DNA of 64,000 nucleotides from Betaproteobacteria bacterium (GCA_021298815.1 JAJTHE010000006.1:1780-65779); one strand, 5' to 3'; positions 1 to 64,000 are shown, counted from the stretch's first letter. Numbers and translations: made by a program. Notes: generated from the sequence alone by a model not told the origin.

Positions 1-1643
1 ATCGGGCCGATGCCCAGCGCGCCCTGGGCCGTGCCCATCGCGGCGAGGTCGATGTCCGGATCGTCGATGCGCTGGCCGATCCAGCGGTTCTCCGGCGGGC
101 GCCCGCGCTTGACCGCGATCGCTTCCTGGTGCCGCTCGTCGTTGAAGTACGATCGGTTGTTGCAGACCACGAACATCGCCGGGATCTTGTAGTGGGTCGC
201 CGTCCAGATCGCGGTGTTGCCCATAAGGAAGTCGCCGTCTCCCATGATGCCCAGCGCGATGCGGCCGCTGCCCTTGATCGCCAGCGCGCCGCCCACGGTG
301 ATGCCGGGCCCTGCGCCCACGCCCGCGCCGCCGTCCACGCCGATGTAGTCGAGCGGATGGCGGAAATGCAGGTAGGAGCCATGCCAGCCCAGTGGCAGCC
401 GGGTGACGCAGAAATCGACGCCCTCCAGGGCAGCGCGCAGCGCATCGCCGACGCCCTGCAGCGTGACGTCACTGGTCGATGCAACCTTGCCCGCCGTGGC
501 CTTGGGCACCGGTACCGTCGACGTGCGCGGCTGCACGGCCTCGAGTAGCAGCGGCACGGCCGCGTCGGGCTCGCACATGAGCAGCAGGTCGACCGGGGGC
601 AGCACGTGGTAGTCCATGCTCCAGCCGCGGTGGTTGTGCTGGTCGCACGACACCTGGATCACCTTGGCACCGACCGGCTTGTCGCCGAACGCCTGCTTGA
701 ATGTACCGCCGAGGTCTAGCCAGTCGAGCGAGAGGATGACGTCGGCGTTAAGCAGCGCCTCGGCCGCCTCGGGTCCGAGCCGGTTGCCGGGCGGTCCGAC
801 ATGCAGTGGATGGTCGGTCGGGAACGACGCGGCGAGCTTGATGTGGCTCACCGATTCCATCTGCAGCTTCTCGGCCAGCGCGACCCTTGCATTCCATCCG
901 TCGACGCTGCGCGACACGCGACCGGCCAGCATCACCGGCCGCTTCGCGCCCGACAGCAGCGCGGCCGCCTGCTTCACCAGCTCGGGCGAAGGATGGACGT
1001 CCTGCGGCGCCGCGAAGCGGTCGAAGTCGGGCATCGGCGGCATCGCCGGGATGCGGTCCTCCTGCAGCGCGACGTCGAGGTTCACGTAGACCGGCCCGCG
1101 CGGCGCGGTCAGCGCGATCTGGCGCGCGCGCAGCAGCGCCTCGACCGCGGCCGGGACCGAAGCCGGCTGGTTGTCCCACTTGGTGAAGTCGCGCACCAGC
1201 GACGCCTGGTCCGCGCAGGTGTGGATCCATTCGATCCAGGGCCGGCGGCGCGCCGCGTCCATCGGGCCGTTGGCGCCTAGGATCAGCACCGGCGTGCGGT
1301 CGCACCAGGCATTGAAGATCGGCATCGACGCATGCATCAGGCCGACGTTCGAATGCAGCGCGGAGGCCATCAGCCGGCCCGAGGCCTTCCAGTAACCCTG
1401 GGCGATGTGCACGGCATGTTCGTCGTGCAGGCAGAGGATCATCTGCGGCGCCCGGTTGCCGAGGTAGTTCACGATGCTGTCGTGGAGGCCGCGGTAGCTC
1501 GCGCCCGGGTTGAGCGCGATGAACGGGATGTCGAGGCGCTTCAGCGTCTCGGCAACCGCATCGCTGCCGAACAGGACGTCGCTGGGCGCGCGCGCCACCG
1601 GCGCATCGTGCACGATAAGGTCGTTGGGTACGGGTTCGTTCAT
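1..1643 (-). CDS. Thiamine-diphosphate-dependent enzyme (acetolactate synthase/decarboxylase superfamily); 3' end runs off the window
   Basis: Translated by hand because the ORF track misses it: MNEPVPND...IALNPGASYRGLHDS...CLHDEHAVHIAQGY...HSNVGLMHA, with the ThDP motif GIMGDGDFLMG near 230-250. Confidence 0.85.
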   Translation of the reverse strand, partial: MNEPVPNDLIVHDAPVARAPSDVLFGSDAVAETLKRLDIPFIALNPGASYRGLHDSIVNYLGNRAPQMILCLHDEHAVHIAQGYWKASGRLMASALHSNVGLMHASMPIFNAWCDRTPVLILGANGPMDAARRRPWIEWIHTCADQASLVRDFTKWDNQPASVPAAVEALLRARQIALTAPRGPVYVNLDVALQEDRIPAMPPMPDFDRFAAPQDVHPSPELVKQAAALLSGAKRPVMLAGRVSRSVDGWNARVALAEKLQMESVSHIKLAASFPTDHPLHVGPPGNRLGPEAAEALLNADVILSLDWLDLGGTFKQAFGDKPVGAKVIQVSCDQHNHRGWSMDYHVLPPVDLLLMCEPDAAVPLLLEAVQPRTSTVPVPKATAGKVASTSDVTLQGVGDALRAALEGVDFCVTRLPLGWHGSYLHFRHPLDYIGVDGGAGVGAGPGITVGGALAIKGSGRIALGIMGDGDFLMGNTAIWTATHYKIPAMFVVCNNRSYFNDERHQEAIAVKRGRPPENRWIGQRIDDPDIDLAAMGTAQGALGIGP

Positions 1644-1709
1644 CTGGGACGGGCCTCGGCTGTTGATCGGGTCTGCTATCCTGCGAAAGCTTCCGGAGGA
1701 GGATGCCAG

Positions 1710-2687
1710 ATGATACCGATCATTCGAGCCGCTGCAGCGGTCGCGGTCGCCACGCTTTGTTCCGCCGCCGCGCTGCCGTCCGCCGCCCAGCCGTTCCCGT
1801 CGCGCCCCGCGCGCATCATTGTCCCGTTCCCTCCGGGGCAGGCTGCCGACACCTTCGCCAGGCTCGCCGCCGAGCGACTGTCGGCCACCTGGGGACAGAC
1901 GGTGGTGGTCGAGAACCGCGCAGGCGGAGCCGGCATGATCGGCGCCGAGGCGGCCGCCCGCGCGAAGCCGGACGGCTACACGGTGCTGATGGGATCGGCC
2001 GGGCCGATCTCGATCAATCCGCATGTGTTCTCGAAGTTGCCGTACGACGCGCAGAAGGACTTCGTGCCGCTGGCCCAGGTGGTCGCCCTTCCGCTGGTGA
2101 TCGTCGCGCATCCGAGCCTGCCGGTGCGTTCGGTGAAGGAACTGCTGGCGCTCGCCCGCTCCCGGCCGGGACAGTTGCAGTATGCGTCGGCCGGGCCGGC
2201 CACCTCGCAGCACCTGGCAGGGGAACTGTTCGCCAGCACCGGCGGCGTGAAGATGGTGCACGTTCCCTACAAGGGCAGCGGCCCCGCGCTGCAGGACCTG
2301 CTCGGCGGTCACGTGACGCTGATGGTCGACAGCCTCACCTCCGCGCTGCCTTCGATACAGTCGGGGAGGCTGCGCGCGATCGGGGTGACGACGCGCGAGC
2401 GGGTGCCCGCCGCCCCCTCGATACCGGCGATCGGCGAACAGCTCCCGGGGTACGAGGCGGTCGGCTGGATCGGCGCACTGGGCGTCGCCGGTACCCCGCC
2501 CGATGTCGTCGCGCGCTGGAGCAACGACCTCGCCGCGCTGGTGAAGGAACCGGCCATGCGCGAGCGCATCGTCGCCCAGGCCGCGGTCCCGGCGACCCTC
2601 GCCGGCCCCGCGTTCGGCGCCTTCCTCGCCCAGCAGCATGAGCTCTGGGGCAAGGTGGTGCGCCTGTCGGGAACGCAGCTGGACTGA
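1710..2687 (+). CDS. Bug/TctC tripartite tricarboxylate transporter substrate-binding protein
   Basis: Signal peptide; FPSRPARIIVPFPPG, ENRAGGAG, PDGYT, HVPYKGSGPA motifs. Confidence 0.92.
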   Translation: MIPIIRAAAAVAVATLCSAAALPSAAQPFPSRPARIIVPFPPGQAADTFARLAAERLSATWGQTVVVENRAGGAGMIGAEAAARAKPDGYTVLMGSAGPISINPHVFSKLPYDAQKDFVPLAQVVALPLVIVAHPSLPVRSVKELLALARSRPGQLQYASAGPATSQHLAGELFASTGGVKMVHVPYKGSGPALQDLLGGHVTLMVDSLTSALPSIQSGRLRAIGVTTRERVPAAPSIPAIGEQLPGYEAVGWIGALGVAGTPPDVVARWSNDLAALVKEPAMRERIVAQAAVPATLAGPAFGAFLAQQHELWGKVVRLSGTQLD

Positions 2688-2753
2688 TACCCTCCGGTCG
2701 GCAGCAGCCGATGAAGCACAATCGAACAACCGCAGAACCGCACGAGGAACGAC

Positions 2754-3557
2754 ATGGACTTAGGCATCGCTGGCGAACACGCGCTGGTGGTCGGCGGATC
2801 CGAAGGCATCGGCTTCGCATCGGCGCGCGCGCTGCTGGACAACGGCGCCAAGGTGACCCTGGTATCGCGCAATCCCGAGAAGCTCGCGCGCGCGGCGGAC
2901 CAGCTCGAGACCGCCGTCGGCCGGCCGGTACGCCATTTCGCCGCCGACATCACGCAGGCCTACGACGTGGCCAAGCTCACCGACTGGCTGCGCTCGGACG
3001 ACAGCGACGGCGGGCCGCGGCTGGACATCCTGGTGTCCGCGGTCGGCGGCAGCCAGCGGGCGCTGTTCGAGGAACTCACCGACGACGCCTGGCTCGCAAA
3101 CTACGAGTTCAACGTGCTGTCCGCGGTGCGTGCGATCCGGCTGGCGCTCCCTATGCTCAAGGAAGCGGGTACCGGCAGCATCGTGCTGCTCGGTGCCGCG
3201 GGCGCGCGGATGCCCTATGAACACCAGGTCGTGTCCAACGTCCACAAGGCCGGGTTGATCGCACTCACCAAGACGCTCGCCGCGGAGCTGTCCCGCTTCG
3301 GCATCCGCGTGAACTCGGTGTCGCCGGGCCGCACCCGCACCGCGCTGTGGGCGAAGCGCGCGGCACAGCTTGCGGCCGAACGCGGCGTGGACGAGGAAAC
3401 GGTGATCAGCGAGTTCGCGCGCGACATCCCGCTGCGCCGGTTCGGCCGTCCCGACGAGATCGCCGGCATGGTCGCGTTCCTCGCCTCGCACCAGGCAAGC
3501 TACATCACCGGGCAGTCGATACTGGTGGACGGCGGCATCGCGCGCGGCCTGCTCTGA
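2754..3557 (+). CDS. SDR family oxidoreductase
   Basis: VVGGSEGIG Rossmann motif, NSVSPG, YITGQSILVDGG; catalytic YxxxK appears as SNVHK. Confidence 0.9.
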   Translation: MDLGIAGEHALVVGGSEGIGFASARALLDNGAKVTLVSRNPEKLARAADQLETAVGRPVRHFAADITQAYDVAKLTDWLRSDDSDGGPRLDILVSAVGGSQRALFEELTDDAWLANYEFNVLSAVRAIRLALPMLKEAGTGSIVLLGAAGARMPYEHQVVSNVHKAGLIALTKTLAAELSRFGIRVNSVSPGRTRTALWAKRAAQLAAERGVDEETVISEFARDIPLRRFGRPDEIAGMVAFLASHQASYITGQSILVDGGIARGLL

Positions 3558-3574
3558 CCATCGACGGGCCGGCG

Positions 3575-5203
3575 ATGCGCAGGGCCGCCGTCCGCATCGG
3601 CGTCGGGCTGTACGCGCTGCTGGCCCTGCTGGTGGCTGGCAGTGCACTGCGCACGCTGGCCTCTGCGAGCCACGGACTGGTCGTGGCCCACGGCAGCGTG
3701 GACGCGATCCCGGTGACCGTGTTCCGGCCGGCGCACGGCACCGGCGGTCCCCTGCCCGTGGTGGTCATCGCGCATGGCTTCGCAGGTTCGCAGCAGTTGA
3801 TGCAGGCGTTCGCCACGACGCTCGCGCGCAACGGCATGATCGCGGTCACCTTCGACTTTCCCGGCCATGGCAGGCATCCGCAGCCCCTGCCGGGTAGCCT
3901 GCAGGAACACGAGGCCCTGCTCACGGCGCTGCTCGGCGCGCTCGACCGCGTCGTGGGGTTCGCGCGCGTGCTGCCCGGCAGCGACGGACGGGTTGCACTG
4001 CTCGGGCACTCGATGGCGTCCGACCTGGTGGTGCGGCAGGCACAGGCCGACCCGGCGATCGTCGCCACCGTCGGCGTGTCGCTCGTCTACGGCGGCGCAC
4101 GCATGGTCGCACCGCGCAACCTGCTGTCGATCTACGGTTCCATCGAACCCGACATGGTGCAGTCGTTCGGCCGCCGCCTCGTCGCCGGCACGGACGCTGT
4201 CGGGGAAGCGGCCGCCGTGGTGCCCGGCCGCACCTACGGCCGCTTCGACGACGGCAGCGCGCGGCGCTTCGTGCTCGCCGCAGGCGCCGAGCATATCGGC
4301 GTGCTGTACCACTCGACCAGCCAGCGCGAGTCGCTCGACTGGATGCTGCAGGCGTTCGGCCGCGGCGGTGCCGGCGTGCCGAAAGCGTCGCAGGCGCCGG
4401 CATTCATCGATGCCCGCGGGCCGGCGATCGCCGGAATGCTCGCCGGCACGGTGATGCTGGCCTGGCCCCTGTCGATGGTACTCGGCCGCCTGGTGCCCGG
4501 CCGACCGCATGCCCCATCGCTGCGCGCGGCATCCCGCGCCCGCTCGACGTCGGGCGTGCCGTACCGGCGCGACTGGCTGTGGTTGACGGTCGGTCCGGCC
4601 CTGGCCACGCCGCTGCTGCTGCGGCTCGTCCCGTCCCATTTCCTGCCGATCCTGCTCGGCGACTACCTGCTCCTCCATTTCGCGCTGTACGGCATGCTCA
4701 CCGCCGGTGGCGCAGCGTGGCTTGCCTTGCGCGGCCGCCTGGAAATGCCGGCGCCCACCCTGCCTTCGCCGGCCTGCGCAGCCGCCACGCTGGCCGTGGT
4801 GGCCTGGTCGACGCTGGCGATCGGCCTCGGCGTCGACCGCTACGTGTTCAACCTGTGGCCGGCGGACGGACGCGGTCCGTTGATCGCCGCGCTGCTGGTC
4901 GGAACCCTCGCCTGGGCAGCCGCCGACGAGTGGCTGTCGCGCCATCCGCAGGCACCGCGCTTCGCCTATCCGGCCACCAAGGCGCTGTTCATCGCCTCGC
5001 TCGTGCTGGCGGTGATGCTCGACCTGTCGCGCCTGTTCTTCCTGGTCATCATCATCCCGGCCATCCTCGTGATGTTCATCGCCTACGGCCTGCTCAGCCG
5101 CTGGAGCTTCCGCGCCACCGGCAGCCCGTGGCCGGGGGCGCTTGCCACGGCCTGCGCGTTCGCATGGGGGATCGCGGTGACCTTTCCCGCGATCAGCCGC
5201 TGA
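3575..5203 (+). CDS. Alpha/beta hydrolase fused to a C-terminal multi-pass membrane domain
   Basis: HGFAGS, FDFPGHG, nucleophile elbow GHSMA, EHIGVLY; several hydrophobic helices at the C-terminus. Confidence 0.8.
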   Translation: MRRAAVRIGVGLYALLALLVAGSALRTLASASHGLVVAHGSVDAIPVTVFRPAHGTGGPLPVVVIAHGFAGSQQLMQAFATTLARNGMIAVTFDFPGHGRHPQPLPGSLQEHEALLTALLGALDRVVGFARVLPGSDGRVALLGHSMASDLVVRQAQADPAIVATVGVSLVYGGARMVAPRNLLSIYGSIEPDMVQSFGRRLVAGTDAVGEAAAVVPGRTYGRFDDGSARRFVLAAGAEHIGVLYHSTSQRESLDWMLQAFGRGGAGVPKASQAPAFIDARGPAIAGMLAGTVMLAWPLSMVLGRLVPGRPHAPSLRAASRARSTSGVPYRRDWLWLTVGPALATPLLLRLVPSHFLPILLGDYLLLHFALYGMLTAGGAAWLALRGRLEMPAPTLPSPACAAATLAVVAWSTLAIGLGVDRYVFNLWPADGRGPLIAALLVGTLAWAAADEWLSRHPQAPRFAYPATKALFIASLVLAVMLDLSRLFFLVIIIPAILVMFIAYGLLSRWSFRATGSPWPGALATACAFAWGIAVTFPAISR

Positions 5204-5233
5204 CCGTCCACGCCGCCAGGCCGGCCCTGCCGG

Positions 5234-6310
5234 TCAGGGCGTCGCCGAAGCAGGCCGCGCCGGCAACTGCCGGGTCAGCTTGAGGATGACCGCGGGCGAG
5301 TCGAACACTTCCTGCGGGATGGGCTTCGCCCTGCCGCTGCGGCCCTGCATGTCGTCCAGGCGGTACTCCAGCGGCAGGCCACCGGGCGCCGGTGTGGCGA
5401 GCAGCAGCGGCACCGAGCGCAACGTCTGGCCGGTATCGAGCGACAGGTAGTGCACTTCGTACTCGCCGGACGGAAAGGCCGCCAGCAACAGCCGCTCGCG
5501 CGCACGCACGAACACATGGCGCCCTGGCACCAGGCCGTCGTCGCTCACGCGGTAGACCTTGGCGAACACGTCCGACGGCCCGAGCCGGTTGTCCAGCAGC
5601 AGTCCGAGTTCCCCGTCGGCGAAGTTGCGCGCGTAGCCGGGCAGTTCGCCGGAGGCCGACGGCCAGGGCAGCCCCATCGGCGATTCGAGCGGACGGATAT
5701 GCACGGCATCCGGTCCTTCCGCCGCAGTCCGTGCAGCCGGCCCGGCGGAACCGATTCCATCCCGGGCGCCGCCCGGGGGTGCTGCACGCTGTACCCGCGC
5801 ATCGATGATGCGCGCAAGGTCGGGTTCGTCCTGCGCCTCTGCGGGCGCGAACAGGACCCACAGGATGACCAGCACCCCCGCCATGCAGGACAGCAGCGAC
5901 AGTGCCATCAGCCTGCGCACGGCCGTCGCCCGTCGCCGCAGCGCGGCATCGATCGACAGCGCGCCAGCTGCCCCGAAGGTGGTGGCCGCATCCGACCCGC
6001 GCCCCCCCTGCGCCATGTACGGATGGCGCACCGCGCGGGGCCTGGGCCAGGGCCGCATCGGCGCGCGCGGCGCCCCGACGCCGATCTCGCGGTCGTAGCG
6101 CGAACGCCGCTCGGGATCGGACAGCACGTCGTAGGCGACATTGATCGACGCCATGATCCGGGCCGCCGCATCCGGATGCTTCGGATGCCGGTCGGGATGA
6201 TAGCGGCGCGACAGGATGCGATAGGCCGCCCGCAGGTCGTCGGCCGATACGTCGGCTTCGACCTTCAGGATCTCGTAGTGCGTCTTCGGCCGGGTCGGGC
6301 TGTCGTTCAT
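5234..6310 (-). CDS. J-domain (DnaJ-like) membrane protein
   Basis: THYEILKV...YHPDRH...INVAYDVLSDPERRSRYD, then one TM helix and a soluble C-terminal domain. Confidence 0.85.
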   Translation of the reverse strand: MNDSPTRPKTHYEILKVEADVSADDLRAAYRILSRRYHPDRHPKHPDAAARIMASINVAYDVLSDPERRSRYDREIGVGAPRAPMRPWPRPRAVRHPYMAQGGRGSDAATTFGAAGALSIDAALRRRATAVRRLMALSLLSCMAGVLVILWVLFAPAEAQDEPDLARIIDARVQRAAPPGGARDGIGSAGPAARTAAEGPDAVHIRPLESPMGLPWPSASGELPGYARNFADGELGLLLDNRLGPSDVFAKVYRVSDDGLVPGRHVFVRARERLLLAAFPSGEYEVHYLSLDTGQTLRSVPLLLATPAPGGLPLEYRLDDMQGRSGRAKPIPQEVFDSPAVILKLTRQLPARPASATP

Positions 6311-6400
6311 CCGGTAATCTAACTGCCGGCAGTGCGTCCGGCACAGGAGCTTTGTCGCGCTGCGGGCGTGGCACCGAAGGCGCCAGGCCGGCCGCCGGGG

Positions 6401-8029
6401 TCAGAAGTGGCGGGCCGCCGTGACCGGCTGTATCGACGGATCGAACCGCAGTTCTAGCAACGTCGGCCCGGGAACGCGGCCCGCAGTGCGATGCAGGAAG
6501 CGCTCGAGTTGCACCTCGGAATCGCAACGTTCGAACGCCAGCCCGTGGAGTGTAGCGAGGCCGCTGAAATCGAGCACCGGCGGCTCGAGCGTGAACAGGC
6601 CGATCGGACCGCCGGCCAGTCGGCTGGCGGCCTCGTTGAGAGTGGCATAGCGGCGGTTGGACAGGACCACCACCAGCAGGCAGGCCCCGCGATTGGCTGC
6701 CGTCCACAGCGCCTCCGACGCGTACAGCGCGGAACCGTCGCCCACCACGGCCAGGACCTGCCGCCCGGGACAGGCGACCGCGCCGCCCACCGCCGCGGCC
6801 AGCGCCCAGCCGATGCCGCCGCTGCCGTTGATCAGGTACTCGCCGGCCTGCGCATCGATGAACTGGCGTACGTCGGACGTCGACAGTCCCGCCTCGTCGA
6901 ACACGATCGCCCCGTGGAACGCCCGCAGCAGCGCGGCGACCGCGCGCGACGGATGGAACACCCCGTCCACCGCCGCCGGCAGTTCGACCGCCGGCAACCG
7001 GCGCGACGGAGCCGGCCGGCCAGCGCCGGTGCCAGCCGTCCCGCCGTCGCCCAGCAGCCGATGCAGGGCACCAAGCGATGCATCGAGGTCGGCCACCCGG
7101 GCGAGCTCGAACTCGCCGCCGGCGGCCAGCACGGCGGGGTCATGGCCGATCCACGCCTTGCGTTGCGGCAGGTCGGCCTCCGAATGCAGCGTCGTGCGGA
7201 AGTTGCGGAAGCCGACGAACAGGAGCGCATCGAACGAGCGCAGCCGTTCGCCAATCGCCACGAACCCTGGCGACAGGTATCCCGCATGGCTGTCCGAGGC
7301 GGTGTCGATCGGCAGCATCCCCGTGTAGGGCGCGCTGAACACCGGCGACCCGAGCGCCTCGGCGAGGCGGCGCAGCGCCCCCGACGCGCCCGCCCAGTGC
7401 ACGTCCTCGCCAGCCACCAGCGCCGGTGCCTGCGCAGCGCGCAGGAAAGCGGCGAACGCGGCAGCATCGCCGGCGTCGAGCCCGGACAGGCGAGCGGGCC
7501 GCACGGCGACCGGGACCGTATCGATGCCGGACTCCAGCAGGTCGGGCGGGCAGATCAGCGCCACCGGACCGGTGGGCGGCGTCAGCGCGGTGCGGATGGC
7601 CTGGTCCACCAGGAAGGCGACGTCCCCGGTGCCGGCCAGCGTGTACACCGCCTTCACCACTGGCCGAACCATGCGCTCGAGCGGGCCGTGCAGGATCGGA
7701 CCGGTGTGCAGGAAGCGGCGATCCTGGGCGCCGACCAGCACCAGCAGCGGCGACTTCGCGATGCCCGCGGTGTAGAGGTTGCCCATGCCGTTGCCCAGTC
7801 CGGGCGCCACATGGAGGTTCACCACGCCGAGGCCGCGTCCCAGCCGGGCCTGCGCGTCGGCCATCGGCACCGCCGAGACCTCGGACAATGCCACCACGTA
7901 CGACAGGCCGGACGGCCCGCGGTCGCGGCAGGCGCGCACCAGCGGGATCTCGGTGGTGCCCGGGTTGCCGAACACGTGCCGCACCCCGTTCGCTTCCAGC
8001 GACTGCAGCAGGAACTCCGCGACGTTCAT
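6401..8029 (-). CDS. ThDP-dependent benzoylformate-decarboxylase-like enzyme
   Basis: HVFGNPGTTEIP, NLHVAPGLGN, GGIGW, VGDGSALY...N; start taken at MNVAEFLL. Confidence 0.85.
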   Translation of the reverse strand: MNVAEFLLQSLEANGVRHVFGNPGTTEIPLVRACRDRGPSGLSYVVALSEVSAVPMADAQARLGRGLGVVNLHVAPGLGNGMGNLYTAGIAKSPLLVLVGAQDRRFLHTGPILHGPLERMVRPVVKAVYTLAGTGDVAFLVDQAIRTALTPPTGPVALICPPDLLESGIDTVPVAVRPARLSGLDAGDAAAFAAFLRAAQAPALVAGEDVHWAGASGALRRLAEALGSPVFSAPYTGMLPIDTASDSHAGYLSPGFVAIGERLRSFDALLFVGFRNFRTTLHSEADLPQRKAWIGHDPAVLAAGGEFELARVADLDASLGALHRLLGDGGTAGTGAGRPAPSRRLPAVELPAAVDGVFHPSRAVAALLRAFHGAIVFDEAGLSTSDVRQFIDAQAGEYLINGSGGIGWALAAAVGGAVACPGRQVLAVVGDGSALYASEALWTAANRGACLLVVVLSNRRYATLNEAASRLAGGPIGLFTLEPPVLDFSGLATLHGLAFERCDSEVQLERFLHRTAGRVPGPTLLELRFDPSIQPVTAARHF

Positions 8030-8070
8030 CCCCGACCTCGCGCGGTCGCGCGTCGATGGCAGGCACCGGC

Positions 8071-8097
8071 TCAAGTTGCCGGCGGCCAGCCCGTTAA
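8071..8097 (+). promoter_or_regulatory. Putative sigma28 (FliA) promoter
   Basis: TCAAG-N14-CCCGTTAA (consensus TCAAG-N14-GCCGATAA) upstream of the chemoreceptor remnant. Confidence 0.6.
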
Positions 8098-8159
8098 TGC
8101 TGGTGGCACCCAGAGAACGTGCCACGCCCACTGCCCTTCTCCCGCAACGGAGCACCCGC

Positions 8160-9096
8160 ATGACCCTGCGATCCCAGGTCGCCGCCGGCTTTTCCGCGCT
8201 GCTCATTGTATCGCTCACTGCGTTCGCTGCCCTCTACTGATCGATCGACCGGGTGCAGCAGTCGATGGACGAGATCACAGGCACCCGGATACCGATGGTC
8301 GACGCGGCGAACGACATCATCAAGTCGATGTCGAGCAACTACATCGTCACCGCCAACCTGATCGGCCTCGGCGACGGCAGACAGGACGACACGTTCCGCG
8401 CCGAGATGAAGGCCACCTCGACGACCGTCACCGAACGGTTCGGCACGCTCGAAGCGGGTACCGTCGACGACCGGGACAAGGCCCTGCTCGCAACCACCCT
8501 AGCCGCGCGCAAGGCCTGCACCGACAGCCGCGCCGTCGCGCTGGAGAAGGCCGCGAAGGGCGACGCGGAAGGCGCGCCACATCTCCACCGTGGTCAGCAC
8601 GATCCGCGACATCGCCGAGCAGACCAATCTGCTGTCGCTCAATGCGGCGATCCAGGCAGCCTGCGCAGGCGAAGCCGGCCGCGGCTTCGCAGTCGTCGCG
8701 GACGAGGTGGGTGCGCTCGCCGAACGCACTTCGCGCTCGACCTCCGAGATCTCGGCTGTCGTCGAGAAGATCCAGCTTGTCGCGCGCGACACGCAGGAGA
8801 AGATGGGGATGGTGGTCACCCAGGTCCATGCGGAAGAGAAGCGATCGGCGGAGCTGAGCAGCGCGATCGAGGGCATCTCCTCCGCCGTGGCACGCGTATC
8901 CGACGCGGTGGCCGAAATGAGCGGCTCGCTGGGCGAGCAGTCGATCGCCTACAACGCCATCGCGGCCAAGGTCGAGGAGATCGCCCAGATGAACGAACGC
9001 AGCAGCAGCACGGCGCGCCTGCTCTCCGCGCCGTCGCACGCACTGGACGAACTGCCCGGGCGGCTCGACCGTTCGAGCGCCGCGTTCTCGCTCTGA
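8160..9096 (+). pseudogene. Methyl-accepting chemotaxis protein, disrupted
   Basis: MTLRSQVAAGFSALLIV TM start, in-frame TGA at 8238-8240, 4-helix sensor-like segment, then a frame change near 8580 into [33 protein letters not shown]; TM2/HAMP region missing. Confidence 0.85.
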
Positions 9097-9103
9097 CCCG
9101 CGC

Positions 9104-10603
9104 TCAGCGCATCACGAACGGATTGGGCACTTCCTTCGCGGTGGAGATCCAGACGCTCTTGGTCTGCAGGTACTCGTGGATCATGTCCTGGCCGTTCTCG
9201 CGTCCCAGTCCACTGCGCTTGTAGCCGCCGAACGGCGACAGGTAGGACACCGCGCGGTAGGTGTTCACCCAGACCGTGCCGGCGCGCAGGCGCTCGCTCA
9301 TCGACAGCGCACGCCGGATGTCCTGCGTCCAGACGCCCGCCGCCAGGCCGAACTGCACGTCGTTGGCGATCTCGACCGCATGTTCCTCGTCGTCGAACGG
9401 GATCACCGACAGCACCGGCCCGAACACCTCTTCCTGCGCGATGCGCATCGCGTTCTTCACGCCCACGAAGATGGTCGGCTCGACGAACCAGCCCTCGCCG
9501 CATTCCGGGCGGATTGCCTTCGCGCCACCGAGCACCGGGATCGCCCCCTCGCCGCGCGCGATATCGATGTACTCGAGGATCTTGCGGAACTGGGGCTGGT
9601 TGGTGACCGGCCCGACCTGGGTGTCGAGGTCCATCGGGTTGCCCATGCGCGCGGTCTGCGCGAACGCGACCAGGCGCTCGACGAACTCGTCATGGATCGA
9701 CCGCTGTACCAGCAGCCGCGAGCCGGCGATGCAGGTCTGCCCGGTAGCCGCGAAGATGCCGGCGATGACGCCCTTCACCGCGTTGTCGAGCTCGGCGTCG
9801 TCGAACACGATGTTCGGCGACTTGCCGCCGAGTTCCATGCTGACCCGCTTGAGCCCCTTGGCCGCGCTCTGGTAGATGAGTTGGCCGGTGCGGTCGGAAC
9901 CGGTGAAAGCGACCTTGGCCACCTTCGGATGCTCGGTCAGCGGCGTACCGACGTCCGGGCCGAAGCCGGTCACCACGTTGACCACGCCGGGCGGGAAACC
10001 GGACTGTTCGACCAGCTTGACGAATTCAAGGATAGATGCCGAGGTGTACTCGGACGGCTTGATCACCACCGTGTTGCCGGCGGCCAGCGCCGGCGCGAGC
10101 TTCCAGGCCGTGAGCAGCAGCGGCGAGTTCCAGGGCACGATCGCTGCGACCACGCCGAGCGGTTCGTGCCGGGTGAAGTTCAGCACGTCGGCCTTGTCGG
10201 TCGGGATCACCGCCCCTTCGATCTTGTCCGCGAGGCCACCGTAGTAGCGGTACCAGTTGGCCATGTAGGCCGTCTGCCCGGCCATCTCGGACAGCAGCTT
10301 GCCATTGTCGCGCACCTCGATGCCGGCCAGCCGCGGCGCTTCCGGCCCGATCAGGTCTGCCAGCTTCAGCAGCAGCGCGCCGCGCTGCGACGCATTGAGC
10401 TTCGGCCACGGACCGCTGGTGAATGCCCGGTGCGCCGCCTCGACCGCCTGGTCGACGTCGCGCGCATCGCCCTGCGCGACTATCGCCCACGGCTTCGCGG
10501 TGAACGGGTTGAAGGTCTCGAAGTACCGGTCGCTGGCCGGCGCCACCGACCGGCCGTCGATGTAATGGCGGTAGACCTTGAGTGTTTCCCCGCTGGTGTC
10601 CAT
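9104..10603 (-). CDS. NAD(P)-dependent aldehyde dehydrogenase
   Basis: PWNSP, FTGS, MELGGKSP, GQTCIAGSR, EEVFGP. Confidence 0.95.
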   Translation of the reverse strand: MDTSGETLKVYRHYIDGRSVAPASDRYFETFNPFTAKPWAIVAQGDARDVDQAVEAAHRAFTSGPWPKLNASQRGALLLKLADLIGPEAPRLAGIEVRDNGKLLSEMAGQTAYMANWYRYYGGLADKIEGAVIPTDKADVLNFTRHEPLGVVAAIVPWNSPLLLTAWKLAPALAAGNTVVIKPSEYTSASILEFVKLVEQSGFPPGVVNVVTGFGPDVGTPLTEHPKVAKVAFTGSDRTGQLIYQSAAKGLKRVSMELGGKSPNIVFDDAELDNAVKGVIAGIFAATGQTCIAGSRLLVQRSIHDEFVERLVAFAQTARMGNPMDLDTQVGPVTNQPQFRKILEYIDIARGEGAIPVLGGAKAIRPECGEGWFVEPTIFVGVKNAMRIAQEEVFGPVLSVIPFDDEEHAVEIANDVQFGLAAGVWTQDIRRALSMSERLRAGTVWVNTYRAVSYLSPFGGYKRSGLGRENGQDMIHEYLQTKSVWISTAKEVPNPFVMR

Positions 10604-10639
10604 CGGCTGCCTTCCGCGCTGGCGGTGGGTTACGGAGGT

Positions 10640-11281
10640 TTACTGCGGCCGGGGTGCCGGCATCATCACCGGATGGGCCACCGCGGGCCCGAGCAGTGCA
10701 TCCCGGAAACGGCTGCGGATGTAGGGACCGTCGCGCATCGGCAGCGTCATCGGCGGCTGCACCGGGCTCACCTTCAGGTCGACGAACACCGGGCCCGGGC
10801 CGTAGATCGCCTCGAGCGCCGCCGCGAATCCGTCCTGCCCGGTGACGCAGGTGGCGACCGGGAAGCCCGCAGCGCGTGCGATGCCTGCCAGGTCGACGCC
10901 GCGCCCGGTATGCGTCCCCTGCATGCCGGTCTCGACATAGTGTTCGTTGTCCATCACCACGATGGACAGGTTCACCGGCTTCTCGCAGGCGATCGTCGCC
11001 AGGCTGCCCAGCCCCATCAGCATCTCGCCGTCGCCGGTGATGCACAGCACCCGCCGCGCCGGCTGCGCCAGCGCGAGGCCGCAGGCCACCATCGCGGCGC
11101 CGCCCATCCCGGCCCAGTTGTAGAAGTTCAGCGGACTGTCGCCGACCGAGAACACGTCGTAGCAGGTCGTGCCGAGGCCGGTGACCACCAGCGCGTCGCC
11201 GCGCCGGGCAAGGATCGACTCGACGAGGTCGCGGCGAAGCATCGGTGCCGCAGCGGTTGCAGGGGTGTTCGCGCTGGCCAT
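10640..11281 (-). CDS. ThDP-binding beta subunit of a split decarboxylase (ComE/phosphonopyruvate decarboxylase-like); start uncertain
   Basis: GMGGAAMVACGLA, TGDGEMLMGLGSL, MDNEHYVETGMQ. Confidence 0.8.
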   Translation of the reverse strand: MASANTPATAAAPMLRRDLVESILARRGDALVVTGLGTTCYDVFSVGDSPLNFYNWAGMGGAAMVACGLALAQPARRVLCITGDGEMLMGLGSLATIACEKPVNLSIVVMDNEHYVETGMQGTHTGRGVDLAGIARAAGFPVATCVTGQDGFAAALEAIYGPGPVFVDLKVSPVQPPMTLPMRDGPYIRSRFRDALLGPAVAHPVMMPAPRPQ

Positions 11282-11355
11282 GGAGGAATCCGTGTCGCTG
11301 CAGGTATCGGAGACCGCGGGGGTCTGCTTGTTCAGATGGCTGCTTGTTGCAGTAT

Positions 11356-11880
11356 CTACTTGTTCCAGTTCTTCGCGCCGATCGCCCGTTGCCCGATCAG
11401 CACCGCCACCGCACGGCCGGTGTTGAACGCCATGTGCGCGGCAGACCCGACGGTGGGCGCGATCTCGGCGGGCTGGTCGACGTGGTAGACCAGCGTGCCG
11501 ACGCTCTCGAGCGCAGCCCGCGTGCCTTGCCCCATCGGCAGCTGCCACGGATTGAACTCGGCCCATTCGCCGCGCATGGTCACCAGCATCAGCAGCGGCA
11601 CGCGCATCTCGATCGGCGCGGCCAGCATGTTGATCGTGTTGCCGACGCCGGACGACTGCATCAGCAGCACATGGCGATCGCCGCCGAGCCATGCACCGAG
11701 GCCCATCGCGACGCCCTCCTCCTCGGTGGTCAGCGACACCGTGTGCATCGCCGGGTTCGCCTGGCAGCGCTGGATCAGGCGGCTGTGCCCCGCGTCGGGC
11801 ACGTACGACACCTGGCGGATGCCGGCTGCCTCGAGTTCTGCGTATACGTCGTCCGGCCAGCCGGAAGTCACTTCTGCCAC
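11356..11880 (-). CDS. Alpha subunit of a split ThDP decarboxylase (ComD/phosphonopyruvate decarboxylase-like)
   Basis: YVPDAGH, TTEEEG, LMQSSGVGN, MRGEWAEFNPWQ. Confidence 0.85.
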   Translation of the reverse strand: MAEVTSGWPDDVYAELEAAGIRQVSYVPDAGHSRLIQRCQANPAMHTVSLTTEEEGVAMGLGAWLGGDRHVLLMQSSGVGNTINMLAAPIEMRVPLLMLVTMRGEWAEFNPWQLPMGQGTRAALESVGTLVYHVDQPAEIAPTVGSAAHMAFNTGRAVAVLIGQRAIGAKNWNK

Positions 11881-12064
11881 ATTCGTTGTCCACTGGGAGG
11901 CGTGCGCCGCGAAGGACGATCATAGGATTCGCTGTCCCCGATGGTCAAGCGCGCCTATAATCGAGGGCTGTCCTGATTCCCCCAGCCAAATACCCGGTCA
12001 GCGACCCGGCCGACGATCCGGACACGATCCTCGGCGACCCTGCCCGGACCGGAGCCGACCGCCG

Positions 12065-13231
12065 ATGAACGCACCACGACCCGACGATACCCACCAGCCA
12101 CTTCGCGAAGCCGTGCGCGACCTGTGCGGCGCCTTCGATGGTGAATACTGGCGCCGCGTGGACGAAGAGCGTGGCTACCCCGAGGCGTTCATCAAGGCCC
12201 TCGAGGAGGCCGGCTGGCTGGGCGCGCTGATCCCCGAGCAATACGGCGGGTCCGGCGTGAGCCTCACCGAGGCGTCGATCATCCTGGAAGAGATCAACCA
12301 TGCCGGAGGCAATTCCGGCTACGTCCACGCGCAGATGTACACCATGGGCACCGTGCTTCGCCACGGCTCCGAGGAGCAGAAGCGCAAGTACCTGCCGGGC
12401 ATCGCCTCCGGCAAGCTGCGCCTGCAGTCATTCGGCGTCACCGAGCCCTCCACCGGCACCGACACCACCAACCTGAAGACCACCGCGGTGCGCAAGGGCG
12501 ACCGCTACGTCGTCAACGGCCAGAAGGTGTGGATCTCCCGGGTGCTCTACTCCGACCTGATGCTGCTGCTCGCGCGCACCACGCCGAAGGACCAGTGCAA
12601 GCGCAAGTCCGACGGGCTGTCCGTGTTCATGGTCGACCTGAAGCAGTCGATCGGCAACGGCCTGACGGTCAAGCCGATCCGCAACATGATGAACCACCAG
12701 ACGAACGAACTGTTCTTCGACAACCTCGAGGTGCCGACCGAGAACCTGATCGGCGAGGAAGGGCGCGGCTTCAAGTACATCCTCGACGGCATGAACGCCG
12801 AACGCCTGCTGATTGCCGCCGAATGCATCGGCGACGGGCACTGGTTCATCGAGAAGGCCACGCAATACTCGAAGGACCGTGTGGTGTTCAACCGTCCGAT
12901 CGGCCAGAACCAGGGCATCCAGTTCCCGATCGCGCGCGCCCATGTCAACGTGGAGGCGGCCGACCTGATGCGCTTCAAGGGCTGCCAGATGTTCGATGCC
13001 GGCCTGCCCTGCGGCGCAGAGGCGAACATGGCCAAGCTGCTCGCCGCCGATGCATCCTGGGAGGCCGCGAATGTCTGCGTGCAGACCCATGGCGGCTTCG
13101 GCTTCGCGGCCGAGTACGACGTGGAGCGCAAGTTCCGCGAAACCAAGCTCTACCAGGTCGCCCCGATCTCGACCAACCTGATCCTCTCCTACATCGGCGA
13201 GCATGTGCTTGGCATGCCGCGCTCGTTCTGA
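12065..13231 (+). CDS. Acyl-CoA dehydrogenase
   Basis: IPEQYGG, VTEPSTGTD, NGQKVWIS, QTHGGFGF. Confidence 0.93.
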   Translation: MNAPRPDDTHQPLREAVRDLCGAFDGEYWRRVDEERGYPEAFIKALEEAGWLGALIPEQYGGSGVSLTEASIILEEINHAGGNSGYVHAQMYTMGTVLRHGSEEQKRKYLPGIASGKLRLQSFGVTEPSTGTDTTNLKTTAVRKGDRYVVNGQKVWISRVLYSDLMLLLARTTPKDQCKRKSDGLSVFMVDLKQSIGNGLTVKPIRNMMNHQTNELFFDNLEVPTENLIGEEGRGFKYILDGMNAERLLIAAECIGDGHWFIEKATQYSKDRVVFNRPIGQNQGIQFPIARAHVNVEAADLMRFKGCQMFDAGLPCGAEANMAKLLAADASWEAANVCVQTHGGFGFAAEYDVERKFRETKLYQVAPISTNLILSYIGEHVLGMPRSF

Positions 13232-13245
13232 ACGTCGGGCCACGA

Positions 13246-14463
13246 ATGGACAACGCAACCGCACAGGCGGCGACCGGCGCCGGCCGCCGTCCGCTGGAAG
13301 GCATCACGGTCGTGTCGATCGAACAGGCGGTGGCCGCACCGTTCGCCGCGCGCCAGCTCGGCGACCTCGGCGCGCGCGTGATCAAGGTCGAACGCCCGGA
13401 CGGCGGCGACTTCGCGCGCGGTTACGACAAGGCGGTCGACGGGCAGTCGGCCTACTTCGTCTGGCTCAACCGCAACAAGGAATCCCTGTCCCTCGACCTC
13501 AAGCAGGAGGCCGCGCGCGAAGTGCTGCACCGGCTGGTCGACGGCGCCGACGTGTTCATCCAGAACCTCGCTCCGGGCGCGGTCGACCGGCTCGGATTCG
13601 GCGCGGCGGCGCTGCGCGCGAAGCATCCGCGACTGGTCGTGTGCGAGATATCCGGCTACGGCGCGACCGGGCCCTATGCCGACAAGAAGGCATATGACCT
13701 GCTGATCCAGAGCGAGTCCGGCGTGCTGTCGGTCACCGGCACCCCGGACACGCCGTGCAAGGTCGGCGTATCGATCGCCGACATTGCCACCGGCATGCAT
13801 GCCTACTCGGCGATCCTCGCCGCACTGTACCGCCGCGAACGCGACGGCAGCGGCGCGCACATCGAGGTGCCGATGTTCGACTGCCTAGTCGAGTGGAACA
13901 GCCATCCGGTGTACTACACGCAGTACTCGGGCAATGCGCCGCGGCGCAGCGGGCCCGACCATGCGACGATCGTGCCCTACGGGAAGTTCGACTGCGCCGA
14001 TGGCCGCAGCGTGATGCTCGGCCTGCAGAACGAGCGCGAATGGGCGGTGTTCTGCGACAAGGTGCTCGGCCAGCCCGGCCTCGCGCGCGACAGCCGGTAC
14101 GACAGCAACACCAAGCGCACCGAACGGCGCGCCGAGATGATGGAGATCTTCCAGTCGGTGTTCTGCCGTATCACCGCCGCCGAACTGGTCGATCGGCTCG
14201 AGGCCGCCGGCATCGCCAACGGGCGCCTGAACACGCCGGCCGACGTCTGGGCACATCCGCAGCTCGAGGCGCGCGACCGCTGGCGCGCGGTCGCGCATCC
14301 GGGTGGCACGATGCGCGCGGTGCTGCCGCCGGCCGCGTTCGGCGATTTCGAGGCCGCGATGGCGCCGGTGCCGGCGCTCGCTGAACACACCGACCGGATC
14401 CTCGCCGAGCTGGGCTACGGCGCAGAATCCATCCGTTCGCTGCACGACACCCGCGCCGTCTGA
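13246..14463 (+). CDS. Family III (CaiB/BaiF) CoA transferase
   Basis: AVAAPFAARQLGDLGARVIKVERPDGGD, NRNKES, AYDLLIQ, SIADIATG. Confidence 0.93.
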   Translation: MDNATAQAATGAGRRPLEGITVVSIEQAVAAPFAARQLGDLGARVIKVERPDGGDFARGYDKAVDGQSAYFVWLNRNKESLSLDLKQEAAREVLHRLVDGADVFIQNLAPGAVDRLGFGAAALRAKHPRLVVCEISGYGATGPYADKKAYDLLIQSESGVLSVTGTPDTPCKVGVSIADIATGMHAYSAILAALYRRERDGSGAHIEVPMFDCLVEWNSHPVYYTQYSGNAPRRSGPDHATIVPYGKFDCADGRSVMLGLQNEREWAVFCDKVLGQPGLARDSRYDSNTKRTERRAEMMEIFQSVFCRITAAELVDRLEAAGIANGRLNTPADVWAHPQLEARDRWRAVAHPGGTMRAVLPPAAFGDFEAAMAPVPALAEHTDRILAELGYGAESIRSLHDTRAV

Positions 14464-14526
14464 GCGTGGCGCGCCGCCGCGCGCCGCGCACCCGCAAGCC
14501 AAGGCTCGAACAGGAGGAGAAAAGCG

Positions 14527-15918
14527 ATGAACGTCCCGCCAACACGACCTGAAGCCGGCGAGACCGCCGCGCTGTCCGCCTTCCTCGCTTCGCTGCAGTA
14601 CGGACAGATCCCCGCCCACGTGGTCGCGCGCTGCGAAGACCTGTTCCTCGACTGGTTCGCCTGCACGATCGCCGGCCGGTCGGCGCGTCCGGTCAAGGTC
14701 TTCGAGTCGTTCGCCGCCACCATGGGTCCGGCAGGCGCCACGTCCGCCACCGGCGCCCAGCTGCTGACCAATCGCACCTTCTCGTCGCCGCTGTTCGCGG
14801 CGATGGTCAACGCGGCGGCCTCGCACGTGGTCGAACAGGACGACCTGCACAACAGTTCGGTCCTGCATCCGGCGACCGTGGTGTTTCCCGCTGCGCTCGC
14901 CACTGCGCAGGCCATCGGCGCCTCGGGCCGTGACTTCATCGCTGCCTGCGTCGCCGGCTACGAATGCGGCATCCGCGTCGGCGAGTTCCTCGGACGTTCC
15001 CACTACCGCGTGTTCCATACCACCGGCACGGCCGGCACCCTTGCCGCGGCCGCCGCGGTCGGCCACCTGCTGAAGCTCGACGCCGACCGCATGCAGCATG
15101 CGCTGGGCTCGGCCGGCACGCAGGCCGCGGGCCTCTGGGAGTTCCTGCGCGACGCCGCCGACTCGAAGCAGCTGCACACGGCCAAGGCGGCCGCCAACGG
15201 CCTGACCGCCGCATGGCTGGCGCGCGACGGCTTCACCGGCGCGCGGCGCATCCTGGAAGGCCCGACCGGGATGGCGGCAGGCATGTCGACCGACGCCGAC
15301 CCGGCCTGCCTGGTCGACCGTCTCGGCGAACGCTGGGCGCTGGCCGAGACCTCGTTCAAGTTCCATGCATCCTGCCGCCACACGCACCCGGCGGCCGACG
15401 CGCTGCTCGAACTGATGCAGTCCAACGCCCTGACCGCGGATGCGATAGCGTCCGTGCGCTGCCATGTGCACCAGGGGGCGATCGACGTGCTCGGTCCGGT
15501 GACCGATCCGCGCTCGATCCACCAGTCCAAGTTCTCGATGGGGTTCGTGCTCGCCCAGATCGCCCTGCATGGCCGCGCGGGGCTGGGCGAGTTCACCGAT
15601 CCAGCGCTGCGCGACGCGAAGGTGCGGGCCTTCCTGCAGCGCGTCACCATGGTGCTCGACCCGGAGGTCGATGGCGCGTACCCGAAGCGCTGGCTGGGGC
15701 GAGTCGAGGTCACCACGACCGACGGCCGGACGTTCGAGCAGCGGGTGGACACGCCCAAGGGCGACCCGGGCAACACGCTGTCCCGCCCGGAGCTCGAGGA
15801 CAAGGCACTGCGCCTGGCCGCCTATGCCGACGGCGCATCACCCGACGAGATGCGCCGCGTGATTGCGCGCTGCTGGCGGCTGCACGATGAAACCGGCCTG
15901 CGCGACTGGCTCGCCTGA
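14527..15918 (+). CDS. MmgE/PrpD family protein
   Basis: SHVVEQDDLH, LHP, FHTTGT, KFHASCRHTH, KFSMGF. Confidence 0.92.
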   Translation: MNVPPTRPEAGETAALSAFLASLQYGQIPAHVVARCEDLFLDWFACTIAGRSARPVKVFESFAATMGPAGATSATGAQLLTNRTFSSPLFAAMVNAAASHVVEQDDLHNSSVLHPATVVFPAALATAQAIGASGRDFIAACVAGYECGIRVGEFLGRSHYRVFHTTGTAGTLAAAAAVGHLLKLDADRMQHALGSAGTQAAGLWEFLRDAADSKQLHTAKAAANGLTAAWLARDGFTGARRILEGPTGMAAGMSTDADPACLVDRLGERWALAETSFKFHASCRHTHPAADALLELMQSNALTADAIASVRCHVHQGAIDVLGPVTDPRSIHQSKFSMGFVLAQIALHGRAGLGEFTDPALRDAKVRAFLQRVTMVLDPEVDGAYPKRWLGRVEVTTTDGRTFEQRVDTPKGDPGNTLSRPELEDKALRLAAYADGASPDEMRRVIARCWRLHDETGLRDWLA

Positions 15919-15985
15919 TCGACGGGCACGCGGTGGCCAGTCCGCCGCCAGGCCAGCAGACCTGAATGCAACGGAGGAACACGCG

Positions 15986-17005
15986 ATGAAGAACGTTTCC
16001 GGGATCCCGGACGGCATGGCCCGCGCACTCGCCGGCGGTACGGCAGCCGCCGCCGTGCTCGCGACCGCATCCCTCGCCGCCCTGCCGGCGACCGCGCTCG
16101 CGCAGCAGGCCTGGCCGGTGAAGCCGGTGCGCATGCTGATTCCCTGGCCGCCCGGCGGCTCGAACGATGTCGCGGGGCGCATCGTCGCCCCCCGGCTCGC
16201 CGACGCCCTCGGGCAGCCGGTCACCATCGAGAACCGGGGCGGCGCCGCAGGTACCGTCGGCGCCGACGTCGTCGCCCGTTCCGAACCCGATGGATATACG
16301 CTGATGCTGCATTCTGTCACCCATCTGTCGAACGCGGCGCTCTACCTGAAGCTCTCGTACGACACGGTGAAGGACTTCACGCCGATCGGCATGGTGTCGA
16401 CGCAACCGACGCTGCTCGTCGTACATCCGTCGTTCCCGGTCAAGTCGGTGAAGGACCTGATCGCGCTGGCACGCGCGAAGCCGAAGCAGGTGCTGTACGG
16501 CTCGGCCGGCAACGGCAGCGCGCCGCACCTGTCGATGACGCTGTTCTCCTCCATGGCCAAGGTGGAACTCGAGCACATCCCCTACAAGGGCGGCGGGCCT
16601 GCACTCGCCGGCCTGCTCGGCGGCGAAGTGCCGCTGATGCTGGCGACCGTGCCGTCGGTGATGGGACAGGTCAAGGCCGGAAAGCTGCGCGCGGTAGCGA
16701 CCACCTCTGCCCGGCGGCTGCCGATGCTGCCCGACATCCCGACCGTCTCCGAGTCGGGCCTGCCCGGCTACGAGATGAGCCCGTGGATGGGCATGTGGGG
16801 GCCGGCGCGGCTCGCGCGGCCGATCGTCGACCAGGTGAACCGGGCGCTGGCGAAGACGCTGTCCGCGCCCGACGTGCGCGAACAGTTCCTGCAGCAGGGC
16901 CTGGAGCCCATGCCGATGAGCGTGGAGGAGTTCAGCGCGCTGATCCCGCGCGAGATAGAACGTTATGCCCGGCTGATCAAGCTGTCGGGCGCACGCGTCG
17001 AATAG
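15986..17005 (+). CDS. Bug/TctC substrate-binding protein
   Basis: WPVKPVRMLIPWPPGGSND, ENRGGAAG, HIPYKGGGPA. Confidence 0.92.
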   Translation: MKNVSGIPDGMARALAGGTAAAAVLATASLAALPATALAQQAWPVKPVRMLIPWPPGGSNDVAGRIVAPRLADALGQPVTIENRGGAAGTVGADVVARSEPDGYTLMLHSVTHLSNAALYLKLSYDTVKDFTPIGMVSTQPTLLVVHPSFPVKSVKDLIALARAKPKQVLYGSAGNGSAPHLSMTLFSSMAKVELEHIPYKGGGPALAGLLGGEVPLMLATVPSVMGQVKAGKLRAVATTSARRLPMLPDIPTVSESGLPGYEMSPWMGMWGPARLARPIVDQVNRALAKTLSAPDVREQFLQQGLEPMPMSVEEFSALIPREIERYARLIKLSGARVE

Positions 17006-17023
17006 CCCTGCCGGAGACCGCCC

Positions 17024-18205
17024 GTGCCCAGGATCGTCGCCATCAACCAGGGCATCGCGCCCATCGCCTCCGCCATCCGCAATGCGTACATCGACTTCAC
17101 GCGGATGAACGCGAGCATCGTCGCGGTGGTCACCGACGTGGTGCGCGACGGTCGCCCGGTGGTCGGCTACGGCTTCAACTCGAACGGCCGCTATGCGCAG
17201 GAGGGCCTGCTGCGCGAGCGCTTCATCCCGCGCCTGCTCGAGGCGGATCCTGCGACGCTGCTGGACGAAACCGGCGACAACCTGGACCCGCACAAGGCCT
17301 GGGCCTGCATGTTCGCCAACGAGAAGCCCGGCGGCCACGGCGAACGTTCGGTCGCGATGGGCGTGCTCGACATGGCGTTGTGGGATGCAGTGGCGAAGAT
17401 CGAGCGCAAGCCGCTGTGGCGCCTGCTCGCCGACCGCTACCGCGGCGGCGAGGCGGATGGCCGCGTCTTCGTCTACGCGGCCGGCGGCTACTACCATCCC
17501 GGGAAGGACCTCGGCGCGCTGCAGGACGAGATGCGCGGCTACCTCGACCTCGGCTATTCGGTGGTCAAGATGAAGATCGGCGACGGACTCGACGAAGACC
17601 TGCGCCGGATCGACGCCGTGCTGGAGGTGGTCGGCAGCGGCGACCGCCTCGCGGTCGATGCCAACGGGCGATTCGACCTCGACACCGCGGTCGCCTATGC
17701 GAAGGCGCTCGCCCCGTACGGCCTGTTCTGGTACGAGGAAGCCGGCGACCCGCTCGACTACGCGCTGCAGGCAGCGCTGGCGGAACACTATCCGCACCCG
17801 ATGGCCACCGGCGAGAACCTGTTTTCGATGCAGGACGCGCGCAACCTGGTGCGCTACGGCGGCATGCGCGCCGACCGCGACTGGCTGCAGTTCGACTGCG
17901 CGCTCTCCTACGGCCTGGTCGAGTACCTGCGCACGCTCGGCATGCTGCATGCGCATGGCTGGTCGCCGCGTCGCTGCATACCCCATGGCGGCCACCAGAT
18001 GTCGCTCAACATCGCCGCCGGCCTGGGACTGGGCGGCAACGAGTCCTACCCCGGCGTTTTCCAGCCGTTCGGCGGCTTCGCCGACGGAATCCCGGTGGAA
18101 GATGGCCATGTGCGCCTGCCCGACACGCCCGGCATCGGCTTCGAGGCCAAGTCGAAGCTGTTCGCGGTGCTGTCCGCCCTCGACGGCACCGGCGGCACGC
18201 GATGA
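17024..18205 (+). CDS. tarD: Enolase-superfamily enzyme, D-tartrate dehydratase-like
   Basis: IRNAYIDF...GYGFNSNGRY, KMKIG, VDANG, WYEE, TGEN, PHGGH match the TarD subgroup of the mandelate racemase family. Confidence 0.75.
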   Translation: MPRIVAINQGIAPIASAIRNAYIDFTRMNASIVAVVTDVVRDGRPVVGYGFNSNGRYAQEGLLRERFIPRLLEADPATLLDETGDNLDPHKAWACMFANEKPGGHGERSVAMGVLDMALWDAVAKIERKPLWRLLADRYRGGEADGRVFVYAAGGYYHPGKDLGALQDEMRGYLDLGYSVVKMKIGDGLDEDLRRIDAVLEVVGSGDRLAVDANGRFDLDTAVAYAKALAPYGLFWYEEAGDPLDYALQAALAEHYPHPMATGENLFSMQDARNLVRYGGMRADRDWLQFDCALSYGLVEYLRTLGMLHAHGWSPRRCIPHGGHQMSLNIAAGLGLGGNESYPGVFQPFGGFADGIPVEDGHVRLPDTPGIGFEAKSKLFAVLSALDGTGGTR

Positions 18206-18579
18206 AGTTCCACCTCGCCGACACCGACGGCCTGAACACGATCACCGGGCACGGGCCGGGGCATGTGCTCGTCAACGGCATGCGCCATGACCGGCCCCTG
18301 CTGGTAGGCCCGGACGTCGGTCCGCTGGACTGGGCGGTGGCGGGCTTCGGCCTGCTCACCGAGGCGGATTTTGCTGCCCTGCTGCAGCACGAACCCGAAC
18401 TCGTCCTGCTCGGCACCGGGCAGCGGCTGCGCTTCCCCGCCCCCGGGCTGATCCGCGGCCTCGCGCAGGCACGCGTGGGCATCGAGGTGATGGATACGCC
18501 CGCGGCCTGCCGCACCTACAACATCCTCACCGGCGAGGCCCGGCGCGTACTCGCCGCCCTGCTGTTCGATCCGGCCTGA
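18202..18579 (+). CDS. Mth938-like domain protein
   Basis: PELVLLGTG...EVMDTPAACRTYNIL. Confidence 0.9.
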   Translation: MKFHLADTDGLNTITGHGPGHVLVNGMRHDRPLLVGPDVGPLDWAVAGFGLLTEADFAALLQHEPELVLLGTGQRLRFPAPGLIRGLAQARVGIEVMDTPAACRTYNILTGEARRVLAALLFDPA

Positions 18580-18608
18580 TCCGGCCGGGTCTGGCCGGGT
18601 CCGTCGCC

Positions 18609-21600
18609 TCAGGCCGCCGCGCTGTGCCGCAGGCGGTCGTTGGCCAGGGCCTGCGCGAATGCAGCCGCCGGCATCGGCGGGCCGAAGTAGAAGCCCTGCA
18701 CGTCGTCGCAGCCATGCTCGCGCAGGAACTGCAGCTGCTCGCGCGTCTCCACACCTTCGGCGACCACGCGCAGCTTCAGGCTGTGCGCCATCGCGATCAC
18801 CGAACGGGTGATCGCCGCGTCGTCGGCATCGCCCGGCAGGTCCTGGATGAACGAGCGGTCGATCTTCAGGCAGTCGACCGGGAACCGCTTCAGCTGCGCC
18901 AGCGAGGAATAGCCGGTGCCGAAATCGTCGATCGACAGGTGGCAACCCATGCCCTTCAGCGCCGACAGCAGGCCGATCGCCTGGTCCGGGTTGTCCATCA
19001 CCATGCTTTCGGTGATCTCCAGTTCCAGCTGGCCGGGCGCGAGCGCATGGTGCTCGATCGCGCGCGCGATCGAGTCGACCAGCATGCCATGCGCGAACTG
19101 CCACGCGGACAGGTTTACGGCCACGGCGATCGAAGGCAACCCGGGGACCTGCCAGGTGCACGCCTCCCGGCAGGCCTGCTCGAGCACCCATTCGCCGATC
19201 GGCACGATCAGTCCGGTCTCCTCGGCGAGCGGGATGAACTGCGCCGGCGGCACCAGCCCCATCTGCGGATGGTTCCAGCGCAGCAGCGCCTCCGCGCCGG
19301 CGATGCGCTGGCTCGCCAGCTCGATGCGCGGCTGGTACCAGAGTTCCATTTCGCCGCGATCGAGGGCGCGCCGCAGCGACGCCTCCAGCATCAGGCGCTC
19401 GAACGAGTGGGCGTTTAGCTGCGCCGAGTAGAACTGGAACTTGTTCTTGCCCAGTTCCTTCGCACGGTACATCGCGACGTCGGCGTTGCGCAGGAGCTGT
19501 TGCCGGTCCGCGCCGTCGTCCGGGTAGCCGGCGATGCCGATGCTGGCGGTGATGTGGAACTCCTGGCCCTCGGCGATGAACGGGCGCGAGATCGACTGCA
19601 GGACCTTGCCTGCGATGCCGGCCACCGCGGTGACCTCCGCGAGGTCCTCGATCACGATCACGAACTCGTCGCCGCCGAGGCGGCATACGGTGTCGCTCGC
19701 GCGCAGGCAGTCGCGCAAGCGGTTCGCAGCCTCGCACAGCACGCGGTCGCCAGCCTCGTGGCCTAGCGAATCGTTGACCATCTTGAAGCGGTCGAGGTCG
19801 ACGAACATCACCGCGACGCGCCGCGCGCTGCGCGCCGCGTTGAGGATCGCCTGCTCGAGGTGGTGGTTGAATGCGGCGCGGTTCGGCAGTTCGGTCAGCG
19901 GGTCGTAGTTGGCCAGGTACTGCAGGCGCTCCTCGCTCACCTTGCGCTGGCTGATGTCGGTGGCCACGATCACGAAGTGGGTCACCTCGCCCACGTCGCT
20001 GCGCACCGCGCAGACCGACACCCACTCGGGATACACCTCGCCGTTGCTGCGCCTGCCCCACCACTCGCCCTGCCACTTTCCCTCCGAGCGCACGACGTCC
20101 CACATCGCCTGGTAGTCGGAGAGCGTGTTGCGGTCCGAACGCAGCATGTCGAGCCTGCGTCCCAGGACCTCCCCCCGCTCGTAGCCGGTGACCAGCGAGA
20201 ACGCCGGGTTGACGTCGACGATGCAGCCGCGATCGTCGGTGACGACGATGCTCTCGGCCGCGCTCTCCACGGTCTTGCCGGCGAGTCGCAGCTTGGTCTC
20301 GGCTTCCTTGCGGTCGATGAACTGGCCGAGCTGCAGTCCGATCGCCTGAACCGTGTCGAGCAGCGCGCGATCAGGCGTGCGACGCACCCGGCTGAAGAAC
20401 TCGAAGACGCCGATGGTCGTCTCGCGCGACCGGATCGGGAACGCCAGCGCGGAGACCAGTCCCGCCGCCGCCGCCGCCGCTCCACGGCGCATGACAAGGC
20501 CGGGCTCGCTGATGTCCTCGACCCAGACGCTGGCATTGTCCCGCCAGACGCGGCGGGCGATCCCACCGGGCTTGTCGGGGCTGCTGCGCGCCGCCCGGCT
20601 CGCCTCCAGGAAGCGTTCCATTTCCGGCGAGCTGTCGGCCCAGGCTTCGGCCATGTAGAGCGCGCCCGATGCGGCGTCATGCAGCAGCAGGCCACCATAG
20701 TCCCAGCGCAACCGGGTGCAGATGGTCTCGATGATGCGTACGATCGTCGGCTGCACCGGCCCGCTCTCGGCGAGGGTCGCGGTGACCTCGTGTTCCATCG
20801 CCCGCCTCGCCTCCTCCCACTTGCGTTCGGTCACGTTGCGGCCGGTGCCGCGGTAGCCCAGGAAGCGCCCGCTCTCGTCGGTGATCGGGCGCCCGCTCAC
20901 CGTCACGTAGTGCAGCTCGCCATCGGCATGGCGCAGGCGCAGTTCGATGTCGCGGAAGCCCTCGTGCGCGACCAGGCGGGCCTCCAGCGCGGTCCAGAAC
21001 GCATCGGGCATGTCGAACACCTTCACCTCGCGCCAGTGCCGGAACACGCACTCCTCCGGGGCGATGCCGGCTTGCTCGAACGCCTGCCCCGAGACTTCGG
21101 TGAAGCGCAGGAACCGGTCCTGCTCCCAGTACCAGTCGGACGACAGTTCGGTGAGGCTGCGGAAGCGCTCCTCGCTCTTGGTGACCGCCTCGACCATCTT
21201 CCAGTTGCGCGTGACGTCGGCGAGCGTCCCGGCCAGCCGCTGCGGCCGGCCGAACTCGTCGCTCGCGACCACCTTGCCGGTGGCATGGACATGGCGCCAC
21301 TGCCCGGAGCGGGTCTGCACCCGATGCTGCATCGAGTACTGGTCGGTGGCACCGGTGGCGACCTGGTCGAGCGCACGCTCGACCGCAGCGAGGTCGTTCG
21401 GATGCAGCATCTCGAGGAACTCGTCGGTGGTGCGCGTCACCGCACGCGCCGGGTCGCCGATCATCACGGACCAATGTTCGGTCAGGTAGAGCGAGCCGGA
21501 CGCGAGGTCGAGGTCGAACAGCGCGACCTCGGAGGCCTGTAGCGCGAGGTCGAGCCGCTGTTCGGCGTCGCGGATCTGCAGCTGCGTGGCCTTGCGCTCG

Positions 21601-22823
21601 GCGATCTCTTCGGCGAAGGCTTCGTTGATCCGCCGCAATTCCGCCGTCCGCTCGGCCACGCGCTGGTCGAGCCGCTCCTGCGCGGCCTTCAGCTCGCGCT
21701 CGATGCGGCCACGCCCCTGGATCTCCGCCTCCAGGCGGCGATTGGCGAGCGCGGCCTGTTCCCGTTCGAGCCGGTAGCGTTCCACGCGCGAGGCCACCAG
21801 CAGCAGCGTCATCAGGCCGAGGCAGGCGAGCGTGCCGGCCACCAGCGCCAGCGTGCCCAGCGCGGCGCGCGAGGCCTGCTCCAGTCCGGTCATGTCCTGC
21901 ACCAGAACCAGCAGGCCGCGTGCGCCGGGCCGCAGGTCATGCAGCCGCAGCGGCACCGCCTGCAGGCAGCGGCCCTGTTCGCAGTTCCATGCACGGCCCG
22001 GGATGCCCGAGGCCGGCTTCGAGCCGGCCTGCGCCAGCGGCAGGTCCGCCGCGAGCGTCGGCGCGACGAGGCTCGCGACCTCGTCGCCACTGGCATGCAG
22101 CAGCACCCGCGCTTCGCGTCCGTCCGCGCCCGTCGACACATCGATCGCCGCGAGCCCGATGCCCGCGTCGCCCTGCAGGCGGTCGGCGATGCGCGCGACC
22201 GGCACCGCGAACGCGACCATGCCGATCACGCGCTCCCGGACGACCCAGGGATGCACGACCAGCAGCATGGTTTCCCCGGAGGACAGCTTCTCGATGCCGA
22301 CCGCAGCCGTCCCTTCGGATGCCGCATCGGCGACCGCACGGTGGCGCGAGGCATCGCCGCTGCGCTCGGGATCGTGCGCGCGCGCGACCACCTGGCGGTC
22401 CGGCGCGATGAAGTACATGCGCTCCACGCCGTGTTCGGCGCGCATCTGGCGGAACGCCGGCGCCGCCAGCGCGAGCAGCGCGCCGCGGTCCTGCGCCGAC
22501 AGGGCGCGGCCGAGCTCGGCCGAGCGCATCAGCCCGAGCGCGAGTGCATCCATGCCTGCGATGCAGGCCTGGACATGGGCGGCGACGAGCGCGGCCGCCT
22601 GCCTTGCGCTGCCCGACTGCGCCGCTTCGCTGCGCGCCATCTCCATCCGGTATGCGCTGGCGAGCGTCACGCAGGCGAGCACGGCGAACAGCATCACGCT
22701 GGGCAGCAGCAGCCGCAGGCGCAGCAGCCCTCGCCCCGCGCGGGCCGAGCGCGGGTCCGGCAGCCCGTCTTCCGGGGCCGCCGCAGCACCATCGCCGGCC
22801 TTCTCCATGATCGAATCCGCCAT
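18609..22823 (-). CDS. Membrane sensor with Cache-like, PAS x3, GAF, GGDEF and EAL domains; may start at 22808
   Basis: Two TM helices, PAS motifs, [41 protein letters not shown]. Confidence 0.93.
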
Positions 22824-22829
22824 GCGCCG

Positions 22830-22856
22830 TTATCGGCACCGGCGCGTCTATCTTGA
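22830..22856 (-). promoter_or_regulatory. Sigma28 (FliA) promoter
   Basis: Perfect TCAAG-N14-GCCGATAA on the minus strand. Confidence 0.8.
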
Positions 22857-22940
22857 ACCGAACGCGGACCCGGAAACGGCTGCAAGCAACTGATTCGAAA
22901 GCGCTAACGGATTTCCGTTGACGCGGCGGCAAGACCGGCG

Positions 22941-23876
22941 TCAGGCAGGGGGCAATCCCGCCAGGCGCCGCACATGCGCGACCACGCTACGCGACAGTGC
23001 CGGCAGGTTGTAGCCTCCTTCCAGCACCGAGACGATCCGCCCGGCGCACAGCTCGTCGGCGGCCTGCATCAGCCGCAGCGTGACCCAGTCGTAGTCGGCC
23101 TCCACCAGTGCGAGGGATGCCAGCTGGTCGTCACGGTGGGCATCGAAGCCCGCCGAGATGAACAGCATGTCGGGCCGGAAGCGTTGCAGGGCCGGGATCC
23201 ACTCGCCCTCGACCGCCGCGCGAAACGCCCGGCCGTCGGACTGCGCCGGCAGCGGCACGTTGACCATGCGCTCGGAACGTCCGTCGATCCCGCTGTACGG
23301 ATACAGCGGGTGCTGGAAGGTCGAGACCATCATCACCCGCGGATCGTCCCGGAAGATGTCCTCGGTGCCGTTGCCATGGTGCACGTCGAAATCGACGACC
23401 GCGACCCGTTCGAAGCCGTGTGCCTCGAGGGCATGCAGGGCGCCGATCGCCACGTTGTTGAAGATGCAGAAGCCCATGGCGCGCGCATGTTCGGCGTGGT
23501 GGCCGGGCGGCCGCACCGCGCAGAACGCGTTGTCCACCTCGCCGCTGGCGACGAGGTCGGTCGCGCGCACCGCCGCGCCCGCGGCATGGCGGATCGCCTG
23601 CAGCGTGTGCGGATTCATCGCGGTATCGGGGTCGATCTGGCGCAGCCCGCTCGCCGGGGATGCGCGCTCGATCGCGTCGACCAGCCGCGCATCATGCGCC
23701 CGCTCGATCTGTTCGCGAGTCGCTTCCGGGGCAGTCTCGCGGCGCAGCGCCGCCACCAGGGCCGGGTCGCGTGCAACCCGGTCCTCGATGGCGGTCAGCC
23801 GGTCCGGGCACTCGGGGTGGTAGTCGCCCATGTCGTGCAGGAGGCAACCGGGATGGCTCAGCCAGGCGGTGGTCAT
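22941..23876 (-). CDS. Histone deacetylase-family (Zn) amidohydrolase
   Basis: HPECPDRL, RPPGHHA, DFDVHHGNGT, SAGFDAH, LEGGY. Confidence 0.93.
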   Translation of the reverse strand: MTTAWLSHPGCLLHDMGDYHPECPDRLTAIEDRVARDPALVAALRRETAPEATREQIERAHDARLVDAIERASPASGLRQIDPDTAMNPHTLQAIRHAAGAAVRATDLVASGEVDNAFCAVRPPGHHAEHARAMGFCIFNNVAIGALHALEAHGFERVAVVDFDVHHGNGTEDIFRDDPRVMMVSTFQHPLYPYSGIDGRSERMVNVPLPAQSDGRAFRAAVEGEWIPALQRFRPDMLFISAGFDAHRDDQLASLALVEADYDWVTLRLMQAADELCAGRIVSVLEGGYNLPALSRSVVAHVRRLAGLPPA

Positions 23877-24054
23877 CGTCTCGGGATCGGGAATCGTCGC
23901 GGCACCCTGCCGCCGGGACAGTGTACCGCCACCGCCGTGCGCCCGCGTACATGCGACCATACGACCATGCCACCCTGCCCGCCTGCCGGCCCGCAACGGG
24001 ATGCCCTCCCGCTGCGATCAAGATGGCGTCCCCGCTGCCGTAATAGCCCTTACC

Positions 24055-24987
<933 letters not shown>

Positions 24988-25023
24988 CCGGGCCGTGAAC
25001 CTCCCCTGCCGACTGGTGCCCGG

Positions 25024-26040
25024 ATGAGCCCGGCCGACGCCTCCCGCGCAGCAAATGGCGCCTCCGCCGTTGCGGCCGCGCGCGCGCCCGGCACCTGGCG
25101 CAGGCTCGCCGACTGGCTGTTCCAGCGGCGCGGGCGCGAGCGCGCGCCGGTACGCCTGACGCAGCGGCGGATCTTCCTGCTGCCCACCCGCTACGGCGCG
25201 TTCTTCGCCGTGGTGCTGCTGGTGATGCTCGGCGGATCGATCAACTACGGCCTGAGCCTCGGCTTCGTACTCACCTTCCTGCTGGGTTCGATGGCGGTGG
25301 TGTCGATCGTGCACGCCTTCCGCAACCTGTCCGGGCTCGAACTCGCCGTGCTGCCGGGCGGCCGTGCCTTCGCCGGAGAGAGCATCGGGTTCGACGTCCA
25401 CTTCGCCAACCCGCATCGGCTGCATCGATACTCCGTGGCCGTCGCCCATGCATCGGGCCAGGTGGCGTCGACCGACTGCCCCGCGTACGGCAGCGCGACC
25501 TGCCGGTTGCGCATCCCGGCGCCGTCCCGCGGACGCCTTTACCCGGGTCGCCTGACCGTGTTCACCCGGCATCCGCTCGGCCTGTTCTACGCATGGTCGT
25601 ACGTGGAGCCCGACTGTGCGGCGATCGTGTATCCCCACCCCGAATCGACGCTGTCACCGCCGCCCGGCAGCACGGGTGGCGAAGGCCGGCGCAGCGCCAG
25701 CCAGGACGGGCAGGACGATTTCGCCGGCCTGCGCCCCTGGCATGTCGGCGACTCGCCGCAACGCATCGCGTGGAAGGCCGCCGCGCGCGGCCAGGGCCTG
25801 CTCATCAAGCAGTTCGTCGCGGAGGCCGGTTCGCTCGCCTGGTTCGACTGGGACGACACGCCGGCTTCGCTCGGCGACGAGGGCCGGCTGTCGCGCCTGG
25901 CGCGCTGGGTGGTCGAGGCCGATGCCGCCGGCCTCGCGTTCGGCCTGCGCCTGCCCGGGTGCCTGCTGCCACCGGCCAGCGGTCCGGCGCAGCGGGAGTC
26001 CGCGCTCGAGGCCCTGGCCCTGCACGAGGCACGCCGGTGA
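25024..26040 (+). CDS. DUF58 domain membrane protein
   Basis: IFLLPTRYG, HPLGLF, DDFAGLRPWHVGD...IAWK; follows MoxR. Confidence 0.88.
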   Translation: MSPADASRAANGASAVAAARAPGTWRRLADWLFQRRGRERAPVRLTQRRIFLLPTRYGAFFAVVLLVMLGGSINYGLSLGFVLTFLLGSMAVVSIVHAFRNLSGLELAVLPGGRAFAGESIGFDVHFANPHRLHRYSVAVAHASGQVASTDCPAYGSATCRLRIPAPSRGRLYPGRLTVFTRHPLGLFYAWSYVEPDCAAIVYPHPESTLSPPPGSTGGEGRRSASQDGQDDFAGLRPWHVGDSPQRIAWKAAARGQGLLIKQFVAEAGSLAWFDWDDTPASLGDEGRLSRLARWVVEADAAGLAFGLRLPGCLLPPASGPAQRESALEALALHEARR

Positions 26041-28241
26041 GCCGCCTGCCCCCGGCCCTGCAGCGCCCCTGGGTACGCGAGGCCCTGTGGTGCGCGTTGA
26101 TCGCGCCGATGGTGGCCGCACCCCTGCTCGGCGCCGCGCCGCGGCTGCTGCTCGCCCTCGGCAGCGCACTGGCGTTCTGGCGTGCCTACGTGATCGGCCG
26201 GCGCGCGATGCATGCCCGGCAGCACGACGTCGCGCTGCCGCTGGGGTCGCAGAGCAACTGGATGCTGCTCGCGTCCCTTGCGCTGGTGCTGGCCCCGCAT
26301 GCGCTGCGGCTGCCGGCATGGCTGACCGTGCTGGTCGTGCTGTTCATCGGCTGGAGGATTGCCGTGATGCGCACCGCGATGCGCCCCTTGACGCGTGGCA
26401 CGTCCCGCTCCCTGTTCCGCGGGGGCGTCCGGCCGCCGCCACGGGCCCTGCTGGTGGCGATGGTGAGCGCAGCGAGCGTCGGCGTGTTCCTGCAGTACGG
26501 GACGCTGTTCGGCCGCGAACCCGGCGTCGCGCTGCTGTCGATCATGATCGCGATGAAGCTGCTCGAGTTGCAGTCGCGCCGCGATGCGACCGTGCTGGTG
26601 TTCCTGGCCTACTTCCTGGTGATCACCAACTTCCTGTATTCGCAGACGCTGCCGACCGCGCTGCTGATGCTGGCTGCGGTCTGGCTGATCACGGCCACCA
26701 TGATCGGCTTCCACCAGCGCGATCCGCGCTTCCGGCAGACCACTTTCCTCGCCGCGCAGTTGCTGGTGCAGGCGGTGCCGCTGATGATCGTGCTGTTCGT
26801 CTTCTTCCCGCGGCTGCCCGGCCCCCTGTGGGGCCTGCCGCGCGACGGCGGACAGGGCGTGACCGGCCTGTCCGACTCGATGAGTCCGGGCAGCTTCGGC
26901 CAGCTGTCCGCATCGGCCGACGTGGCGTTCCGCGTCGAGTTCCCCGGAGCGATGCCGCGCCCGGTCGATCTCTACTGGCGCGGCCCGGTCTTCTGGCAGT
27001 TCGACGGACGCATCTGGACGATCGGCAGCGCGCCTTCCGGTCCGACCGCACCTCCGGTGATACGCGCGATCTCGGAGCCGATCGCCTACACCGTGACGCT
27101 GGAGCCGCATTTCGAACGCTGGCTGCTCGCGCTGGATATGCCGAGCGCGCTGCCGCCGGAGACGCGCATGTCCGGCGAGTTCGTGCTGCTGGCGAACGGG
27201 CAGGTGCGGACCCGGGTCCGCTATGAAGGACGCGCCGCACTCGACTACCGGGTCAACGAGAACGAATCGGAAGCGAACCTGCGGCGCGCGCTGCAATTGC
27301 CGGCGGGGCTCAACCCGAGGACGCTCGCGCTTGCCGCCGAACTGCGTGCCGCGGGCCTCGCGCCCGAGAGGATGGTCGAGCAGGTACTGGACCGGTTCCG
27401 CAGAGAGCCGTTCTTCTACACGACCAACCCGCCATTGCTCGATTCGAAGCATACGATCGACCAGTTCCTGTTCGAATCCCGGCGCGGCTTCTGCGAACAC
27501 TACGCCTCGGCCTTCACCTTCCTTATGCGGGCGGCGGGCGTGCCGGCCCGCGTGGTCACCGGCTACCAGGGCGGCGTGGTCAATCCGGTCGGCAACTACC
27601 TCGTGGTGCGCCAGGCCGAAGCCCATGCCTGGAGCGAAGTCTGGATCGCGGGACGCGGCTGGGTGCGGGTCGATCCGACCGCGGCGGTGTCCCCCCTGCG
27701 CGTCGAGTCCGGCATCGCCGCATCGATCGCGCAGGACGATCCGCTGCCGCTGCTGGTCCGCGGCTCGGTGCCGATGCTGTCGCGCGCCGGCTTCGCGATG
27801 GATGCGGTGGCCAATGCCTGGAACCAGTGGATCCTGTCCTACAACACGCAGCGCCAGCAGCAGTTGCTGCGCAACCTCGGCCTCGATGCGAGCGACTGGA
27901 AGACCCTGTCGGTGATGCTGCTCGCGGGCGCCTGCGCCGCCACCCTGCTGGCCGCCCTGTTCGCGCTGCGCAGCCTGCTGCCGGGCCGCCGGGACCCGGT
28001 CGTCCGCGCATGGGAACGGCTTTGCCGCAAGCTGGCGCAGACGGGCGTGGTGCGTGCCCCGGGCGAGGGGCCGAGCGCGTTCGCCCGCCGCGCCGCGGCT
28101 GCGCGGCCGGACCTGGCCGCAGGGATCGGGGAGATCGCCGCCTGCTACGTCAGGCTGCGCTACCAGCCGCCGGGGTCCGACGCGGCTGCGTCCGCCGCCA
28201 CGGCCGACCTGCAGCGACGGGTGCGGATGCTCAAGACTTGA
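26037..28241 (+). CDS. TgpA-like transglutaminase-domain membrane protein (DUF3488)
   Basis: TGLSDSMSPG, LYWRG, RGFCEHYASA, VVTGYQGG, AHAWSEVW, RVDPT; GTG start overlaps the DUF58 stop. Confidence 0.9.
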   Translation: MSRLPPALQRPWVREALWCALIAPMVAAPLLGAAPRLLLALGSALAFWRAYVIGRRAMHARQHDVALPLGSQSNWMLLASLALVLAPHALRLPAWLTVLVVLFIGWRIAVMRTAMRPLTRGTSRSLFRGGVRPPPRALLVAMVSAASVGVFLQYGTLFGREPGVALLSIMIAMKLLELQSRRDATVLVFLAYFLVITNFLYSQTLPTALLMLAAVWLITATMIGFHQRDPRFRQTTFLAAQLLVQAVPLMIVLFVFFPRLPGPLWGLPRDGGQGVTGLSDSMSPGSFGQLSASADVAFRVEFPGAMPRPVDLYWRGPVFWQFDGRIWTIGSAPSGPTAPPVIRAISEPIAYTVTLEPHFERWLLALDMPSALPPETRMSGEFVLLANGQVRTRVRYEGRAALDYRVNENESEANLRRALQLPAGLNPRTLALAAELRAAGLAPERMVEQVLDRFRREPFFYTTNPPLLDSKHTIDQFLFESRRGFCEHYASAFTFLMRAAGVPARVVTGYQGGVVNPVGNYLVVRQAEAHAWSEVWIAGRGWVRVDPTAAVSPLRVESGIAASIAQDDPLPLLVRGSVPMLSRAGFAMDAVANAWNQWILSYNTQRQQQLLRNLGLDASDWKTLSVMLLAGACAATLLAALFALRSLLPGRRDPVVRAWERLCRKLAQTGVVRAPGEGPSAFARRAAAARPDLAAGIGEIAACYVRLRYQPPGSDAAASAATADLQRRVRMLKT

Positions 28242-28257
28242 GGGCGCAGGCCGATAA
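28231..28257 (+). promoter_or_regulatory. Sigma28 (FliA) promoter
   Basis: Perfect TCAAG-N14-GCCGATAA, 32 bp before the ATG at 28290. Confidence 0.8.
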
Positions 28258-28289
28258 CGCAGATTCAGCTTCCTGCAGTCCGGCCCTAG

Positions 28290-29231
28290 ATGAGCGAAGA
28301 CAGCGCAGCATCCCACGCCGGCGGTCGCGGTCATGCCGACGACGCCGACGCGACCCAGGTCGCGCCGGCCGGCGATCCCGACGCCTCGGTGGCACCCGAC
28401 ATGGCGCCTACCGCCGACGCGTTCGACACGATGGCCGCGTTCGATACCTCATCGCCCGGGCTCGAGGCCGCGCCGGACGATGCCGGCGACGCGGCCGACG
28501 GGGACGGACCAGATTCGGGCGTGGCGCCTGCCGCGCGTGGCGGGCTGCTGGCCCGCCTGCCCGGCGAGCGGCGGCACTGGATGCTGGCGGGCATGGTGTC
28601 GGGAGGTATCCTCTTCGGCGGGCTCGCGAGCGCGGGCGTCGCCTGGAAGATGATCAGCAGCCGCAACGCCGAGGTCGAGGCGCGCACCGCGAGGCTCGAC
28701 CTGCAGTCGAGCCGGATCGCCGAGCAGGAGGCAAGGATCGAGGTCCTGACCCGCGCCGTGAAGGAAAGGCCGCTGCCGGACGAGGCCGGCACGGCGCCCG
28801 ACCGGACGGCTGACGGCGGTGGTGCGGCATTGGGCAGCATGGGCGAGCCGTCGACGCCATCCCAGCCGCAGAAGGCGGCGCAACCCCCGGCTCCGTCGGC
28901 CACGGCCGTGGACCCTGCCCCCGCAGCGAAGGCTGCGGACCCACCCTCGGCAGCGAAGGCTGCGCCCCCCGCCCCCGCCGCCAAGGCCGCGGAATCCGCC
29001 ACCGCAGCCAAGGCACCCGCACCCCCGCTAGCCCCGGTGCCGGCCTCGTCTCGTGCAGAGGTGGCACCCGCAGGTTCCACTGCGCCGGCAGGCGCCGGGG
29101 CCGCGTCGCCCTCGGTGGCCGGCAGCGGCATCTGCGACGTGCCGGGCGGCACCGCCGGGGCCGCGCAGATGCGCAAGTGCATCGAGTGGTTCGCGGGCCG
29201 CGGCAAGCCGCCCGCGACACCGCCGCCCTGA
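28290..29231 (+). CDS. Hypothetical bitopic protein: acidic N-terminus, TM helix, coiled coil, Pro/Ala linker, C-terminal Cys pair
   Basis: Domain-like composition of the ORF plus its own upstream promoter. Confidence 0.65.
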   Translation: MSEDSAASHAGGRGHADDADATQVAPAGDPDASVAPDMAPTADAFDTMAAFDTSSPGLEAAPDDAGDAADGDGPDSGVAPAARGGLLARLPGERRHWMLAGMVSGGILFGGLASAGVAWKMISSRNAEVEARTARLDLQSSRIAEQEARIEVLTRAVKERPLPDEAGTAPDRTADGGGAALGSMGEPSTPSQPQKAAQPPAPSATAVDPAPAAKAADPPSAAKAAPPAPAAKAAESATAAKAPAPPLAPVPASSRAEVAPAGSTAPAGAGAASPSVAGSGICDVPGGTAGAAQMRKCIEWFAGRGKPPATPPP

Positions 29232-29246
29232 CCCCCGGGAGCAAGC

Positions 29247-30935
29247 TCAGCCCGCGAGCTCGGGCTCCACTTCGAATCGCACATGTTCGAAGTTCACGCC
29301 CCGCTCGAGCAGTTGCACGAACTTGATGGTGGTGCGCCGTCCCTCGATCACCAGCCGGAAGCGGGCGTTGTCGATGTAGACGCCGGGTTCCACCAGCACC
29401 GAATTGTCCTCCAGCAGCGCGATCACATCGACGTACACGGACACGCCCGGATCCTGCGACCGTTCGAACACCGACACCTGGCGGTTGTCGAGCGCGCCGA
29501 TGCGTGCGCAGCGGCCGGTGCCGGGGAAGCGCTGTACGCCGACGGTCGCATGTTCCTTGACGTTGCGCGACAGCCGGCGCACCACGCCCGCGGTCCAGTC
29601 GGCGTCGCCGGGTCGGCGCAGGCCCAGCAGGATGCCGACCTGCATCCACTGGGTCGGGGCCTGTGCGATCGCACCGAAGCCGAAGTCGGAGACGTCGGTC
29701 AGCACCCATTCGAGGGTCATCTGCCGGTTCTGGGCCTCGATCATGGCGCGCACGCGCGCGACCTCGTCGTCTGCCCCCTGCTGCGGATCGCGCTGCTCGG
29801 CCACGAAACCGTAGCGGCTGAACTCTTCACGCTGCTGGGTGCTCAGGTCGGTGCCGGCCTTTCCCTCGGTGAGGCGCAGGTAGGAGATGCCGGCGATCAG
29901 GCGCCGGATCTCGCGATAGCCATGCACGACCTCGAGCCGCTCCTGCAGTTCCGACCGGTCGTGCACCCTGCGCGGCGGCGTCCGGGACCAGTTCAGCACC
30001 AGCTTCTCGATCAGGTTGACCGCGCTCTGCACCCCCTCCAGTCCCTCCAGCGTGAGGAAGGCAGGCAGCGCGCGCGTGCGCCGCAGCTCGCGCGCCAGGC
30101 TGACCAGCTGGGCATACACCTGGCCCGGCCCGAGGTAGCGCTGGGACATGCGCGGGGTGGCCTCCCGGCTGCAGCGATGGGGCGGTGCCGACAGCGCGAG
30201 GTCGACCACGAACGGCGTGTCGACATCCGGTGCCTCGCGGACCACGAAGAAGTTCAGCAACTCGCGCACCACGCGATCGAGGTACTCCATCTGCATGTGG
30301 TCGAGGTTGCCGATCGGTGCCAGCTCGAACCAAATCGCCGCCAGGAACTCGCGGTAGGCACTGGTGTCGGCTGCGGTACCCGGCAGGCGCACCGACTTGC
30401 GCGCGATGCCCAGCTGCTCGGCCATCTGGTAGGTGCCGTAGAAATCGCTCCACAGTGCGGCATCGACCGCCCGGTAGCGCATCCGGACAAGCTTCTTGCG
30501 CTCGGCCATCGCCGCCATCGCGCGCGCCGCCAGCACGGTCGCGGTGGCCTTGTCCCGCTCCATCGGCTTGTCGACGTCGAACAGGTCGCGCAACGCGCTG
30601 CGGCACGCATCGGCGACCTGGCCGCTGTAGGTCGACAGCGCGAACCAGGTCTGTTCGGCACGATGCTGCGTCGGTGTCGAGGAGAGGTAGTCGAACATAA
30701 CCTCGCGCGTGAAGCGCGCGGCCTCCGCATCGAGTGCGCGGATGGCGGCGAGGCGGTCCGGCGGGTCGAGGTCAGGCCGACCGGTCAGCGCCAGCCATTC
30801 GCCCAGTTCCTGGATCGCCTTCATCCCGTTGGCGTGCGGAAGCTCGTCGATGATCTCCCGCAGTGCCTCCGCACCGGCGAGCGGATGCGTCGTCTTCTTG
30901 CGGATCCCGAGGTTCCTGCTTAGCCAGTCGAGCAC
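29247..30935 (-). CDS. FimW-like protein with a C-terminal PilZ-like fold
   Basis: Helical N-terminal region; RxxxR (RVHDR) and DxSxxG (DVSDFG) motifs, then WMQVGILLGLR...GVVRR. Confidence 0.6.
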   Translation of the reverse strand: MLDWLSRNLGIRKKTTHPLAGAEALREIIDELPHANGMKAIQELGEWLALTGRPDLDPPDRLAAIRALDAEAARFTREVMFDYLSSTPTQHRAEQTWFALSTYSGQVADACRSALRDLFDVDKPMERDKATATVLAARAMAAMAERKKLVRMRYRAVDAALWSDFYGTYQMAEQLGIARKSVRLPGTAADTSAYREFLAAIWFELAPIGNLDHMQMEYLDRVVRELLNFFVVREAPDVDTPFVVDLALSAPPHRCSREATPRMSQRYLGPGQVYAQLVSLARELRRTRALPAFLTLEGLEGVQSAVNLIEKLVLNWSRTPPRRVHDRSELQERLEVVHGYREIRRLIAGISYLRLTEGKAGTDLSTQQREEFSRYGFVAEQRDPQQGADDEVARVRAMIEAQNRQMTLEWVLTDVSDFGFGAIAQAPTQWMQVGILLGLRRPGDADWTAGVVRRLSRNVKEHATVGVQRFPGTGRCARIGALDNRQVSVFERSQDPGVSVYVDVIALLEDNSVLVEPGVYIDNARFRLVIEGRRTTIKFVQLLERGVNFEHVRFEVEPELAG

Positions 30936-31110
30936 GACCCTGATGTCCCCCTAGAACATGACTGGCGGATTCCGCACGGCGATGCTTCCGGCATCGCTGC
31001 CACCAGGGTTGCGGAGGCTGGGTATGGCCGGTTGCGCAAGCCCAGCGCCAATGCCTGCACCGGACAACGCATTCCGGCGCGGCCAGCCCGGCCAGGGGAC
31101 GGACCGGGCG

Positions 31111-32124
31111 TCACGAGGCCCCCTCGGGAGGCAGGTAGCGCAGCGGATCGATCGGCCGGCCCATGCGCCGGATCTCGAAGTGCAGCTTCACCCGGTCGGC
31201 GTCGGTGCTGCCCATCTCGGCGATGCGCTGCCCGCGGCTGACCGCCTGGCCCTCCTTCACCAGCAGTTCGGAGGCATGCGCGTACACGCTGACGTACTGG
31301 TCATTGTGCTTGACGATGAGCATCCGTCCGTAGCCGCGGATGGCGGAGCCGCTGTAGACGACCCGGCCGTCGGCGCTCGCCAGGATCGGCTGCCCTGCCT
31401 TGCCGCCGATGTCGATGCCGCGGTTGGTATCGGAGAACCGTTCGATCAGCGTGCCCGAGGCCGGCCACGCCCAGTTGATCGCCACGGGCGCGGCAGCCGC
31501 ATCCCCCTTCGGGGGCAGCACCGGGTCGGGCACGGTCGCCACGGGCGGTTCCGGGCGGAGCGCAGCCGGCTCGCCGGGGCGGCGCCCGGCGGCCGTGGCA
31601 TCGGCGAGCGCGCGCTCCGAGAACGGCTGGCGCAGCGCGCGCGGTTCCGTGCGCATGCCCTCGGGATCGAGCGGGACGGCACGTGCAAGGCCTCCGGGCG
31701 GACGCACTTCGGCCGGACGGGCGATCGCCGCGGCGCCGCCAGCCGGTGCCGTACCGGAATCCCCGGGCGCACGCAGCCGCAGCGTCTGTCCGACGCGGAT
31801 CAGGTTGATGTTCTCGAGCCGGTTCCAGGCCGCGACATCGCGGTAGTCGAGCCCGTACTCCAGCGAGATGCTGAGCAGGGTGTCGCCCTTGCGCACCACA
31901 TGCACCTCGGGACGGGTATCGCGCTCGACCACCGGCGCACTGCCGGGGACGGTATCGGTACGCGCCGGCGGCGGCGCGACGGGCGCGCGCTGTACGGGAG
32001 CTTCCGGTGGCGGCGGCGGCCGCTGCACGACCGGTGCAGGCGCCGGCGCCGCACACGCGGCCAGCAGCAGCACGACGCACGACGCGCCGAGGCCGCGCAG
32101 GCGCCGCAGGTCTGCGCGCCTCAT
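31111..32124 (-). CDS. nlpD: LysM/M23 lipoprotein NlpD
   Basis: Lipobox LAAC, Lys[27 protein letters not shown]; follows surE-pcm. Confidence 0.9.
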
Positions 32125-32798
32125 ACCTTCCCCAGCAGCGCAGGCACGAAACGCACCGGGTCGAACTCGGTCTCGCGGAAGCGGTTGCCGACGCGTTCGA
32201 TCAGGCAGAGCCGCTGTGCCGCCCCCGCGCTGCCCTTGGGCAGTACCAGCCGGCCGTTGGGCGCGAGTTGCGCGAGCAGTTCGTCCGGGATGTGCGGCAG
32301 CGCGGCGGAGATGACGATCGCATCGAAGGGGGCGGCTTCCGGCAGGCCGCCGAGCCCGTCCGCATGGCGCAGGCGAACGTTGCCCATCTTGAGTTCGCGC
32401 ACCAGCAGGTGGCGTGCCTTCGCCGCCAGTTCGGCGATGCGTTCCAGCGCGAACACCTCCTTCGCCAGGTGCGACAGGACCGCAGCCTGGTAGCCGCTGC
32501 CGGCGCCGATCTCGAGCACGCGGCCCATCGCGGTGCCGTTGCGCAGCAGTTCGGCGACGCGGGCGACGGTCATCGGCTGCGAGATGGTCTGGCTGAAGCC
32601 GATGGGAAGCGCCAGGTCGTCGTAGGCGCGGCTGGCGAGTGCTTCCTCGATGAACAGGTGGCGCGGCACCGCGCCCATCGCACCGAGCACGACCTCGTCG
32701 TGGATGCCGGCCGCGCGCAGGCGCTCGACCATGCGCAGCCGGGTGCGGTCGGAGGTCATGCCCACGCCGCTCGCGCGGGGCTTGCGGATCACCGCCAT
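32121..32798 (-). CDS. pcm: Protein-L-isoaspartate O-methyltransferase
   Basis: [29 protein letters not shown]. Confidence 0.93.
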
Positions 32799-32933
32799 GG
32801 CGAGCCGTTCCCGGGGCCGCCTCGGGTGCCGCCCTGCATGCCGCTGTCCGTGTTGCCCCTGTTCGTCATCCGTGAAGTCACGCCACCCGATCCTGCATCG
32901 CAAAGCCTGCCCGTTTTCGCCCGCACTTCCGTC

Positions 32934-33677
32934 TCAGCCGCGCAGCCAATCGCCGAGGATCGACAACTGATCGAAATAGGTCAAGTCCATCTGCAGCGGC
33001 GTCACGGACACGCCGCCGTGCTCGACCGTGTGGAAGTCCGTCCCCTCGCCCGCATCCTGCGCAGCGCCGGCCGCGCCGACCCAGTAGACCGTCTCGCCGC
33101 GCGGGTTCTGCGTCGGGATGGCGGGCTGTGCCTTGTGCCGCTTGCCCAGGCGGGTGACCCGCACCGGGCCGAGCGCTGCGTAGGGGAGATCGGGGACGTT
33201 CACGTTCAGCAGCATCGCGGTGGCCGGTGGCGTGCGCATGACCCGCTCGACCAGTTCTGCCGCGACCCGTGCCGCGCTCTCGTAATGGCCTTTCGACTGG
33301 CTTACCATGGACACGGCGATCGAGGGCAACCCGAGCAGGAAGCCCTCGGTCGCGGCCGCCACCGTCCCGGAGTAGATGGTGTCGTCGCCCATGTTCGCGC
33401 CATGGTTCACTCCGGACACCACGATGTCCGGCAGGTCGTCGAGCAGCCCGGTGACCGCAAGGTGGACGCAGTCGGTCGGCGTACCGTCGACATAGAGGAA
33501 CCCGGTATGGGACCGGCGCACCCGCAAAGGGCGGTCGAGGGTGAGCGAATTGCTCGCACCGCTGCGATCGCGTTCGGGCGCCACCACGGTGACCTCACCG
33601 ATCGTGCGCATGGCCTCTGCGAGTGCCGCCAGGCCGGGGGCGAAATAGCCGTCGTCGTTGCTGAGCAGGATGCGCAT
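32934..33677 (-). CDS. surE: 5'/3'-nucleotidase SurE
   Basis: [31 protein letters not shown]. Confidence 0.95.
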
Positions 33678-33748
33678 GGCGCTCACGGAATGTTTCCCGA
33701 TTATAACCGGGCCGAAGGCGACTGCCGCCGCCCGGGGAAACGCGCGGT

Positions 33749-35236
33749 TCAGGGCCAGCGCGTGATGGCGAAGCCGATGCGCAGTTGCGCTGGGAACCGG
33801 CGGTCGTAGTCGAGGATGCTCTCGCCGTAGCCGTTGAAGTACTGGAAGTAGATGTAGCCGTCGAGGTTGCCCAACGACACAGTGCGCAGCGGATAGGAAG
33901 CCTCGACCAGCGTCGAGCCGAAGTGCTTGCCGGTGCCGCGGCGCAGGGTGGAAGAGAACTGCCAGCGGTCGGGATGGCCGATGCTCGCGAACAGGTCGGC
34001 GTGCCCGCGGTAGCGGGCGATGTCGGCATTGCCGTCGCGGTCGAGATAACCGTGCAGGCGCGGCCCCAGCGTGAGTTGCCAGCCTGCGGGGTCGCCCAGG
34101 CGGGCCATCGGCCGCACGAACGCCGTGTTGATGCTGCGGGAAGAGGGTCCGTCACGACCATTGGACTCGTGCTCGACGCCGGCAGCCAGGCCGAGGCGCA
34201 TGCCCCTGGCCGCTGATGTCCAGAGGGCATCGTTCCGATAGAACAGGCTCGGCCGGTAACTCGAGTCGCGAAACGGCGCCGAATCGGATTCGAGGTCCCA
34301 CAGCGCAGTCTGCGTGTACCCGAAGTAGACATGGCGCAGCGGCGCGAGGTCGCGCGCGAGGTCGCCGCCCTCGTTGAAGAGGCGGTACTTGAAGGAGATC
34401 TGGAAGCGGGCATTGCGCCGCTCGCGATCGCCGAACGCGATGTAGACGGGTTCATGCGCCGAGATCGCGCTGCCCAGGCGGTCGGTCTGCGATACCCGGG
34501 CGCCGGCAGGAGAATCGCCCGGCCTCGCCGCTTCGAGCGCCGCTGCGGCGGGGGACTGCGCGGTGGCAGCAGCGGTGGCAACGTCGGCAGCGTCCCCCGG
34601 GCCTGCCGGCCGGTCGGCGAACGCGACCAGCGCCCGCCCTCCCGCCGACGTACGGAACACGGTGGCACCGGCCACCGCGGGCGGCAGTTCCAGGCGATAG
34701 CGGACCCGCCGGAACTGTCCCGGTGCCACCGTCACCACACCGACGACTGGCGCGCCGGCCTCCACGGGCATCCGCGCCTGCAGCCGGTAGGTGCGGCCGG
34801 CGGACTCGACCGCCACCTCGATCGTGGCCGGTACCTCGACCGCTTGCCCGGCGCCACCTTCGTTGAGCAGCGTCCACACCAGCTGCACGCTGCGATGCAT
34901 GGCATCGTCCACCGACTCCACGGACAGCGTGCCCGACGGCAGGCCGGACCGGATGGCCGATGCCGACGCGGCCCCTGCAGAAGGCAACACGGCCCCGGCG
35001 CCACCCATCAGGGCCGCTGCATCCACGCGCCCCGGGCCTGCGGCCAACAGCAGCAGCAGCAGCAGGCAGCCCACGGTCCCGGCTCCGGCATGCCGTGCGC
35101 TGCGACCGACGCCATGTGGCACGGGGCAGGACGACGGGGACGCCTGCGGCACCGATGCCTTCGGCACGGATGCGTGCGCGGCAGGTGCCGTGGATCGGGT
35201 CCGCGCGGGAGGTGGGGGACGCACGGGATGGAACAC
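33749..35236 (-). CDS. pldA: Outer-membrane phospholipase A with an N-terminal extension; start uncertain
   Basis: FQISFK, FGYTQ...[10 protein letters not shown], catalytic [17 protein letters not shown]. Confidence 0.8.
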
Positions 35237-35345
35237 CGTCCGATGCTACGATAACCGGAGGCGGTGCACTGCATCCGCATGCACTGCACCATGCCCGGCC
35301 CCGCCCGGCCCTGTCGTCCTTCCCGTCCTTCCGGAAAGTCACCCC

Positions 35346-36026
35346 ATGTCGATCGGCTTCTGCATCCATCCCCGCCCCGCCCGTCCTTCGCGCGCGCTGG
35401 TCTCCAGGTTCAAGGGCGTCGTCTGTGCCCACCTGTCCGACAATATGTCGCGCCTCGCAGGCAGCGACGCTGCGCTGCGGCCATGGCACCGGAAGGGCCA
35501 GTTGCTGGGTGTCGCACTGACGGTCCGGGTACCGGCGGGCGACAATCTGATGGTTCACAAGGCGATCGACATCGCCCAACCCGGGGACGTGATCGTCGTG
35601 GACGCGGGCGGTGCCACCGCGCAGGCGATCATCGGCGAGATCATGTCGTCGATGGCGGCCGCACGTGGCGCGGTCGGCATGGTGATCGACGGTGCGATCC
35701 GCGACGCAGGTGCGCTCGCCGCCGGCACCTTCCCGGTGTACGCGCGCGCGGCGACCCATCGCGGCCCCTACAAGAACGGACCTGGCGAGATCCACGTCCC
35801 CGTGTCGATCGGCGGCATGATCGTGTATCCGAACGACATCATCGTCGGCGACGAGGATGGATTGGTGGCCGTACGCCCCGACGAGGCACCTGCCCTGCTC
35901 GCCGCCGCGCGTGCCTGGTGCGACAAGGAAGACAAGGTGCTGAAGGCCATCCGCGGCCGCAAGCCGATCGATCGCAAGTGGGTCGACGAGGCACTGCGCA
36001 GCAAGGGTTGCGGCGGCGTCGACTGA
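35346..36026 (+). CDS. RraA-family/HMG aldolase-like protein
   Basis: HLSDNM, GDNLMVH, GDVIVVD, IDGAIRD, GDEDG. Confidence 0.88.
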   Translation: MSIGFCIHPRPARPSRALVSRFKGVVCAHLSDNMSRLAGSDAALRPWHRKGQLLGVALTVRVPAGDNLMVHKAIDIAQPGDVIVVDAGGATAQAIIGEIMSSMAAARGAVGMVIDGAIRDAGALAAGTFPVYARAATHRGPYKNGPGEIHVPVSIGGMIVYPNDIIVGDEDGLVAVRPDEAPALLAAARAWCDKEDKVLKAIRGRKPIDRKWVDEALRSKGCGGVD

Positions 36027-36039
36027 AACCTGCCTGAAA

Positions 36040-36063
36040 CATTGCGGTAATCAGACCGCAATG
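36040..36063. repeat. Perfect 9-bp inverted repeat (operator or hairpin)
   Basis: CATTGCGGT-AATCAG-ACCGCAATG in the intergenic gap. Confidence 0.7.
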
Positions 36064-36139
36064 CCCGCGGGCCACACTCGGGTGATGAAGCTGGCGTGTG
36101 CAGCGCCGGCCGCGACTTTCCTGCCTTCGAGAGGACCCG

Positions 36140-37072
36140 ATGACCGTTCGCCCGCTGATTGCCCTGATGCTGTTGACTGCCGCGCCGCTGGCGCAGGCTG
36201 CCGTCGCCTCGCTCGACCTCTCCACCTACACGCTGACCCGCACGATGTCGATCGGCGCGAGCATGCTGCCCAACGGCTCGGAAAGCTCGGCGATCACCTA
36301 CAACCGCGACACCGGCACGCTGTTCGTGATCGACGACGAGGGCGTGGCGATCTCGCAGTTCACCCGCCAGGGTGCGTTCGTGAACCGGATGACCCTGTCC
36401 GGTTTCGGCACCGCGTCAACCGGGGATCCGGAGGGCCTGACCTACATCGGCTCGAATCAGTTCGTGATCGCGGCCGAGCGCGCGCTCACGCTCTACAGGG
36501 TGACCTACGATCCGCTGACCACGCCGGTCCGCACCGCGCTGCCCAACGCCGTGCTCGCCACGCCGCCGGTCGGCAACGTCGGCATCGAGGGCGTGTCTTA
36601 CGATCCGCGCGACGGCAGTTTCGTCACCGTGAAGGAGAAGACGCCCGGACAGGTCAACCGCAACATAGTGACCTTCGGCACGCCGGGCAGCAACGTGCTC
36701 ACTTCCCTGTTCGATCCGCTCCTGCCCAGCACGCTGAACGCCATCGATGTGGCCGATGTCCAGGTCCTCGCGACGGTGGCCACGCCCGGGGGCGCACTGG
36801 CCGACCAACTCCTGATCTTCAGCCAGGAGTCGCGCAAGCTCTTCCACACCACGCGTACCGGTCAGGTCCTCGGCATGTTCGACTTCTCGCTGATCTCGGC
36901 CAGCGCTGAAGGGGTGACCATCGACGAGAACGGCGTCATCTACATCACCGACGAGACGCCCAACATCTACGTGCTTGAGCCAGGCACGGCGGTAGTGCCG
37001 GTCCCCGCCGCCTGGGCGCTGATGGCTTCCGGCCTGGTCCTGCTCGGCGCGATGCGTCGTCGCCGCAGCTGA
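36140..37072 (+). CDS. SdiA-regulated (YjiK-like) beta-propeller protein with a VPLPA/PEP-CTERM sorting signal
   Basis: Signal peptide; repeated SAITY/EGLTY/EGVSY/EGVTID blades; C-terminus VPVPAAWALMASGLVLLGAMRRRRS. Confidence 0.82.
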   Translation: MTVRPLIALMLLTAAPLAQAAVASLDLSTYTLTRTMSIGASMLPNGSESSAITYNRDTGTLFVIDDEGVAISQFTRQGAFVNRMTLSGFGTASTGDPEGLTYIGSNQFVIAAERALTLYRVTYDPLTTPVRTALPNAVLATPPVGNVGIEGVSYDPRDGSFVTVKEKTPGQVNRNIVTFGTPGSNVLTSLFDPLLPSTLNAIDVADVQVLATVATPGGALADQLLIFSQESRKLFHTTRTGQVLGMFDFSLISASAEGVTIDENGVIYITDETPNIYVLEPGTAVVPVPAAWALMASGLVLLGAMRRRRS

Positions 37073-37179
37073 ACGCGGCCCTTCAGCCTGGCGGAGTCGG
37101 CGCAGCACCCGCCGATTGCGCCGGCGCTTCAAGGCGGGTGATGCCGTCCTCGCCCCGGGCACTGTCCGGGACGCGTTGA

Positions 37180-37821
37180 TCAGGGCGCCAGTCGCTCCAG
37201 GTACCAACCGCCACCCGCCTCCAGCGCGCGCACGTACCTGACCCGGTCGTGCAGGCGGCTGGAACGGCCCTGCCAGAACTCGAACGCTTCCGGGATAAGG
37301 CGATATCCGCCCCAGTGCGGCGGGCGCTTCGGCTGGTCTCCAAGTTGCGCGGCCGCTTCTGCATAGCGCTGCTCCAGCAGCGCCCGGTCCGCGATCACTT
37401 CGCTCTGCGGCGAGGCCCAGGCACCGATCCGGCTACCCAGCGGTCGCTGCACGTAGTAGGCGTCGGACTCGGCCTGCGGCACCTGCTCGATGCGCCCTTC
37501 GATGCGCACCTGGCGCTCGAGTTCGACCCAGTGGAACAGGAGCGCCGCCTTCGGGTTCGCCGCCAGTTCGCGGCCCTTGCGGCTGAGGTAGTTGGTGTAG
37601 AGCGTGAGGCCGGAAGCATCGAACCCCTTCAGCAGCACGATGCGCGCGGACGGCTGGCCGGACGCGTCCACCGTCGCCAGCGTCATGGCGGTGGGTTCCG
37701 GCACTTCGGCATCGATCGACTGCTGGAGCCAGTGCCCGAACTGCCGGAGCGGGTCGGGCTCGACATCGGCAACATCGAGGCTGGCTTTCGTGTAGTCCTT
37801 GCGCAGGTTCGCAATATCCAT
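37180..37821 (-). CDS. pdxH: Pyridoxine/pyridoxamine 5'-phosphate oxidase
   Basis: [41 protein letters not shown]. Confidence 0.95.
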
Positions 37822-37909
37822 GGATTCGAAGATACCGCAGCGCGCCGTGCGGAGCGAGCCGGATGCTGCTGCACGGGGGAAGGCACATCGCCACTTCGGG
37901 TCGTGCTGC

Positions 37910-37986
37910 TGGTCAGGGAGACAGGATTCGAACCTGCGACCTCGTGCGCCCAAGGCACGCGCTCTACCAGGCTGAGCTACACCCTG
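37910..37986 (-). tRNA. tRNA-Pro (anticodon TGG)
   Basis: CAGGGTGTAGCTCAGCCTGGTAGAGCG-CGTGC-CT TGG GC-GCACG-AGGTC-GCAGG TTCGAAT CCTGT-CTCCCTG-A-CCA cloverleaf. Confidence 0.95.
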
Positions 37987-38055
37987 ACTGGAAGTCCCGA
38001 GTGTAATCAATATTCGGAAGCCGGGCCGCACCCCGGCCCGGCCGCCTGGCGCGCG

Positions 38056-38454
38056 TCAGTTCATCGCGGACAGGCTGTCGTTCACGCCGCGCACGCCCTC
38101 GATGCCGCGGGCGATCTCCAGGGCCTTCGCGCGTTCTGCGGCGCCCGAGACCTTGCCGCTGAGCGACACCATGCCGTCGCGGGTCTCGACCCCGATCGCC
38201 AGGCCCTTCACCAGCGGGTCGGCCAGCAGCGCGGCCTTGACCTTGCCGGTGACCGCCGTATCGGCGATCGCAGTGCCGGACATCCCCGGGGAGTCCTGGA
38301 CCACCGCGGGTGCGGGGGTGGTGGTCGCCGCAGGCGCTTCGCTGCGCGGCGGCGGGGGCTCATTGCGGCTGCAGCCTGCCAGCGCCAGCAGCGTCACTGC
38401 CCCGGCCATCGCCATCGCGCGTGCGGCGCGCGTCCTGTCTTCGTTCCCGATCAT
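38056..38454 (-). CDS. BON-domain (OsmY-like) lipoprotein
   Basis: Lipobox LAGC; DTAVTGKVKAALL...IGVETRDGMVSLSG...GVRGVNDSL. Confidence 0.88.
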   Translation of the reverse strand: MIGNEDRTRAARAMAMAGAVTLLALAGCSRNEPPPPRSEAPAATTTPAPAVVQDSPGMSGTAIADTAVTGKVKAALLADPLVKGLAIGVETRDGMVSLSGKVSGAAERAKALEIARGIEGVRGVNDSLSAMN

Positions 38455-38507
38455 CTCGTGCTCTCCTTGCCATTCACCTGCAGCCGGGCACGACTGCAGT
38501 GCATTGC

Positions 38508-38708
38508 CTAGCGCTGGGTGGATTCCCACGCGCTTACCTGCCGCTCCGCCTCGTCCCTGGCGATGCCGTAGTTCTCCTGGATATGCCCGACCAGCTGGTC
38601 GCGCTTGCCCGCGATCTGGTCCACGTGGTCGTCGGTCAGCTTGCCCCACTGCTGCTTGACGTTGCCCTTGAGCTGCTTCCAGTTGCCTTCGATGCGATCC
38701 CAGTTCAT
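38508..38708 (-). CDS. csbD: CsbD/YjbJ family general stress protein
   Basis: MNWDRIEGNWKQLKGNVKQQWGKLTDD...QENYG. Confidence 0.93.
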   Translation of the reverse strand: MNWDRIEGNWKQLKGNVKQQWGKLTDDHVDQIAGKRDQLVGHIQENYGIARDEAERQVSAWESTQR

Positions 38709-38754
38709 GTCGCTGCTCCATGGTGGACAGCCGGATCGGCTGCCTGCCCGGGTT

Positions 38755-38770
38755 CGCAAGCGGCATGCCC
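38755..38770 (-). promoter_or_regulatory. Sigma54 -24/-12 promoter for csbD-BON
   Basis: GGGCATGCCGCTTGCG (GG-N10-GC), about 46 bp upstream of the ATG. Confidence 0.72.
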
Positions 38771-38836
38771 ACGGCGTGCGTGGTCAAGCGCCGGGTGCGC
38801 AGCCGGGTACGGCCCACGCCACCACTCGGCCCGGGG

Positions 38837-39229
38837 TCAGGACCGCGCCAGCAGTTCCAGCACCGCGGCCGGGTCGACCGGCTTCACCAGATAGTGGTCG
38901 AATCCCGACGCCGCCGCCCGTCCGACGTCGTCGGCATGCCCGTAGCCGGTGATCGCGACCAGCAGCGGCACGCACGCGAGCCGGCGCACGGCCTTCGCGA
39001 CCTGATACCCGTTCATCCCGGGCAGGCCGATGTCGCACAGTACGACGTCCGGGCCGACCGCTTCGATCAGCGCCAGCCCCGTGACCCCGTCGTAGGCCAC
39101 GTGCACGACATGCCCCTCGAGCTCGAGCAGCATGGAAAGCGCCTCGACCGAGTCGACGCTGTCGTCGATCAGCACGACCCTGCGGCCGATGGCGGCAGGG
39201 GCTTCCGGGGGACGGTCTGGATCGTGCAA
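38837..39229 (-). CDS. Single-domain response regulator (receiver); start uncertain (TTG)
   Basis: VVLIDD, PDVVLCDIGLPGMNG, AITGY, YLVKP. Confidence 0.82.
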   Translation of the reverse strand: MHDPDRPPEAPAAIGRRVVLIDDSVDSVEALSMLLELEGHVVHVAYDGVTGLALIEAVGPDVVLCDIGLPGMNGYQVAKAVRRLACVPLLVAITGYGHADDVGRAAASGFDHYLVKPVDPAAVLELLARS

Positions 39230-39471
39230 GGTCGTTCGCGTGGGTGGCCTGACCTGGATGAGCAGGAAGCGGGCCCGGACGCGAGACGGTACGTGCAGGG
39301 CGTGCACGGCGCAAGCCGCGGGCATGCGGAATGCGTCCTGCAGCGTCGCATCGCCCGGTGCACTGCGCGCGAGCCAGTGCCCGGCATGCACCCGGTTTCC
39401 CCGGCAGCGTGCCCCCGCGCTGCATTCCGCCCGTGCCCGCCACGGGTGTTTTTCGCTTGGTCGCCAGGCCC

Positions 39472-39486
39472 ATAGCAGACGACTAT
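39472..39486. promoter_or_regulatory. OxyR/LysR-type operator
   Basis: ATAG-N7-CTAT about 70 bp upstream of oxyR. Confidence 0.55.
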
Positions 39487-39554
39487 CCAGGTTTCGCCCT
39501 CGATCGTTTTTTAATATGCTCGGGGCTCCATACGCCTGGATGCAACTGCTGCCG

Positions 39555-40481
39555 ATGACCCTCACCGAACTGCGCTACATCGTCGCCCTGGCACGCGAAC
39601 GCCACTTTGCCCGGGCCGCCGCGGCCTGCTTCGTGTCGCAACCCACGCTGAGCGTGGCCGTGAAGCGGCTGGAGGACGAACTGGGGCTGCCCCTGTTCGA
39701 GCGCGGCACCGGCGACGTGACGACCACGCCGATCGGCGAACAGATCATCGCCCAGGCACAGCGGGTGCTGGAGCAGGCCACGGTCATCCATGAACTGGCA
39801 CGCTCGGGCAAGGATCCGCTTTCCGGCCCCCTGCGCCTTGCGGCCATCCACACGATCGCGCCCTACCTGCTTCCCCTGCTCGTGCGCGTGCTGGTTAAGC
39901 GCGCGCCACGCATGCCGCTGATCCTCGAGGAAGGCTACACCCACGAACTGCTCGAGCGACTGCGCCGCGGCGAGATAGACGCCGCCGTCCTGGCGCTGCC
40001 GGTGCCCGAGTCCGGACTCGCGCAGCGCGACCTCTACGAGGAGCCCTTCCAGGTCGCCATCCCCGCGCAGCATGCCTGGGCGAAACTGCGGCGCATCGAA
40101 GCCGGCCGGCTGAAGGAGGAAACGATGCTGCTGCTGGGCGCTGGCCACTGCCTGCGCGACCAGGTCCTCGCAGTGTGTCCCGAGGCCGCGCGCTTCTCCA
40201 GCAGCGCCGAGGGCATACGCCGCACCTTCGAGGGGACGTCGCTCGAGACCATCCGCCAGATGGTGGCATCGGGTCTCGGCATAACGGTGATCCCGTCGAG
40301 CGCGATCCCGGCACAGGTCCGGCGCGACGATCTGATCGTCTACCGACCGTTCAACGCACCCGCGCCCACGCGGCGCGTGGCGATCGTCTGCCGGCGCACC
40401 TACGCCCGGATGGCTGCCATCGATGCGGTCGCCGACGCCGTGCGCGAGACCGCCCTGCCCGGGGTCGGGATGCTGGACTGA
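39555..40481 (+). CDS. oxyR: H2O2-sensing LysR regulator OxyR
   Basis: MTLTELRYIVALARERHF...VSQPTLS; GHCLRDQVLAVC redox Cys pair; SLETIRQMVASG. Confidence 0.9.
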   Translation: MTLTELRYIVALARERHFARAAAACFVSQPTLSVAVKRLEDELGLPLFERGTGDVTTTPIGEQIIAQAQRVLEQATVIHELARSGKDPLSGPLRLAAIHTIAPYLLPLLVRVLVKRAPRMPLILEEGYTHELLERLRRGEIDAAVLALPVPESGLAQRDLYEEPFQVAIPAQHAWAKLRRIEAGRLKEETMLLLGAGHCLRDQVLAVCPEAARFSSSAEGIRRTFEGTSLETIRQMVASGLGITVIPSSAIPAQVRRDDLIVYRPFNAPAPTRRVAIVCRRTYARMAAIDAVADAVRETALPGVGMLD

Positions 40482-40490
40482 CCCCGGGAA

Positions 40491-41723
40491 TCAGTGCAGC
40501 AGCCGGCAGCGGATCGTTCCGGGGATGGCCTGAAGCTCCTCCAGTGCGACGTTGCTAGCCGCGATCTCGACGTCCATCACGCAATAGCCGATGGTCGGCG
40601 TGGTCTGCAGGTACTGCCCGGTGATGTTTACCCCGCGCGCGCCGAACCGCTCGTTGATGCGCGCCAGCACCCCCGGAACGTTCCGATGGATGTGCAGCAG
40701 CCGGCACATGCCCGGATGCTCCGGCAGCGTGACCTCGGGGAAGTTGACCGCGGTCAGCGTGGAACCGTTGTCGCTGTAGCGCACCAGCTTGTCGGTCACC
40801 TCGATACCGATGTTCGCCTGCGCCTCGGCTGTCGAGCCGCCGATGTGCGGGGTCAGGATGACGTTGTCGAAGCGGGTGAGCGGCGACACGAAGCGGTCGT
40901 CGTTGCCCTTCGGCTCGACCGGGAACACGTCGAGCGCGGCGCCGCCGAGGTGGCCGCTGTGGAGCGCCTCGGCCAGCGCGTCGATGTCGACCACCGTTCC
41001 GCGCGATGCGTTGATCAGGTGGCTGCCTCGGCGCAGCGTCGCGAGCTGCGCGGCGCCGATCATGTTCAGCGTCTGCGAGGTCTCGGGCACGTGCAGCGTG
41101 ACCACGTCGCTTTCCGAGAGCAGGCCGTCGAGCGTCGCCACCTGGCGCGCGTTGCCCAGCGGCAGCTTCGCCTCGGTGTCGAAGAAGCAGACCCGCATGC
41201 CCAGGTGCTCGGCCAGGATGCCGACCTGCTTGCCGATATTGCCGTAGCCGACGATGCCCAGCGTCTTGCCACGCACCTCGTAGCTTCCCGCGGCAGACTT
41301 GATCCATTCGCCGCGATGGGCGCCGGCGTTGCGCTTCGGGATGCTGCGCATCAGCATCACGGTTTCGGCGATCACCAGTTCGGCCACGCTGCGCGTGTTC
41401 GAAAACGGCGCGTTGAACACCGGCACCCCGAGCTCGGCCGCGGTGTCGACGTCGACCTGGTTGGTGCCGATGCAGAAGCAGCCGATCGCCGCGAGCTTCG
41501 GGGCGCTGCGCAGCACGCGCTCGGTGACCTGCGTCTGGGATCGGATGCCGAGGAAATGCACCTGGGCCAGCGCCTCGATCAGCGCATCCTCGCCGAGCGA
41601 CTTCGGGTGCTGCACGATGCGACTGTAGCCGTTCGCCGACAGCACCTCGACCGCGTTCGGATGGATGTTCTCCAGCAGAAGGAACTGGATGTTCTTCTTG
41701 TCCAGCGAGACGGGGGTGGTCAT
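40491..41723 (-). CDS. serA: D-3-phosphoglycerate dehydrogenase
   Basis: CFCIGTNQ, APFSNTRSVAE, GIVGYGNIG, TPHIGGST, C-terminal ACT domain. Confidence 0.95.
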   Translation of the reverse strand: MTTPVSLDKKNIQFLLLENIHPNAVEVLSANGYSRIVQHPKSLGEDALIEALAQVHFLGIRSQTQVTERVLRSAPKLAAIGCFCIGTNQVDVDTAAELGVPVFNAPFSNTRSVAELVIAETVMLMRSIPKRNAGAHRGEWIKSAAGSYEVRGKTLGIVGYGNIGKQVGILAEHLGMRVCFFDTEAKLPLGNARQVATLDGLLSESDVVTLHVPETSQTLNMIGAAQLATLRRGSHLINASRGTVVDIDALAEALHSGHLGGAALDVFPVEPKGNDDRFVSPLTRFDNVILTPHIGGSTAEAQANIGIEVTDKLVRYSDNGSTLTAVNFPEVTLPEHPGMCRLLHIHRNVPGVLARINERFGARGVNITGQYLQTTPTIGYCVMDVEIAASNVALEELQAIPGTIRCRLLH

Positions 41724-41854
41724 CGGGTCGCTCCGTGAAACGCGCTTGCTGCGGCGCGGAGCGGGAGTCTACCGCGCCTTCCCGACAGACGGCAGCGCAG
41801 CCGACTGTCCGCAGCACCCCCGCGGACCGGGGCCCGCGGGAGGTGGCCTCGGCG

Positions 41855-42178
41855 TCAGTTCTTGCCGGGACGAACCACGATGTCGTTCTGCACCGAGCGC
41901 ACGCCCGGCACGCCACGCGCGATCTCGCCGGCCCGCTGGCGCTCGGCTGCGCTGGTCGCGAAGCCGCTCAGCTGGACCGTGCCGCGCATCGTTTCCACGC
42001 TCAGGCGCAGCGCGTTGACGCGATCGTCCTCGACGAAGCGCGACTTGACACGGGTGGTGATGGTCGCATCATCGACGTACTCGCCGGCGGTCTGCTGGCC
42101 ACCGAAGACACCGCAACCCGACACGAGGATCGCCAGCATCGCGGCGACGAAGAGCTTGAGCATTTTCGTGTTCATCAT
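41855..42178 (-). CDS. BON-domain lipoprotein
   Basis: Lipobox VSGC; GEYVDDATITTRVK...VETMRGTVQLSGF...GVRSVQND. Confidence 0.9.
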   Translation of the reverse strand: MMNTKMLKLFVAAMLAILVSGCGVFGGQQTAGEYVDDATITTRVKSRFVEDDRVNALRLSVETMRGTVQLSGFATSAAERQRAGEIARGVPGVRSVQNDIVVRPGKN

Positions 42179-42242
42179 TCTTTCTCCCTGGGATTTTCGG
42201 CTGGACTGGCAGCCGCGGCGGAATGCCCGCCGCCGGGGAGTG

Positions 42243-42258
42243 CGCAAGTAGCGTTCCT
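42243..42258 (-). promoter_or_regulatory. Sigma54 promoter for the BON gene
   Basis: AGGAACGCTACTTGCG (GG-N10-GC). Confidence 0.65.
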
Positions 42259-42267
42259 GCCGCGAAT

Positions 42268-43209
42268 TCAGGCCGCGCCGCGATGCTTGTGCTGGTACAT
42301 CGCGGCATCGGCGCTTTCGAGCAGCGCTTCCGGCGAAAGCCCGTCGTCGGGAAACACCGCGCAGCCGACTGACACGCTCAGGTGCACGCGCTGTCCGTCG
42401 ATGCTGAAGGGCGCCCTCAGCGCGGCCTGCAGCTTCTCGACGATCGCGCCGATCACCGCGGGATTCTCGATCTGCGGGATGACGGCGACGAACTCGTCGC
42501 CCCCGAGGCGCGCCAGGGTGTCGGCGGAACGAAGCGGCGCGGAGAACCGGCGCGCGACTTCCTTCAGCACGCGGTCGCCGTTCTCGTGGCCGTGCAGGTC
42601 GTTGATCGGCTTGAACCGGTCGAGGTCCAGGAACAGCACCGCGACCCGGCGCGAGGTGCGCTGCGCCTGTGCGATCGCCTGCGCGAGCCGGTCGTCGAGC
42701 AGGGCGCGGTTGGGCAGCCCGGTCAGCGGATCGTGGAAGGCCTGGTGCTGCAGCCGGTACAGTTCCGCCTCCATTTCGGTGACATGCGACACCCGGGCCA
42801 CCTCGAGCTTGCGCTCGGCCAGGGCACGCTCGACCAACTGCAGCAGCTGGGCCGGGTCGAACGGCTTGGAGACGAAGTCGAAGGCCCGGAAGCGCAGTGC
42901 GTCGATCGCGTATTCGATCGAAGTCTCGCCGGACAGGAATATCACCGGCAGGTCGAGCCGGTGCTCGCGCAGTTCGCGCAGGACTTCGATGCCGCTGAAA
43001 TCGGGGATGTTCACGTCGAACAGTGCGATGTCGAACGGACGTTGCGAGAGGAGGTCCATCGCCTCGCGCCCGCGCTCCACCGTGACGACCGCATAACCCG
43101 CGTCGGCCAGCAGCGCGTCGAGCATCTGCGCCGAAGCGGTGTCGTCCTCCAGCACGAGGATCGTCGCCTTCGGTCCGGCTTCCCGCTCGCCCGCCACTTG
43201 GATGGTCAT
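42268..43209 (-). CDS. REC-GGDEF diguanylate cyclase
   Basis: LVLEDD, ALFDVNIP, VSKP; HDPLTGLPNR, I-site RSAD, GGDEF. Confidence 0.92.
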   Translation of the reverse strand: MTIQVAGEREAGPKATILVLEDDTASAQMLDALLADAGYAVVTVERGREAMDLLSQRPFDIALFDVNIPDFSGIEVLRELREHRLDLPVIFLSGETSIEYAIDALRFRAFDFVSKPFDPAQLLQLVERALAERKLEVARVSHVTEMEAELYRLQHQAFHDPLTGLPNRALLDDRLAQAIAQAQRTSRRVAVLFLDLDRFKPINDLHGHENGDRVLKEVARRFSAPLRSADTLARLGGDEFVAVIPQIENPAVIGAIVEKLQAALRAPFSIDGQRVHLSVSVGCAVFPDDGLSPEALLESADAAMYQHKHRGAA

Positions 43210-43252
43210 CTGGTGAATTCGCCCCGCACGGGATCAGGTGACGAGGAAAGTG

Positions 43253-43268
43253 CGCAAGGTCCATGCCC
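43253..43268 (-). promoter_or_regulatory. Sigma54 promoter for the diguanylate cyclase
   Basis: GGGCATGGACCTTGCG. Confidence 0.72.
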
Positions 43269-43286
43269 GCGCGGGCGGCGTGCCCC

Positions 43287-43302
43287 GGGCACGCGGCGTG
43301 CG
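43287..43302 (+). promoter_or_regulatory. Sigma54 promoter for cardiolipin synthase
   Basis: GGGCACGCGGCGTGCG, divergent from the DGC promoter. Confidence 0.55.
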
Positions 43303-43361
43303 TCGACCGTGGTTCGTGCGCCGCGCGCGCACTGTATCAGGCCGGAGTTTGCGTTCATGCG

Positions 43362-44741
43362 ATGACCATTTCAAGTGAATATGTCCTCCCCGGGAAGCGC
43401 CTGCGCGGCCGCTGCTGGGTACTGGCGGCGCTGCTGCTCGGGGGTTGCCTCGCCCCGGTCCGGATGGACGCTGTCGCGGTGCCACGCGCGACCACGCCGG
43501 CCGCCACCGCCCAGGCCACCCGGGCGGTGGCGGCCCTCGTCCGGCGCAGCGGCGACACCCTGATCGAGCGGCACGTGGCGCATGCGGCCAAGGTGCTCGG
43601 CACGCCCATCGTGGCAGGCAACGCCGCCCGGCTGCTGGTCGACGGTCCGCAGACCCATGAACAGATGTTCGCGTCGATCGCCGCTGCCCGCGACCACGTC
43701 AACATGGTGAGCTACATCATCGACGACGGCGAGACCGGCGAGCGGCTCGCGGAGACGCTGATCGGCAGGCGGCGCGCCGGCGTGGTGGTCAACCTCATGT
43801 ACGACAGCGTGGGTTCGATGGCAACGCCAGCCGGATGGTTCGACCGCCTGCGCGAGGCTGGCGTCTCGGTCTGCGAGTTCAATCCGGTCAACCCGTCCCG
43901 GACGAGGCGCACCTGGCGCGTGAACAACCGCGACCACCGCAAGATACTGGTGGTCGATTCGGCCACCGGCTTCACCGGCGGGATCAACGTGAGCGACGTG
44001 TATTCCGCGGGATCCTTCGGCTCGGCCCGCAGCCGCGACAGCGGCGAGGTCCCGTGGCGCGACACGCACGTGATGATCAGCGGCCCCGCAGTGGCGGACC
44101 TGCAGCGCAGCTTCGTCGATCGCTGGATCCAGCAGGGTTGCCCCTCCCTGGGGGACACCGCGCGCTACTTTCCCGAGCTGAAGGACGCAGGACGATTGCC
44201 GGTTCGCGTGGTGACCGGCGGCCCGGAACACGATACCAGCGACCACTATCGCGCGTTGATATCGGCATTCGAGCATGCGGAGCAGCGCATCTACATCACC
44301 TGCGGATACTTCGTCCCCGACCCTGGCATGCGCGACGCCCTGGTGGGGGCCGCGCGGCGCGGCGTGGACGTGCGCCTGCTGCTGCCCAGCGTCAGCGACT
44401 TCTGGGCACCGCTGGAGGCCGGCCGCTCGCACTACGCGGCGCTGCTCGCCGCCGGCGTGCGCATCCACGAACGCACTGGCGCCCTGTTGCATGCGAAGAC
44501 CGCCGTGGTCGACGGCGTCTGGAGCACCATCGGTTCCACCAACCTCGACTTCCGCAGCTTCCTGCACAACGAGGAAGCGAACGTGATCGTGCTCGACGAC
44601 CACTTCGCCGCGGAACTCGAGCGCCTGTTCGGGCGCGACCTCGAGCGTTCCAGAGAGATCGATGCGCGCGAATGGTCCCGCCGCGGATTCGTACCACGCC
44701 TCCGGCAGTGGTTCGCCCGGCAGTTCGAGTACCTGCTCTGA
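43362..44741 (+). CDS. Cardiolipin synthase-like phospholipase D, probable lipoprotein
   Basis: Two HKD motifs (RDHRKILVVD, LHAKTAVVD), WRDTH, GSTNLD; LLGGC possible lipobox. Confidence 0.9.
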   Translation: MTISSEYVLPGKRLRGRCWVLAALLLGGCLAPVRMDAVAVPRATTPAATAQATRAVAALVRRSGDTLIERHVAHAAKVLGTPIVAGNAARLLVDGPQTHEQMFASIAAARDHVNMVSYIIDDGETGERLAETLIGRRRAGVVVNLMYDSVGSMATPAGWFDRLREAGVSVCEFNPVNPSRTRRTWRVNNRDHRKILVVDSATGFTGGINVSDVYSAGSFGSARSRDSGEVPWRDTHVMISGPAVADLQRSFVDRWIQQGCPSLGDTARYFPELKDAGRLPVRVVTGGPEHDTSDHYRALISAFEHAEQRIYITCGYFVPDPGMRDALVGAARRGVDVRLLLPSVSDFWAPLEAGRSHYAALLAAGVRIHERTGALLHAKTAVVDGVWSTIGSTNLDFRSFLHNEEANVIVLDDHFAAELERLFGRDLERSREIDAREWSRRGFVPRLRQWFARQFEYLL

Positions 44742-44758
44742 TGGCGGCGGGCCCTTTC

Positions 44759-44774
44759 GGGCATGCGCGCTGCG
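44759..44774 (+). promoter_or_regulatory. Sigma54 promoter for the small ORF
   Basis: GGGCATGCGCGCTGCG. Confidence 0.6.
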
Positions 44775-44824
44775 GGTGAAGGATCGTCGCGGCCCGGGCG
44801 CTGCATCCCAGTGAGGACCCCAAG

Positions 44825-45088
44825 ATGACACGATCGGACGAGATCCGGATTCCCGCTGCGGTGCTCGGTGCGGCACTTGCCGCAGTGCTCGGCGCGGCCG
44901 CCATGTACCTGGCGATGCGCCGGCGCCATGATGCGCAGAGGCTCGACGCCCTGACGCGCCGCAGCGGCAGCGACGAGCGGCGTCGCGGATGCCATGCAAC
45001 GGACGAGGCCGGCATGACTCAGGAGCTGCCGGTGGAGAACCAGGCGATAGAGCCGGCACCCGGGGTCCGCGTGAGCGTGATCGGCTGA
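44825..45088 (+). CDS. Small membrane-anchored hypothetical protein (87 aa)
   Basis: GAGGA RBS, N-terminal hydrophobic helix, upstream promoter. Confidence 0.55.
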   Translation: MTRSDEIRIPAAVLGAALAAVLGAAAMYLAMRRRHDAQRLDALTRRSGSDERRRGCHATDEAGMTQELPVENQAIEPAPGVRVSVIG

Positions 45089-45243
45089 CCCTCGGCACGC
45101 AAGCACCGGCCCCGCCATCCGCCGCATCCGGAAAGTTTGACGGGGCCGCCTGCAAGAAATGCAGGAAGGCAGGGCTCCGGGTCGCGGCCGCGACCTGCCC
45201 TGCGCATCGGGCACGGCTGGGCGAACGCGGATCCACCCTTGCA

Positions 45244-45257
45244 TTCAATGGCTTGAA
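45244..45257. promoter_or_regulatory. IHF-like palindromic site upstream of the rpoN promoter
   Basis: TTCAA-TGGC-TTGAA, one mismatch to WATCAA-N4-TTR on either strand, about 27 bp before the -24 element. Confidence 0.4.
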
Positions 45258-45283
45258 AATCCGCCCCCGGAACCTGCAGCTGA

Positions 45284-45299
45284 TGGCACGGCGTTTGCA
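45284..45299 (+). promoter_or_regulatory. Canonical sigma54 promoter for rpoN
   Basis: TGGCACGGCGTTTGCA matches the consensus TGGCACG-N4-TTGCW exactly. Confidence 0.85.
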
Positions 45300-45337
45300 G
45301 AAGAGTGGCTGCCACCCACGTTTCCAGCGAGTATCCG

Positions 45338-46828
45338 ATGATCAGAGCCGACCTCCAGCACCGCACGGGCCAGCAGCTCGCGATGACGCCGCAACTGCAG
45401 CACTCGATCCGGCTGCTCCAGTTGTCCGCCGCCGAGTTCGAGCAGGAACTCGAGGAGACGCTGTCCAACAATCCTTTCCTCGAACGCGACGATTCCCTGC
45501 GCGAGTCCGGCACGGAAGCCGTCTCTTCCGGCGATGCCGGCGACGGGCAATCCGTCGACACGCAGGGCGAGGCCGCGCCGGAGGCCGCGGGCGATCGCCT
45601 GGACGTGATCGCGGCACCGGAATCCTCGGCGGCAGACTGGGACGACGAGTCGTCGCTGCGCTTCGATGCGCCCTCCTCCGGCGAACGCTCGACCGACGAC
45701 CCGGACGCCACACACTTCGCCCCGGCGGCCAGCTGCATGTACGACCACCTGCTCGAGCAGCTCGGGGTGTGCCGGGTCAGCGCGCGAGATCGCGAGCTGG
45801 CACGCCTGGTGGTCCATGCGCTCGAACCGGACGGCTACCTGCGCACCCCGCTCGAGGAGCTGATTGCGATGTGCCCGGCGCGCGAGGCCGTGCAGGTCGA
45901 CGAACTGTCGGTGGTCCTGCGGCTGGTGCAGAGCTTCGAGCCGGCAGGCATCGCCGCGCGCTCGCTCGAGGAGTGCCTTCTGCTGCAGCTGGGCGATCGC
46001 GACGAGGACACGCCCGGCCTGGCGCTGGCGCAGCGCATCGTGCGCGGCCACCTCGCGCAGCTCGCCACGCCGGACACGCCGCGCCTGCTGCGTGCGCTGG
46101 GCTGCAGCGACGCCGAATTCGCCAGCGCCTACCAGCTGATCCGCGGCTGCTCGCCCAGGCCGGGACAGGCCTTCGGGTCGGAGCGCACCGACTACGTGGT
46201 CGCCGACGTGCAGGTGCGCAAGATCGGCAAGCGCTGGGTCGCCCGCATCAACCCGGAGGTGGTGCCGCGCATCCACCTCAACCGCGGCTTCGTGTCGATG
46301 GTGCGCGAGCAACGCGGGTCTAGCAGTTCGCCGATCGGCCAGCACCTGCAGGAAGCACGCTGGTTCGTGCGCAACGTGAACCAGCGCTTCCGCACCATCC
46401 TGCGCGTGGCGCAGGCGATCGTCGATCGCCAGAGCCGGTACTTCGAGCATGGCGACATCGCGATGCGCCCGCTGGTGCTGCGCGAGATCGCGGAGACGCT
46501 GGGCATGCATGAATCGACCGTCTCGCGCGTGACGTCGAACAAGTACATGATGACTACGCGCGGCCTCATGGAACTGAAGTACTTCTTCAGCAGCCATGTC
46601 GAGTCCGACGGGCACGCCTGCTCGGCGCGTGCGGTGCGGGCGCTGATCCGCCAGATCCTCGTGTCCGAGGAAGCGCGCCATCCGCTGTCGGACGTGAAGG
46701 TCGCACGCCTGCTGGCGGAAAAGGGCATCGTGGTCGCGCGCCGCACGGTGTCCAAGTACCGCGACTCGATGCACATCCCCTCGGTCGAAGTTCGCCGGCT
46801 GTCCTCGTCCGAGGCACTTGCCGCCTGA
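45338..46828 (+). CDS. rpoN: RNA polymerase sigma54 factor, probably a secondary paralogue
   Basis: QQLAMTPQLQHSIRLLQLS...NPFLE, HESTVSRVTSNKY, ELKYFF, RpoN box ARRTVSKYR. Confidence 0.95.
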   Translation: MIRADLQHRTGQQLAMTPQLQHSIRLLQLSAAEFEQELEETLSNNPFLERDDSLRESGTEAVSSGDAGDGQSVDTQGEAAPEAAGDRLDVIAAPESSAADWDDESSLRFDAPSSGERSTDDPDATHFAPAASCMYDHLLEQLGVCRVSARDRELARLVVHALEPDGYLRTPLEELIAMCPAREAVQVDELSVVLRLVQSFEPAGIAARSLEECLLLQLGDRDEDTPGLALAQRIVRGHLAQLATPDTPRLLRALGCSDAEFASAYQLIRGCSPRPGQAFGSERTDYVVADVQVRKIGKRWVARINPEVVPRIHLNRGFVSMVREQRGSSSSPIGQHLQEARWFVRNVNQRFRTILRVAQAIVDRQSRYFEHGDIAMRPLVLREIAETLGMHESTVSRVTSNKYMMTTRGLMELKYFFSSHVESDGHACSARAVRALIRQILVSEEARHPLSDVKVARLLAEKGIVVARRTVSKYRDSMHIPSVEVRRLSSSEALAA

Positions 46829-46885
46829 ACCGTGCGCGGGCGGCCCGGCGCGGCTCGCGGCGGCAGCGCCGTCCCGGCCGGCGGC

Positions 46886-48295
46886 TCAGTCGCGTGCCGG
46901 CTCGCCCGCGTCGCTGCCGTACTCGCGAAGCCGGTTGTAGAGCGTCTTGGCGCTGATGCCCAGCAGTTCCGCCGCCTTTTCCTTGTGCCCCCTGACCGAC
47001 TCCAGGGTCGCCAGGATCAGCTGCCGTTCCATCGCCTCGATCGTCGTGCCCACCTGGATCGTGATCGACTGCGCGGAGCGCACCGGTGCATCGAACGGGA
47101 TGCAGGCAGCGGTGATCGATTCGCCGTCGGCCATGATGTAGGCGCGCTGCACGACGTTGCGCAGTTCGCGCACGTTACCCGGCCACGCGTACTGCGACAG
47201 CTTCTCGATCGCCGAAGCATCCAGCTTGCGCGCCCCGCCCTCGCGCGTGTTGAGCGCATCGAGGAAGTGCCGGGCGAGGAGTTCGACGTCCTCCAGCCGA
47301 TCGCGCAGGGGCGGTACGCGGATCTGGAACACGTTCAACCGGTAGAACAGGTCCTCGCGCAACCTGCCGGTCGCCACGGCCTGGGCCGGGTCGCGGTTGG
47401 TGGCGGCGATGATGCGCACGTCGGTCTCGAGCAGCTCGTCCGAGCCGACCCGCATGAAGGTCCCGGTCTCGAGTACCCGGAGCAGCTTCACCTGCAGCTC
47501 CGGCGGCATCTCGGTCACTTCATCCAGGAACAGCGTGCCCCCGTTCGCCCGCTCGAAGAAGCCGCGGTGCTGGCGGTTCGCGCCGGTGAAGCTTCCCTTC
47601 TCGTGCCCGAACATCTCGCTTTCGATCAGCTGCGGCGAGATCGCTCCGCAGTTGACCGCCAGGAACGGTGCCTTGCGCCGGCGGCTCAGGTCGTGGATGG
47701 TCTGGGCCACCACTTCCTTGCCCGCCCCGCTCTCGCCGACGATGAACACGGTGACCGCGGTGCCTGCAACGCGGCCGATCTGCGTGTAGACCACCTGCAT
47801 CACCGCCGCGCGCCCGCGCAGGTGGCCGAAGCGGCCTTCCCGGTCGGCAACATGCTGCAGGCCGGCGATCTCCGCGCGCGCCTCGGCCGGACGGCCGATG
47901 CGGTTCAGCACGGCCTTCAGCTGGCGCGGACTCACCGGCTTCAGCAGGTAGTCGGCGGCGCCGAGGCGCAGCGCCTGGATGGAAGTCTCGAGCGTCGCAT
48001 GGCCGGTCATCAGCACGATCTCGACGCTGCCGTGCTCCTCGCGCTCGCCGAACAGTTCCATGCCGCTGCCGTCGGGCAGCATCAGGTCTAGCAGCACCAC
48101 GTCCGGCAGGCGCATCACGAGCTGCTGCCGCGCCTCCGCCAGCGAACCGGCGATCGCGGTGCGGAAGCCCTCCTCGCGCACGAGTTCGGCGAGCGCCTGG
48201 GCTGCATCGCGCTCGTCCTCGACGATCAGGGCGAAGGGTTCGTTGCGCGATGCCACCGGCGACGCGGCGGCAGCTTTCGAATTTGCGGTAGCCAT
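46886..48295 (-). CDS. Sigma54-dependent response regulator (REC-AAA+-Fis HTH)
   Basis: IVEDE, LLDLMLP; GESGAGKE, GSFTGA, LFLDEV, REDLFYRL, WPGNVREL; AAELLGISAKTLYNRL. Confidence 0.95.
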   Translation of the reverse strand: MATANSKAAAASPVASRNEPFALIVEDERDAAQALAELVREEGFRTAIAGSLAEARQQLVMRLPDVVLLDLMLPDGSGMELFGEREEHGSVEIVLMTGHATLETSIQALRLGAADYLLKPVSPRQLKAVLNRIGRPAEARAEIAGLQHVADREGRFGHLRGRAAVMQVVYTQIGRVAGTAVTVFIVGESGAGKEVVAQTIHDLSRRRKAPFLAVNCGAISPQLIESEMFGHEKGSFTGANRQHRGFFERANGGTLFLDEVTEMPPELQVKLLRVLETGTFMRVGSDELLETDVRIIAATNRDPAQAVATGRLREDLFYRLNVFQIRVPPLRDRLEDVELLARHFLDALNTREGGARKLDASAIEKLSQYAWPGNVRELRNVVQRAYIMADGESITAACIPFDAPVRSAQSITIQVGTTIEAMERQLILATLESVRGHKEKAAELLGISAKTLYNRLREYGSDAGEPARD

Positions 48296-48375
48296 GTCGC
48301 GCCTGTTGGTCAATCAGTCATGCATGGTACACGCTAAGCACTGGCCCGATCGTCAAGCGAACATGGGTACAGTCG

Positions 48376-48391
48376 CGCAAGGGACAGGCCG
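48376..48391 (-). promoter_or_regulatory. Possible sigma54 promoter for the activator gene
   Basis: CGGCCTGTCCCTTGCG. Confidence 0.5.
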
Positions 48392-48393
48392 CC

Positions 48394-48409
48394 GGGCACC
48401 GGGATTGCG
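48394..48409 (+). promoter_or_regulatory. Sigma54 promoter for the hybrid kinase-like gene
   Basis: GGGCACCGGGATTGCG. Confidence 0.68.
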
Positions 48410-48495
48410 AGGGTCGCCTGTCCATCGAACATGCCCGCGCGGAGCTGAATGGCGGGCGCCGCAACACGCATCGCGCAGGAGCACCGGAGCAGACC

Positions 48496-49797
48496 TTGTC
48501 TTCAGATGCACCAGGCACATCCCCCGGACGCGGCGTGGCCGAGCCGTCCGTCGAGGGCACGCGCACCGCCGCCCTCGAACCGGCGCTGGCGGACGCCCGC
48601 CTCGCTGCAGCCGCGACCGAACGGGCTGTACGCGGTCGCGACGAACTGCTGTCGCTGGTGTCGCACGACCTTCGGTCCGCATTGAACGCGATGGTCGGCT
48701 GGCTGTACCTGGCGCGATCGCCGACGGCGGAAGCCGCTGCCCGCGCGCGCGCGCTGGAGGGCATCGCCTCGGCGGTCGACACCCAGCGCCGGCTGGTCGA
48801 CCAGTTGCAGGACGCCGCGCGGCTGCTCGGCGGCCGGGTACCTGCGGATTGCCGGCCTGTCCACGCCGCAGCGGTGTTGCAGCGAGTCGTCGCGCGGCTG
48901 GCCACGCACGCGGCGGACCGATCGGTGGCTCTGCACGTCGCTGCATCGCCGGACGGGCTGTCCTTCCTCGCGGATCCGTCGCGCGTGGAAGACTCCCTGT
49001 ATGCGATGGTCGAGCATGCGCTGGCCGTCACGCCCGGCCAGGGCATCGTCCACGTCGGCGCGCGACCGGAGGTAGCCCAGCGCGCAACGACGATCGTGCT
49101 CGAAGTCCGCAGTGCCGGCGCCAGGGCCGGCGCAGCGGCCACGCAGGCCGCTGCGCCGGACGGCGGCCTCGCAGCGTCGCCGACGCTCGCGCTGGCCATC
49201 GCCCGCGCCGTGACGGAACTCCAGGGTGGCACCCTCGACGTGCAGGCCGGCCCGCCCGGGTCGGGCACCCACCTGTCGCTGCGCTTTCCGGCCCACGATG
49301 CCGTGCAGGCGGAGGCGGCCAGGGTGCAGCCTGCACCGGCCCCCCTCCGCACCGGCTTCTTCGACGCCCCGGGCGGCATGGACGATCCGGACGACATGGA
49401 TATCCTCCGCGGATGCTTCATCCTGCTGACCGACGATCGCGACGACATGCTGGAGGTGGGTGCCACCGTGCTGCGACGGCATGGCGCGCACGTCACGACG
49501 GCGGGTTCCGGCGCCGAGTCGATCGCCCTCTACCCGGCCTGGGCGCGCGGCGGCGGCGAACGCCTGATGATCTCGGACCTTTCGATGCCGGACATCGACG
49601 GGCTTGCGATGATCGGCCGCATCCGCCGGATCGAAGGCGAATCGGGCCTGCCTCGCGTGCCTGCGGTGGCGTTCTCGGCGCAGGCCGACCGTTACGCCAG
49701 GCCCACGGTCATGCAGGCGGGCTTCGACCTGTTCCTCGCCAAGCCGCTGTCGCCGGCGCAACTGATCGGGGCGATATCGCCGCTGGTGGGAAGATAG
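48496..49797 (+). CDS. Sensorless hybrid histidine-kinase-like protein (HisKA, degenerate HATPase, REC)
   Basis: SHDLRSALNAM H-box; N-box reads MVEHALA; no DxGxG; REC with LTDDRDD, ISDLSMP, FLAKP. Confidence 0.8.
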   Translation: MSSDAPGTSPGRGVAEPSVEGTRTAALEPALADARLAAAATERAVRGRDELLSLVSHDLRSALNAMVGWLYLARSPTAEAAARARALEGIASAVDTQRRLVDQLQDAARLLGGRVPADCRPVHAAAVLQRVVARLATHAADRSVALHVAASPDGLSFLADPSRVEDSLYAMVEHALAVTPGQGIVHVGARPEVAQRATTIVLEVRSAGARAGAAATQAAAPDGGLAASPTLALAIARAVTELQGGTLDVQAGPPGSGTHLSLRFPAHDAVQAEAARVQPAPAPLRTGFFDAPGGMDDPDDMDILRGCFILLTDDRDDMLEVGATVLRRHGAHVTTAGSGAESIALYPAWARGGGERLMISDLSMPDIDGLAMIGRIRRIEGESGLPRVPAVAFSAQADRYARPTVMQAGFDLFLAKPLSPAQLIGAISPLVGR

Positions 49798-49877
49798 GGC
49801 CGGACGACCCTGCGGCAGGCGGCGCCGGACGGCTGTGCTCGTATACCTTGCGGGATGCCGAAGAAGAGGCGCGCCCC

Positions 49878-51896
49878 GTGAAGAGAACGCCTTCCCTGTC
49901 CATCCTCGTGCTGTTCGCGGCTGCCGTCTTCGGTCCGCTCGCCATCCTGCGAGCTGCCGCCTCCCTCACCCACCAGTACATCCACCAGGACGCCGAGCGG
50001 CACGCCCTGCGCTCGGCCGAGCTGCTGCGGGAACACGCGTTGCGCGTGTTCTACCTGTACCAGCTGATCCTCGGCCAGGTGGAACGCCGCGCCGGCTCGA
50101 TGGACTGGCGGCAGATCGTCGCCTCGCACGCGATGCACGACGAACTGCGCGGCCTGACCGAACCGGTGCGGGAAGCCGACAGCGTCTCCTTCCGGGCGCC
50201 GACCGGTCGCCACTGGTCGAGCAGCCGCCAGTTCCCGATGCTATAGCTGGACGCGAGCGAGCGCGACTACTTCGTCGCTCAGCGCGAACCGCCCAGCGCG
50301 TTCTTCATCGTTGCGCCAGCCGAGGCGAGGCTCACCGGGCAGGAGTTCTTCGCGTTGACGCGTGCCCGCATCGGCGCCGACGGCGGCTTCGACGGCGTGT
50401 TCGCGGTGTCCGGCGACATCGACTACTTCCGCCAGTTCTACCGCGGAATTCGCGAGACGTCCGGCAACGTGCTGGCGCTGGTGCGGACGGATGGCGCCTT
50501 CCTCGTGCGGGAACCCATGCAGTCGGCCGACGTGCCGCGCCTGAGCGAGTCCTCCAGCCTGATGCACGCGATCCGCGCCGCCCCGGCCGGCCACTTCCGC
50601 AGCCGCGGCGAAGTCGACCAGCGCGACAGTCTCTACGGCTATGCACGCGTGGACGAGTATCCGGTCTACGTGGCCTGCGGACTGTCGATGCAGGGCGTGG
50701 AACGGCAGTGGCGCCGCTCGCTGACGCTGTACTCCGTCGTCACCCTGCTGGCGATCGCCATGCTGCTGGTGGCCGCCGTGCTCGCGCGGCGCAACGCACA
50801 GCGCGCGCAGCGCCCTCACGAGGAGCGCGAGGAGGAGCTGCAGCTGCACGAACTGGCCGAAGAGGGATTGCGCCGCGGGCAGCGGCTGGAGGCGATCGGC
50901 CGCATGACGGCGGCATCGCGCACGACTTCAACAACCTGCTGCAGGTACTCACGGTGAACATCGAGGTGCTGCGCCGGCGCCTGTCGACCTGGCTGCTCCC
51001 TGAGGACGTCCACGAGCGGCCGCTCGCGGCCATGGAGCGGGCCACGAACCAGGGCGCGCGCCTGACCCGCCAGCTGCTGTCGTTCTCGCGCCGCTCCAGC
51101 CTGCAGCCGCGCCGCGTGTCGCTCGCCGCGTTCCTGCCCGAGCTGTCGGAACTGCTGTGGGCGGTGCTGCGCAACCGCATCGCGCTCTCGATAGCGCTCG
51201 ATCCGGACACCGGCGAGATCGACGTCGATCCGGACGAACTCGAACTCGCACTGCTCAGCCTGGCGACCAACGCCCGTGACGACATACCGGCCGGCGGCAC
51301 CCTGCGCATCCATGCCGGCAACCTGCAGCCCGGCACCGTCGTGGACGGCGACGCGCTGGCGCCCGGCTGGGTTGCGCTGTCGGTCTCCGACACCGGCAGC
51401 GGCATCGCACCCGGAACGCTGCAGAGCATCTTCGACCCGTTGTTCACGACCAAGCCGGTCGGCCAGGGCACCGGGCGCGGGCTGAGCCAGGTCTACGGCT
51501 TCGTCACCCAGTCGGGCGGACGCGTGACCGTGCAGAGCACGTTCGGCACGGGCACCCGCTTCACGCTGCTGTTCCCCCGCCGGGTCGAATGACGAAGACG
51601 CACTGTCGCCCACCGTGCTCGACGGCCTGACCGTGCTGGTCGCCGACGACGAGGTCGATACCGGCACGGCCGTGGCCCAACTGGTCGCCGGCACCGGCGC
51701 GCGCGAGGCAGGCATGCGCCACCCCGACCTCACCATCGTCCTGATGACCGCCTATGCCGACTCGCCCGAGGTCACGTCGGGCGAGTTCGACGTGGTGCGC
51801 AAGCCGGTCAGTTCAGGAAGCCTGCTGCAGGCGATACGGCGCGCCCGCGCGCGCCGTTCGCGACACGCGGCACGCGGGGAGGCTTCTCCTGCGTGA
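49878..51896 (+). pseudogene. Cache-sensor hybrid histidine kinase, disrupted
   Basis: In-frame TAG at 50244-50246; frameshift near 50909 just before GIAHDFNNLL; HATPase runs to 51592; internally deleted receiver remnant at 51615-51896. Confidence 0.8.
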
Positions 51897-52536
51897 CGAC
51901 ACGGCCGTTCGCGTACCGCTCGCCGGCGCCTCCGGCCGACGCGGGCGCATCGCCCAGCACGGCGGCATCCAGCGCGAACTTCGCGCGCATGTCGGGCATG
52001 CGCGGGGCGAAGGTTGGTTGTGCACGCCGCGCGGCGACGAACAGCCTGGCGCGCTCCTGCTCCAGGTGGCGGTGCAGCCAGGCGCCAAGGACGTTCAGCG
52101 TCGGCTGGTAGCGTTCGTCGAACGGCTTCATGCCGTCCAGCCGCCACATCAGGTCGCGCGCCACCTCGATCTCGATCTCCGCCTCCAGGATCACGCCGGC
52201 ATCGGCCAGCGTCTCGTACAGCACCGGATAGACGCTGCCCACCTTGAGGTCGAAGTGGCTGCGCAGGCCACCGAGCAGGCGCTGCCCGGCCTGCGCCAGG
52301 CTCTCCGCGTCCTTGGCACCGATCTTCGCGGCGCGCGAGAACTGCTGCTCCAGCCTGCGGTGAGCCGCCGTCAGCAGCCCTTCGATCTCCAGCCAGGCGC
52401 TGCGTTCGACCTTCGGATCTGCCGACAGCCGCGCGCGACGGACGGGCTTGCTCGCGTTCGTCCTGGGCGGGGTGCTGGGTGCGTGCACCCCGGTGCGCCC
52501 GCGCGAGGCGACCTCGCCTCGTATGGTTTTAGGCAT
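51808..52536 (-). CDS. Hemerythrin-like protein with degenerate iron ligands
   Basis: LLTAAHRRLEQQF...SHFDLKVGSVYP...EAEIEI...HRHLEQERARLF; GGAGAA RBS. Confidence 0.65.
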   Translation of the reverse strand: MPKTIRGEVASRGRTGVHAPSTPPRTNASKPVRRARLSADPKVERSAWLEIEGLLTAAHRRLEQQFSRAAKIGAKDAESLAQAGQRLLGGLRSHFDLKVGSVYPVLYETLADAGVILEAEIEIEVARDLMWRLDGMKPFDERYQPTLNVLGAWLHRHLEQERARLFVAARRAQPTFAPRMPDMRAKFALDAAVLGDAPASAGGAGERYANGRVVTQEKPPRVPRVANGARGRAVSPAAGFLN

Positions 52537-52574
52537 GACGTTCTCCACGATGAAACCGATTCACCCTGGAGGCA

Positions 52575-52590
52575 TGCAACGCGCATGCCC
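52575..52590 (-). promoter_or_regulatory. Sigma54 promoter for the hemerythrin-like gene
   Basis: GGGCATGCGCGTTGCA. Confidence 0.72.
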
Positions 52591-52686
52591 GCCTCGGGCC
52601 GCAAGCCCGGCGCGCAGCGCGGGGCCGGTGTAACCTCTGCGCCAGGCGCGCCGGACAGGCGCCCTTCCTTCGACGGGAGCACCCGC

Positions 52687-53856
52687 ATGTTCGAATACTT
52701 CCCGAACAACTACACCTGGAGCCTGGCGGTCATGTCCGCCCTCAACCGCGGCGGGCAGGTGTCCGAGATCGACGAGGCCTGCCGGCCGTTGCGCGAGGTC
52801 GCCGGCATCAAGGCCCTGCAGGGCGACCAGACGCAGCAACGTGCCTGGTTCGAGAGCTGGATGAAGCTCGCCGAGCGCGTGCGCCGCCAGGGAGAAGCCG
52901 ACGAGGCGCTCGGACGCACCGTGTCCGCCGGGCGCAAGTACCTGCGTGCCGGCATCTATTTCCTGCTGGCCGAGCGCATGCCGAGCCATCGCGACCCGCG
53001 GCGCCTCGATGCGTTCAGGCGAGGCATCCAGACCTACCGTCGTGGCCTGGAACTGCGGCGCGAACCGATCGAGTATGTCGAAGTGCCGTTCGGCGAACAC
53101 CGGCTGCGCGCGATCTTTTCGAAGGCGCCCGGCGGCGGACCGCATCCCTGCATGGTCCACTTCGACGGCCTGGACGTGACCAAGGAGATCATCTACGCCG
53201 CGACCGGCGACGAGTTCCGCCGGCGTGGCATGTCGATGCTGATCGTCGACCATCCCGGTGCCGGCGAGGCGCTGCGGCTGCAGGGGCTGCCGAGCGGACC
53301 CGACACGGAGAAGCCGGCGGCTGCCTGCGTCGACTACCTCGAGACGCGCGCCGACGTGGATGCATCGCGCCTCGGCATCATGGCGATCTCGCTCGGCGGC
53401 TACTACGCACCGCGCGCCGCGGCGTTCGAGAAACGCTTCCGGTGCGCGGTGGCCTGGGGTGCGATCTTCGACTACGGGAAGACCGTGTCCGACCGCATCG
53501 GCGGCCGCGGAGAGCCGTCGGTGCCCGGCTATGCCGAGCATGTGAACTGGGTGTTCGGCTGCGACACGATAGAGGAATCGCTGAAGATCGTGCGCCAGAT
53601 GACCCTCGAGGGCGTGGCCGACCGCATCACCTGCCCGCTGCTGGTGGTCCATGGCGAGAACGACCGGCAGGTACCGCTGTGGCATGCGCAGAGCACCTAC
53701 GATGCGGCGGTGAACAGCCCGGGGCGCGAACTGAAGATCTTCCGCCTCGCCGATGGCGGCGCGGAGCACTGCGGCGCGGACAACACGCCGCTGGTGGTCG
53801 ACTACATGGCCGACTGGGCCGCGGAGAAGCTGGGAGCCTGCCCCGGCGGTGCCTGA
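52687..53856 (+). CDS. Alpha/beta hydrolase (FrsA/2,6-dihydroxypseudooxynicotine hydrolase-like)
   Basis: FDGLD, VDHPGAGE, AISLGGYYAPRAAAFE, HGEND, AEHC. Confidence 0.85.
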   Translation: MFEYFPNNYTWSLAVMSALNRGGQVSEIDEACRPLREVAGIKALQGDQTQQRAWFESWMKLAERVRRQGEADEALGRTVSAGRKYLRAGIYFLLAERMPSHRDPRRLDAFRRGIQTYRRGLELRREPIEYVEVPFGEHRLRAIFSKAPGGGPHPCMVHFDGLDVTKEIIYAATGDEFRRRGMSMLIVDHPGAGEALRLQGLPSGPDTEKPAAACVDYLETRADVDASRLGIMAISLGGYYAPRAAAFEKRFRCAVAWGAIFDYGKTVSDRIGGRGEPSVPGYAEHVNWVFGCDTIEESLKIVRQMTLEGVADRITCPLLVVHGENDRQVPLWHAQSTYDAAVNSPGRELKIFRLADGGAEHCGADNTPLVVDYMADWAAEKLGACPGGA

Positions 53857-53905
53857 GCACCGGGGCACGGGGGCACCCGGGCGACGGCGCTCCCGCCCAG
53901 GGGCG

Positions 53906-54889
53906 CTATTCGGGCTGGATGCCGGCCCGCTTCGCGATCTCCTGGTTGAGCGCGAGGTCCTGCTTCACGAACTGGGCGAATGCCTCCGGCGTGCTCGCCA
54001 CGGCCTCGACGCCGAGTTCCGCGAACACGGCCCTGACCTCCGGCGTGGCCACCGCGCGCGCGATCTCCGCCTGCAACCGGCGTGCGATCTCCATCGGCGA
54101 TCCGCCCGGAAGCCAGGTGGCATGCCAGCCGGTGAAGTCCACCGGACCCAGGCCTGCCTCCTGGTAGGTCGGCACGTCGGGCAGCACCGGCGAGCGGCGG
54201 ATGCCCGACAGGGTGAGCGCGCGCAGCTTGCCGGCACGGATGAACGGCAGGGCCTGGGTCACGCTCGGGAACATCACCTCCACATGGCCGCCGAGCACGT
54301 CGGCCAGCGCGGGACCGCCGCCCTTGTAGGCGACATGGGTCAGTTGCACCCCGGCGCCGATGCGGAACAGTTCGGCGGCGATGTGGGTGGCGTTGCCGAC
54401 GCCCGCCGATGCGTAGTTGAGGCTGTCCTTGCGTGCACGGGCGAGCGCGATGAACTCCTTGACGTTGCGCACCGGCAACGCGGGATGCACGACCAGCACC
54501 TGGCCGAACGCGCGGGCGACCTGCGACACCGGCAGGAAGTCCGCGATCGGGTCGTAGGGCAGCTTGCGCAGGTAGACCGCGTTCGAGGTGTGCGACCCGG
54601 TGGTGAACAGCAGCGTGTAGCCGTCCTTCGGCGCACGCGCGACCAGGTCGGAGCCGATGGTGCCGCTGGCACCGGGCCGCGACTCGAACACCATCGGCTG
54701 CCCGAGGCTGGCGCCAACCCTTTCGAGCACCGGCCTGGCGACCGCGTCGATCGGGCCACCGCCCGCGAACGGCACGACCACCCGGATCGGCTTCGCCGGC
54801 CATGCCTGCGCATGGACGCCGGCCGCCGGCAGCATGCCTGCCAGTACCACGACCGCAACCCCGACTGCACACGCGCCCTGCCTTCCCAT
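53906..54889 (-). CDS. Bug/TctC substrate-binding protein
   Basis: WPAKPIRVVVPFAGGG, DGYT, HVAYKGGGPA. Confidence 0.92.
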   Translation of the reverse strand: MGRQGACAVGVAVVVLAGMLPAAGVHAQAWPAKPIRVVVPFAGGGPIDAVARPVLERVGASLGQPMVFESRPGASGTIGSDLVARAPKDGYTLLFTTGSHTSNAVYLRKLPYDPIADFLPVSQVARAFGQVLVVHPALPVRNVKEFIALARARKDSLNYASAGVGNATHIAAELFRIGAGVQLTHVAYKGGGPALADVLGGHVEVMFPSVTQALPFIRAGKLRALTLSGIRRSPVLPDVPTYQEAGLGPVDFTGWHATWLPGGSPMEIARRLQAEIARAVATPEVRAVFAELGVEAVASTPEAFAQFVKQDLALNQEIAKRAGIQPE

Positions 54890-54959
54890 CGAAGCCTCCC
54901 GCGTTCCTGGATGTGGTGCTTCGGCTATTCTAGACGCCTCGCCAACCGAGGGAGCAGCG

Positions 54960-56153
54960 ATGGACACCGAACCGATCTTCCCGCGCTTCAGCGATGCCGA
55001 ATACGCGCGGCGCGAGGCCGTCGTCCGGCGCGAGCTCGCGGCTGCCGGGCTGGACGCGGTGATCGCCGTCGGCGACGCCGGCTCGCGCGGGGCGAACCAG
55101 GCCAACGTCGCATGGCTCACCAACTGGTGGGACCCTTATCCGGCCTACGTGGTGATGACGCCCGCGGCCGCTCCGGTGCTGCTGGTGAGCAACCAGCTCT
55201 ACCTGCATACCGCAGAGCGCGCCGCCCGGCCAGTCGAGATGCGCGTGCAGGGCCTGGCACCCGGCGAGGTGCTCGCCCGCTGCCTGGAGGACCTCGGCGT
55301 CGCGCGCGGACGCATCGGCGTGGCGGCGGTGCGCAACGTCGGGCGCGCATCGATGCCGTCGCACCACTTCGACGTGCTGCGTGCGCGCCTGCCGGGGGCG
55401 GAATTCGTCGATGCCACAGACGTCTTCGCGCGTGCGCGGCTGATAAAGAGCGCCGAGGAGATCGCATGGTTCGAACGTGGCGCGGCGCTCACCGACCTGG
55501 CGATGGAGGCGATCGAACGCGAGGTGCGCATCGGCATGCCCGAGTTCCAGCTCTCGGCCATCCTGCACCAGGCGGTGCTGCCCGCCGGGGGCACGCTCAG
55601 GCTGCAGTTCGTCGGCGCGACGCCGATGGACGATCCCGGCCTGATCTTCCCCTGGCAGTACCCGTCGCAGCGGCCGCTGGCGGCCGGGGACGTTCTACTC
55701 ACCGAGATCAGCGCCGGCTGGTGGGGATGCTCGGGGCAGATCCAGCGGCCCTATACGATCGGATGCGCGCCCACTGCCGAGTACCTGCGGCTGTTCGAAC
55801 TCGCGTTCCGGGCCTACGATCGCATCGTCGACGTGCTGCGCCCGGGTGCGACCGATGCCGACGTGCGTGCGGCAGCGTCCTTCCTCGACGACGAAGACTG
55901 CCGCACCTTCGACGTGCTGCTGCACGGCTGGGGCCTGCAGATCGAGGACCCGCGCGTCGACCTGCCGAGCGCGGTGATCCGCCGCGAGCTCAGGCCGGTG
56001 ACCTTCGCCGAAGGCATGCTGCTGGTGGTCCAGCCGCATGTCGTGTCGCCGGATGGCCGGCGCGCGGTGCAGGCGGGCAACCTCGTCGTGGTCGAGGCCG
56101 GCGGTGCGCGGCCGCTGCAGAAGCACCCGATGGGCTTCAACACGCTCTGCTGA
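54960..56153 (+). CDS. M24 (pita-bread) fold hydrolase, creatinase-like
   Basis: Creatinase_N-like start, ARLIKSAEEI, LHGWG, EGMLLVVQP. Confidence 0.8.
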   Translation: MDTEPIFPRFSDAEYARREAVVRRELAAAGLDAVIAVGDAGSRGANQANVAWLTNWWDPYPAYVVMTPAAAPVLLVSNQLYLHTAERAARPVEMRVQGLAPGEVLARCLEDLGVARGRIGVAAVRNVGRASMPSHHFDVLRARLPGAEFVDATDVFARARLIKSAEEIAWFERGAALTDLAMEAIEREVRIGMPEFQLSAILHQAVLPAGGTLRLQFVGATPMDDPGLIFPWQYPSQRPLAAGDVLLTEISAGWWGCSGQIQRPYTIGCAPTAEYLRLFELAFRAYDRIVDVLRPGATDADVRAAASFLDDEDCRTFDVLLHGWGLQIEDPRVDLPSAVIRRELRPVTFAEGMLLVVQPHVVSPDGRRAVQAGNLVVVEAGGARPLQKHPMGFNTLC

Positions 56154-56168
56154 GGCGCCCCGCTGCCG

Positions 56169-57233
56169 CTATTCCGGCTTCGCGCCGGATGCGCGCACCA
56201 GCTTCTCCCACTTCGCGATCTCGCTGCGGATGAAGGCCGCGAACTGCGCCTGGCTGTCGCCGACCGGCTCCAGGCCCTGCGACTCCAGCTTGCCGCGGAT
56301 GTCGGGCGCGGCCAGGATGCGCACCAGTTCGCCGGCGAGCTGCGCGACCACCTCGCGCGGCGTGGCCGCCGGCGCCATCACGCCGTGCCAGGTGCTGGTG
56401 TCGAACCCGGCCAGGCCGCCTTCGGCCATCGTCGGCACCTCGGGCATCATCGACGAGCGCTTCGCGCCCGACACGCCGAGCACCCGCAGGCGGCCAGCCT
56501 TCACCAGCGGCGCCGCCGCCGGCACTGCCAGGAAGTAGACGTCGACCTCGCCCGACATCAACGCGGCCACCGCCGGCCCGGAACCCTTGTACGGCACGTG
56601 CAGCAGGTCCACCCGCCCGAGCGCCCTGATCAGTTCGCCCGACAGGTGGGTGGCGCTGCCGTTTCCGGCCGACGCGTAGTTGAGCACGCCCGGGCGGGCG
56701 CGCGCGAGCGCGACCAGGTCGCGCACCGACTTCGCCGGCACGCCCGGGTGCGCGACCAGCGCATACGGGGTGGACGCGAGCTGCGTCACCGCCACGAAGT
56801 CGCGTTCCAGGCTGTAGCCGAGCTTCGGGAACAGGCTCGCCGCGATCGCGTGCGCGACATTGACCTGGAACAGCGTGTAGCCATCGGGCGCCGCACGCGC
56901 GACGATCTCCGCCGCGAGGTTCCCGGCCGCACCGGGGCGGTTGTCAACCAGCACCGGCTGGCCCCAGGTCTCGGCCAGGCGCTGGGTCACCACGCGCGCG
57001 ACGATGTCGGTGCTGCCGCCCGGCGGGAACGGCAGCACCAGCCGGATGGCGCGGGTCGGGTACTTCTGCTGTGCGTGCACCGTGCTGGCCGGCAGTCCCA
57101 CCAGCAGTACGGCCAGCGGCGCGGCGAGCACGACCCCGGCGCGCAGGCACGGCATTGCAGGCATGGCGACGGCGAGCGGCATGGTCACGTTCAGGGGCTT
57201 GGGCATGCAAGGACCTCGGGATTCGCGGGGCAT
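56169..57233 (-). CDS. Bug/TctC substrate-binding protein
   Basis: YPTRAIRLVLPFPPGGSTD, DNRPGAAG, HVPYKGSGPA. Confidence 0.92.
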   Translation of the reverse strand: MPRESRGPCMPKPLNVTMPLAVAMPAMPCLRAGVVLAAPLAVLLVGLPASTVHAQQKYPTRAIRLVLPFPPGGSTDIVARVVTQRLAETWGQPVLVDNRPGAAGNLAAEIVARAAPDGYTLFQVNVAHAIAASLFPKLGYSLERDFVAVTQLASTPYALVAHPGVPAKSVRDLVALARARPGVLNYASAGNGSATHLSGELIRALGRVDLLHVPYKGSGPAVAALMSGEVDVYFLAVPAAAPLVKAGRLRVLGVSGAKRSSMMPEVPTMAEGGLAGFDTSTWHGVMAPAATPREVVAQLAGELVRILAAPDIRGKLESQGLEPVGDSQAQFAAFIRSEIAKWEKLVRASGAKPE

Positions 57234-57248
57234 CGCACCCCGAGCGTA

Positions 57249-58214
57249 CTACTCCGCGACGATGCCGGACTCCTTCACCACCTTCCCGTAGCGTTCGATC
57301 TCGCGCCGGATGAAGGCCGTGAACTCGGCCGGCGAACTGGCGACCACCTCGCCACCCTGGGCCGCGATGCGCTGGCGCATGTCCTTGGTGGTCAGCGCCG
57401 CCACCGCCTGCTCGGACAGCCTGCCCAGCACCTCGCGCGGCAGGCCGCGCGGCCCGACCAGGCCGTACCAGGCCTGCGACTCGTATCCGGGGAGGCCGGC
57501 CTCGGCGACCGTGGGCAGGTCGGTCCAGGCCGCGTTGCGACGGGGCGAGGTCACGGCGAGCGCGCGCACGCGGCCGCCGGTCACCTGTTCCGGCGAAGTC
57601 GGCTGGATGATCATCATGTCGACGTTGCGCGCCATCAGGTCGGTGAGCGCGGGCGCGCCGCCCTTGTACGGTACGTGGTTGATCTGCAGCCGGCCCTGCC
57701 ATGCGAACAGGGCGCCTGCCAGGTGCTGCGAGGAGCCGATGCCGCCGGACGCGAAGCTCATCGTGCCCGGCTTTGCCCGGGCGAGCGCGAGCAGGTCCTT
57801 CAGGCTGGTCGCGGGCACCCCCGGATGCACCAGCACCAGTTGCGCGAAGGTCGCGCCCAGGCTGATCGGCGTGAAGTCGCGTTCCGTGTCGTAGGGCAGC
57901 TTGCGATAGATCAGCGAATTGATCGCATGGCCGATCGCCACGTAGAGCAGCGTGTAGCCGTCCGGGCTCGCCTTCGCCGTCATCTCGCTGGCGATGATGC
58001 CGTTGGCGCCGGGCCGGTTGTCGACGATCGCCGTCTGGCCCCATGCGTTCGACATCTGGGTCGCCACCACGCGCGCCATGATGTCCGTCGTGCCACCGGG
58101 CGCGAACGGGACCAGCATCCGGATCGGGCGGACCGGGAAGTTCTGGGACGTCTGCGCATGCACCTGTGCGGCGCCCGCGACGAACAGCGCCGCGGCACAG
58201 GCCGCGGCCCTCAT
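57249..58214 (-). CDS. Bug/TctC substrate-binding protein
   Basis: FPVRPIRMLVPFAPGGTTD, DNRPGANG, HVPYKGGAPA. Confidence 0.92.
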   Translation of the reverse strand: MRAAACAAALFVAGAAQVHAQTSQNFPVRPIRMLVPFAPGGTTDIMARVVATQMSNAWGQTAIVDNRPGANGIIASEMTAKASPDGYTLLYVAIGHAINSLIYRKLPYDTERDFTPISLGATFAQLVLVHPGVPATSLKDLLALARAKPGTMSFASGGIGSSQHLAGALFAWQGRLQINHVPYKGGAPALTDLMARNVDMMIIQPTSPEQVTGGRVRALAVTSPRRNAAWTDLPTVAEAGLPGYESQAWYGLVGPRGLPREVLGRLSEQAVAALTTKDMRQRIAAQGGEVVASSPAEFTAFIRREIERYGKVVKESGIVAE

Positions 58215-59083
58215 GCCGCCACCGCCGCGTCCTCGAGCACCACATGCCCGGACGGCGTGCCCATCACCGTGGTGCGCTCCATGTGCCGCCGCAACGACGG
58301 GTCGTAGTCGCCCAGGGCGACATGCATCGTGCAGCGGTTGTCCCAGACGAGGATGTCGTCGGGCCGCCACGTGTGGCGATAGACGAACTGCGGGCGGGTC
58401 GCATGCCGGATCAGGTAGTCGATCAGCGGACGGCTCTCCTCCTCGGTCATGCCCTCGAACGACTTCACCTTCTCGCCGATGTACAGCGCCTTGCGCCCGG
58501 TCTCCGGATGCACGCGCACCACCGGCTGCGCCACCGGGGGGTTCAGCCGCCGGTTCTCCTTCTCCCACTCGGGTGCGACGCCCGCGTTCTTGCGCTCCGG
58601 GCGATGCACGCCGTGCAGGTCGGCGATCAGCTTCTTCATGCCGGCCGACAGCGCCTCGTATGCGGCGTACATGTTCGTGAACATCGTGTCGCCGCCGACC
58701 GGGGGCACCTCCACCCCGCGCAGTAGCGAACCGAGCGAAGGCACCAGCGTGAACGACATGTCGGAGTGCCAGAGCTGCCCGGTGTAGCGGGAGTTCGACG
58801 GCTCGCCATTGGCCTGCGGCAGGTTGGTCACCATCAGCAGTTCCGGGTATTTCGGGTGCCGGTCGCGCGGCAGCGAATCGTGGCGGTCGAGTTCTCCGAA
58901 GCGGCGGCTGAACTCGATGTGCTGCTCGCGGCTGATCTTCTGTCCGCGCAGCAGCAGCACGCCATGTTCGAGGAAGGCGCGGTAGATGCCGCCGAACTCG
59001 GATTCGGACAGCGGCCTGTTCAGGTCGATGCCGACCACTTCGGCGCCGAGCGCATAGGAAAGCGGACTGGTTTCAACGGTCAT
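58211..59083 (-). CDS. TauD/TfdA-family Fe(II)/2-oxoglutarate dioxygenase
   Basis: WHSD, GGDTMF, PVVRVHPETG, WDNRCTMH. Confidence 0.92.
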   Translation of the reverse strand: MTVETSPLSYALGAEVVGIDLNRPLSESEFGGIYRAFLEHGVLLLRGQKISREQHIEFSRRFGELDRHDSLPRDRHPKYPELLMVTNLPQANGEPSNSRYTGQLWHSDMSFTLVPSLGSLLRGVEVPPVGGDTMFTNMYAAYEALSAGMKKLIADLHGVHRPERKNAGVAPEWEKENRRLNPPVAQPVVRVHPETGRKALYIGEKVKSFEGMTEEESRPLIDYLIRHATRPQFVYRHTWRPDDILVWDNRCTMHVALGDYDPSLRRHMERTTVMGTPSGHVVLEDAAVAA

Positions 59084-59203
59084 GCCGGCTCCTCCGGGAA
59101 TGCGGCCGGCTGGCTGCCGGCTTGTCGTGTGCAAGGAGTCTACTGCCGGCCTGCGCGGCGGTGCAAACCCGCGGCGCCGGGCACCTGCGCCGCCGGCCAG
59201 CCT

Positions 59204-60850
59204 TCAGGCGACCGTGCCGTCGGCCGCGCGGCGCAGCACCCGACCCGGCGTCGCACCGGTGTGCACCGCCCGGTCGACCACGACGACGCCGTTGACCACC
59301 ACCGTCGTGCGGGCACCGGTCGGATAGCGGTGCGGATCGGAATAGGTCGCCTGGTCGCGGAAGTCGAGCGGATCGAACAGCACGACGTCGGCGCGCCAGC
59401 CTTCCCGCAAGTAGCCACGGTCGACCAGGCGCAGCTTGTCCGCGGTGGCCCCGGTCATCTTGCGGATGGCGACCTCCATCGGCAGCAGTTGCTGCTCCTG
59501 CACGTAGCGAGACAGCACCCGCGGGAAGGTGCCGTAGAAGCGCGGATGCGGCATGCCCTGGCTGGTGGTGCCGTAGTCGGCGACGCAGTTGCCGTCGGAA
59601 CCGACCAGCGCATCCGGCGAACGGACGATCGCGCGGATATCCTCCTCGGAGATGGAGATCACCAGCACGCGCGTCGCACCGCGGTCCTCGACCAGGTAGT
59701 CGCAGATCGTGTCGATCGGATCGGTGCCACGCTCCTCGGACAACTGGCGAATGGTCTTGCCCGCGTGCTGCGCCAGGTGCGGCGAGATCGAGATCTGCAC
59801 GCAGTCCCAGTCGGGGATGCGTCCCCAGTTGTTCAGCCCCTCGCGCGCGATGTCGGCGCGGATGCGCTCGCGCGTCTGCGGCAGCGGCAGCCGCGCCAGC
59901 ATCTCGTCGACACCGCCGGCCTGCACCCATTGCGGCATCAGGTTCTTCAGCGGGTTGCTGCCCGCGGTGTAGGGATGCGAATCGCAGTGCACCGCGAGCC
60001 CGCGTGCGCGCGCCGCCTGCATCCGCTCGAGGGCGGTCGCCGCCTTGCCCCAGTTGTCCATGCCCGAGGTCTTGAAGTGAACGATCTCGACCGGGATGCC
60101 GCAGGCCTCGGCCATGTCGATCGCCTCGTCCACCGCATCCAGCACCCGGTTCGACTCGTCGCGCACATGCGTGAAGTACCCCGCGTTGTACCGTCGGCAG
60201 ACCCCGCCGAGCGCGACCATCTCGTCGCGTCCGGCATATGAGCCGGGCGAGGTGAACAGCCCGGAGGACAGGCCGAGCGCACCGGCGCGCAGCCCCTCCT
60301 CGAGCAGCTCGCACATCAGGCCCAGTTCCCCGGCCGTCGGCGCACGCTGTTCCATGCCCATCGCCATCAGGCGCAGCGTGTTGTGGCCCACCAGCATCCC
60401 GGCGTTCACCGACGCCGCGGGGAAGGTGTCGAGGTACTCCGGGAAGCCCATCTCGCGGAACGGCAGCCAGGGCGCGCTCGGGGACAGGTAGTCCTTCAGC
60501 AGCTGCACCTTGCCCGGCAGCACCGGCGCAACCGAGAACCCGCAGTGGCCGATGATCTCGGTGGTCACGCCCTGCCGCACCTTGCTCTCGGCCTTCGGGT
60601 TGATCGGCAGCACGAAATCGGAGTGGGTCTTGATGTCTATGAAGCCGGGCGCGGCGGCCAGCCCGGAGGCATCGATCGTGCGCGCTGCCGGCAGGTCGAG
60701 CACGGCGCCGATGGCGGCGATCGCGCCGTCGGCGATCGCCAGGTCGGCGATGCGTCCCGGGCCGCCGGTCCCGTCGTAGACCATCGCGTTGCGCACCAGG
60801 AGGTCGATGGCGGCCGGGGGGATGCTGGAAGGGTGACGCGAATCAGGCAT
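59204..60850 (-). CDS. N-acyl-D-amino-acid deacylase (D-aminoacylase) family
   Basis: APGFIDIKTHSD, QGVTTE...HCG, GALGLSSG, HVRDE, GSDG, PHPRFYGTFPR. Confidence 0.88.
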   Translation of the reverse strand: MPDSRHPSSIPPAAIDLLVRNAMVYDGTGGPGRIADLAIADGAIAAIGAVLDLPAARTIDASGLAAAPGFIDIKTHSDFVLPINPKAESKVRQGVTTEIIGHCGFSVAPVLPGKVQLLKDYLSPSAPWLPFREMGFPEYLDTFPAASVNAGMLVGHNTLRLMAMGMEQRAPTAGELGLMCELLEEGLRAGALGLSSGLFTSPGSYAGRDEMVALGGVCRRYNAGYFTHVRDESNRVLDAVDEAIDMAEACGIPVEIVHFKTSGMDNWGKAATALERMQAARARGLAVHCDSHPYTAGSNPLKNLMPQWVQAGGVDEMLARLPLPQTRERIRADIAREGLNNWGRIPDWDCVQISISPHLAQHAGKTIRQLSEERGTDPIDTICDYLVEDRGATRVLVISISEEDIRAIVRSPDALVGSDGNCVADYGTTSQGMPHPRFYGTFPRVLSRYVQEQQLLPMEVAIRKMTGATADKLRLVDRGYLREGWRADVVLFDPLDFRDQATYSDPHRYPTGARTTVVVNGVVVVDRAVHTGATPGRVLRRAADGTVA

Positions 60851-60966
60851 GGCACGGCTCGCAATTCGGGGACGGATCGATTATAGCTATCGCCGCCGCG
60901 GCGGTTCCGGCATGTACCCTGCGCCTTCGGCGCCGCACGCCCAGTTCGCATCCACGGAGAACGGAA

Positions 60967-61995
60967 ATGATCAACACCCAGTCATCGGCCGGTCCGGCCC
61001 GCAGGCCTGCATCCCCGAAAGCGGTGCCCGTCCTGGCTGCCCTCGCGGCGCTGCTGCCGGCTTCGGCAGCGATGCCCGTGGCTGCGGCCGACAGCGTCGC
61101 CTTCCCCACCCGGCCGGTGCGCATCGTCGTGCCCTATCCGCCGGGCGGACCGAACGACATCCTGGCGCGCCTGCTCGGCCAGAAGCTCGGCGATACCTGG
61201 ACGCAGCCGGTGCTGATCGACAACCGCGGCGGCGCCGGCGGCAACATCGGCACCGCCATCGTCGGCCGCGCCAACCCCGACGGGCACACGCTGCTGCTGC
61301 ACGCGATCGCGTTCGCGGTGAACCCGACGCTCTACGGCGATGCCGTGCCCTACAGGCTCGCCGAGTTCACGCCGGTCTCGCTGGTCGCGCGCGGCCCGAT
61401 CCTGCTCACCGTGCATCCCGGCGTGCCCGCCACCTCGGTGAAGGAATTCATCGCGCTGGCGAAGACGAAGGCCGGCGGCCTCAACTACGGCTCCGGCGGT
61501 AACGGGTCTTCCCTGCACCTGGCGGCGGAACTGTTCAAGGCACAGGCCGGCGTTCCGCTCACCCACATCCCGTACAAGGGCACCGGCGACCTGATGTCCG
61601 ACTTCCTCGCCGGGCGCATCTCCGCGGTGTTCCTGAGCCCGCTGAACGCAGTGCCGCTGGTCAAGCAGGGCAAGCTGCGCGCCCTGGCGGTGACCTCGCC
61701 GAAGCGCTCGCCCGCCCTGCCCGACCTGCCGACGATCGCCGAAGCCGGCGTCCCGGGCTACGACATGGAGGCCTGGTTCGCCCTGCTCACCGCCGCCGGC
61801 ACGCCGCGCCCGGTGGTCAACGCCCTGTCGCAGCAGGTCGGCAGCGCACTGCGTACCCCGGACGTGCTGGAGCGGCTGGTCACGCTCGGCGTCGAGGCCG
61901 CGCCGACCACGCCGGAGCAGGCAGCCGCGTACATCGATCGCGAGGCGAAGCGCTGGGACAGGATCCTGCGCGCGGCCGGCGTCAAGGCGGACTGA
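60967..61995 (+). CDS. Bug/TctC substrate-binding protein
   Basis: FPTRPVRIVVPYPPGGPND, HIPYKG. Confidence 0.92.
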   Translation: MINTQSSAGPARRPASPKAVPVLAALAALLPASAAMPVAAADSVAFPTRPVRIVVPYPPGGPNDILARLLGQKLGDTWTQPVLIDNRGGAGGNIGTAIVGRANPDGHTLLLHAIAFAVNPTLYGDAVPYRLAEFTPVSLVARGPILLTVHPGVPATSVKEFIALAKTKAGGLNYGSGGNGSSLHLAAELFKAQAGVPLTHIPYKGTGDLMSDFLAGRISAVFLSPLNAVPLVKQGKLRALAVTSPKRSPALPDLPTIAEAGVPGYDMEAWFALLTAAGTPRPVVNALSQQVGSALRTPDVLERLVTLGVEAAPTTPEQAAAYIDREAKRWDRILRAAGVKAD

Positions 61996-62569
61996 CCGCC
62001 GGCCCGCTGACCCCGGGCGGACTGACCGCCGCGCCACCTGCCTGCTGCCGCTGGCGCCAGTCGCGCAGCCAGCCGCCGTTGCCGCCGAGGCGCACAAGGT
62101 CGCGCAGCGGCACCGGCAGCGGCGGGAAGGCGCGCGTGAAGCCGCGCGTGTGGTTGATGAAGGTGCCGGATGCGTAGTCCACCTCGAGGTCGTCGCCGGT
62201 CTCGCAGGCCGAGGACACACCGGGGCAGTCCTTCAGCACGCGCACGCCGACCCCGAGGGCTGCCCGGTATGCGAGGAACGGCATAGTCTCGCAGACCAGG
62301 CCGAGGTCGAGCGCGCGCATCGCGATGTACCCGGTCATCTTCGGGCCCATGCCGAAGTTGCGGCCGGTTACGATGATGTCACCGGCGGCGACACGCTCGT
62401 GGAAGCCGGGATCGGTTTCCGAGAACAGGTGAGGGACGATGTCCTTCGGATCCATGTAGCGGCCGGAGATCAGCCAGTTCGGCACCACGCCACCGGCATG
62501 GGGCACGTCGTCGCCCAGCCGGTAGCAGCGGCCACGCAGGTTCCAGGAGAAGCCAGCCGGGATGTCCAT
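61982..62569 (-). CDS. LeuD/aconitase swivel-like small subunit
   Basis: GRCYRLGDDV, GDIIVTGRNFGMG, ETGDDLEVD, RLGG. Confidence 0.78.
   Translation of the reverse strand: MDIPAGFSWNLRGRCYRLGDDVPHAGGVVPNWLISGRYMDPKDIVPHLFSETDPGFHERVAAGDIIVTGRNFGMGPKMTGYIAMRALDLGLVCETMPFLAYRAALGVGVRVLKDCPGVSSACETGDDLEVDYASGTFINHTRGFTRAFPPLPVPLRDLVRLGGNGGWLRDWRQRQQAGGAAVSPPGVSGPAVSPP
61986..62031. repeat. Two copies of a 16-bp palindromic unit at a convergent gene junction
   Basis: GGCGGACTGACCGCCG at 61986-62001 and at 62016-62031. Confidence 0.75.
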
Positions 62570-62581
62570 CGAGGTCCCCCT

Positions 62582-63577
62582 TCAGTCGGCGCGCGCGCCG
62601 GATTCGCGCACCACCTTCGCCCACTTGGCGACTTCGGCGCGGATATGCTTCGCGAACACCTCGGGCGAACCACCGACATAGTCGGAACCGTCCTCGGCGA
62701 GGCGGTCGCGCACCGCGGGCGTGCGGGCGATGGTGTCGATGTCGCGATGGATGCGCTCCAGCAGGGGGCGCGGCGTGCCAGCCACCAGCACGATGCCCTG
62801 GAACGCACTCGCCTCGTAGCCGGGCACGCCCTGCTCGGCGACCGTGGGCACGTCTGGCGCCACTGCCGTGCGCTTCGCCCCGCCCACGGAGATCGCCTTC
62901 GCCTTGCCCTGCTTGACCACCGGCAGCGCCGCGATCGGCGCTGTGACCAGCAGGTTCACCTGGCCGGACATCAGGTCGATCATTGCCTGCGAGATGCCCT
63001 TGTACGGGACATGGGTGAGCTTGATGCCGGTCATCGTCTGCAGCATCTCGATCGACACATGCGAGGCCGTGCCGGCACCGGCCGTGGCGTAGGTGATGAA
63101 TCCCGGCTTCGCCTTCGCCAGCCGCACGATGTCCTGGATGCCGGAGGCCGGGAACGACGGGTTGGCGATCAGCATGTTCGGCGAGGCGCCGAGCCAGATC
63201 AGCGGCGCGAAGTCGCGCACCGGATCGTAGCCGACCTTGCGCAGCGCCGGGCCGATCACGAACGCCGTGGTGACGAACAGCCAGGTGTGGCCATCCGGCG
63301 GGGTGCGAAGCGCCAGTTCGGTGGCGAGCGAGGTGCCGCCCCCGGGCCGGTTGTCGATCAGGATGTTCTGGCCGTAGGACGGCGCCAGCGCCTGCCCGAT
63401 GATGCGCGCCTGGATGTCGGATGCGCCCCCGGGCGTGAACGGCACGATGAAGCGCACCGGCCGGGTCGGGAAATCGGTCGCCGCCGCATGCGCGGCCGGC
63501 ATTGTCGCCGCGCCCGTGGCGAGCGGCAGCAGCATCGCGGCCGTGTGCAAGATCCCCGGGGGCCCGTTGCGCTTCAT
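62582..63577 (-). CDS. Bug/TctC substrate-binding protein
   Basis: FPTRPVRFIVPFTPGGASD, HVPYKG. Confidence 0.92.
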   Translation of the reverse strand: MKRNGPPGILHTAAMLLPLATGAATMPAAHAAATDFPTRPVRFIVPFTPGGASDIQARIIGQALAPSYGQNILIDNRPGGGTSLATELALRTPPDGHTWLFVTTAFVIGPALRKVGYDPVRDFAPLIWLGASPNMLIANPSFPASGIQDIVRLAKAKPGFITYATAGAGTASHVSIEMLQTMTGIKLTHVPYKGISQAMIDLMSGQVNLLVTAPIAALPVVKQGKAKAISVGGAKRTAVAPDVPTVAEQGVPGYEASAFQGIVLVAGTPRPLLERIHRDIDTIARTPAVRDRLAEDGSDYVGGSPEVFAKHIRAEVAKWAKVVRESGARAD

Positions 63578-64000
63578 GCGAACGTCCTCGGGTCGGTGAT
63601 GCAGCCGGCGACCGCGGACGCGGCGACGGTGGCCGGGCTGCCGAGGAACAGCCGCGCATCCTTCGCGCCGAATCGTCCGGCGCCGTTGTTGGCCGCGGTC
63701 GAGATCGAGGTCTCGCCGGCGGTGACCGGCCCGGTACGCCCGCCGGCACAGACCCCGCAGCCGGCCGGCATCACCACCGCGCCGGCCTCCTGGAAGATGT
63801 CGAGCAGGCCTTCGCGATGCAGCCGGCGCGTGGAGGCCTCGGTGCCGGGCGTGACGAACAGGCGCACGCCGGGCGCGATGCGCCGGCCCGACAGCACGCG
63901 CGCGGCGGCCTCCAGGTCTTCCCACATGCCGGAGCCGCAGGAACCGATGAACGCATGCTGCACCGGAGTGCCCGCCACGTCTGACAGGTTCGCCGCGCGG
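63574..64000 (-). CDS. LeuC/aconitase-like large subunit; 5' end outside the window
   Basis: FIGSC, GCGVCAG ([4Fe-4S] cysteines), SPATVAASAVAG. Confidence 0.85.
   Translation of the reverse strand, partial: RAANLSDVAGTPVQHAFIGSCGSGMWEDLEAAARVLSGRRIAPGVRLFVTPGTEASTRRLHREGLLDIFQEAGAVVMPAGCGVCAGGRTGPVTAGETSISTAANNGAGRFGAKDARLFLGSPATVAASAVAGCITDPRTFA

What the first reader, a model, noticed from the sequence alone, without database searches (positions are those of the whole stretch)
38056..52590. Candidate sigma54-paralogue general-stress regulon
Seen: an rpoN outside the usual lptB-rpoN-hpf-ptsN context, convergent with a REC-AAA+-HTH activator. Around them lie csbD, two BON lipoproteins, a cardiolipin synthase, a REC-GGDEF, a single receiver, a hybrid kinase-like gene and a hemerythrin-like gene. 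Correctly oriented GG-N10-GC elements sit 38-86 bp upstream of nine start codons (at 38755, 42243, 43253, 43287, 44759, 45284, 48376, 48394, 52575). Known: CsbD/YjbJ, OsmY-type BON proteins and ClsB are hallmark RpoS/SigB/EcfG general-stress targets. Inference: here the general stress response runs through a dedicated sigma54 and its own phosphorelay.
Basis: partly seen in the sequence, partly recalled or inferred. Interest (0 to 1): 0.88.

Follow-up and report, generated by a model that had tools for sequence, protein, structure and literature searches.

The report
Second sigma-54 driving stress-protein genes
A freshwater bacterium that lacks the usual stress sigma factor RpoS carries an extra sigma-54 gene with its own activator, set among small stress-protection genes that share a slightly altered sigma-54 promoter, which points to a separate sigma-54 circuit for stress survival.

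Summary
The genome has three rpoN genes. One is canonical (lptB-rpoN-hpf-ptsN, another contig). Two are close paralogues, and one of those lies in the window, convergent with a REC-AAA+-HTH activator.

GG-N10-GC alone is uninformative: 55% of all genes have one upstream.

Intergenic sigma-54 promoters in this genome fall into two classes:
- Class I, [T/C]GGCAY-N5-TTGC[A/T], precedes transporter and pilin genes and the rpoN paralogue itself.
- Class II, GGGCAY-N5-TTGCG, precedes csbD, BON, GGDEF, hemerythrin, DUF1328, YeaQ, DUF883 and OsmB-like genes.

Paralogue, activator and class II promoters co-occur in 8 of 15 genus genomes. Close relatives lost the 11-kb island by deletion. RpoS was found in none of the 15.

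The paralogue clade has its own RpoN-box and HTH residues. Similar second-rpoN/activator modules occur in Achromobacter, environmental Bordetella, Pusillimonas and others.

Verdict: a dedicated sigma-54 paralogue circuit for stress-type genes is well supported in silico but has no expression data. It is a new variant of a known kind; compare Ralstonia and Burkholderia RpoN2 and the Cereibacter RpoN paralogues.

The parts
38056..38454 (-). BON-domain lipoprotein 1 (OsmY-like), probably co-transcribed with csbD
   Evidence: Pfam BON 59.8 bits. Lipobox LLALAGC in the translation. Only 53 nt lie downstream of the csbD stop.
38508..38708 (-). csbD (66 aa), single copy in the genome
   Evidence: Pfam CsbD 79.5 bits. 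Single tblastn hit in G000.
38755..38770 (-). class II sigma-54 promoter GGGCATGCCGCTTGCG, 47 nt before the csbD start
   Evidence: Class II PWM score 24.5 against class I 7.6. A counterpart lies upstream of csbD/BON1 in G004.
38837..39175 (-). single-domain response regulator. No convincing -24/-12 site, and membership of the circuit is uncertain.
   Evidence: Pfam Response_reg. Best PWM score <= 6.3. Also present in the paralogue-less G006.
41855..42178 (-). BON-domain lipoprotein 2
   Evidence: Pfam BON 73.5 bits. Lipobox LVSGC.
42243..42258 (-). class II-like promoter AGGAACGCTACTTGCG before BON2 (one mismatch to the core)
   Evidence: PWM II score 10.8. Counterparts score 10.5-13.2 at 65-82 nt upstream in 4 of 4 loci that hold BON2.
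42268..43209 (-). REC-GGDEF diguanylate cyclase
   Evidence: Pfam GGDEF 167.7 bits and Response_reg 98.7 bits.
43253..43268 (-). class II promoter GGGCATGGACCTTGCG, 44 nt before the GGDEF gene. It stands back to back with the cls promoter.
   Evidence: PWM II score 24.0. Counterparts score 16.8 (G004), 15.5 (G010) and 7.4 (G014). Sequence read.
43287..43302 (+). class II-like promoter GGGCACGCGGCGTGCG before cls
   Evidence: PWM II score 12.5. CCGGGCACG-N4-xTGCG is conserved in G004 and G010 (3 of 3 with the window), not in G011.
43362..44741 (+). PLD-type cardiolipin synthase
   Evidence: Pfam PLDc_2 135.4 bits, two stretches.
44759..44774 (+). class II-like promoter GGGCATGCGCGCTGCG before a small membrane protein gene
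   Evidence: PWM II score 13.5. Conserved in G004 and G010 at 51-61 nt upstream.
44825..45088 (+). 87-aa protein with one predicted TM helix and no Pfam family
   Evidence: Homologues at 63-68% identity in the same position in G004 and G010.
45284..45299 (+). class I (canonical) sigma-54 promoter TGGCACGGCGTTTGCA, 39 nt before the rpoN paralogue
   Evidence: 12 of 12 consensus positions match. PWM I score 23.1 against II 8.3. A class I site lies 36-49 nt upstream in 7 of 8 paralogue loci of the genus. In other clades 29 of 31 second-rpoN genes have a core site upstream, all with T 5' of the GG.
45338..46828 (+). sigma-54 paralogue (type A). HTH reads SRVTSNKYMMT and the RpoN box reads ARRTVSKYRD.
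   Evidence: Pfam AID, CBD and DBD domains. 45% identical to the genome's canonical RpoN and 74% to the C118 paralogue. Clade-specific residues. Monophyletic clade, SH-aLRT 97.
46886..48256 (-). NtrC-family enhancer-binding protein (REC-AAA+-HTH_8), GSFTGA loop
   Evidence: Pfam. Orthologues >= 74% identical occur in exactly the 8 paralogue-bearing genus genomes and <= 41% in the 7 others. Loop sequence.
48376..48391 (-). doubtful site CGGCCTGTCCCTTGCG before the activator gene, back to back with the HybHK promoter
   Evidence: PWM II score 11.8. No counterpart in 3 of 3 relatives.
48394..48409 (+). class II promoter GGGCACCGGGATTGCG before the kinase-like gene
   Evidence: PWM II score 15.2. 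Exact core sites in the same position in G014, G004 and G012 (4 of 4 with the window).
48535..49797 (+). HisKA + REC hybrid protein with a degenerate ATP-binding domain (start codon uncertain, 48496 or 48535)
   Evidence: Pfam HisKA 26.7 bits and Response_reg 56.7 bits, no HATPase_c hit. Sequence.
49878..51592 (+). dCache sensor histidine kinase, disrupted. It has an in-frame TAG at 50244-50246 and a 1-nt frame change near 50907. It is absent from this position in relatives.
   Evidence: The TAG region is identical in contigs of 4 runs from 4 studies. No counterpart between HybHK and hemerythrin in G014, G004 or G012.
51808..52548 (-). hemerythrin-domain protein
   Evidence: Pfam Hemerythrin 33.7 bits.
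52575..52590 (-). class II-type promoter GGGCATGCGCGTTGCA, 27 nt before the hemerythrin gene
   Evidence: PWM II score 16.4. Counterparts score 16.8-19.5 at 28-33 nt upstream in 4 of 4 loci.

Best explanation
The window holds an accessory island of about 11 kb, plus a csbD-BON pair 3 kb away. The island encodes a specialised sigma-54 paralogue and its cognate NtrC-type activator.

Proposed working:
1. The housekeeping sigma-54 transcribes the paralogue gene from a canonical promoter (TGGCAC-N5-TTGCA).
2. The paralogue, opened by the phosphorylated activator, reads a variant promoter with G instead of T just 5' of the GG and G instead of A/T just 3' of the GC.
3. That variant stands before small stress-protection genes. 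In the island these are csbD-BON1, BON2, cardiolipin synthase, a small membrane protein, hemerythrin, a REC-GGDEF cyclase and a kinase-like protein.
4. Elsewhere in the genome the variant precedes DUF1328 followed by a second paralogue, YeaQ/GlsB, DUF883/ElaB-like, an OsmB-like lipoprotein, AsmA and a dCache kinase.

Shown here:
- the gene content
- three rpoN copies
- two promoter classes with different target sets
- conservation of the promoters in relatives
- shared presence and absence of paralogue, activator and class II promoters
- clade-specific residues in both DNA-reading parts of the paralogue
- no RpoS found in the genus

Inferred:
- that the paralogue and not the housekeeping sigma-54 reads class II
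- that the adjacent activator is the one used
- the inducing signal
- the stress-protective outcome
For: 1. Three rpoN genes, only one in the lptB-hpf-ptsN context. serA, pdxH and csbD on this contig are single-copy, so the contig belongs to the genome. G004 and G010 also carry a canonical copy plus two paralogues.
2. 57 of 135 GGCAY-N5-TTGC cores lie in the 11.5% of the genome called intergenic.
3. Among intergenic cores the two flanking bases are linked. The counts are G..G 13, G..A/T 3, T/C..G 1 and T/C..A/T 30 (Fisher p = 5e-8).
4. Targets differ between classes. Of 25 class I genes, 9 are TctC-family binding proteins, 2 are pilins, others are transporters, and one is the rpoN paralogue. 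Class II genes are CsbD, BON, GGDEF, hemerythrin, DUF1328, Transgly_assoc (YeaQ), DUF883_C, a Gly-zipper lipoprotein, AsmA and a dCache kinase.
5. Synteny and promoters are conserved in G004, G010, G012 and G014.
6. The GGGCAY-N5-TTGCG pattern was checked in three genomes without the paralogue (G006, G003, G001). Of 17 hits, 11 are coding and at most 1 stands before a gene. In G004, of 20 hits, 10 stand before genes, including YeaQ and entericidin genes.
7. The activator orthologue is present in 8 of 8 paralogue genomes and 0 of 7 others.
8. All 18 clade members carry HTH T[S/C]NKY and RpoN box ARRTVSKYRD. The canonical proteins carry TTQK[F/Y] and ARRT[V/I]AKYRE.
9. In 72 loci from other clades with an ARRTVSKYR-type second rpoN, the class II pattern occurs 35 times against 4 for the reversed control. 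G is the commonest base 5' of the GG (144 of 335 cores). The rpoN gene's own promoter has T there in 29 of 29.
10. Precedents, from passages read: Ralstonia rpoN2 has a canonical sigma-54 promoter and needs rpoN1 for expression (PMC4371752). Cereibacter RpoN1 and RpoN2 discriminate the -11 base and have cognate activators (PMC11999139). Single RpoN-box substitutions give orthogonal -24 recognition (PMC12096077). A B. pseudomallei rpoN2 mutant loses late katE expression (PMC4745423).
11. RpoS (TIGR02394) is over the cut-off in 0 of 15 genus genomes and in 0 of 5 carriers from other clades.
Against: - No transcript, TSS or stress data exist. No RNA run holds the stretch.
- Paralogue and activator always occur together. 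Co-occurrence therefore cannot say which of them ties class II promoters to the island.
- The two-class split was found post hoc in this genome and rests on 47 sites and a crude home-made gene caller.
- The genus genomes are kin, not independent samples.
- The island is dispensable. It is absent from 7 of 15 genus genomes, and G006 holds deletion scars of it.
- In distant clades the base 3' of the GC is not mainly G (G..T 67, G..G 35, G..C 35). Only 20 of 72 loci show a stress-type homologue within 10 kb.
- No shared upstream activator site was found.
- The hemerythrin promoter ends TTGCA and two TctC/TolB-type genes carry class II-like sites, so the classes are not clean.
- Published RpoN2 proteins partly replace canonical RpoN. 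B. pseudomallei rpoN2 restored amino-acid use in E. coli rpoN- (PMC4745423). Ralstonia rpoN2 rescued C4-dicarboxylate growth (PMC4676750). Specificity is therefore not absolute in those relatives.
- Ralstonia RpoN2 does not group with this clade.
Confidence: 0.6

Rival explanations
1. The variant promoters are read by the housekeeping sigma-54, or by any of the three copies interchangeably. All specificity would then come from the island's activator. The paralogue only raises sigma-54 supply or is drifting towards loss.
For: - Activator and paralogue have identical distributions, so the comparative data do not separate them.
- RpoN2 of B. pseudomallei and of Ralstonia can partly replace canonical RpoN (PMC4745423 and PMC4676750, passages read).
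- The island is lost in close relatives.
- GSFTGA-loop activators also occur away from the paralogues in this genome (3 of 8 activators).
Against: - An activator binds upstream sites, not the bases flanking GG and GC. Yet those two bases co-vary and track the target class.
- The paralogue clade has fixed substitutions in both DNA-reading elements across 18 sequences down to 50% identity.
- The paralogue's own promoter keeps T 5' of the GG in 29 of 29 distant loci, while its neighbours favour G. That is expected if two different sigmas read them.
- No shared upstream site was found that could carry the specificity.
Confidence: 0.25
2. The circuit is real and paralogue-specific, but it answers one defined cue rather than acting as a general stress response. 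Candidates are osmotic or desiccation stress on the envelope, or an oxygen/redox/iron signal sensed through hemerythrin with c-di-GMP output.
For: - The targets are dominated by envelope and membrane proteins: two BON lipoproteins, cardiolipin synthase, AsmA, MlaE-like, a Gly-zipper lipoprotein, DUF1328, YeaQ and DUF883.
- A hemerythrin and a REC-GGDEF cyclase are among the best-conserved targets.
- There is a single REC-type activator, as in ordinary two-component responses.
- No chaperone, protease, DNA-repair or catalase gene was seen among class II targets in this genome.
Against: - The same families (CsbD/YjbJ, OsmY-type BON, OsmB, entericidin, ElaB/DUF883, YeaQ, ferritin/Dps-like) are, from general knowledge, typical members of broad RpoS or SigB regulons.
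- Targets in distant loci add ferritin, dodecin, CBS, rhodanese and SDR genes.
- No RpoS is present to cover a general response.
Confidence: 0.3
3. The motifs are chance matches in 70% G+C DNA, and the paralogue has no local regulon.
Against: - The extended core is enriched about 45-fold upstream of genes in the cluster: 5 of 16 against 32 of 4690 (p = 6e-8).
- The sites are conserved in position and sequence in up to 4 of 4 relatives.
- They are absent as promoters from genomes without the paralogue.
Confidence: 0.03

Closest known systems
RpoN2 of Ralstonia solanacearum GMI1000 (RSp1671) with the adjacent activators RSp1667 and RSp1668
   Same: - It is a second rpoN outside the lptB-hpf-ptsN context.
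- It is preceded by a canonical TGGCAC-N5-TTGCA promoter, and its expression depends on rpoN1 (PMC4371752, passages).
- A REC-AAA+-HTH activator lies next to it, and DUF1328 and DUF883-like small membrane protein genes lie beside that.
- It is not interchangeable with RpoN1 (PMC4676750).
   Different: - It is only 44% identical and does not group with the window's clade in the tree.
- Its RpoN box is ARRTVAKYR, not ARRTVSKYR.
- Few G-type promoters were seen in its locus.
- Its role is called 'enigmatic' and no regulon has been published.
- Ralstonia has RpoS (recalled, not tested here).
RpoN2 of Burkholderia pseudomallei (chromosome 2)
   Same: It is a second sigma-54 that is not needed for nitrogen or amino-acid use. 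It is needed for late (48-72 h) expression of katE, a classic stationary-phase stress gene (PMC4745423, passages).
   Different: - Only one target is known, and no promoter class or cognate activator has been described.
- The organism has RpoS.
- Its relation to the window's clade was not tested here.
RpoN1-RpoN4 of Cereibacter (Rhodobacter) sphaeroides
   Same: These are paralogous sigma-54 factors. Each serves its own gene set through a difference in promoter sequence (the -11 base) plus a cognate activator (PMC11999139, passages, citing Poggio 2006).
   Different: - It is an alphaproteobacterium.
- The regulons are nif, flagella and an Xre-type repressor, not stress-protection genes.
- No sigma-54-to-sigma-54 cascade has been reported.
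RpoS / SigB / EcfG general stress regulons
   Same: The target families overlap: CsbD/YjbJ, OsmY-type BON, OsmB, entericidin, ElaB/DUF883, YeaQ, cardiolipin synthase and ferritin-like proteins. Their regulon membership in E. coli and B. subtilis is recalled, not tested here.
   Different: - Those sigmas belong to the sigma-70 family and are controlled by proteolysis or partner switching.
- This circuit would need an ATP-driven enhancer-binding protein and a -24/-12 promoter.

Membership tests
Sigma-54 (RpoN) family | Activator-interacting, core-binding and DNA-binding domains, with an RpoN box | tested here: met
   Pfam Sigma54_AID 57 bits, Sigma54_CBD 170.5 bits and Sigma54_DBD 196.2 bits. 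The RpoN box is present as ARRTVSKYRD.
Housekeeping (canonical) rpoN | Gene context lptB-rpoN-hpf-ptsN | tested here: not met
   The window copy lies between a small TM gene and a convergent activator gene. The canonical context is on contig C142.
NtrC-family bacterial enhancer-binding protein | REC + AAA+ sigma-54 interaction domain with a GAFTGA loop + Fis-type HTH | tested here: met
   Pfam Response_reg 81.5 bits, Sigma54_activat 231.6 bits and HTH_8 51 bits. The loop is the variant GSFTGA.
Sigma-54-dependent promoter | GG and GC ten bases apart within the extended consensus TGGCACG-N4-TTGCW, in the right orientation upstream of a gene | tested here: met
   5 exact GGCAY-N5-TTGC cores and 3 one-mismatch sites lie 27-126 nt before start codons.
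Sigma-54-dependent promoter | Transcript start about 11-13 nt downstream of the GC, and dependence on sigma-54 and an activator | not testable with these tools
   No RNA run holds the stretch.
General stress response regulon (RpoS/SigB/EcfG type) | One sigma factor controls many unrelated protective genes, including the hallmark families | tested here: inconclusive
   Hallmark families stand behind class II promoters. Only about 17-25 candidate sites exist in this genome, with no chaperone, repair or catalase genes among them.
General stress response regulon (RpoS/SigB/EcfG type) | Induction by several unrelated stresses or stationary phase, with multi-stress sensitivity of mutants | not testable with these tools
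   The organism is uncultured and known only from freshwater metagenomes.
Betaproteobacterial RpoN2-type module (as in Ralstonia) | A second rpoN under a canonical sigma-54 promoter with an adjacent enhancer-binding protein | tested here: met
   for the genus. In other clades 29 of 31 second-rpoN genes have the promoter and 57 of 72 loci have an activator >= 45% identical. Ralstonia locus.
Betaproteobacterial RpoN2-type module (as in Ralstonia) | Common descent with Ralstonia RpoN2 | tested here: not met
   In a quick LG+G4 tree of 46 rows, Ralstonia RpoN2 sits on a long branch beside the canonical clade, not with the window's clade. A single quick tree is weak evidence.
Promoter-discriminating RpoN paralogues (Cereibacter type) | Paralogue-specific promoter bases and a cognate activator | tested here: inconclusive
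   Two promoter classes and a co-distributed activator were found. Which sigma reads which class was not testable.

The most novel reading that the evidence does not exclude
RpoS-less Burkholderiales may share a second sigma-54 that acts as their missing stationary-phase or general-stress sigma factor. The lineages concerned are this freshwater genus, Achromobacter, environmental Bordetella, Pusillimonas, Verticiella and several uncultured lineages. The shared sigma-54 has an altered RpoN box (ARRTVSKYR) and an altered HTH. It would read its own -24/-12 dialect, with G instead of T 5' of the GG. It would be wired as a sigma-54-to-sigma-54 cascade: housekeeping RpoN transcribes rpoN2, and RpoN2 with its own activator transcribes the protective genes. 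In this genome a third copy would sit behind a class II promoter as a further tier.
Probability: 0.35. Interest if true: 0.85.

Novelty: new variant of a known kind. Interest (0 to 1): 0.72.

Why it matters
Second rpoN genes are common in Betaproteobacteria, but their role is open. In Ralstonia the role is called enigmatic. In B. pseudomallei a single target, katE, is known.

This window and its relatives give a concrete and testable regulon. It consists of small envelope and stress-protection proteins that are RpoS- or SigB-dependent in model bacteria. It comes with a simple sequence rule that may separate the two sigma-54 regulons: the bases flanking the GG and the GC, matched by fixed changes in the RpoN box and HTH.

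If true, three things would follow:
- It would show how lineages without RpoS organise a stress or stationary-phase programme.
- It would add a natural example of orthogonal sigma-54/promoter pairs, so far engineered in the laboratory.
- It would describe a sigma-54 cascade.

Recent loss of the island in close relatives offers natural knockouts for ecological comparison.

Tried and rejected
- **Upstream activator sites.** I counted 7-9-mers on either strand in the 200 nt upstream of 17 class II promoters, against 1500 random gene upstreams. Nothing survived correction for about 2000-3000 words tested (best p = 7e-5).
- **Expression.** No RNA holder was listed for window:43000-52700. One metatranscriptome of a holder's sample held next to none of the words.
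- **Reads on the dCache kinase**. Logan contigs confirm the sequence around the in-frame TAG. They break at the repeated H-box (about 50908-50940), so the 1-nt frame change near 50907 could not be confirmed or dismissed.
- **GSFTGA loop as a marker of a cognate activator.** It is not specific. It occurs in 3 of 8 activators in G000.
- **Whole-genome counts of the class II pattern in 15 genus genomes**. Carriers have 5-20 hits and non-carriers 2-10. The count is too noisy on its own because many hits are coding, so it was followed up by fetching the hits.
- **Ralstonia RpoN2 as a member of the same clade.** Not supported by the quick tree.
- **Chimeric bin.** Rejected, because serA, pdxH and csbD are single-copy and only one canonical rpoN is present.
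- **Literature.** Searches found no paper describing a sigma-54 paralogue with a CsbD/BON-type regulon or a G-type -24 dialect. Subscription journals and supplements were not visible. In particular the supplementary target lists of PMC4371752, PMC4676750 and PMC13207237 could bear on this.

Full report
**Anatomy.**
The window is G000:C141:1780-65779, about 70% G+C. The assembly has 173 contigs, 88% completeness and 4% contamination. Plain ORF lists are useless at this G+C content. I therefore called genes by codon-position G+C and a codon-usage log-odds score and named them with Pfam.

From left to right the genes are:
- PdxH
- BON lipoprotein 1, 38056-38454 (-)
- CsbD, 38508-38708 (-)
- single receiver, 38837-39175 (-)
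- LysR, 39540-40481 (+)
- SerA, 40491-41723 (-)
- BON lipoprotein 2, 41855-42178 (-)
- REC-GGDEF, 42268-43209 (-)
- cardiolipin synthase, 43362-44741 (+)
- an 87-aa membrane protein, 44825-45088 (+)
- sigma-54, 45338-46828 (+)
- REC-AAA+-HTH activator, 46886-48256 (-)
- a HisKA+REC protein without a recognisable ATPase domain, 48535-49797 (+)
- a disrupted dCache histidine kinase, 49878-51592 (+)
- hemerythrin, 51808-52548 (-)
- an S9-type hydrolase

**How many rpoN genes.**
A search with the Sigma54_DBD model finds three copies in the genome. The copy on C142 lies in kdsD-kdsC-lptC-lptA-lptB-rpoN-hpf-ptsN-hprK, the canonical context. The window copy is 45% identical to it. It is 74% identical to the third copy on C118.

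C118 has its own cluster: DUF1328, rpoN, AsmA, YeaQ/Transgly_assoc, a 178-aa 'general stress protein'-like gene and a DUF883-like gene. The contig is not a stray. serA, pdxH and csbD occur once in the assembly, on this contig. Two other genus genomes also hold a canonical copy plus two paralogues.

**Are the promoter motifs more than chance?**
GG-N10-GC alone is not. 2598 of 4690 genes (55%) have one 38-100 nt upstream.

The core GGCAY-N5-TTGC is informative:
- It occurs 135 times in 5.39 Mb on both strands.
- 57 of these lie in the 11.5% of the genome that my gene calls leave intergenic.
- It stands within 150 nt upstream of 32 of 4690 genes, but of 5 of 16 genes here (p = 6e-8).

The five exact sites are csbD (38755-38770, -), GGDEF (43253-43268, -), rpoN (45284-45299, +), the kinase-like gene (48394-48409, +) and hemerythrin (52575-52590, -). 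BON2 (42243), cls (43287) and the small membrane gene (44759) each miss the core by one base. The site before the activator gene (48376) is weak. All were read back.

**Two promoter classes.**
Among the intergenic cores, the base 5' of the GG and the base 3' of the GC are strongly linked. The counts are G with G 13, G with A/T 3, T/C with G 1 and T/C with A/T 30 (Fisher p = 5e-8).

Class I, [T/C]GGCAY-N5-TTGC[A/T], is the textbook consensus. Its 25 downstream genes include 9 TctC-family binding proteins, 2 type IV pilin-like genes, other transport genes and the rpoN paralogue of the window.

Class II is usually C-GGGCAYG-N4-TTGCG. It precedes csbD, GGDEF, the kinase-like gene and hemerythrin (which ends TTGCA). 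Outside the window it precedes DUF1328 followed by the third rpoN, YeaQ, DUF883, AsmA, an OsmB-like Gly-zipper lipoprotein, a dCache-kinase-receiver gene, an MlaE-like permease and a LuxR-type gene.

A PWM built from the 13 class II sites also picks up cls, the small membrane gene and the stress-protein-like gene on C118. This split was discovered here and not predicted, so it needs independent confirmation.

Three pairs of class II sites stand back to back on opposite strands: GGDEF/cls, YeaQ/stress-protein gene, and activator/kinase-like gene.

**Relatives.**
Among 14 other genomes of the genus, 7 carry a paralogue 66-88% identical. None of 26 representatives of other families in the order does (best 48%). 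One of those 26, G039, is unpublished.

In G004, G010, G012 and G014 the order PdxH-(CsbD/BON)-REC-LysR-SerA-(BON2)-(GGDEF)-(Cls)-(small TM)-RpoN-activator-kinase-like-hemerythrin-S9 is kept. Some target genes are missing in some genomes.

Promoters are kept too:
- hemerythrin, 4 of 4
- kinase-like gene, 4 of 4
- BON2, 4 of 4
- GGDEF, 3 of 4 clearly
- cls, 3 of 3
- small TM gene, 3 of 3
- the class I site before rpoN, 7 of 8 paralogue loci

The activator-gene site has no counterpart in 3 of 3.

**Shared presence and absence.**
Orthologues of the activator (74-94% identity) occur in exactly the 8 genomes with a paralogue. The best hit in the 7 others is 41%.

The pattern GGGCAY-N5-TTGCG occurs in all genomes, but its setting differs. 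In G006, G003 and G001 (no paralogue; 97-100% complete), 11 of 17 hits are coding and only 1 has a same-strand gene start within 300 nt. In G004, 10 of 20 hits stand before genes, among them YeaQ-, entericidin- and TerB-family genes.

**The island and its loss.**
In the paralogue-less G006 and G003, SerA is 94% identical to the window's. There serA abuts the S9 hydrolase gene, with gaps of 722 and 186 bp. The 10.9 kb from BON2 to hemerythrin and the csbD-BON1 pair are missing.

The G006 gap still reads the C-terminus of BON2, the first ~15 codons of the rpoN paralogue fused to the last ~45 codons of the kinase-like gene, and the C-terminus of hemerythrin. The island was therefore ancestral and was deleted. 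It is dispensable in some settings.

**The sigma itself.**
All 18 members of the paralogue clade carry HTH ...SRVT[S/C]NKYM... and RpoN box ARRTVSKYRD, plus a short C-terminal extension. These members are the genus copies plus metagenomic proteins down to 50% identity. Canonical proteins of the order carry SRVTTQK[F/Y]M and ARRT[V/I]AKYRE.

The clade is monophyletic (SH-aLRT 97) in a quick tree. It splits into a window type and a C118 type. Ralstonia RpoN2 does not join it.

That the HTH reads the -12 element is recalled. That the RpoN box reads the -24 element is stated in PMC12096077 (passages read). That paper also shows that single RpoN-box substitutions create orthogonal sigma/promoter pairs.

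**Beyond the genus.**
A scan of species-representative genomes used the clade's two most conserved peptides and returned 80 loci. I set aside 3 canonical loci (LptB beside rpoN), 1 locus without the signature and 4 of the same genus. The remaining 72 loci hold a non-canonical ARRTVSKYR-type rpoN. They come from Achromobacter, environmental Bordetella species, Pusillimonas, Verticiella, Parapusillimonas, Rhodocyclales and uncultured Burkholderiales.
- 57 of 72 have an activator at least 45% identical to the window's within 10 kb.
- 20 of 72 have a BON, Cls, YeaQ, DUF1328 or CsbD homologue within 10 kb.
- The loci hold 335 sigma-54 cores in 1.29 Mb, about ten times the density in G000. G is the commonest base 5' of the GG (144, against T 80).
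- The class II pattern occurs 35 times against 4 for a reversed control.
- Of 31 loci where I could place the rpoN start, 29 have a core upstream, always with T 5' of the GG.

Class II sites there precede CsbD, BON, ferritin-like, dodecin, CBS, rhodanese, SDR and glycosyltransferase genes. The base 3' of the GC is not mainly G in these clades. The 5' G is thus the more general mark. Many of these loci are close kin, so the counts overstate independence.

Five such genomes each have two rpoN genes and no RpoS over the cut-off.

**RpoS.**
The rpoS_proteo model finds only RpoD-like (~275 bits) and RpoH-like (~155 bits) genes in all 15 genus genomes. None is near the 378.7-bit cut-off. A 119-aa fragment at the end of contig C59 scores 76.6 bits and cannot be assigned.

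**What is known.**
- In R. solanacearum, rpoN2 has a canonical sigma-54 promoter, is silent in an rpoN1 mutant and has no known phenotype ('enigmatic'; PMC4371752, passages). [quoted passage not shown]
- Its locus also holds DUF1328- and DUF883-like genes behind the REC-type activator.
- In B. pseudomallei an rpoN2 mutant loses katE expression at 48-72 h (PMC4745423, passages).
- In Bradyrhizobium sp. DOA9 a plasmid RpoN is said to 'fine-tune stress responses' (PMC13207237, abstract and passages).
- In Cereibacter, RpoN paralogues discriminate the -11 base and use cognate activators (PMC11999139, passages).
- I found no paper describing a CsbD/BON-type regulon or a G-type -24 dialect for a sigma-54 paralogue. 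Supplements were closed.

**Reading.**
The best-supported model is a cascade. The housekeeping sigma-54 transcribes the paralogue gene. The paralogue, with the adjacent receiver-type activator, transcribes a set of small envelope and stress-protection genes from a variant promoter. In this genome a third copy sits behind a class II promoter.

Three links are inferred and not shown: which sigma reads class II, which kinase feeds the activator, and what the signal is. The kinase-like neighbour lacks recognisable ATP-binding motifs. The dCache kinase next to it is disrupted. The single receiver is also present where the island is gone.

'General stress response' is a fair working label for the target set, but it is unproven. 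The island's patchy distribution argues for an accessory programme rather than a core one.

Noticed in passing
window 49878-51592 (+): The dCache sensor histidine kinase between the kinase-like gene and hemerythrin is disrupted. It has an in-frame TAG at 50244-50246 and a 1-nt frame change near 50907, just before the H-box. The TAG region is identical in contigs of 4 runs from 4 studies. The frame change lies at a repeated H-box where contigs break. Relatives have no gene at this position. An intact paralogue with a receiver domain lies on C148:17483-19774 behind a class II promoter.
   Followed up: partly
G000 contig C118:32800-39700 (outside the window): A second sigma-54 paralogue (74% identical to the window's) lies at 33309-34772, directly behind a DUF1328 gene that has a class II promoter (32814). 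AsmA, YeaQ/Transgly_assoc, a stress-protein-like gene and a DUF883-like gene follow. Each has a class II or class II-like site, and 9 cores lie on this contig.
   Followed up: partly
L159 (G006:C15) 10857-11578: The 722-bp gap between serA and the S9 hydrolase gene in a paralogue-less relative holds deletion scars. These are the BON2 C-terminus, the rpoN N-terminus fused to the C-terminus of the kinase-like gene, and the hemerythrin C-terminus.
   Followed up: yes
window 43253-43302; 48376-48409; C118:37288-37340: Class II promoters occur as back-to-back divergent pairs whose -24 elements are only about 4-20 bp apart. This leaves no room between them for a conventional upstream activator site.
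   Followed up: partly
window 39320-39335 (+): A class II-like site, GGGCATGCGGAATGCG (PWM score 15.0), lies in the receiver/LysR intergenic region, about 200 nt before the LysR start.
   Followed up: no
window 39086-39110 region (-), about 90 nt before the single-receiver gene: A weak GGC..N..CTGC element recurs at a constant distance (86-93 nt) upstream of the receiver gene in the window and in G014, G004 and G012. It lacks the A of GGCA and scores low on both PWMs.
   Followed up: no
G000 C141:75921-75936 (beyond the window, 46 nt from the contig end): A strong class II site, GGGCACGTCCGTTGCG (PWM score 22.3), points off the end of the contig, so its target gene is not assembled.
   Followed up: no
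window 46886-48256 and G000 contigs C122, C98: 3 of the 8 enhancer-binding proteins in the genome have GSFTGA instead of GAFTGA in the sigma-54-contacting loop. So do 84 of 100 activator hits next to second rpoN genes in other clades.
   Followed up: partly
window 36140-37072 (+): An SdiA-regulated/phytase-like beta-propeller protein with a PEP-CTERM-like C-terminal tail lies just left of the finding.
   Followed up: no
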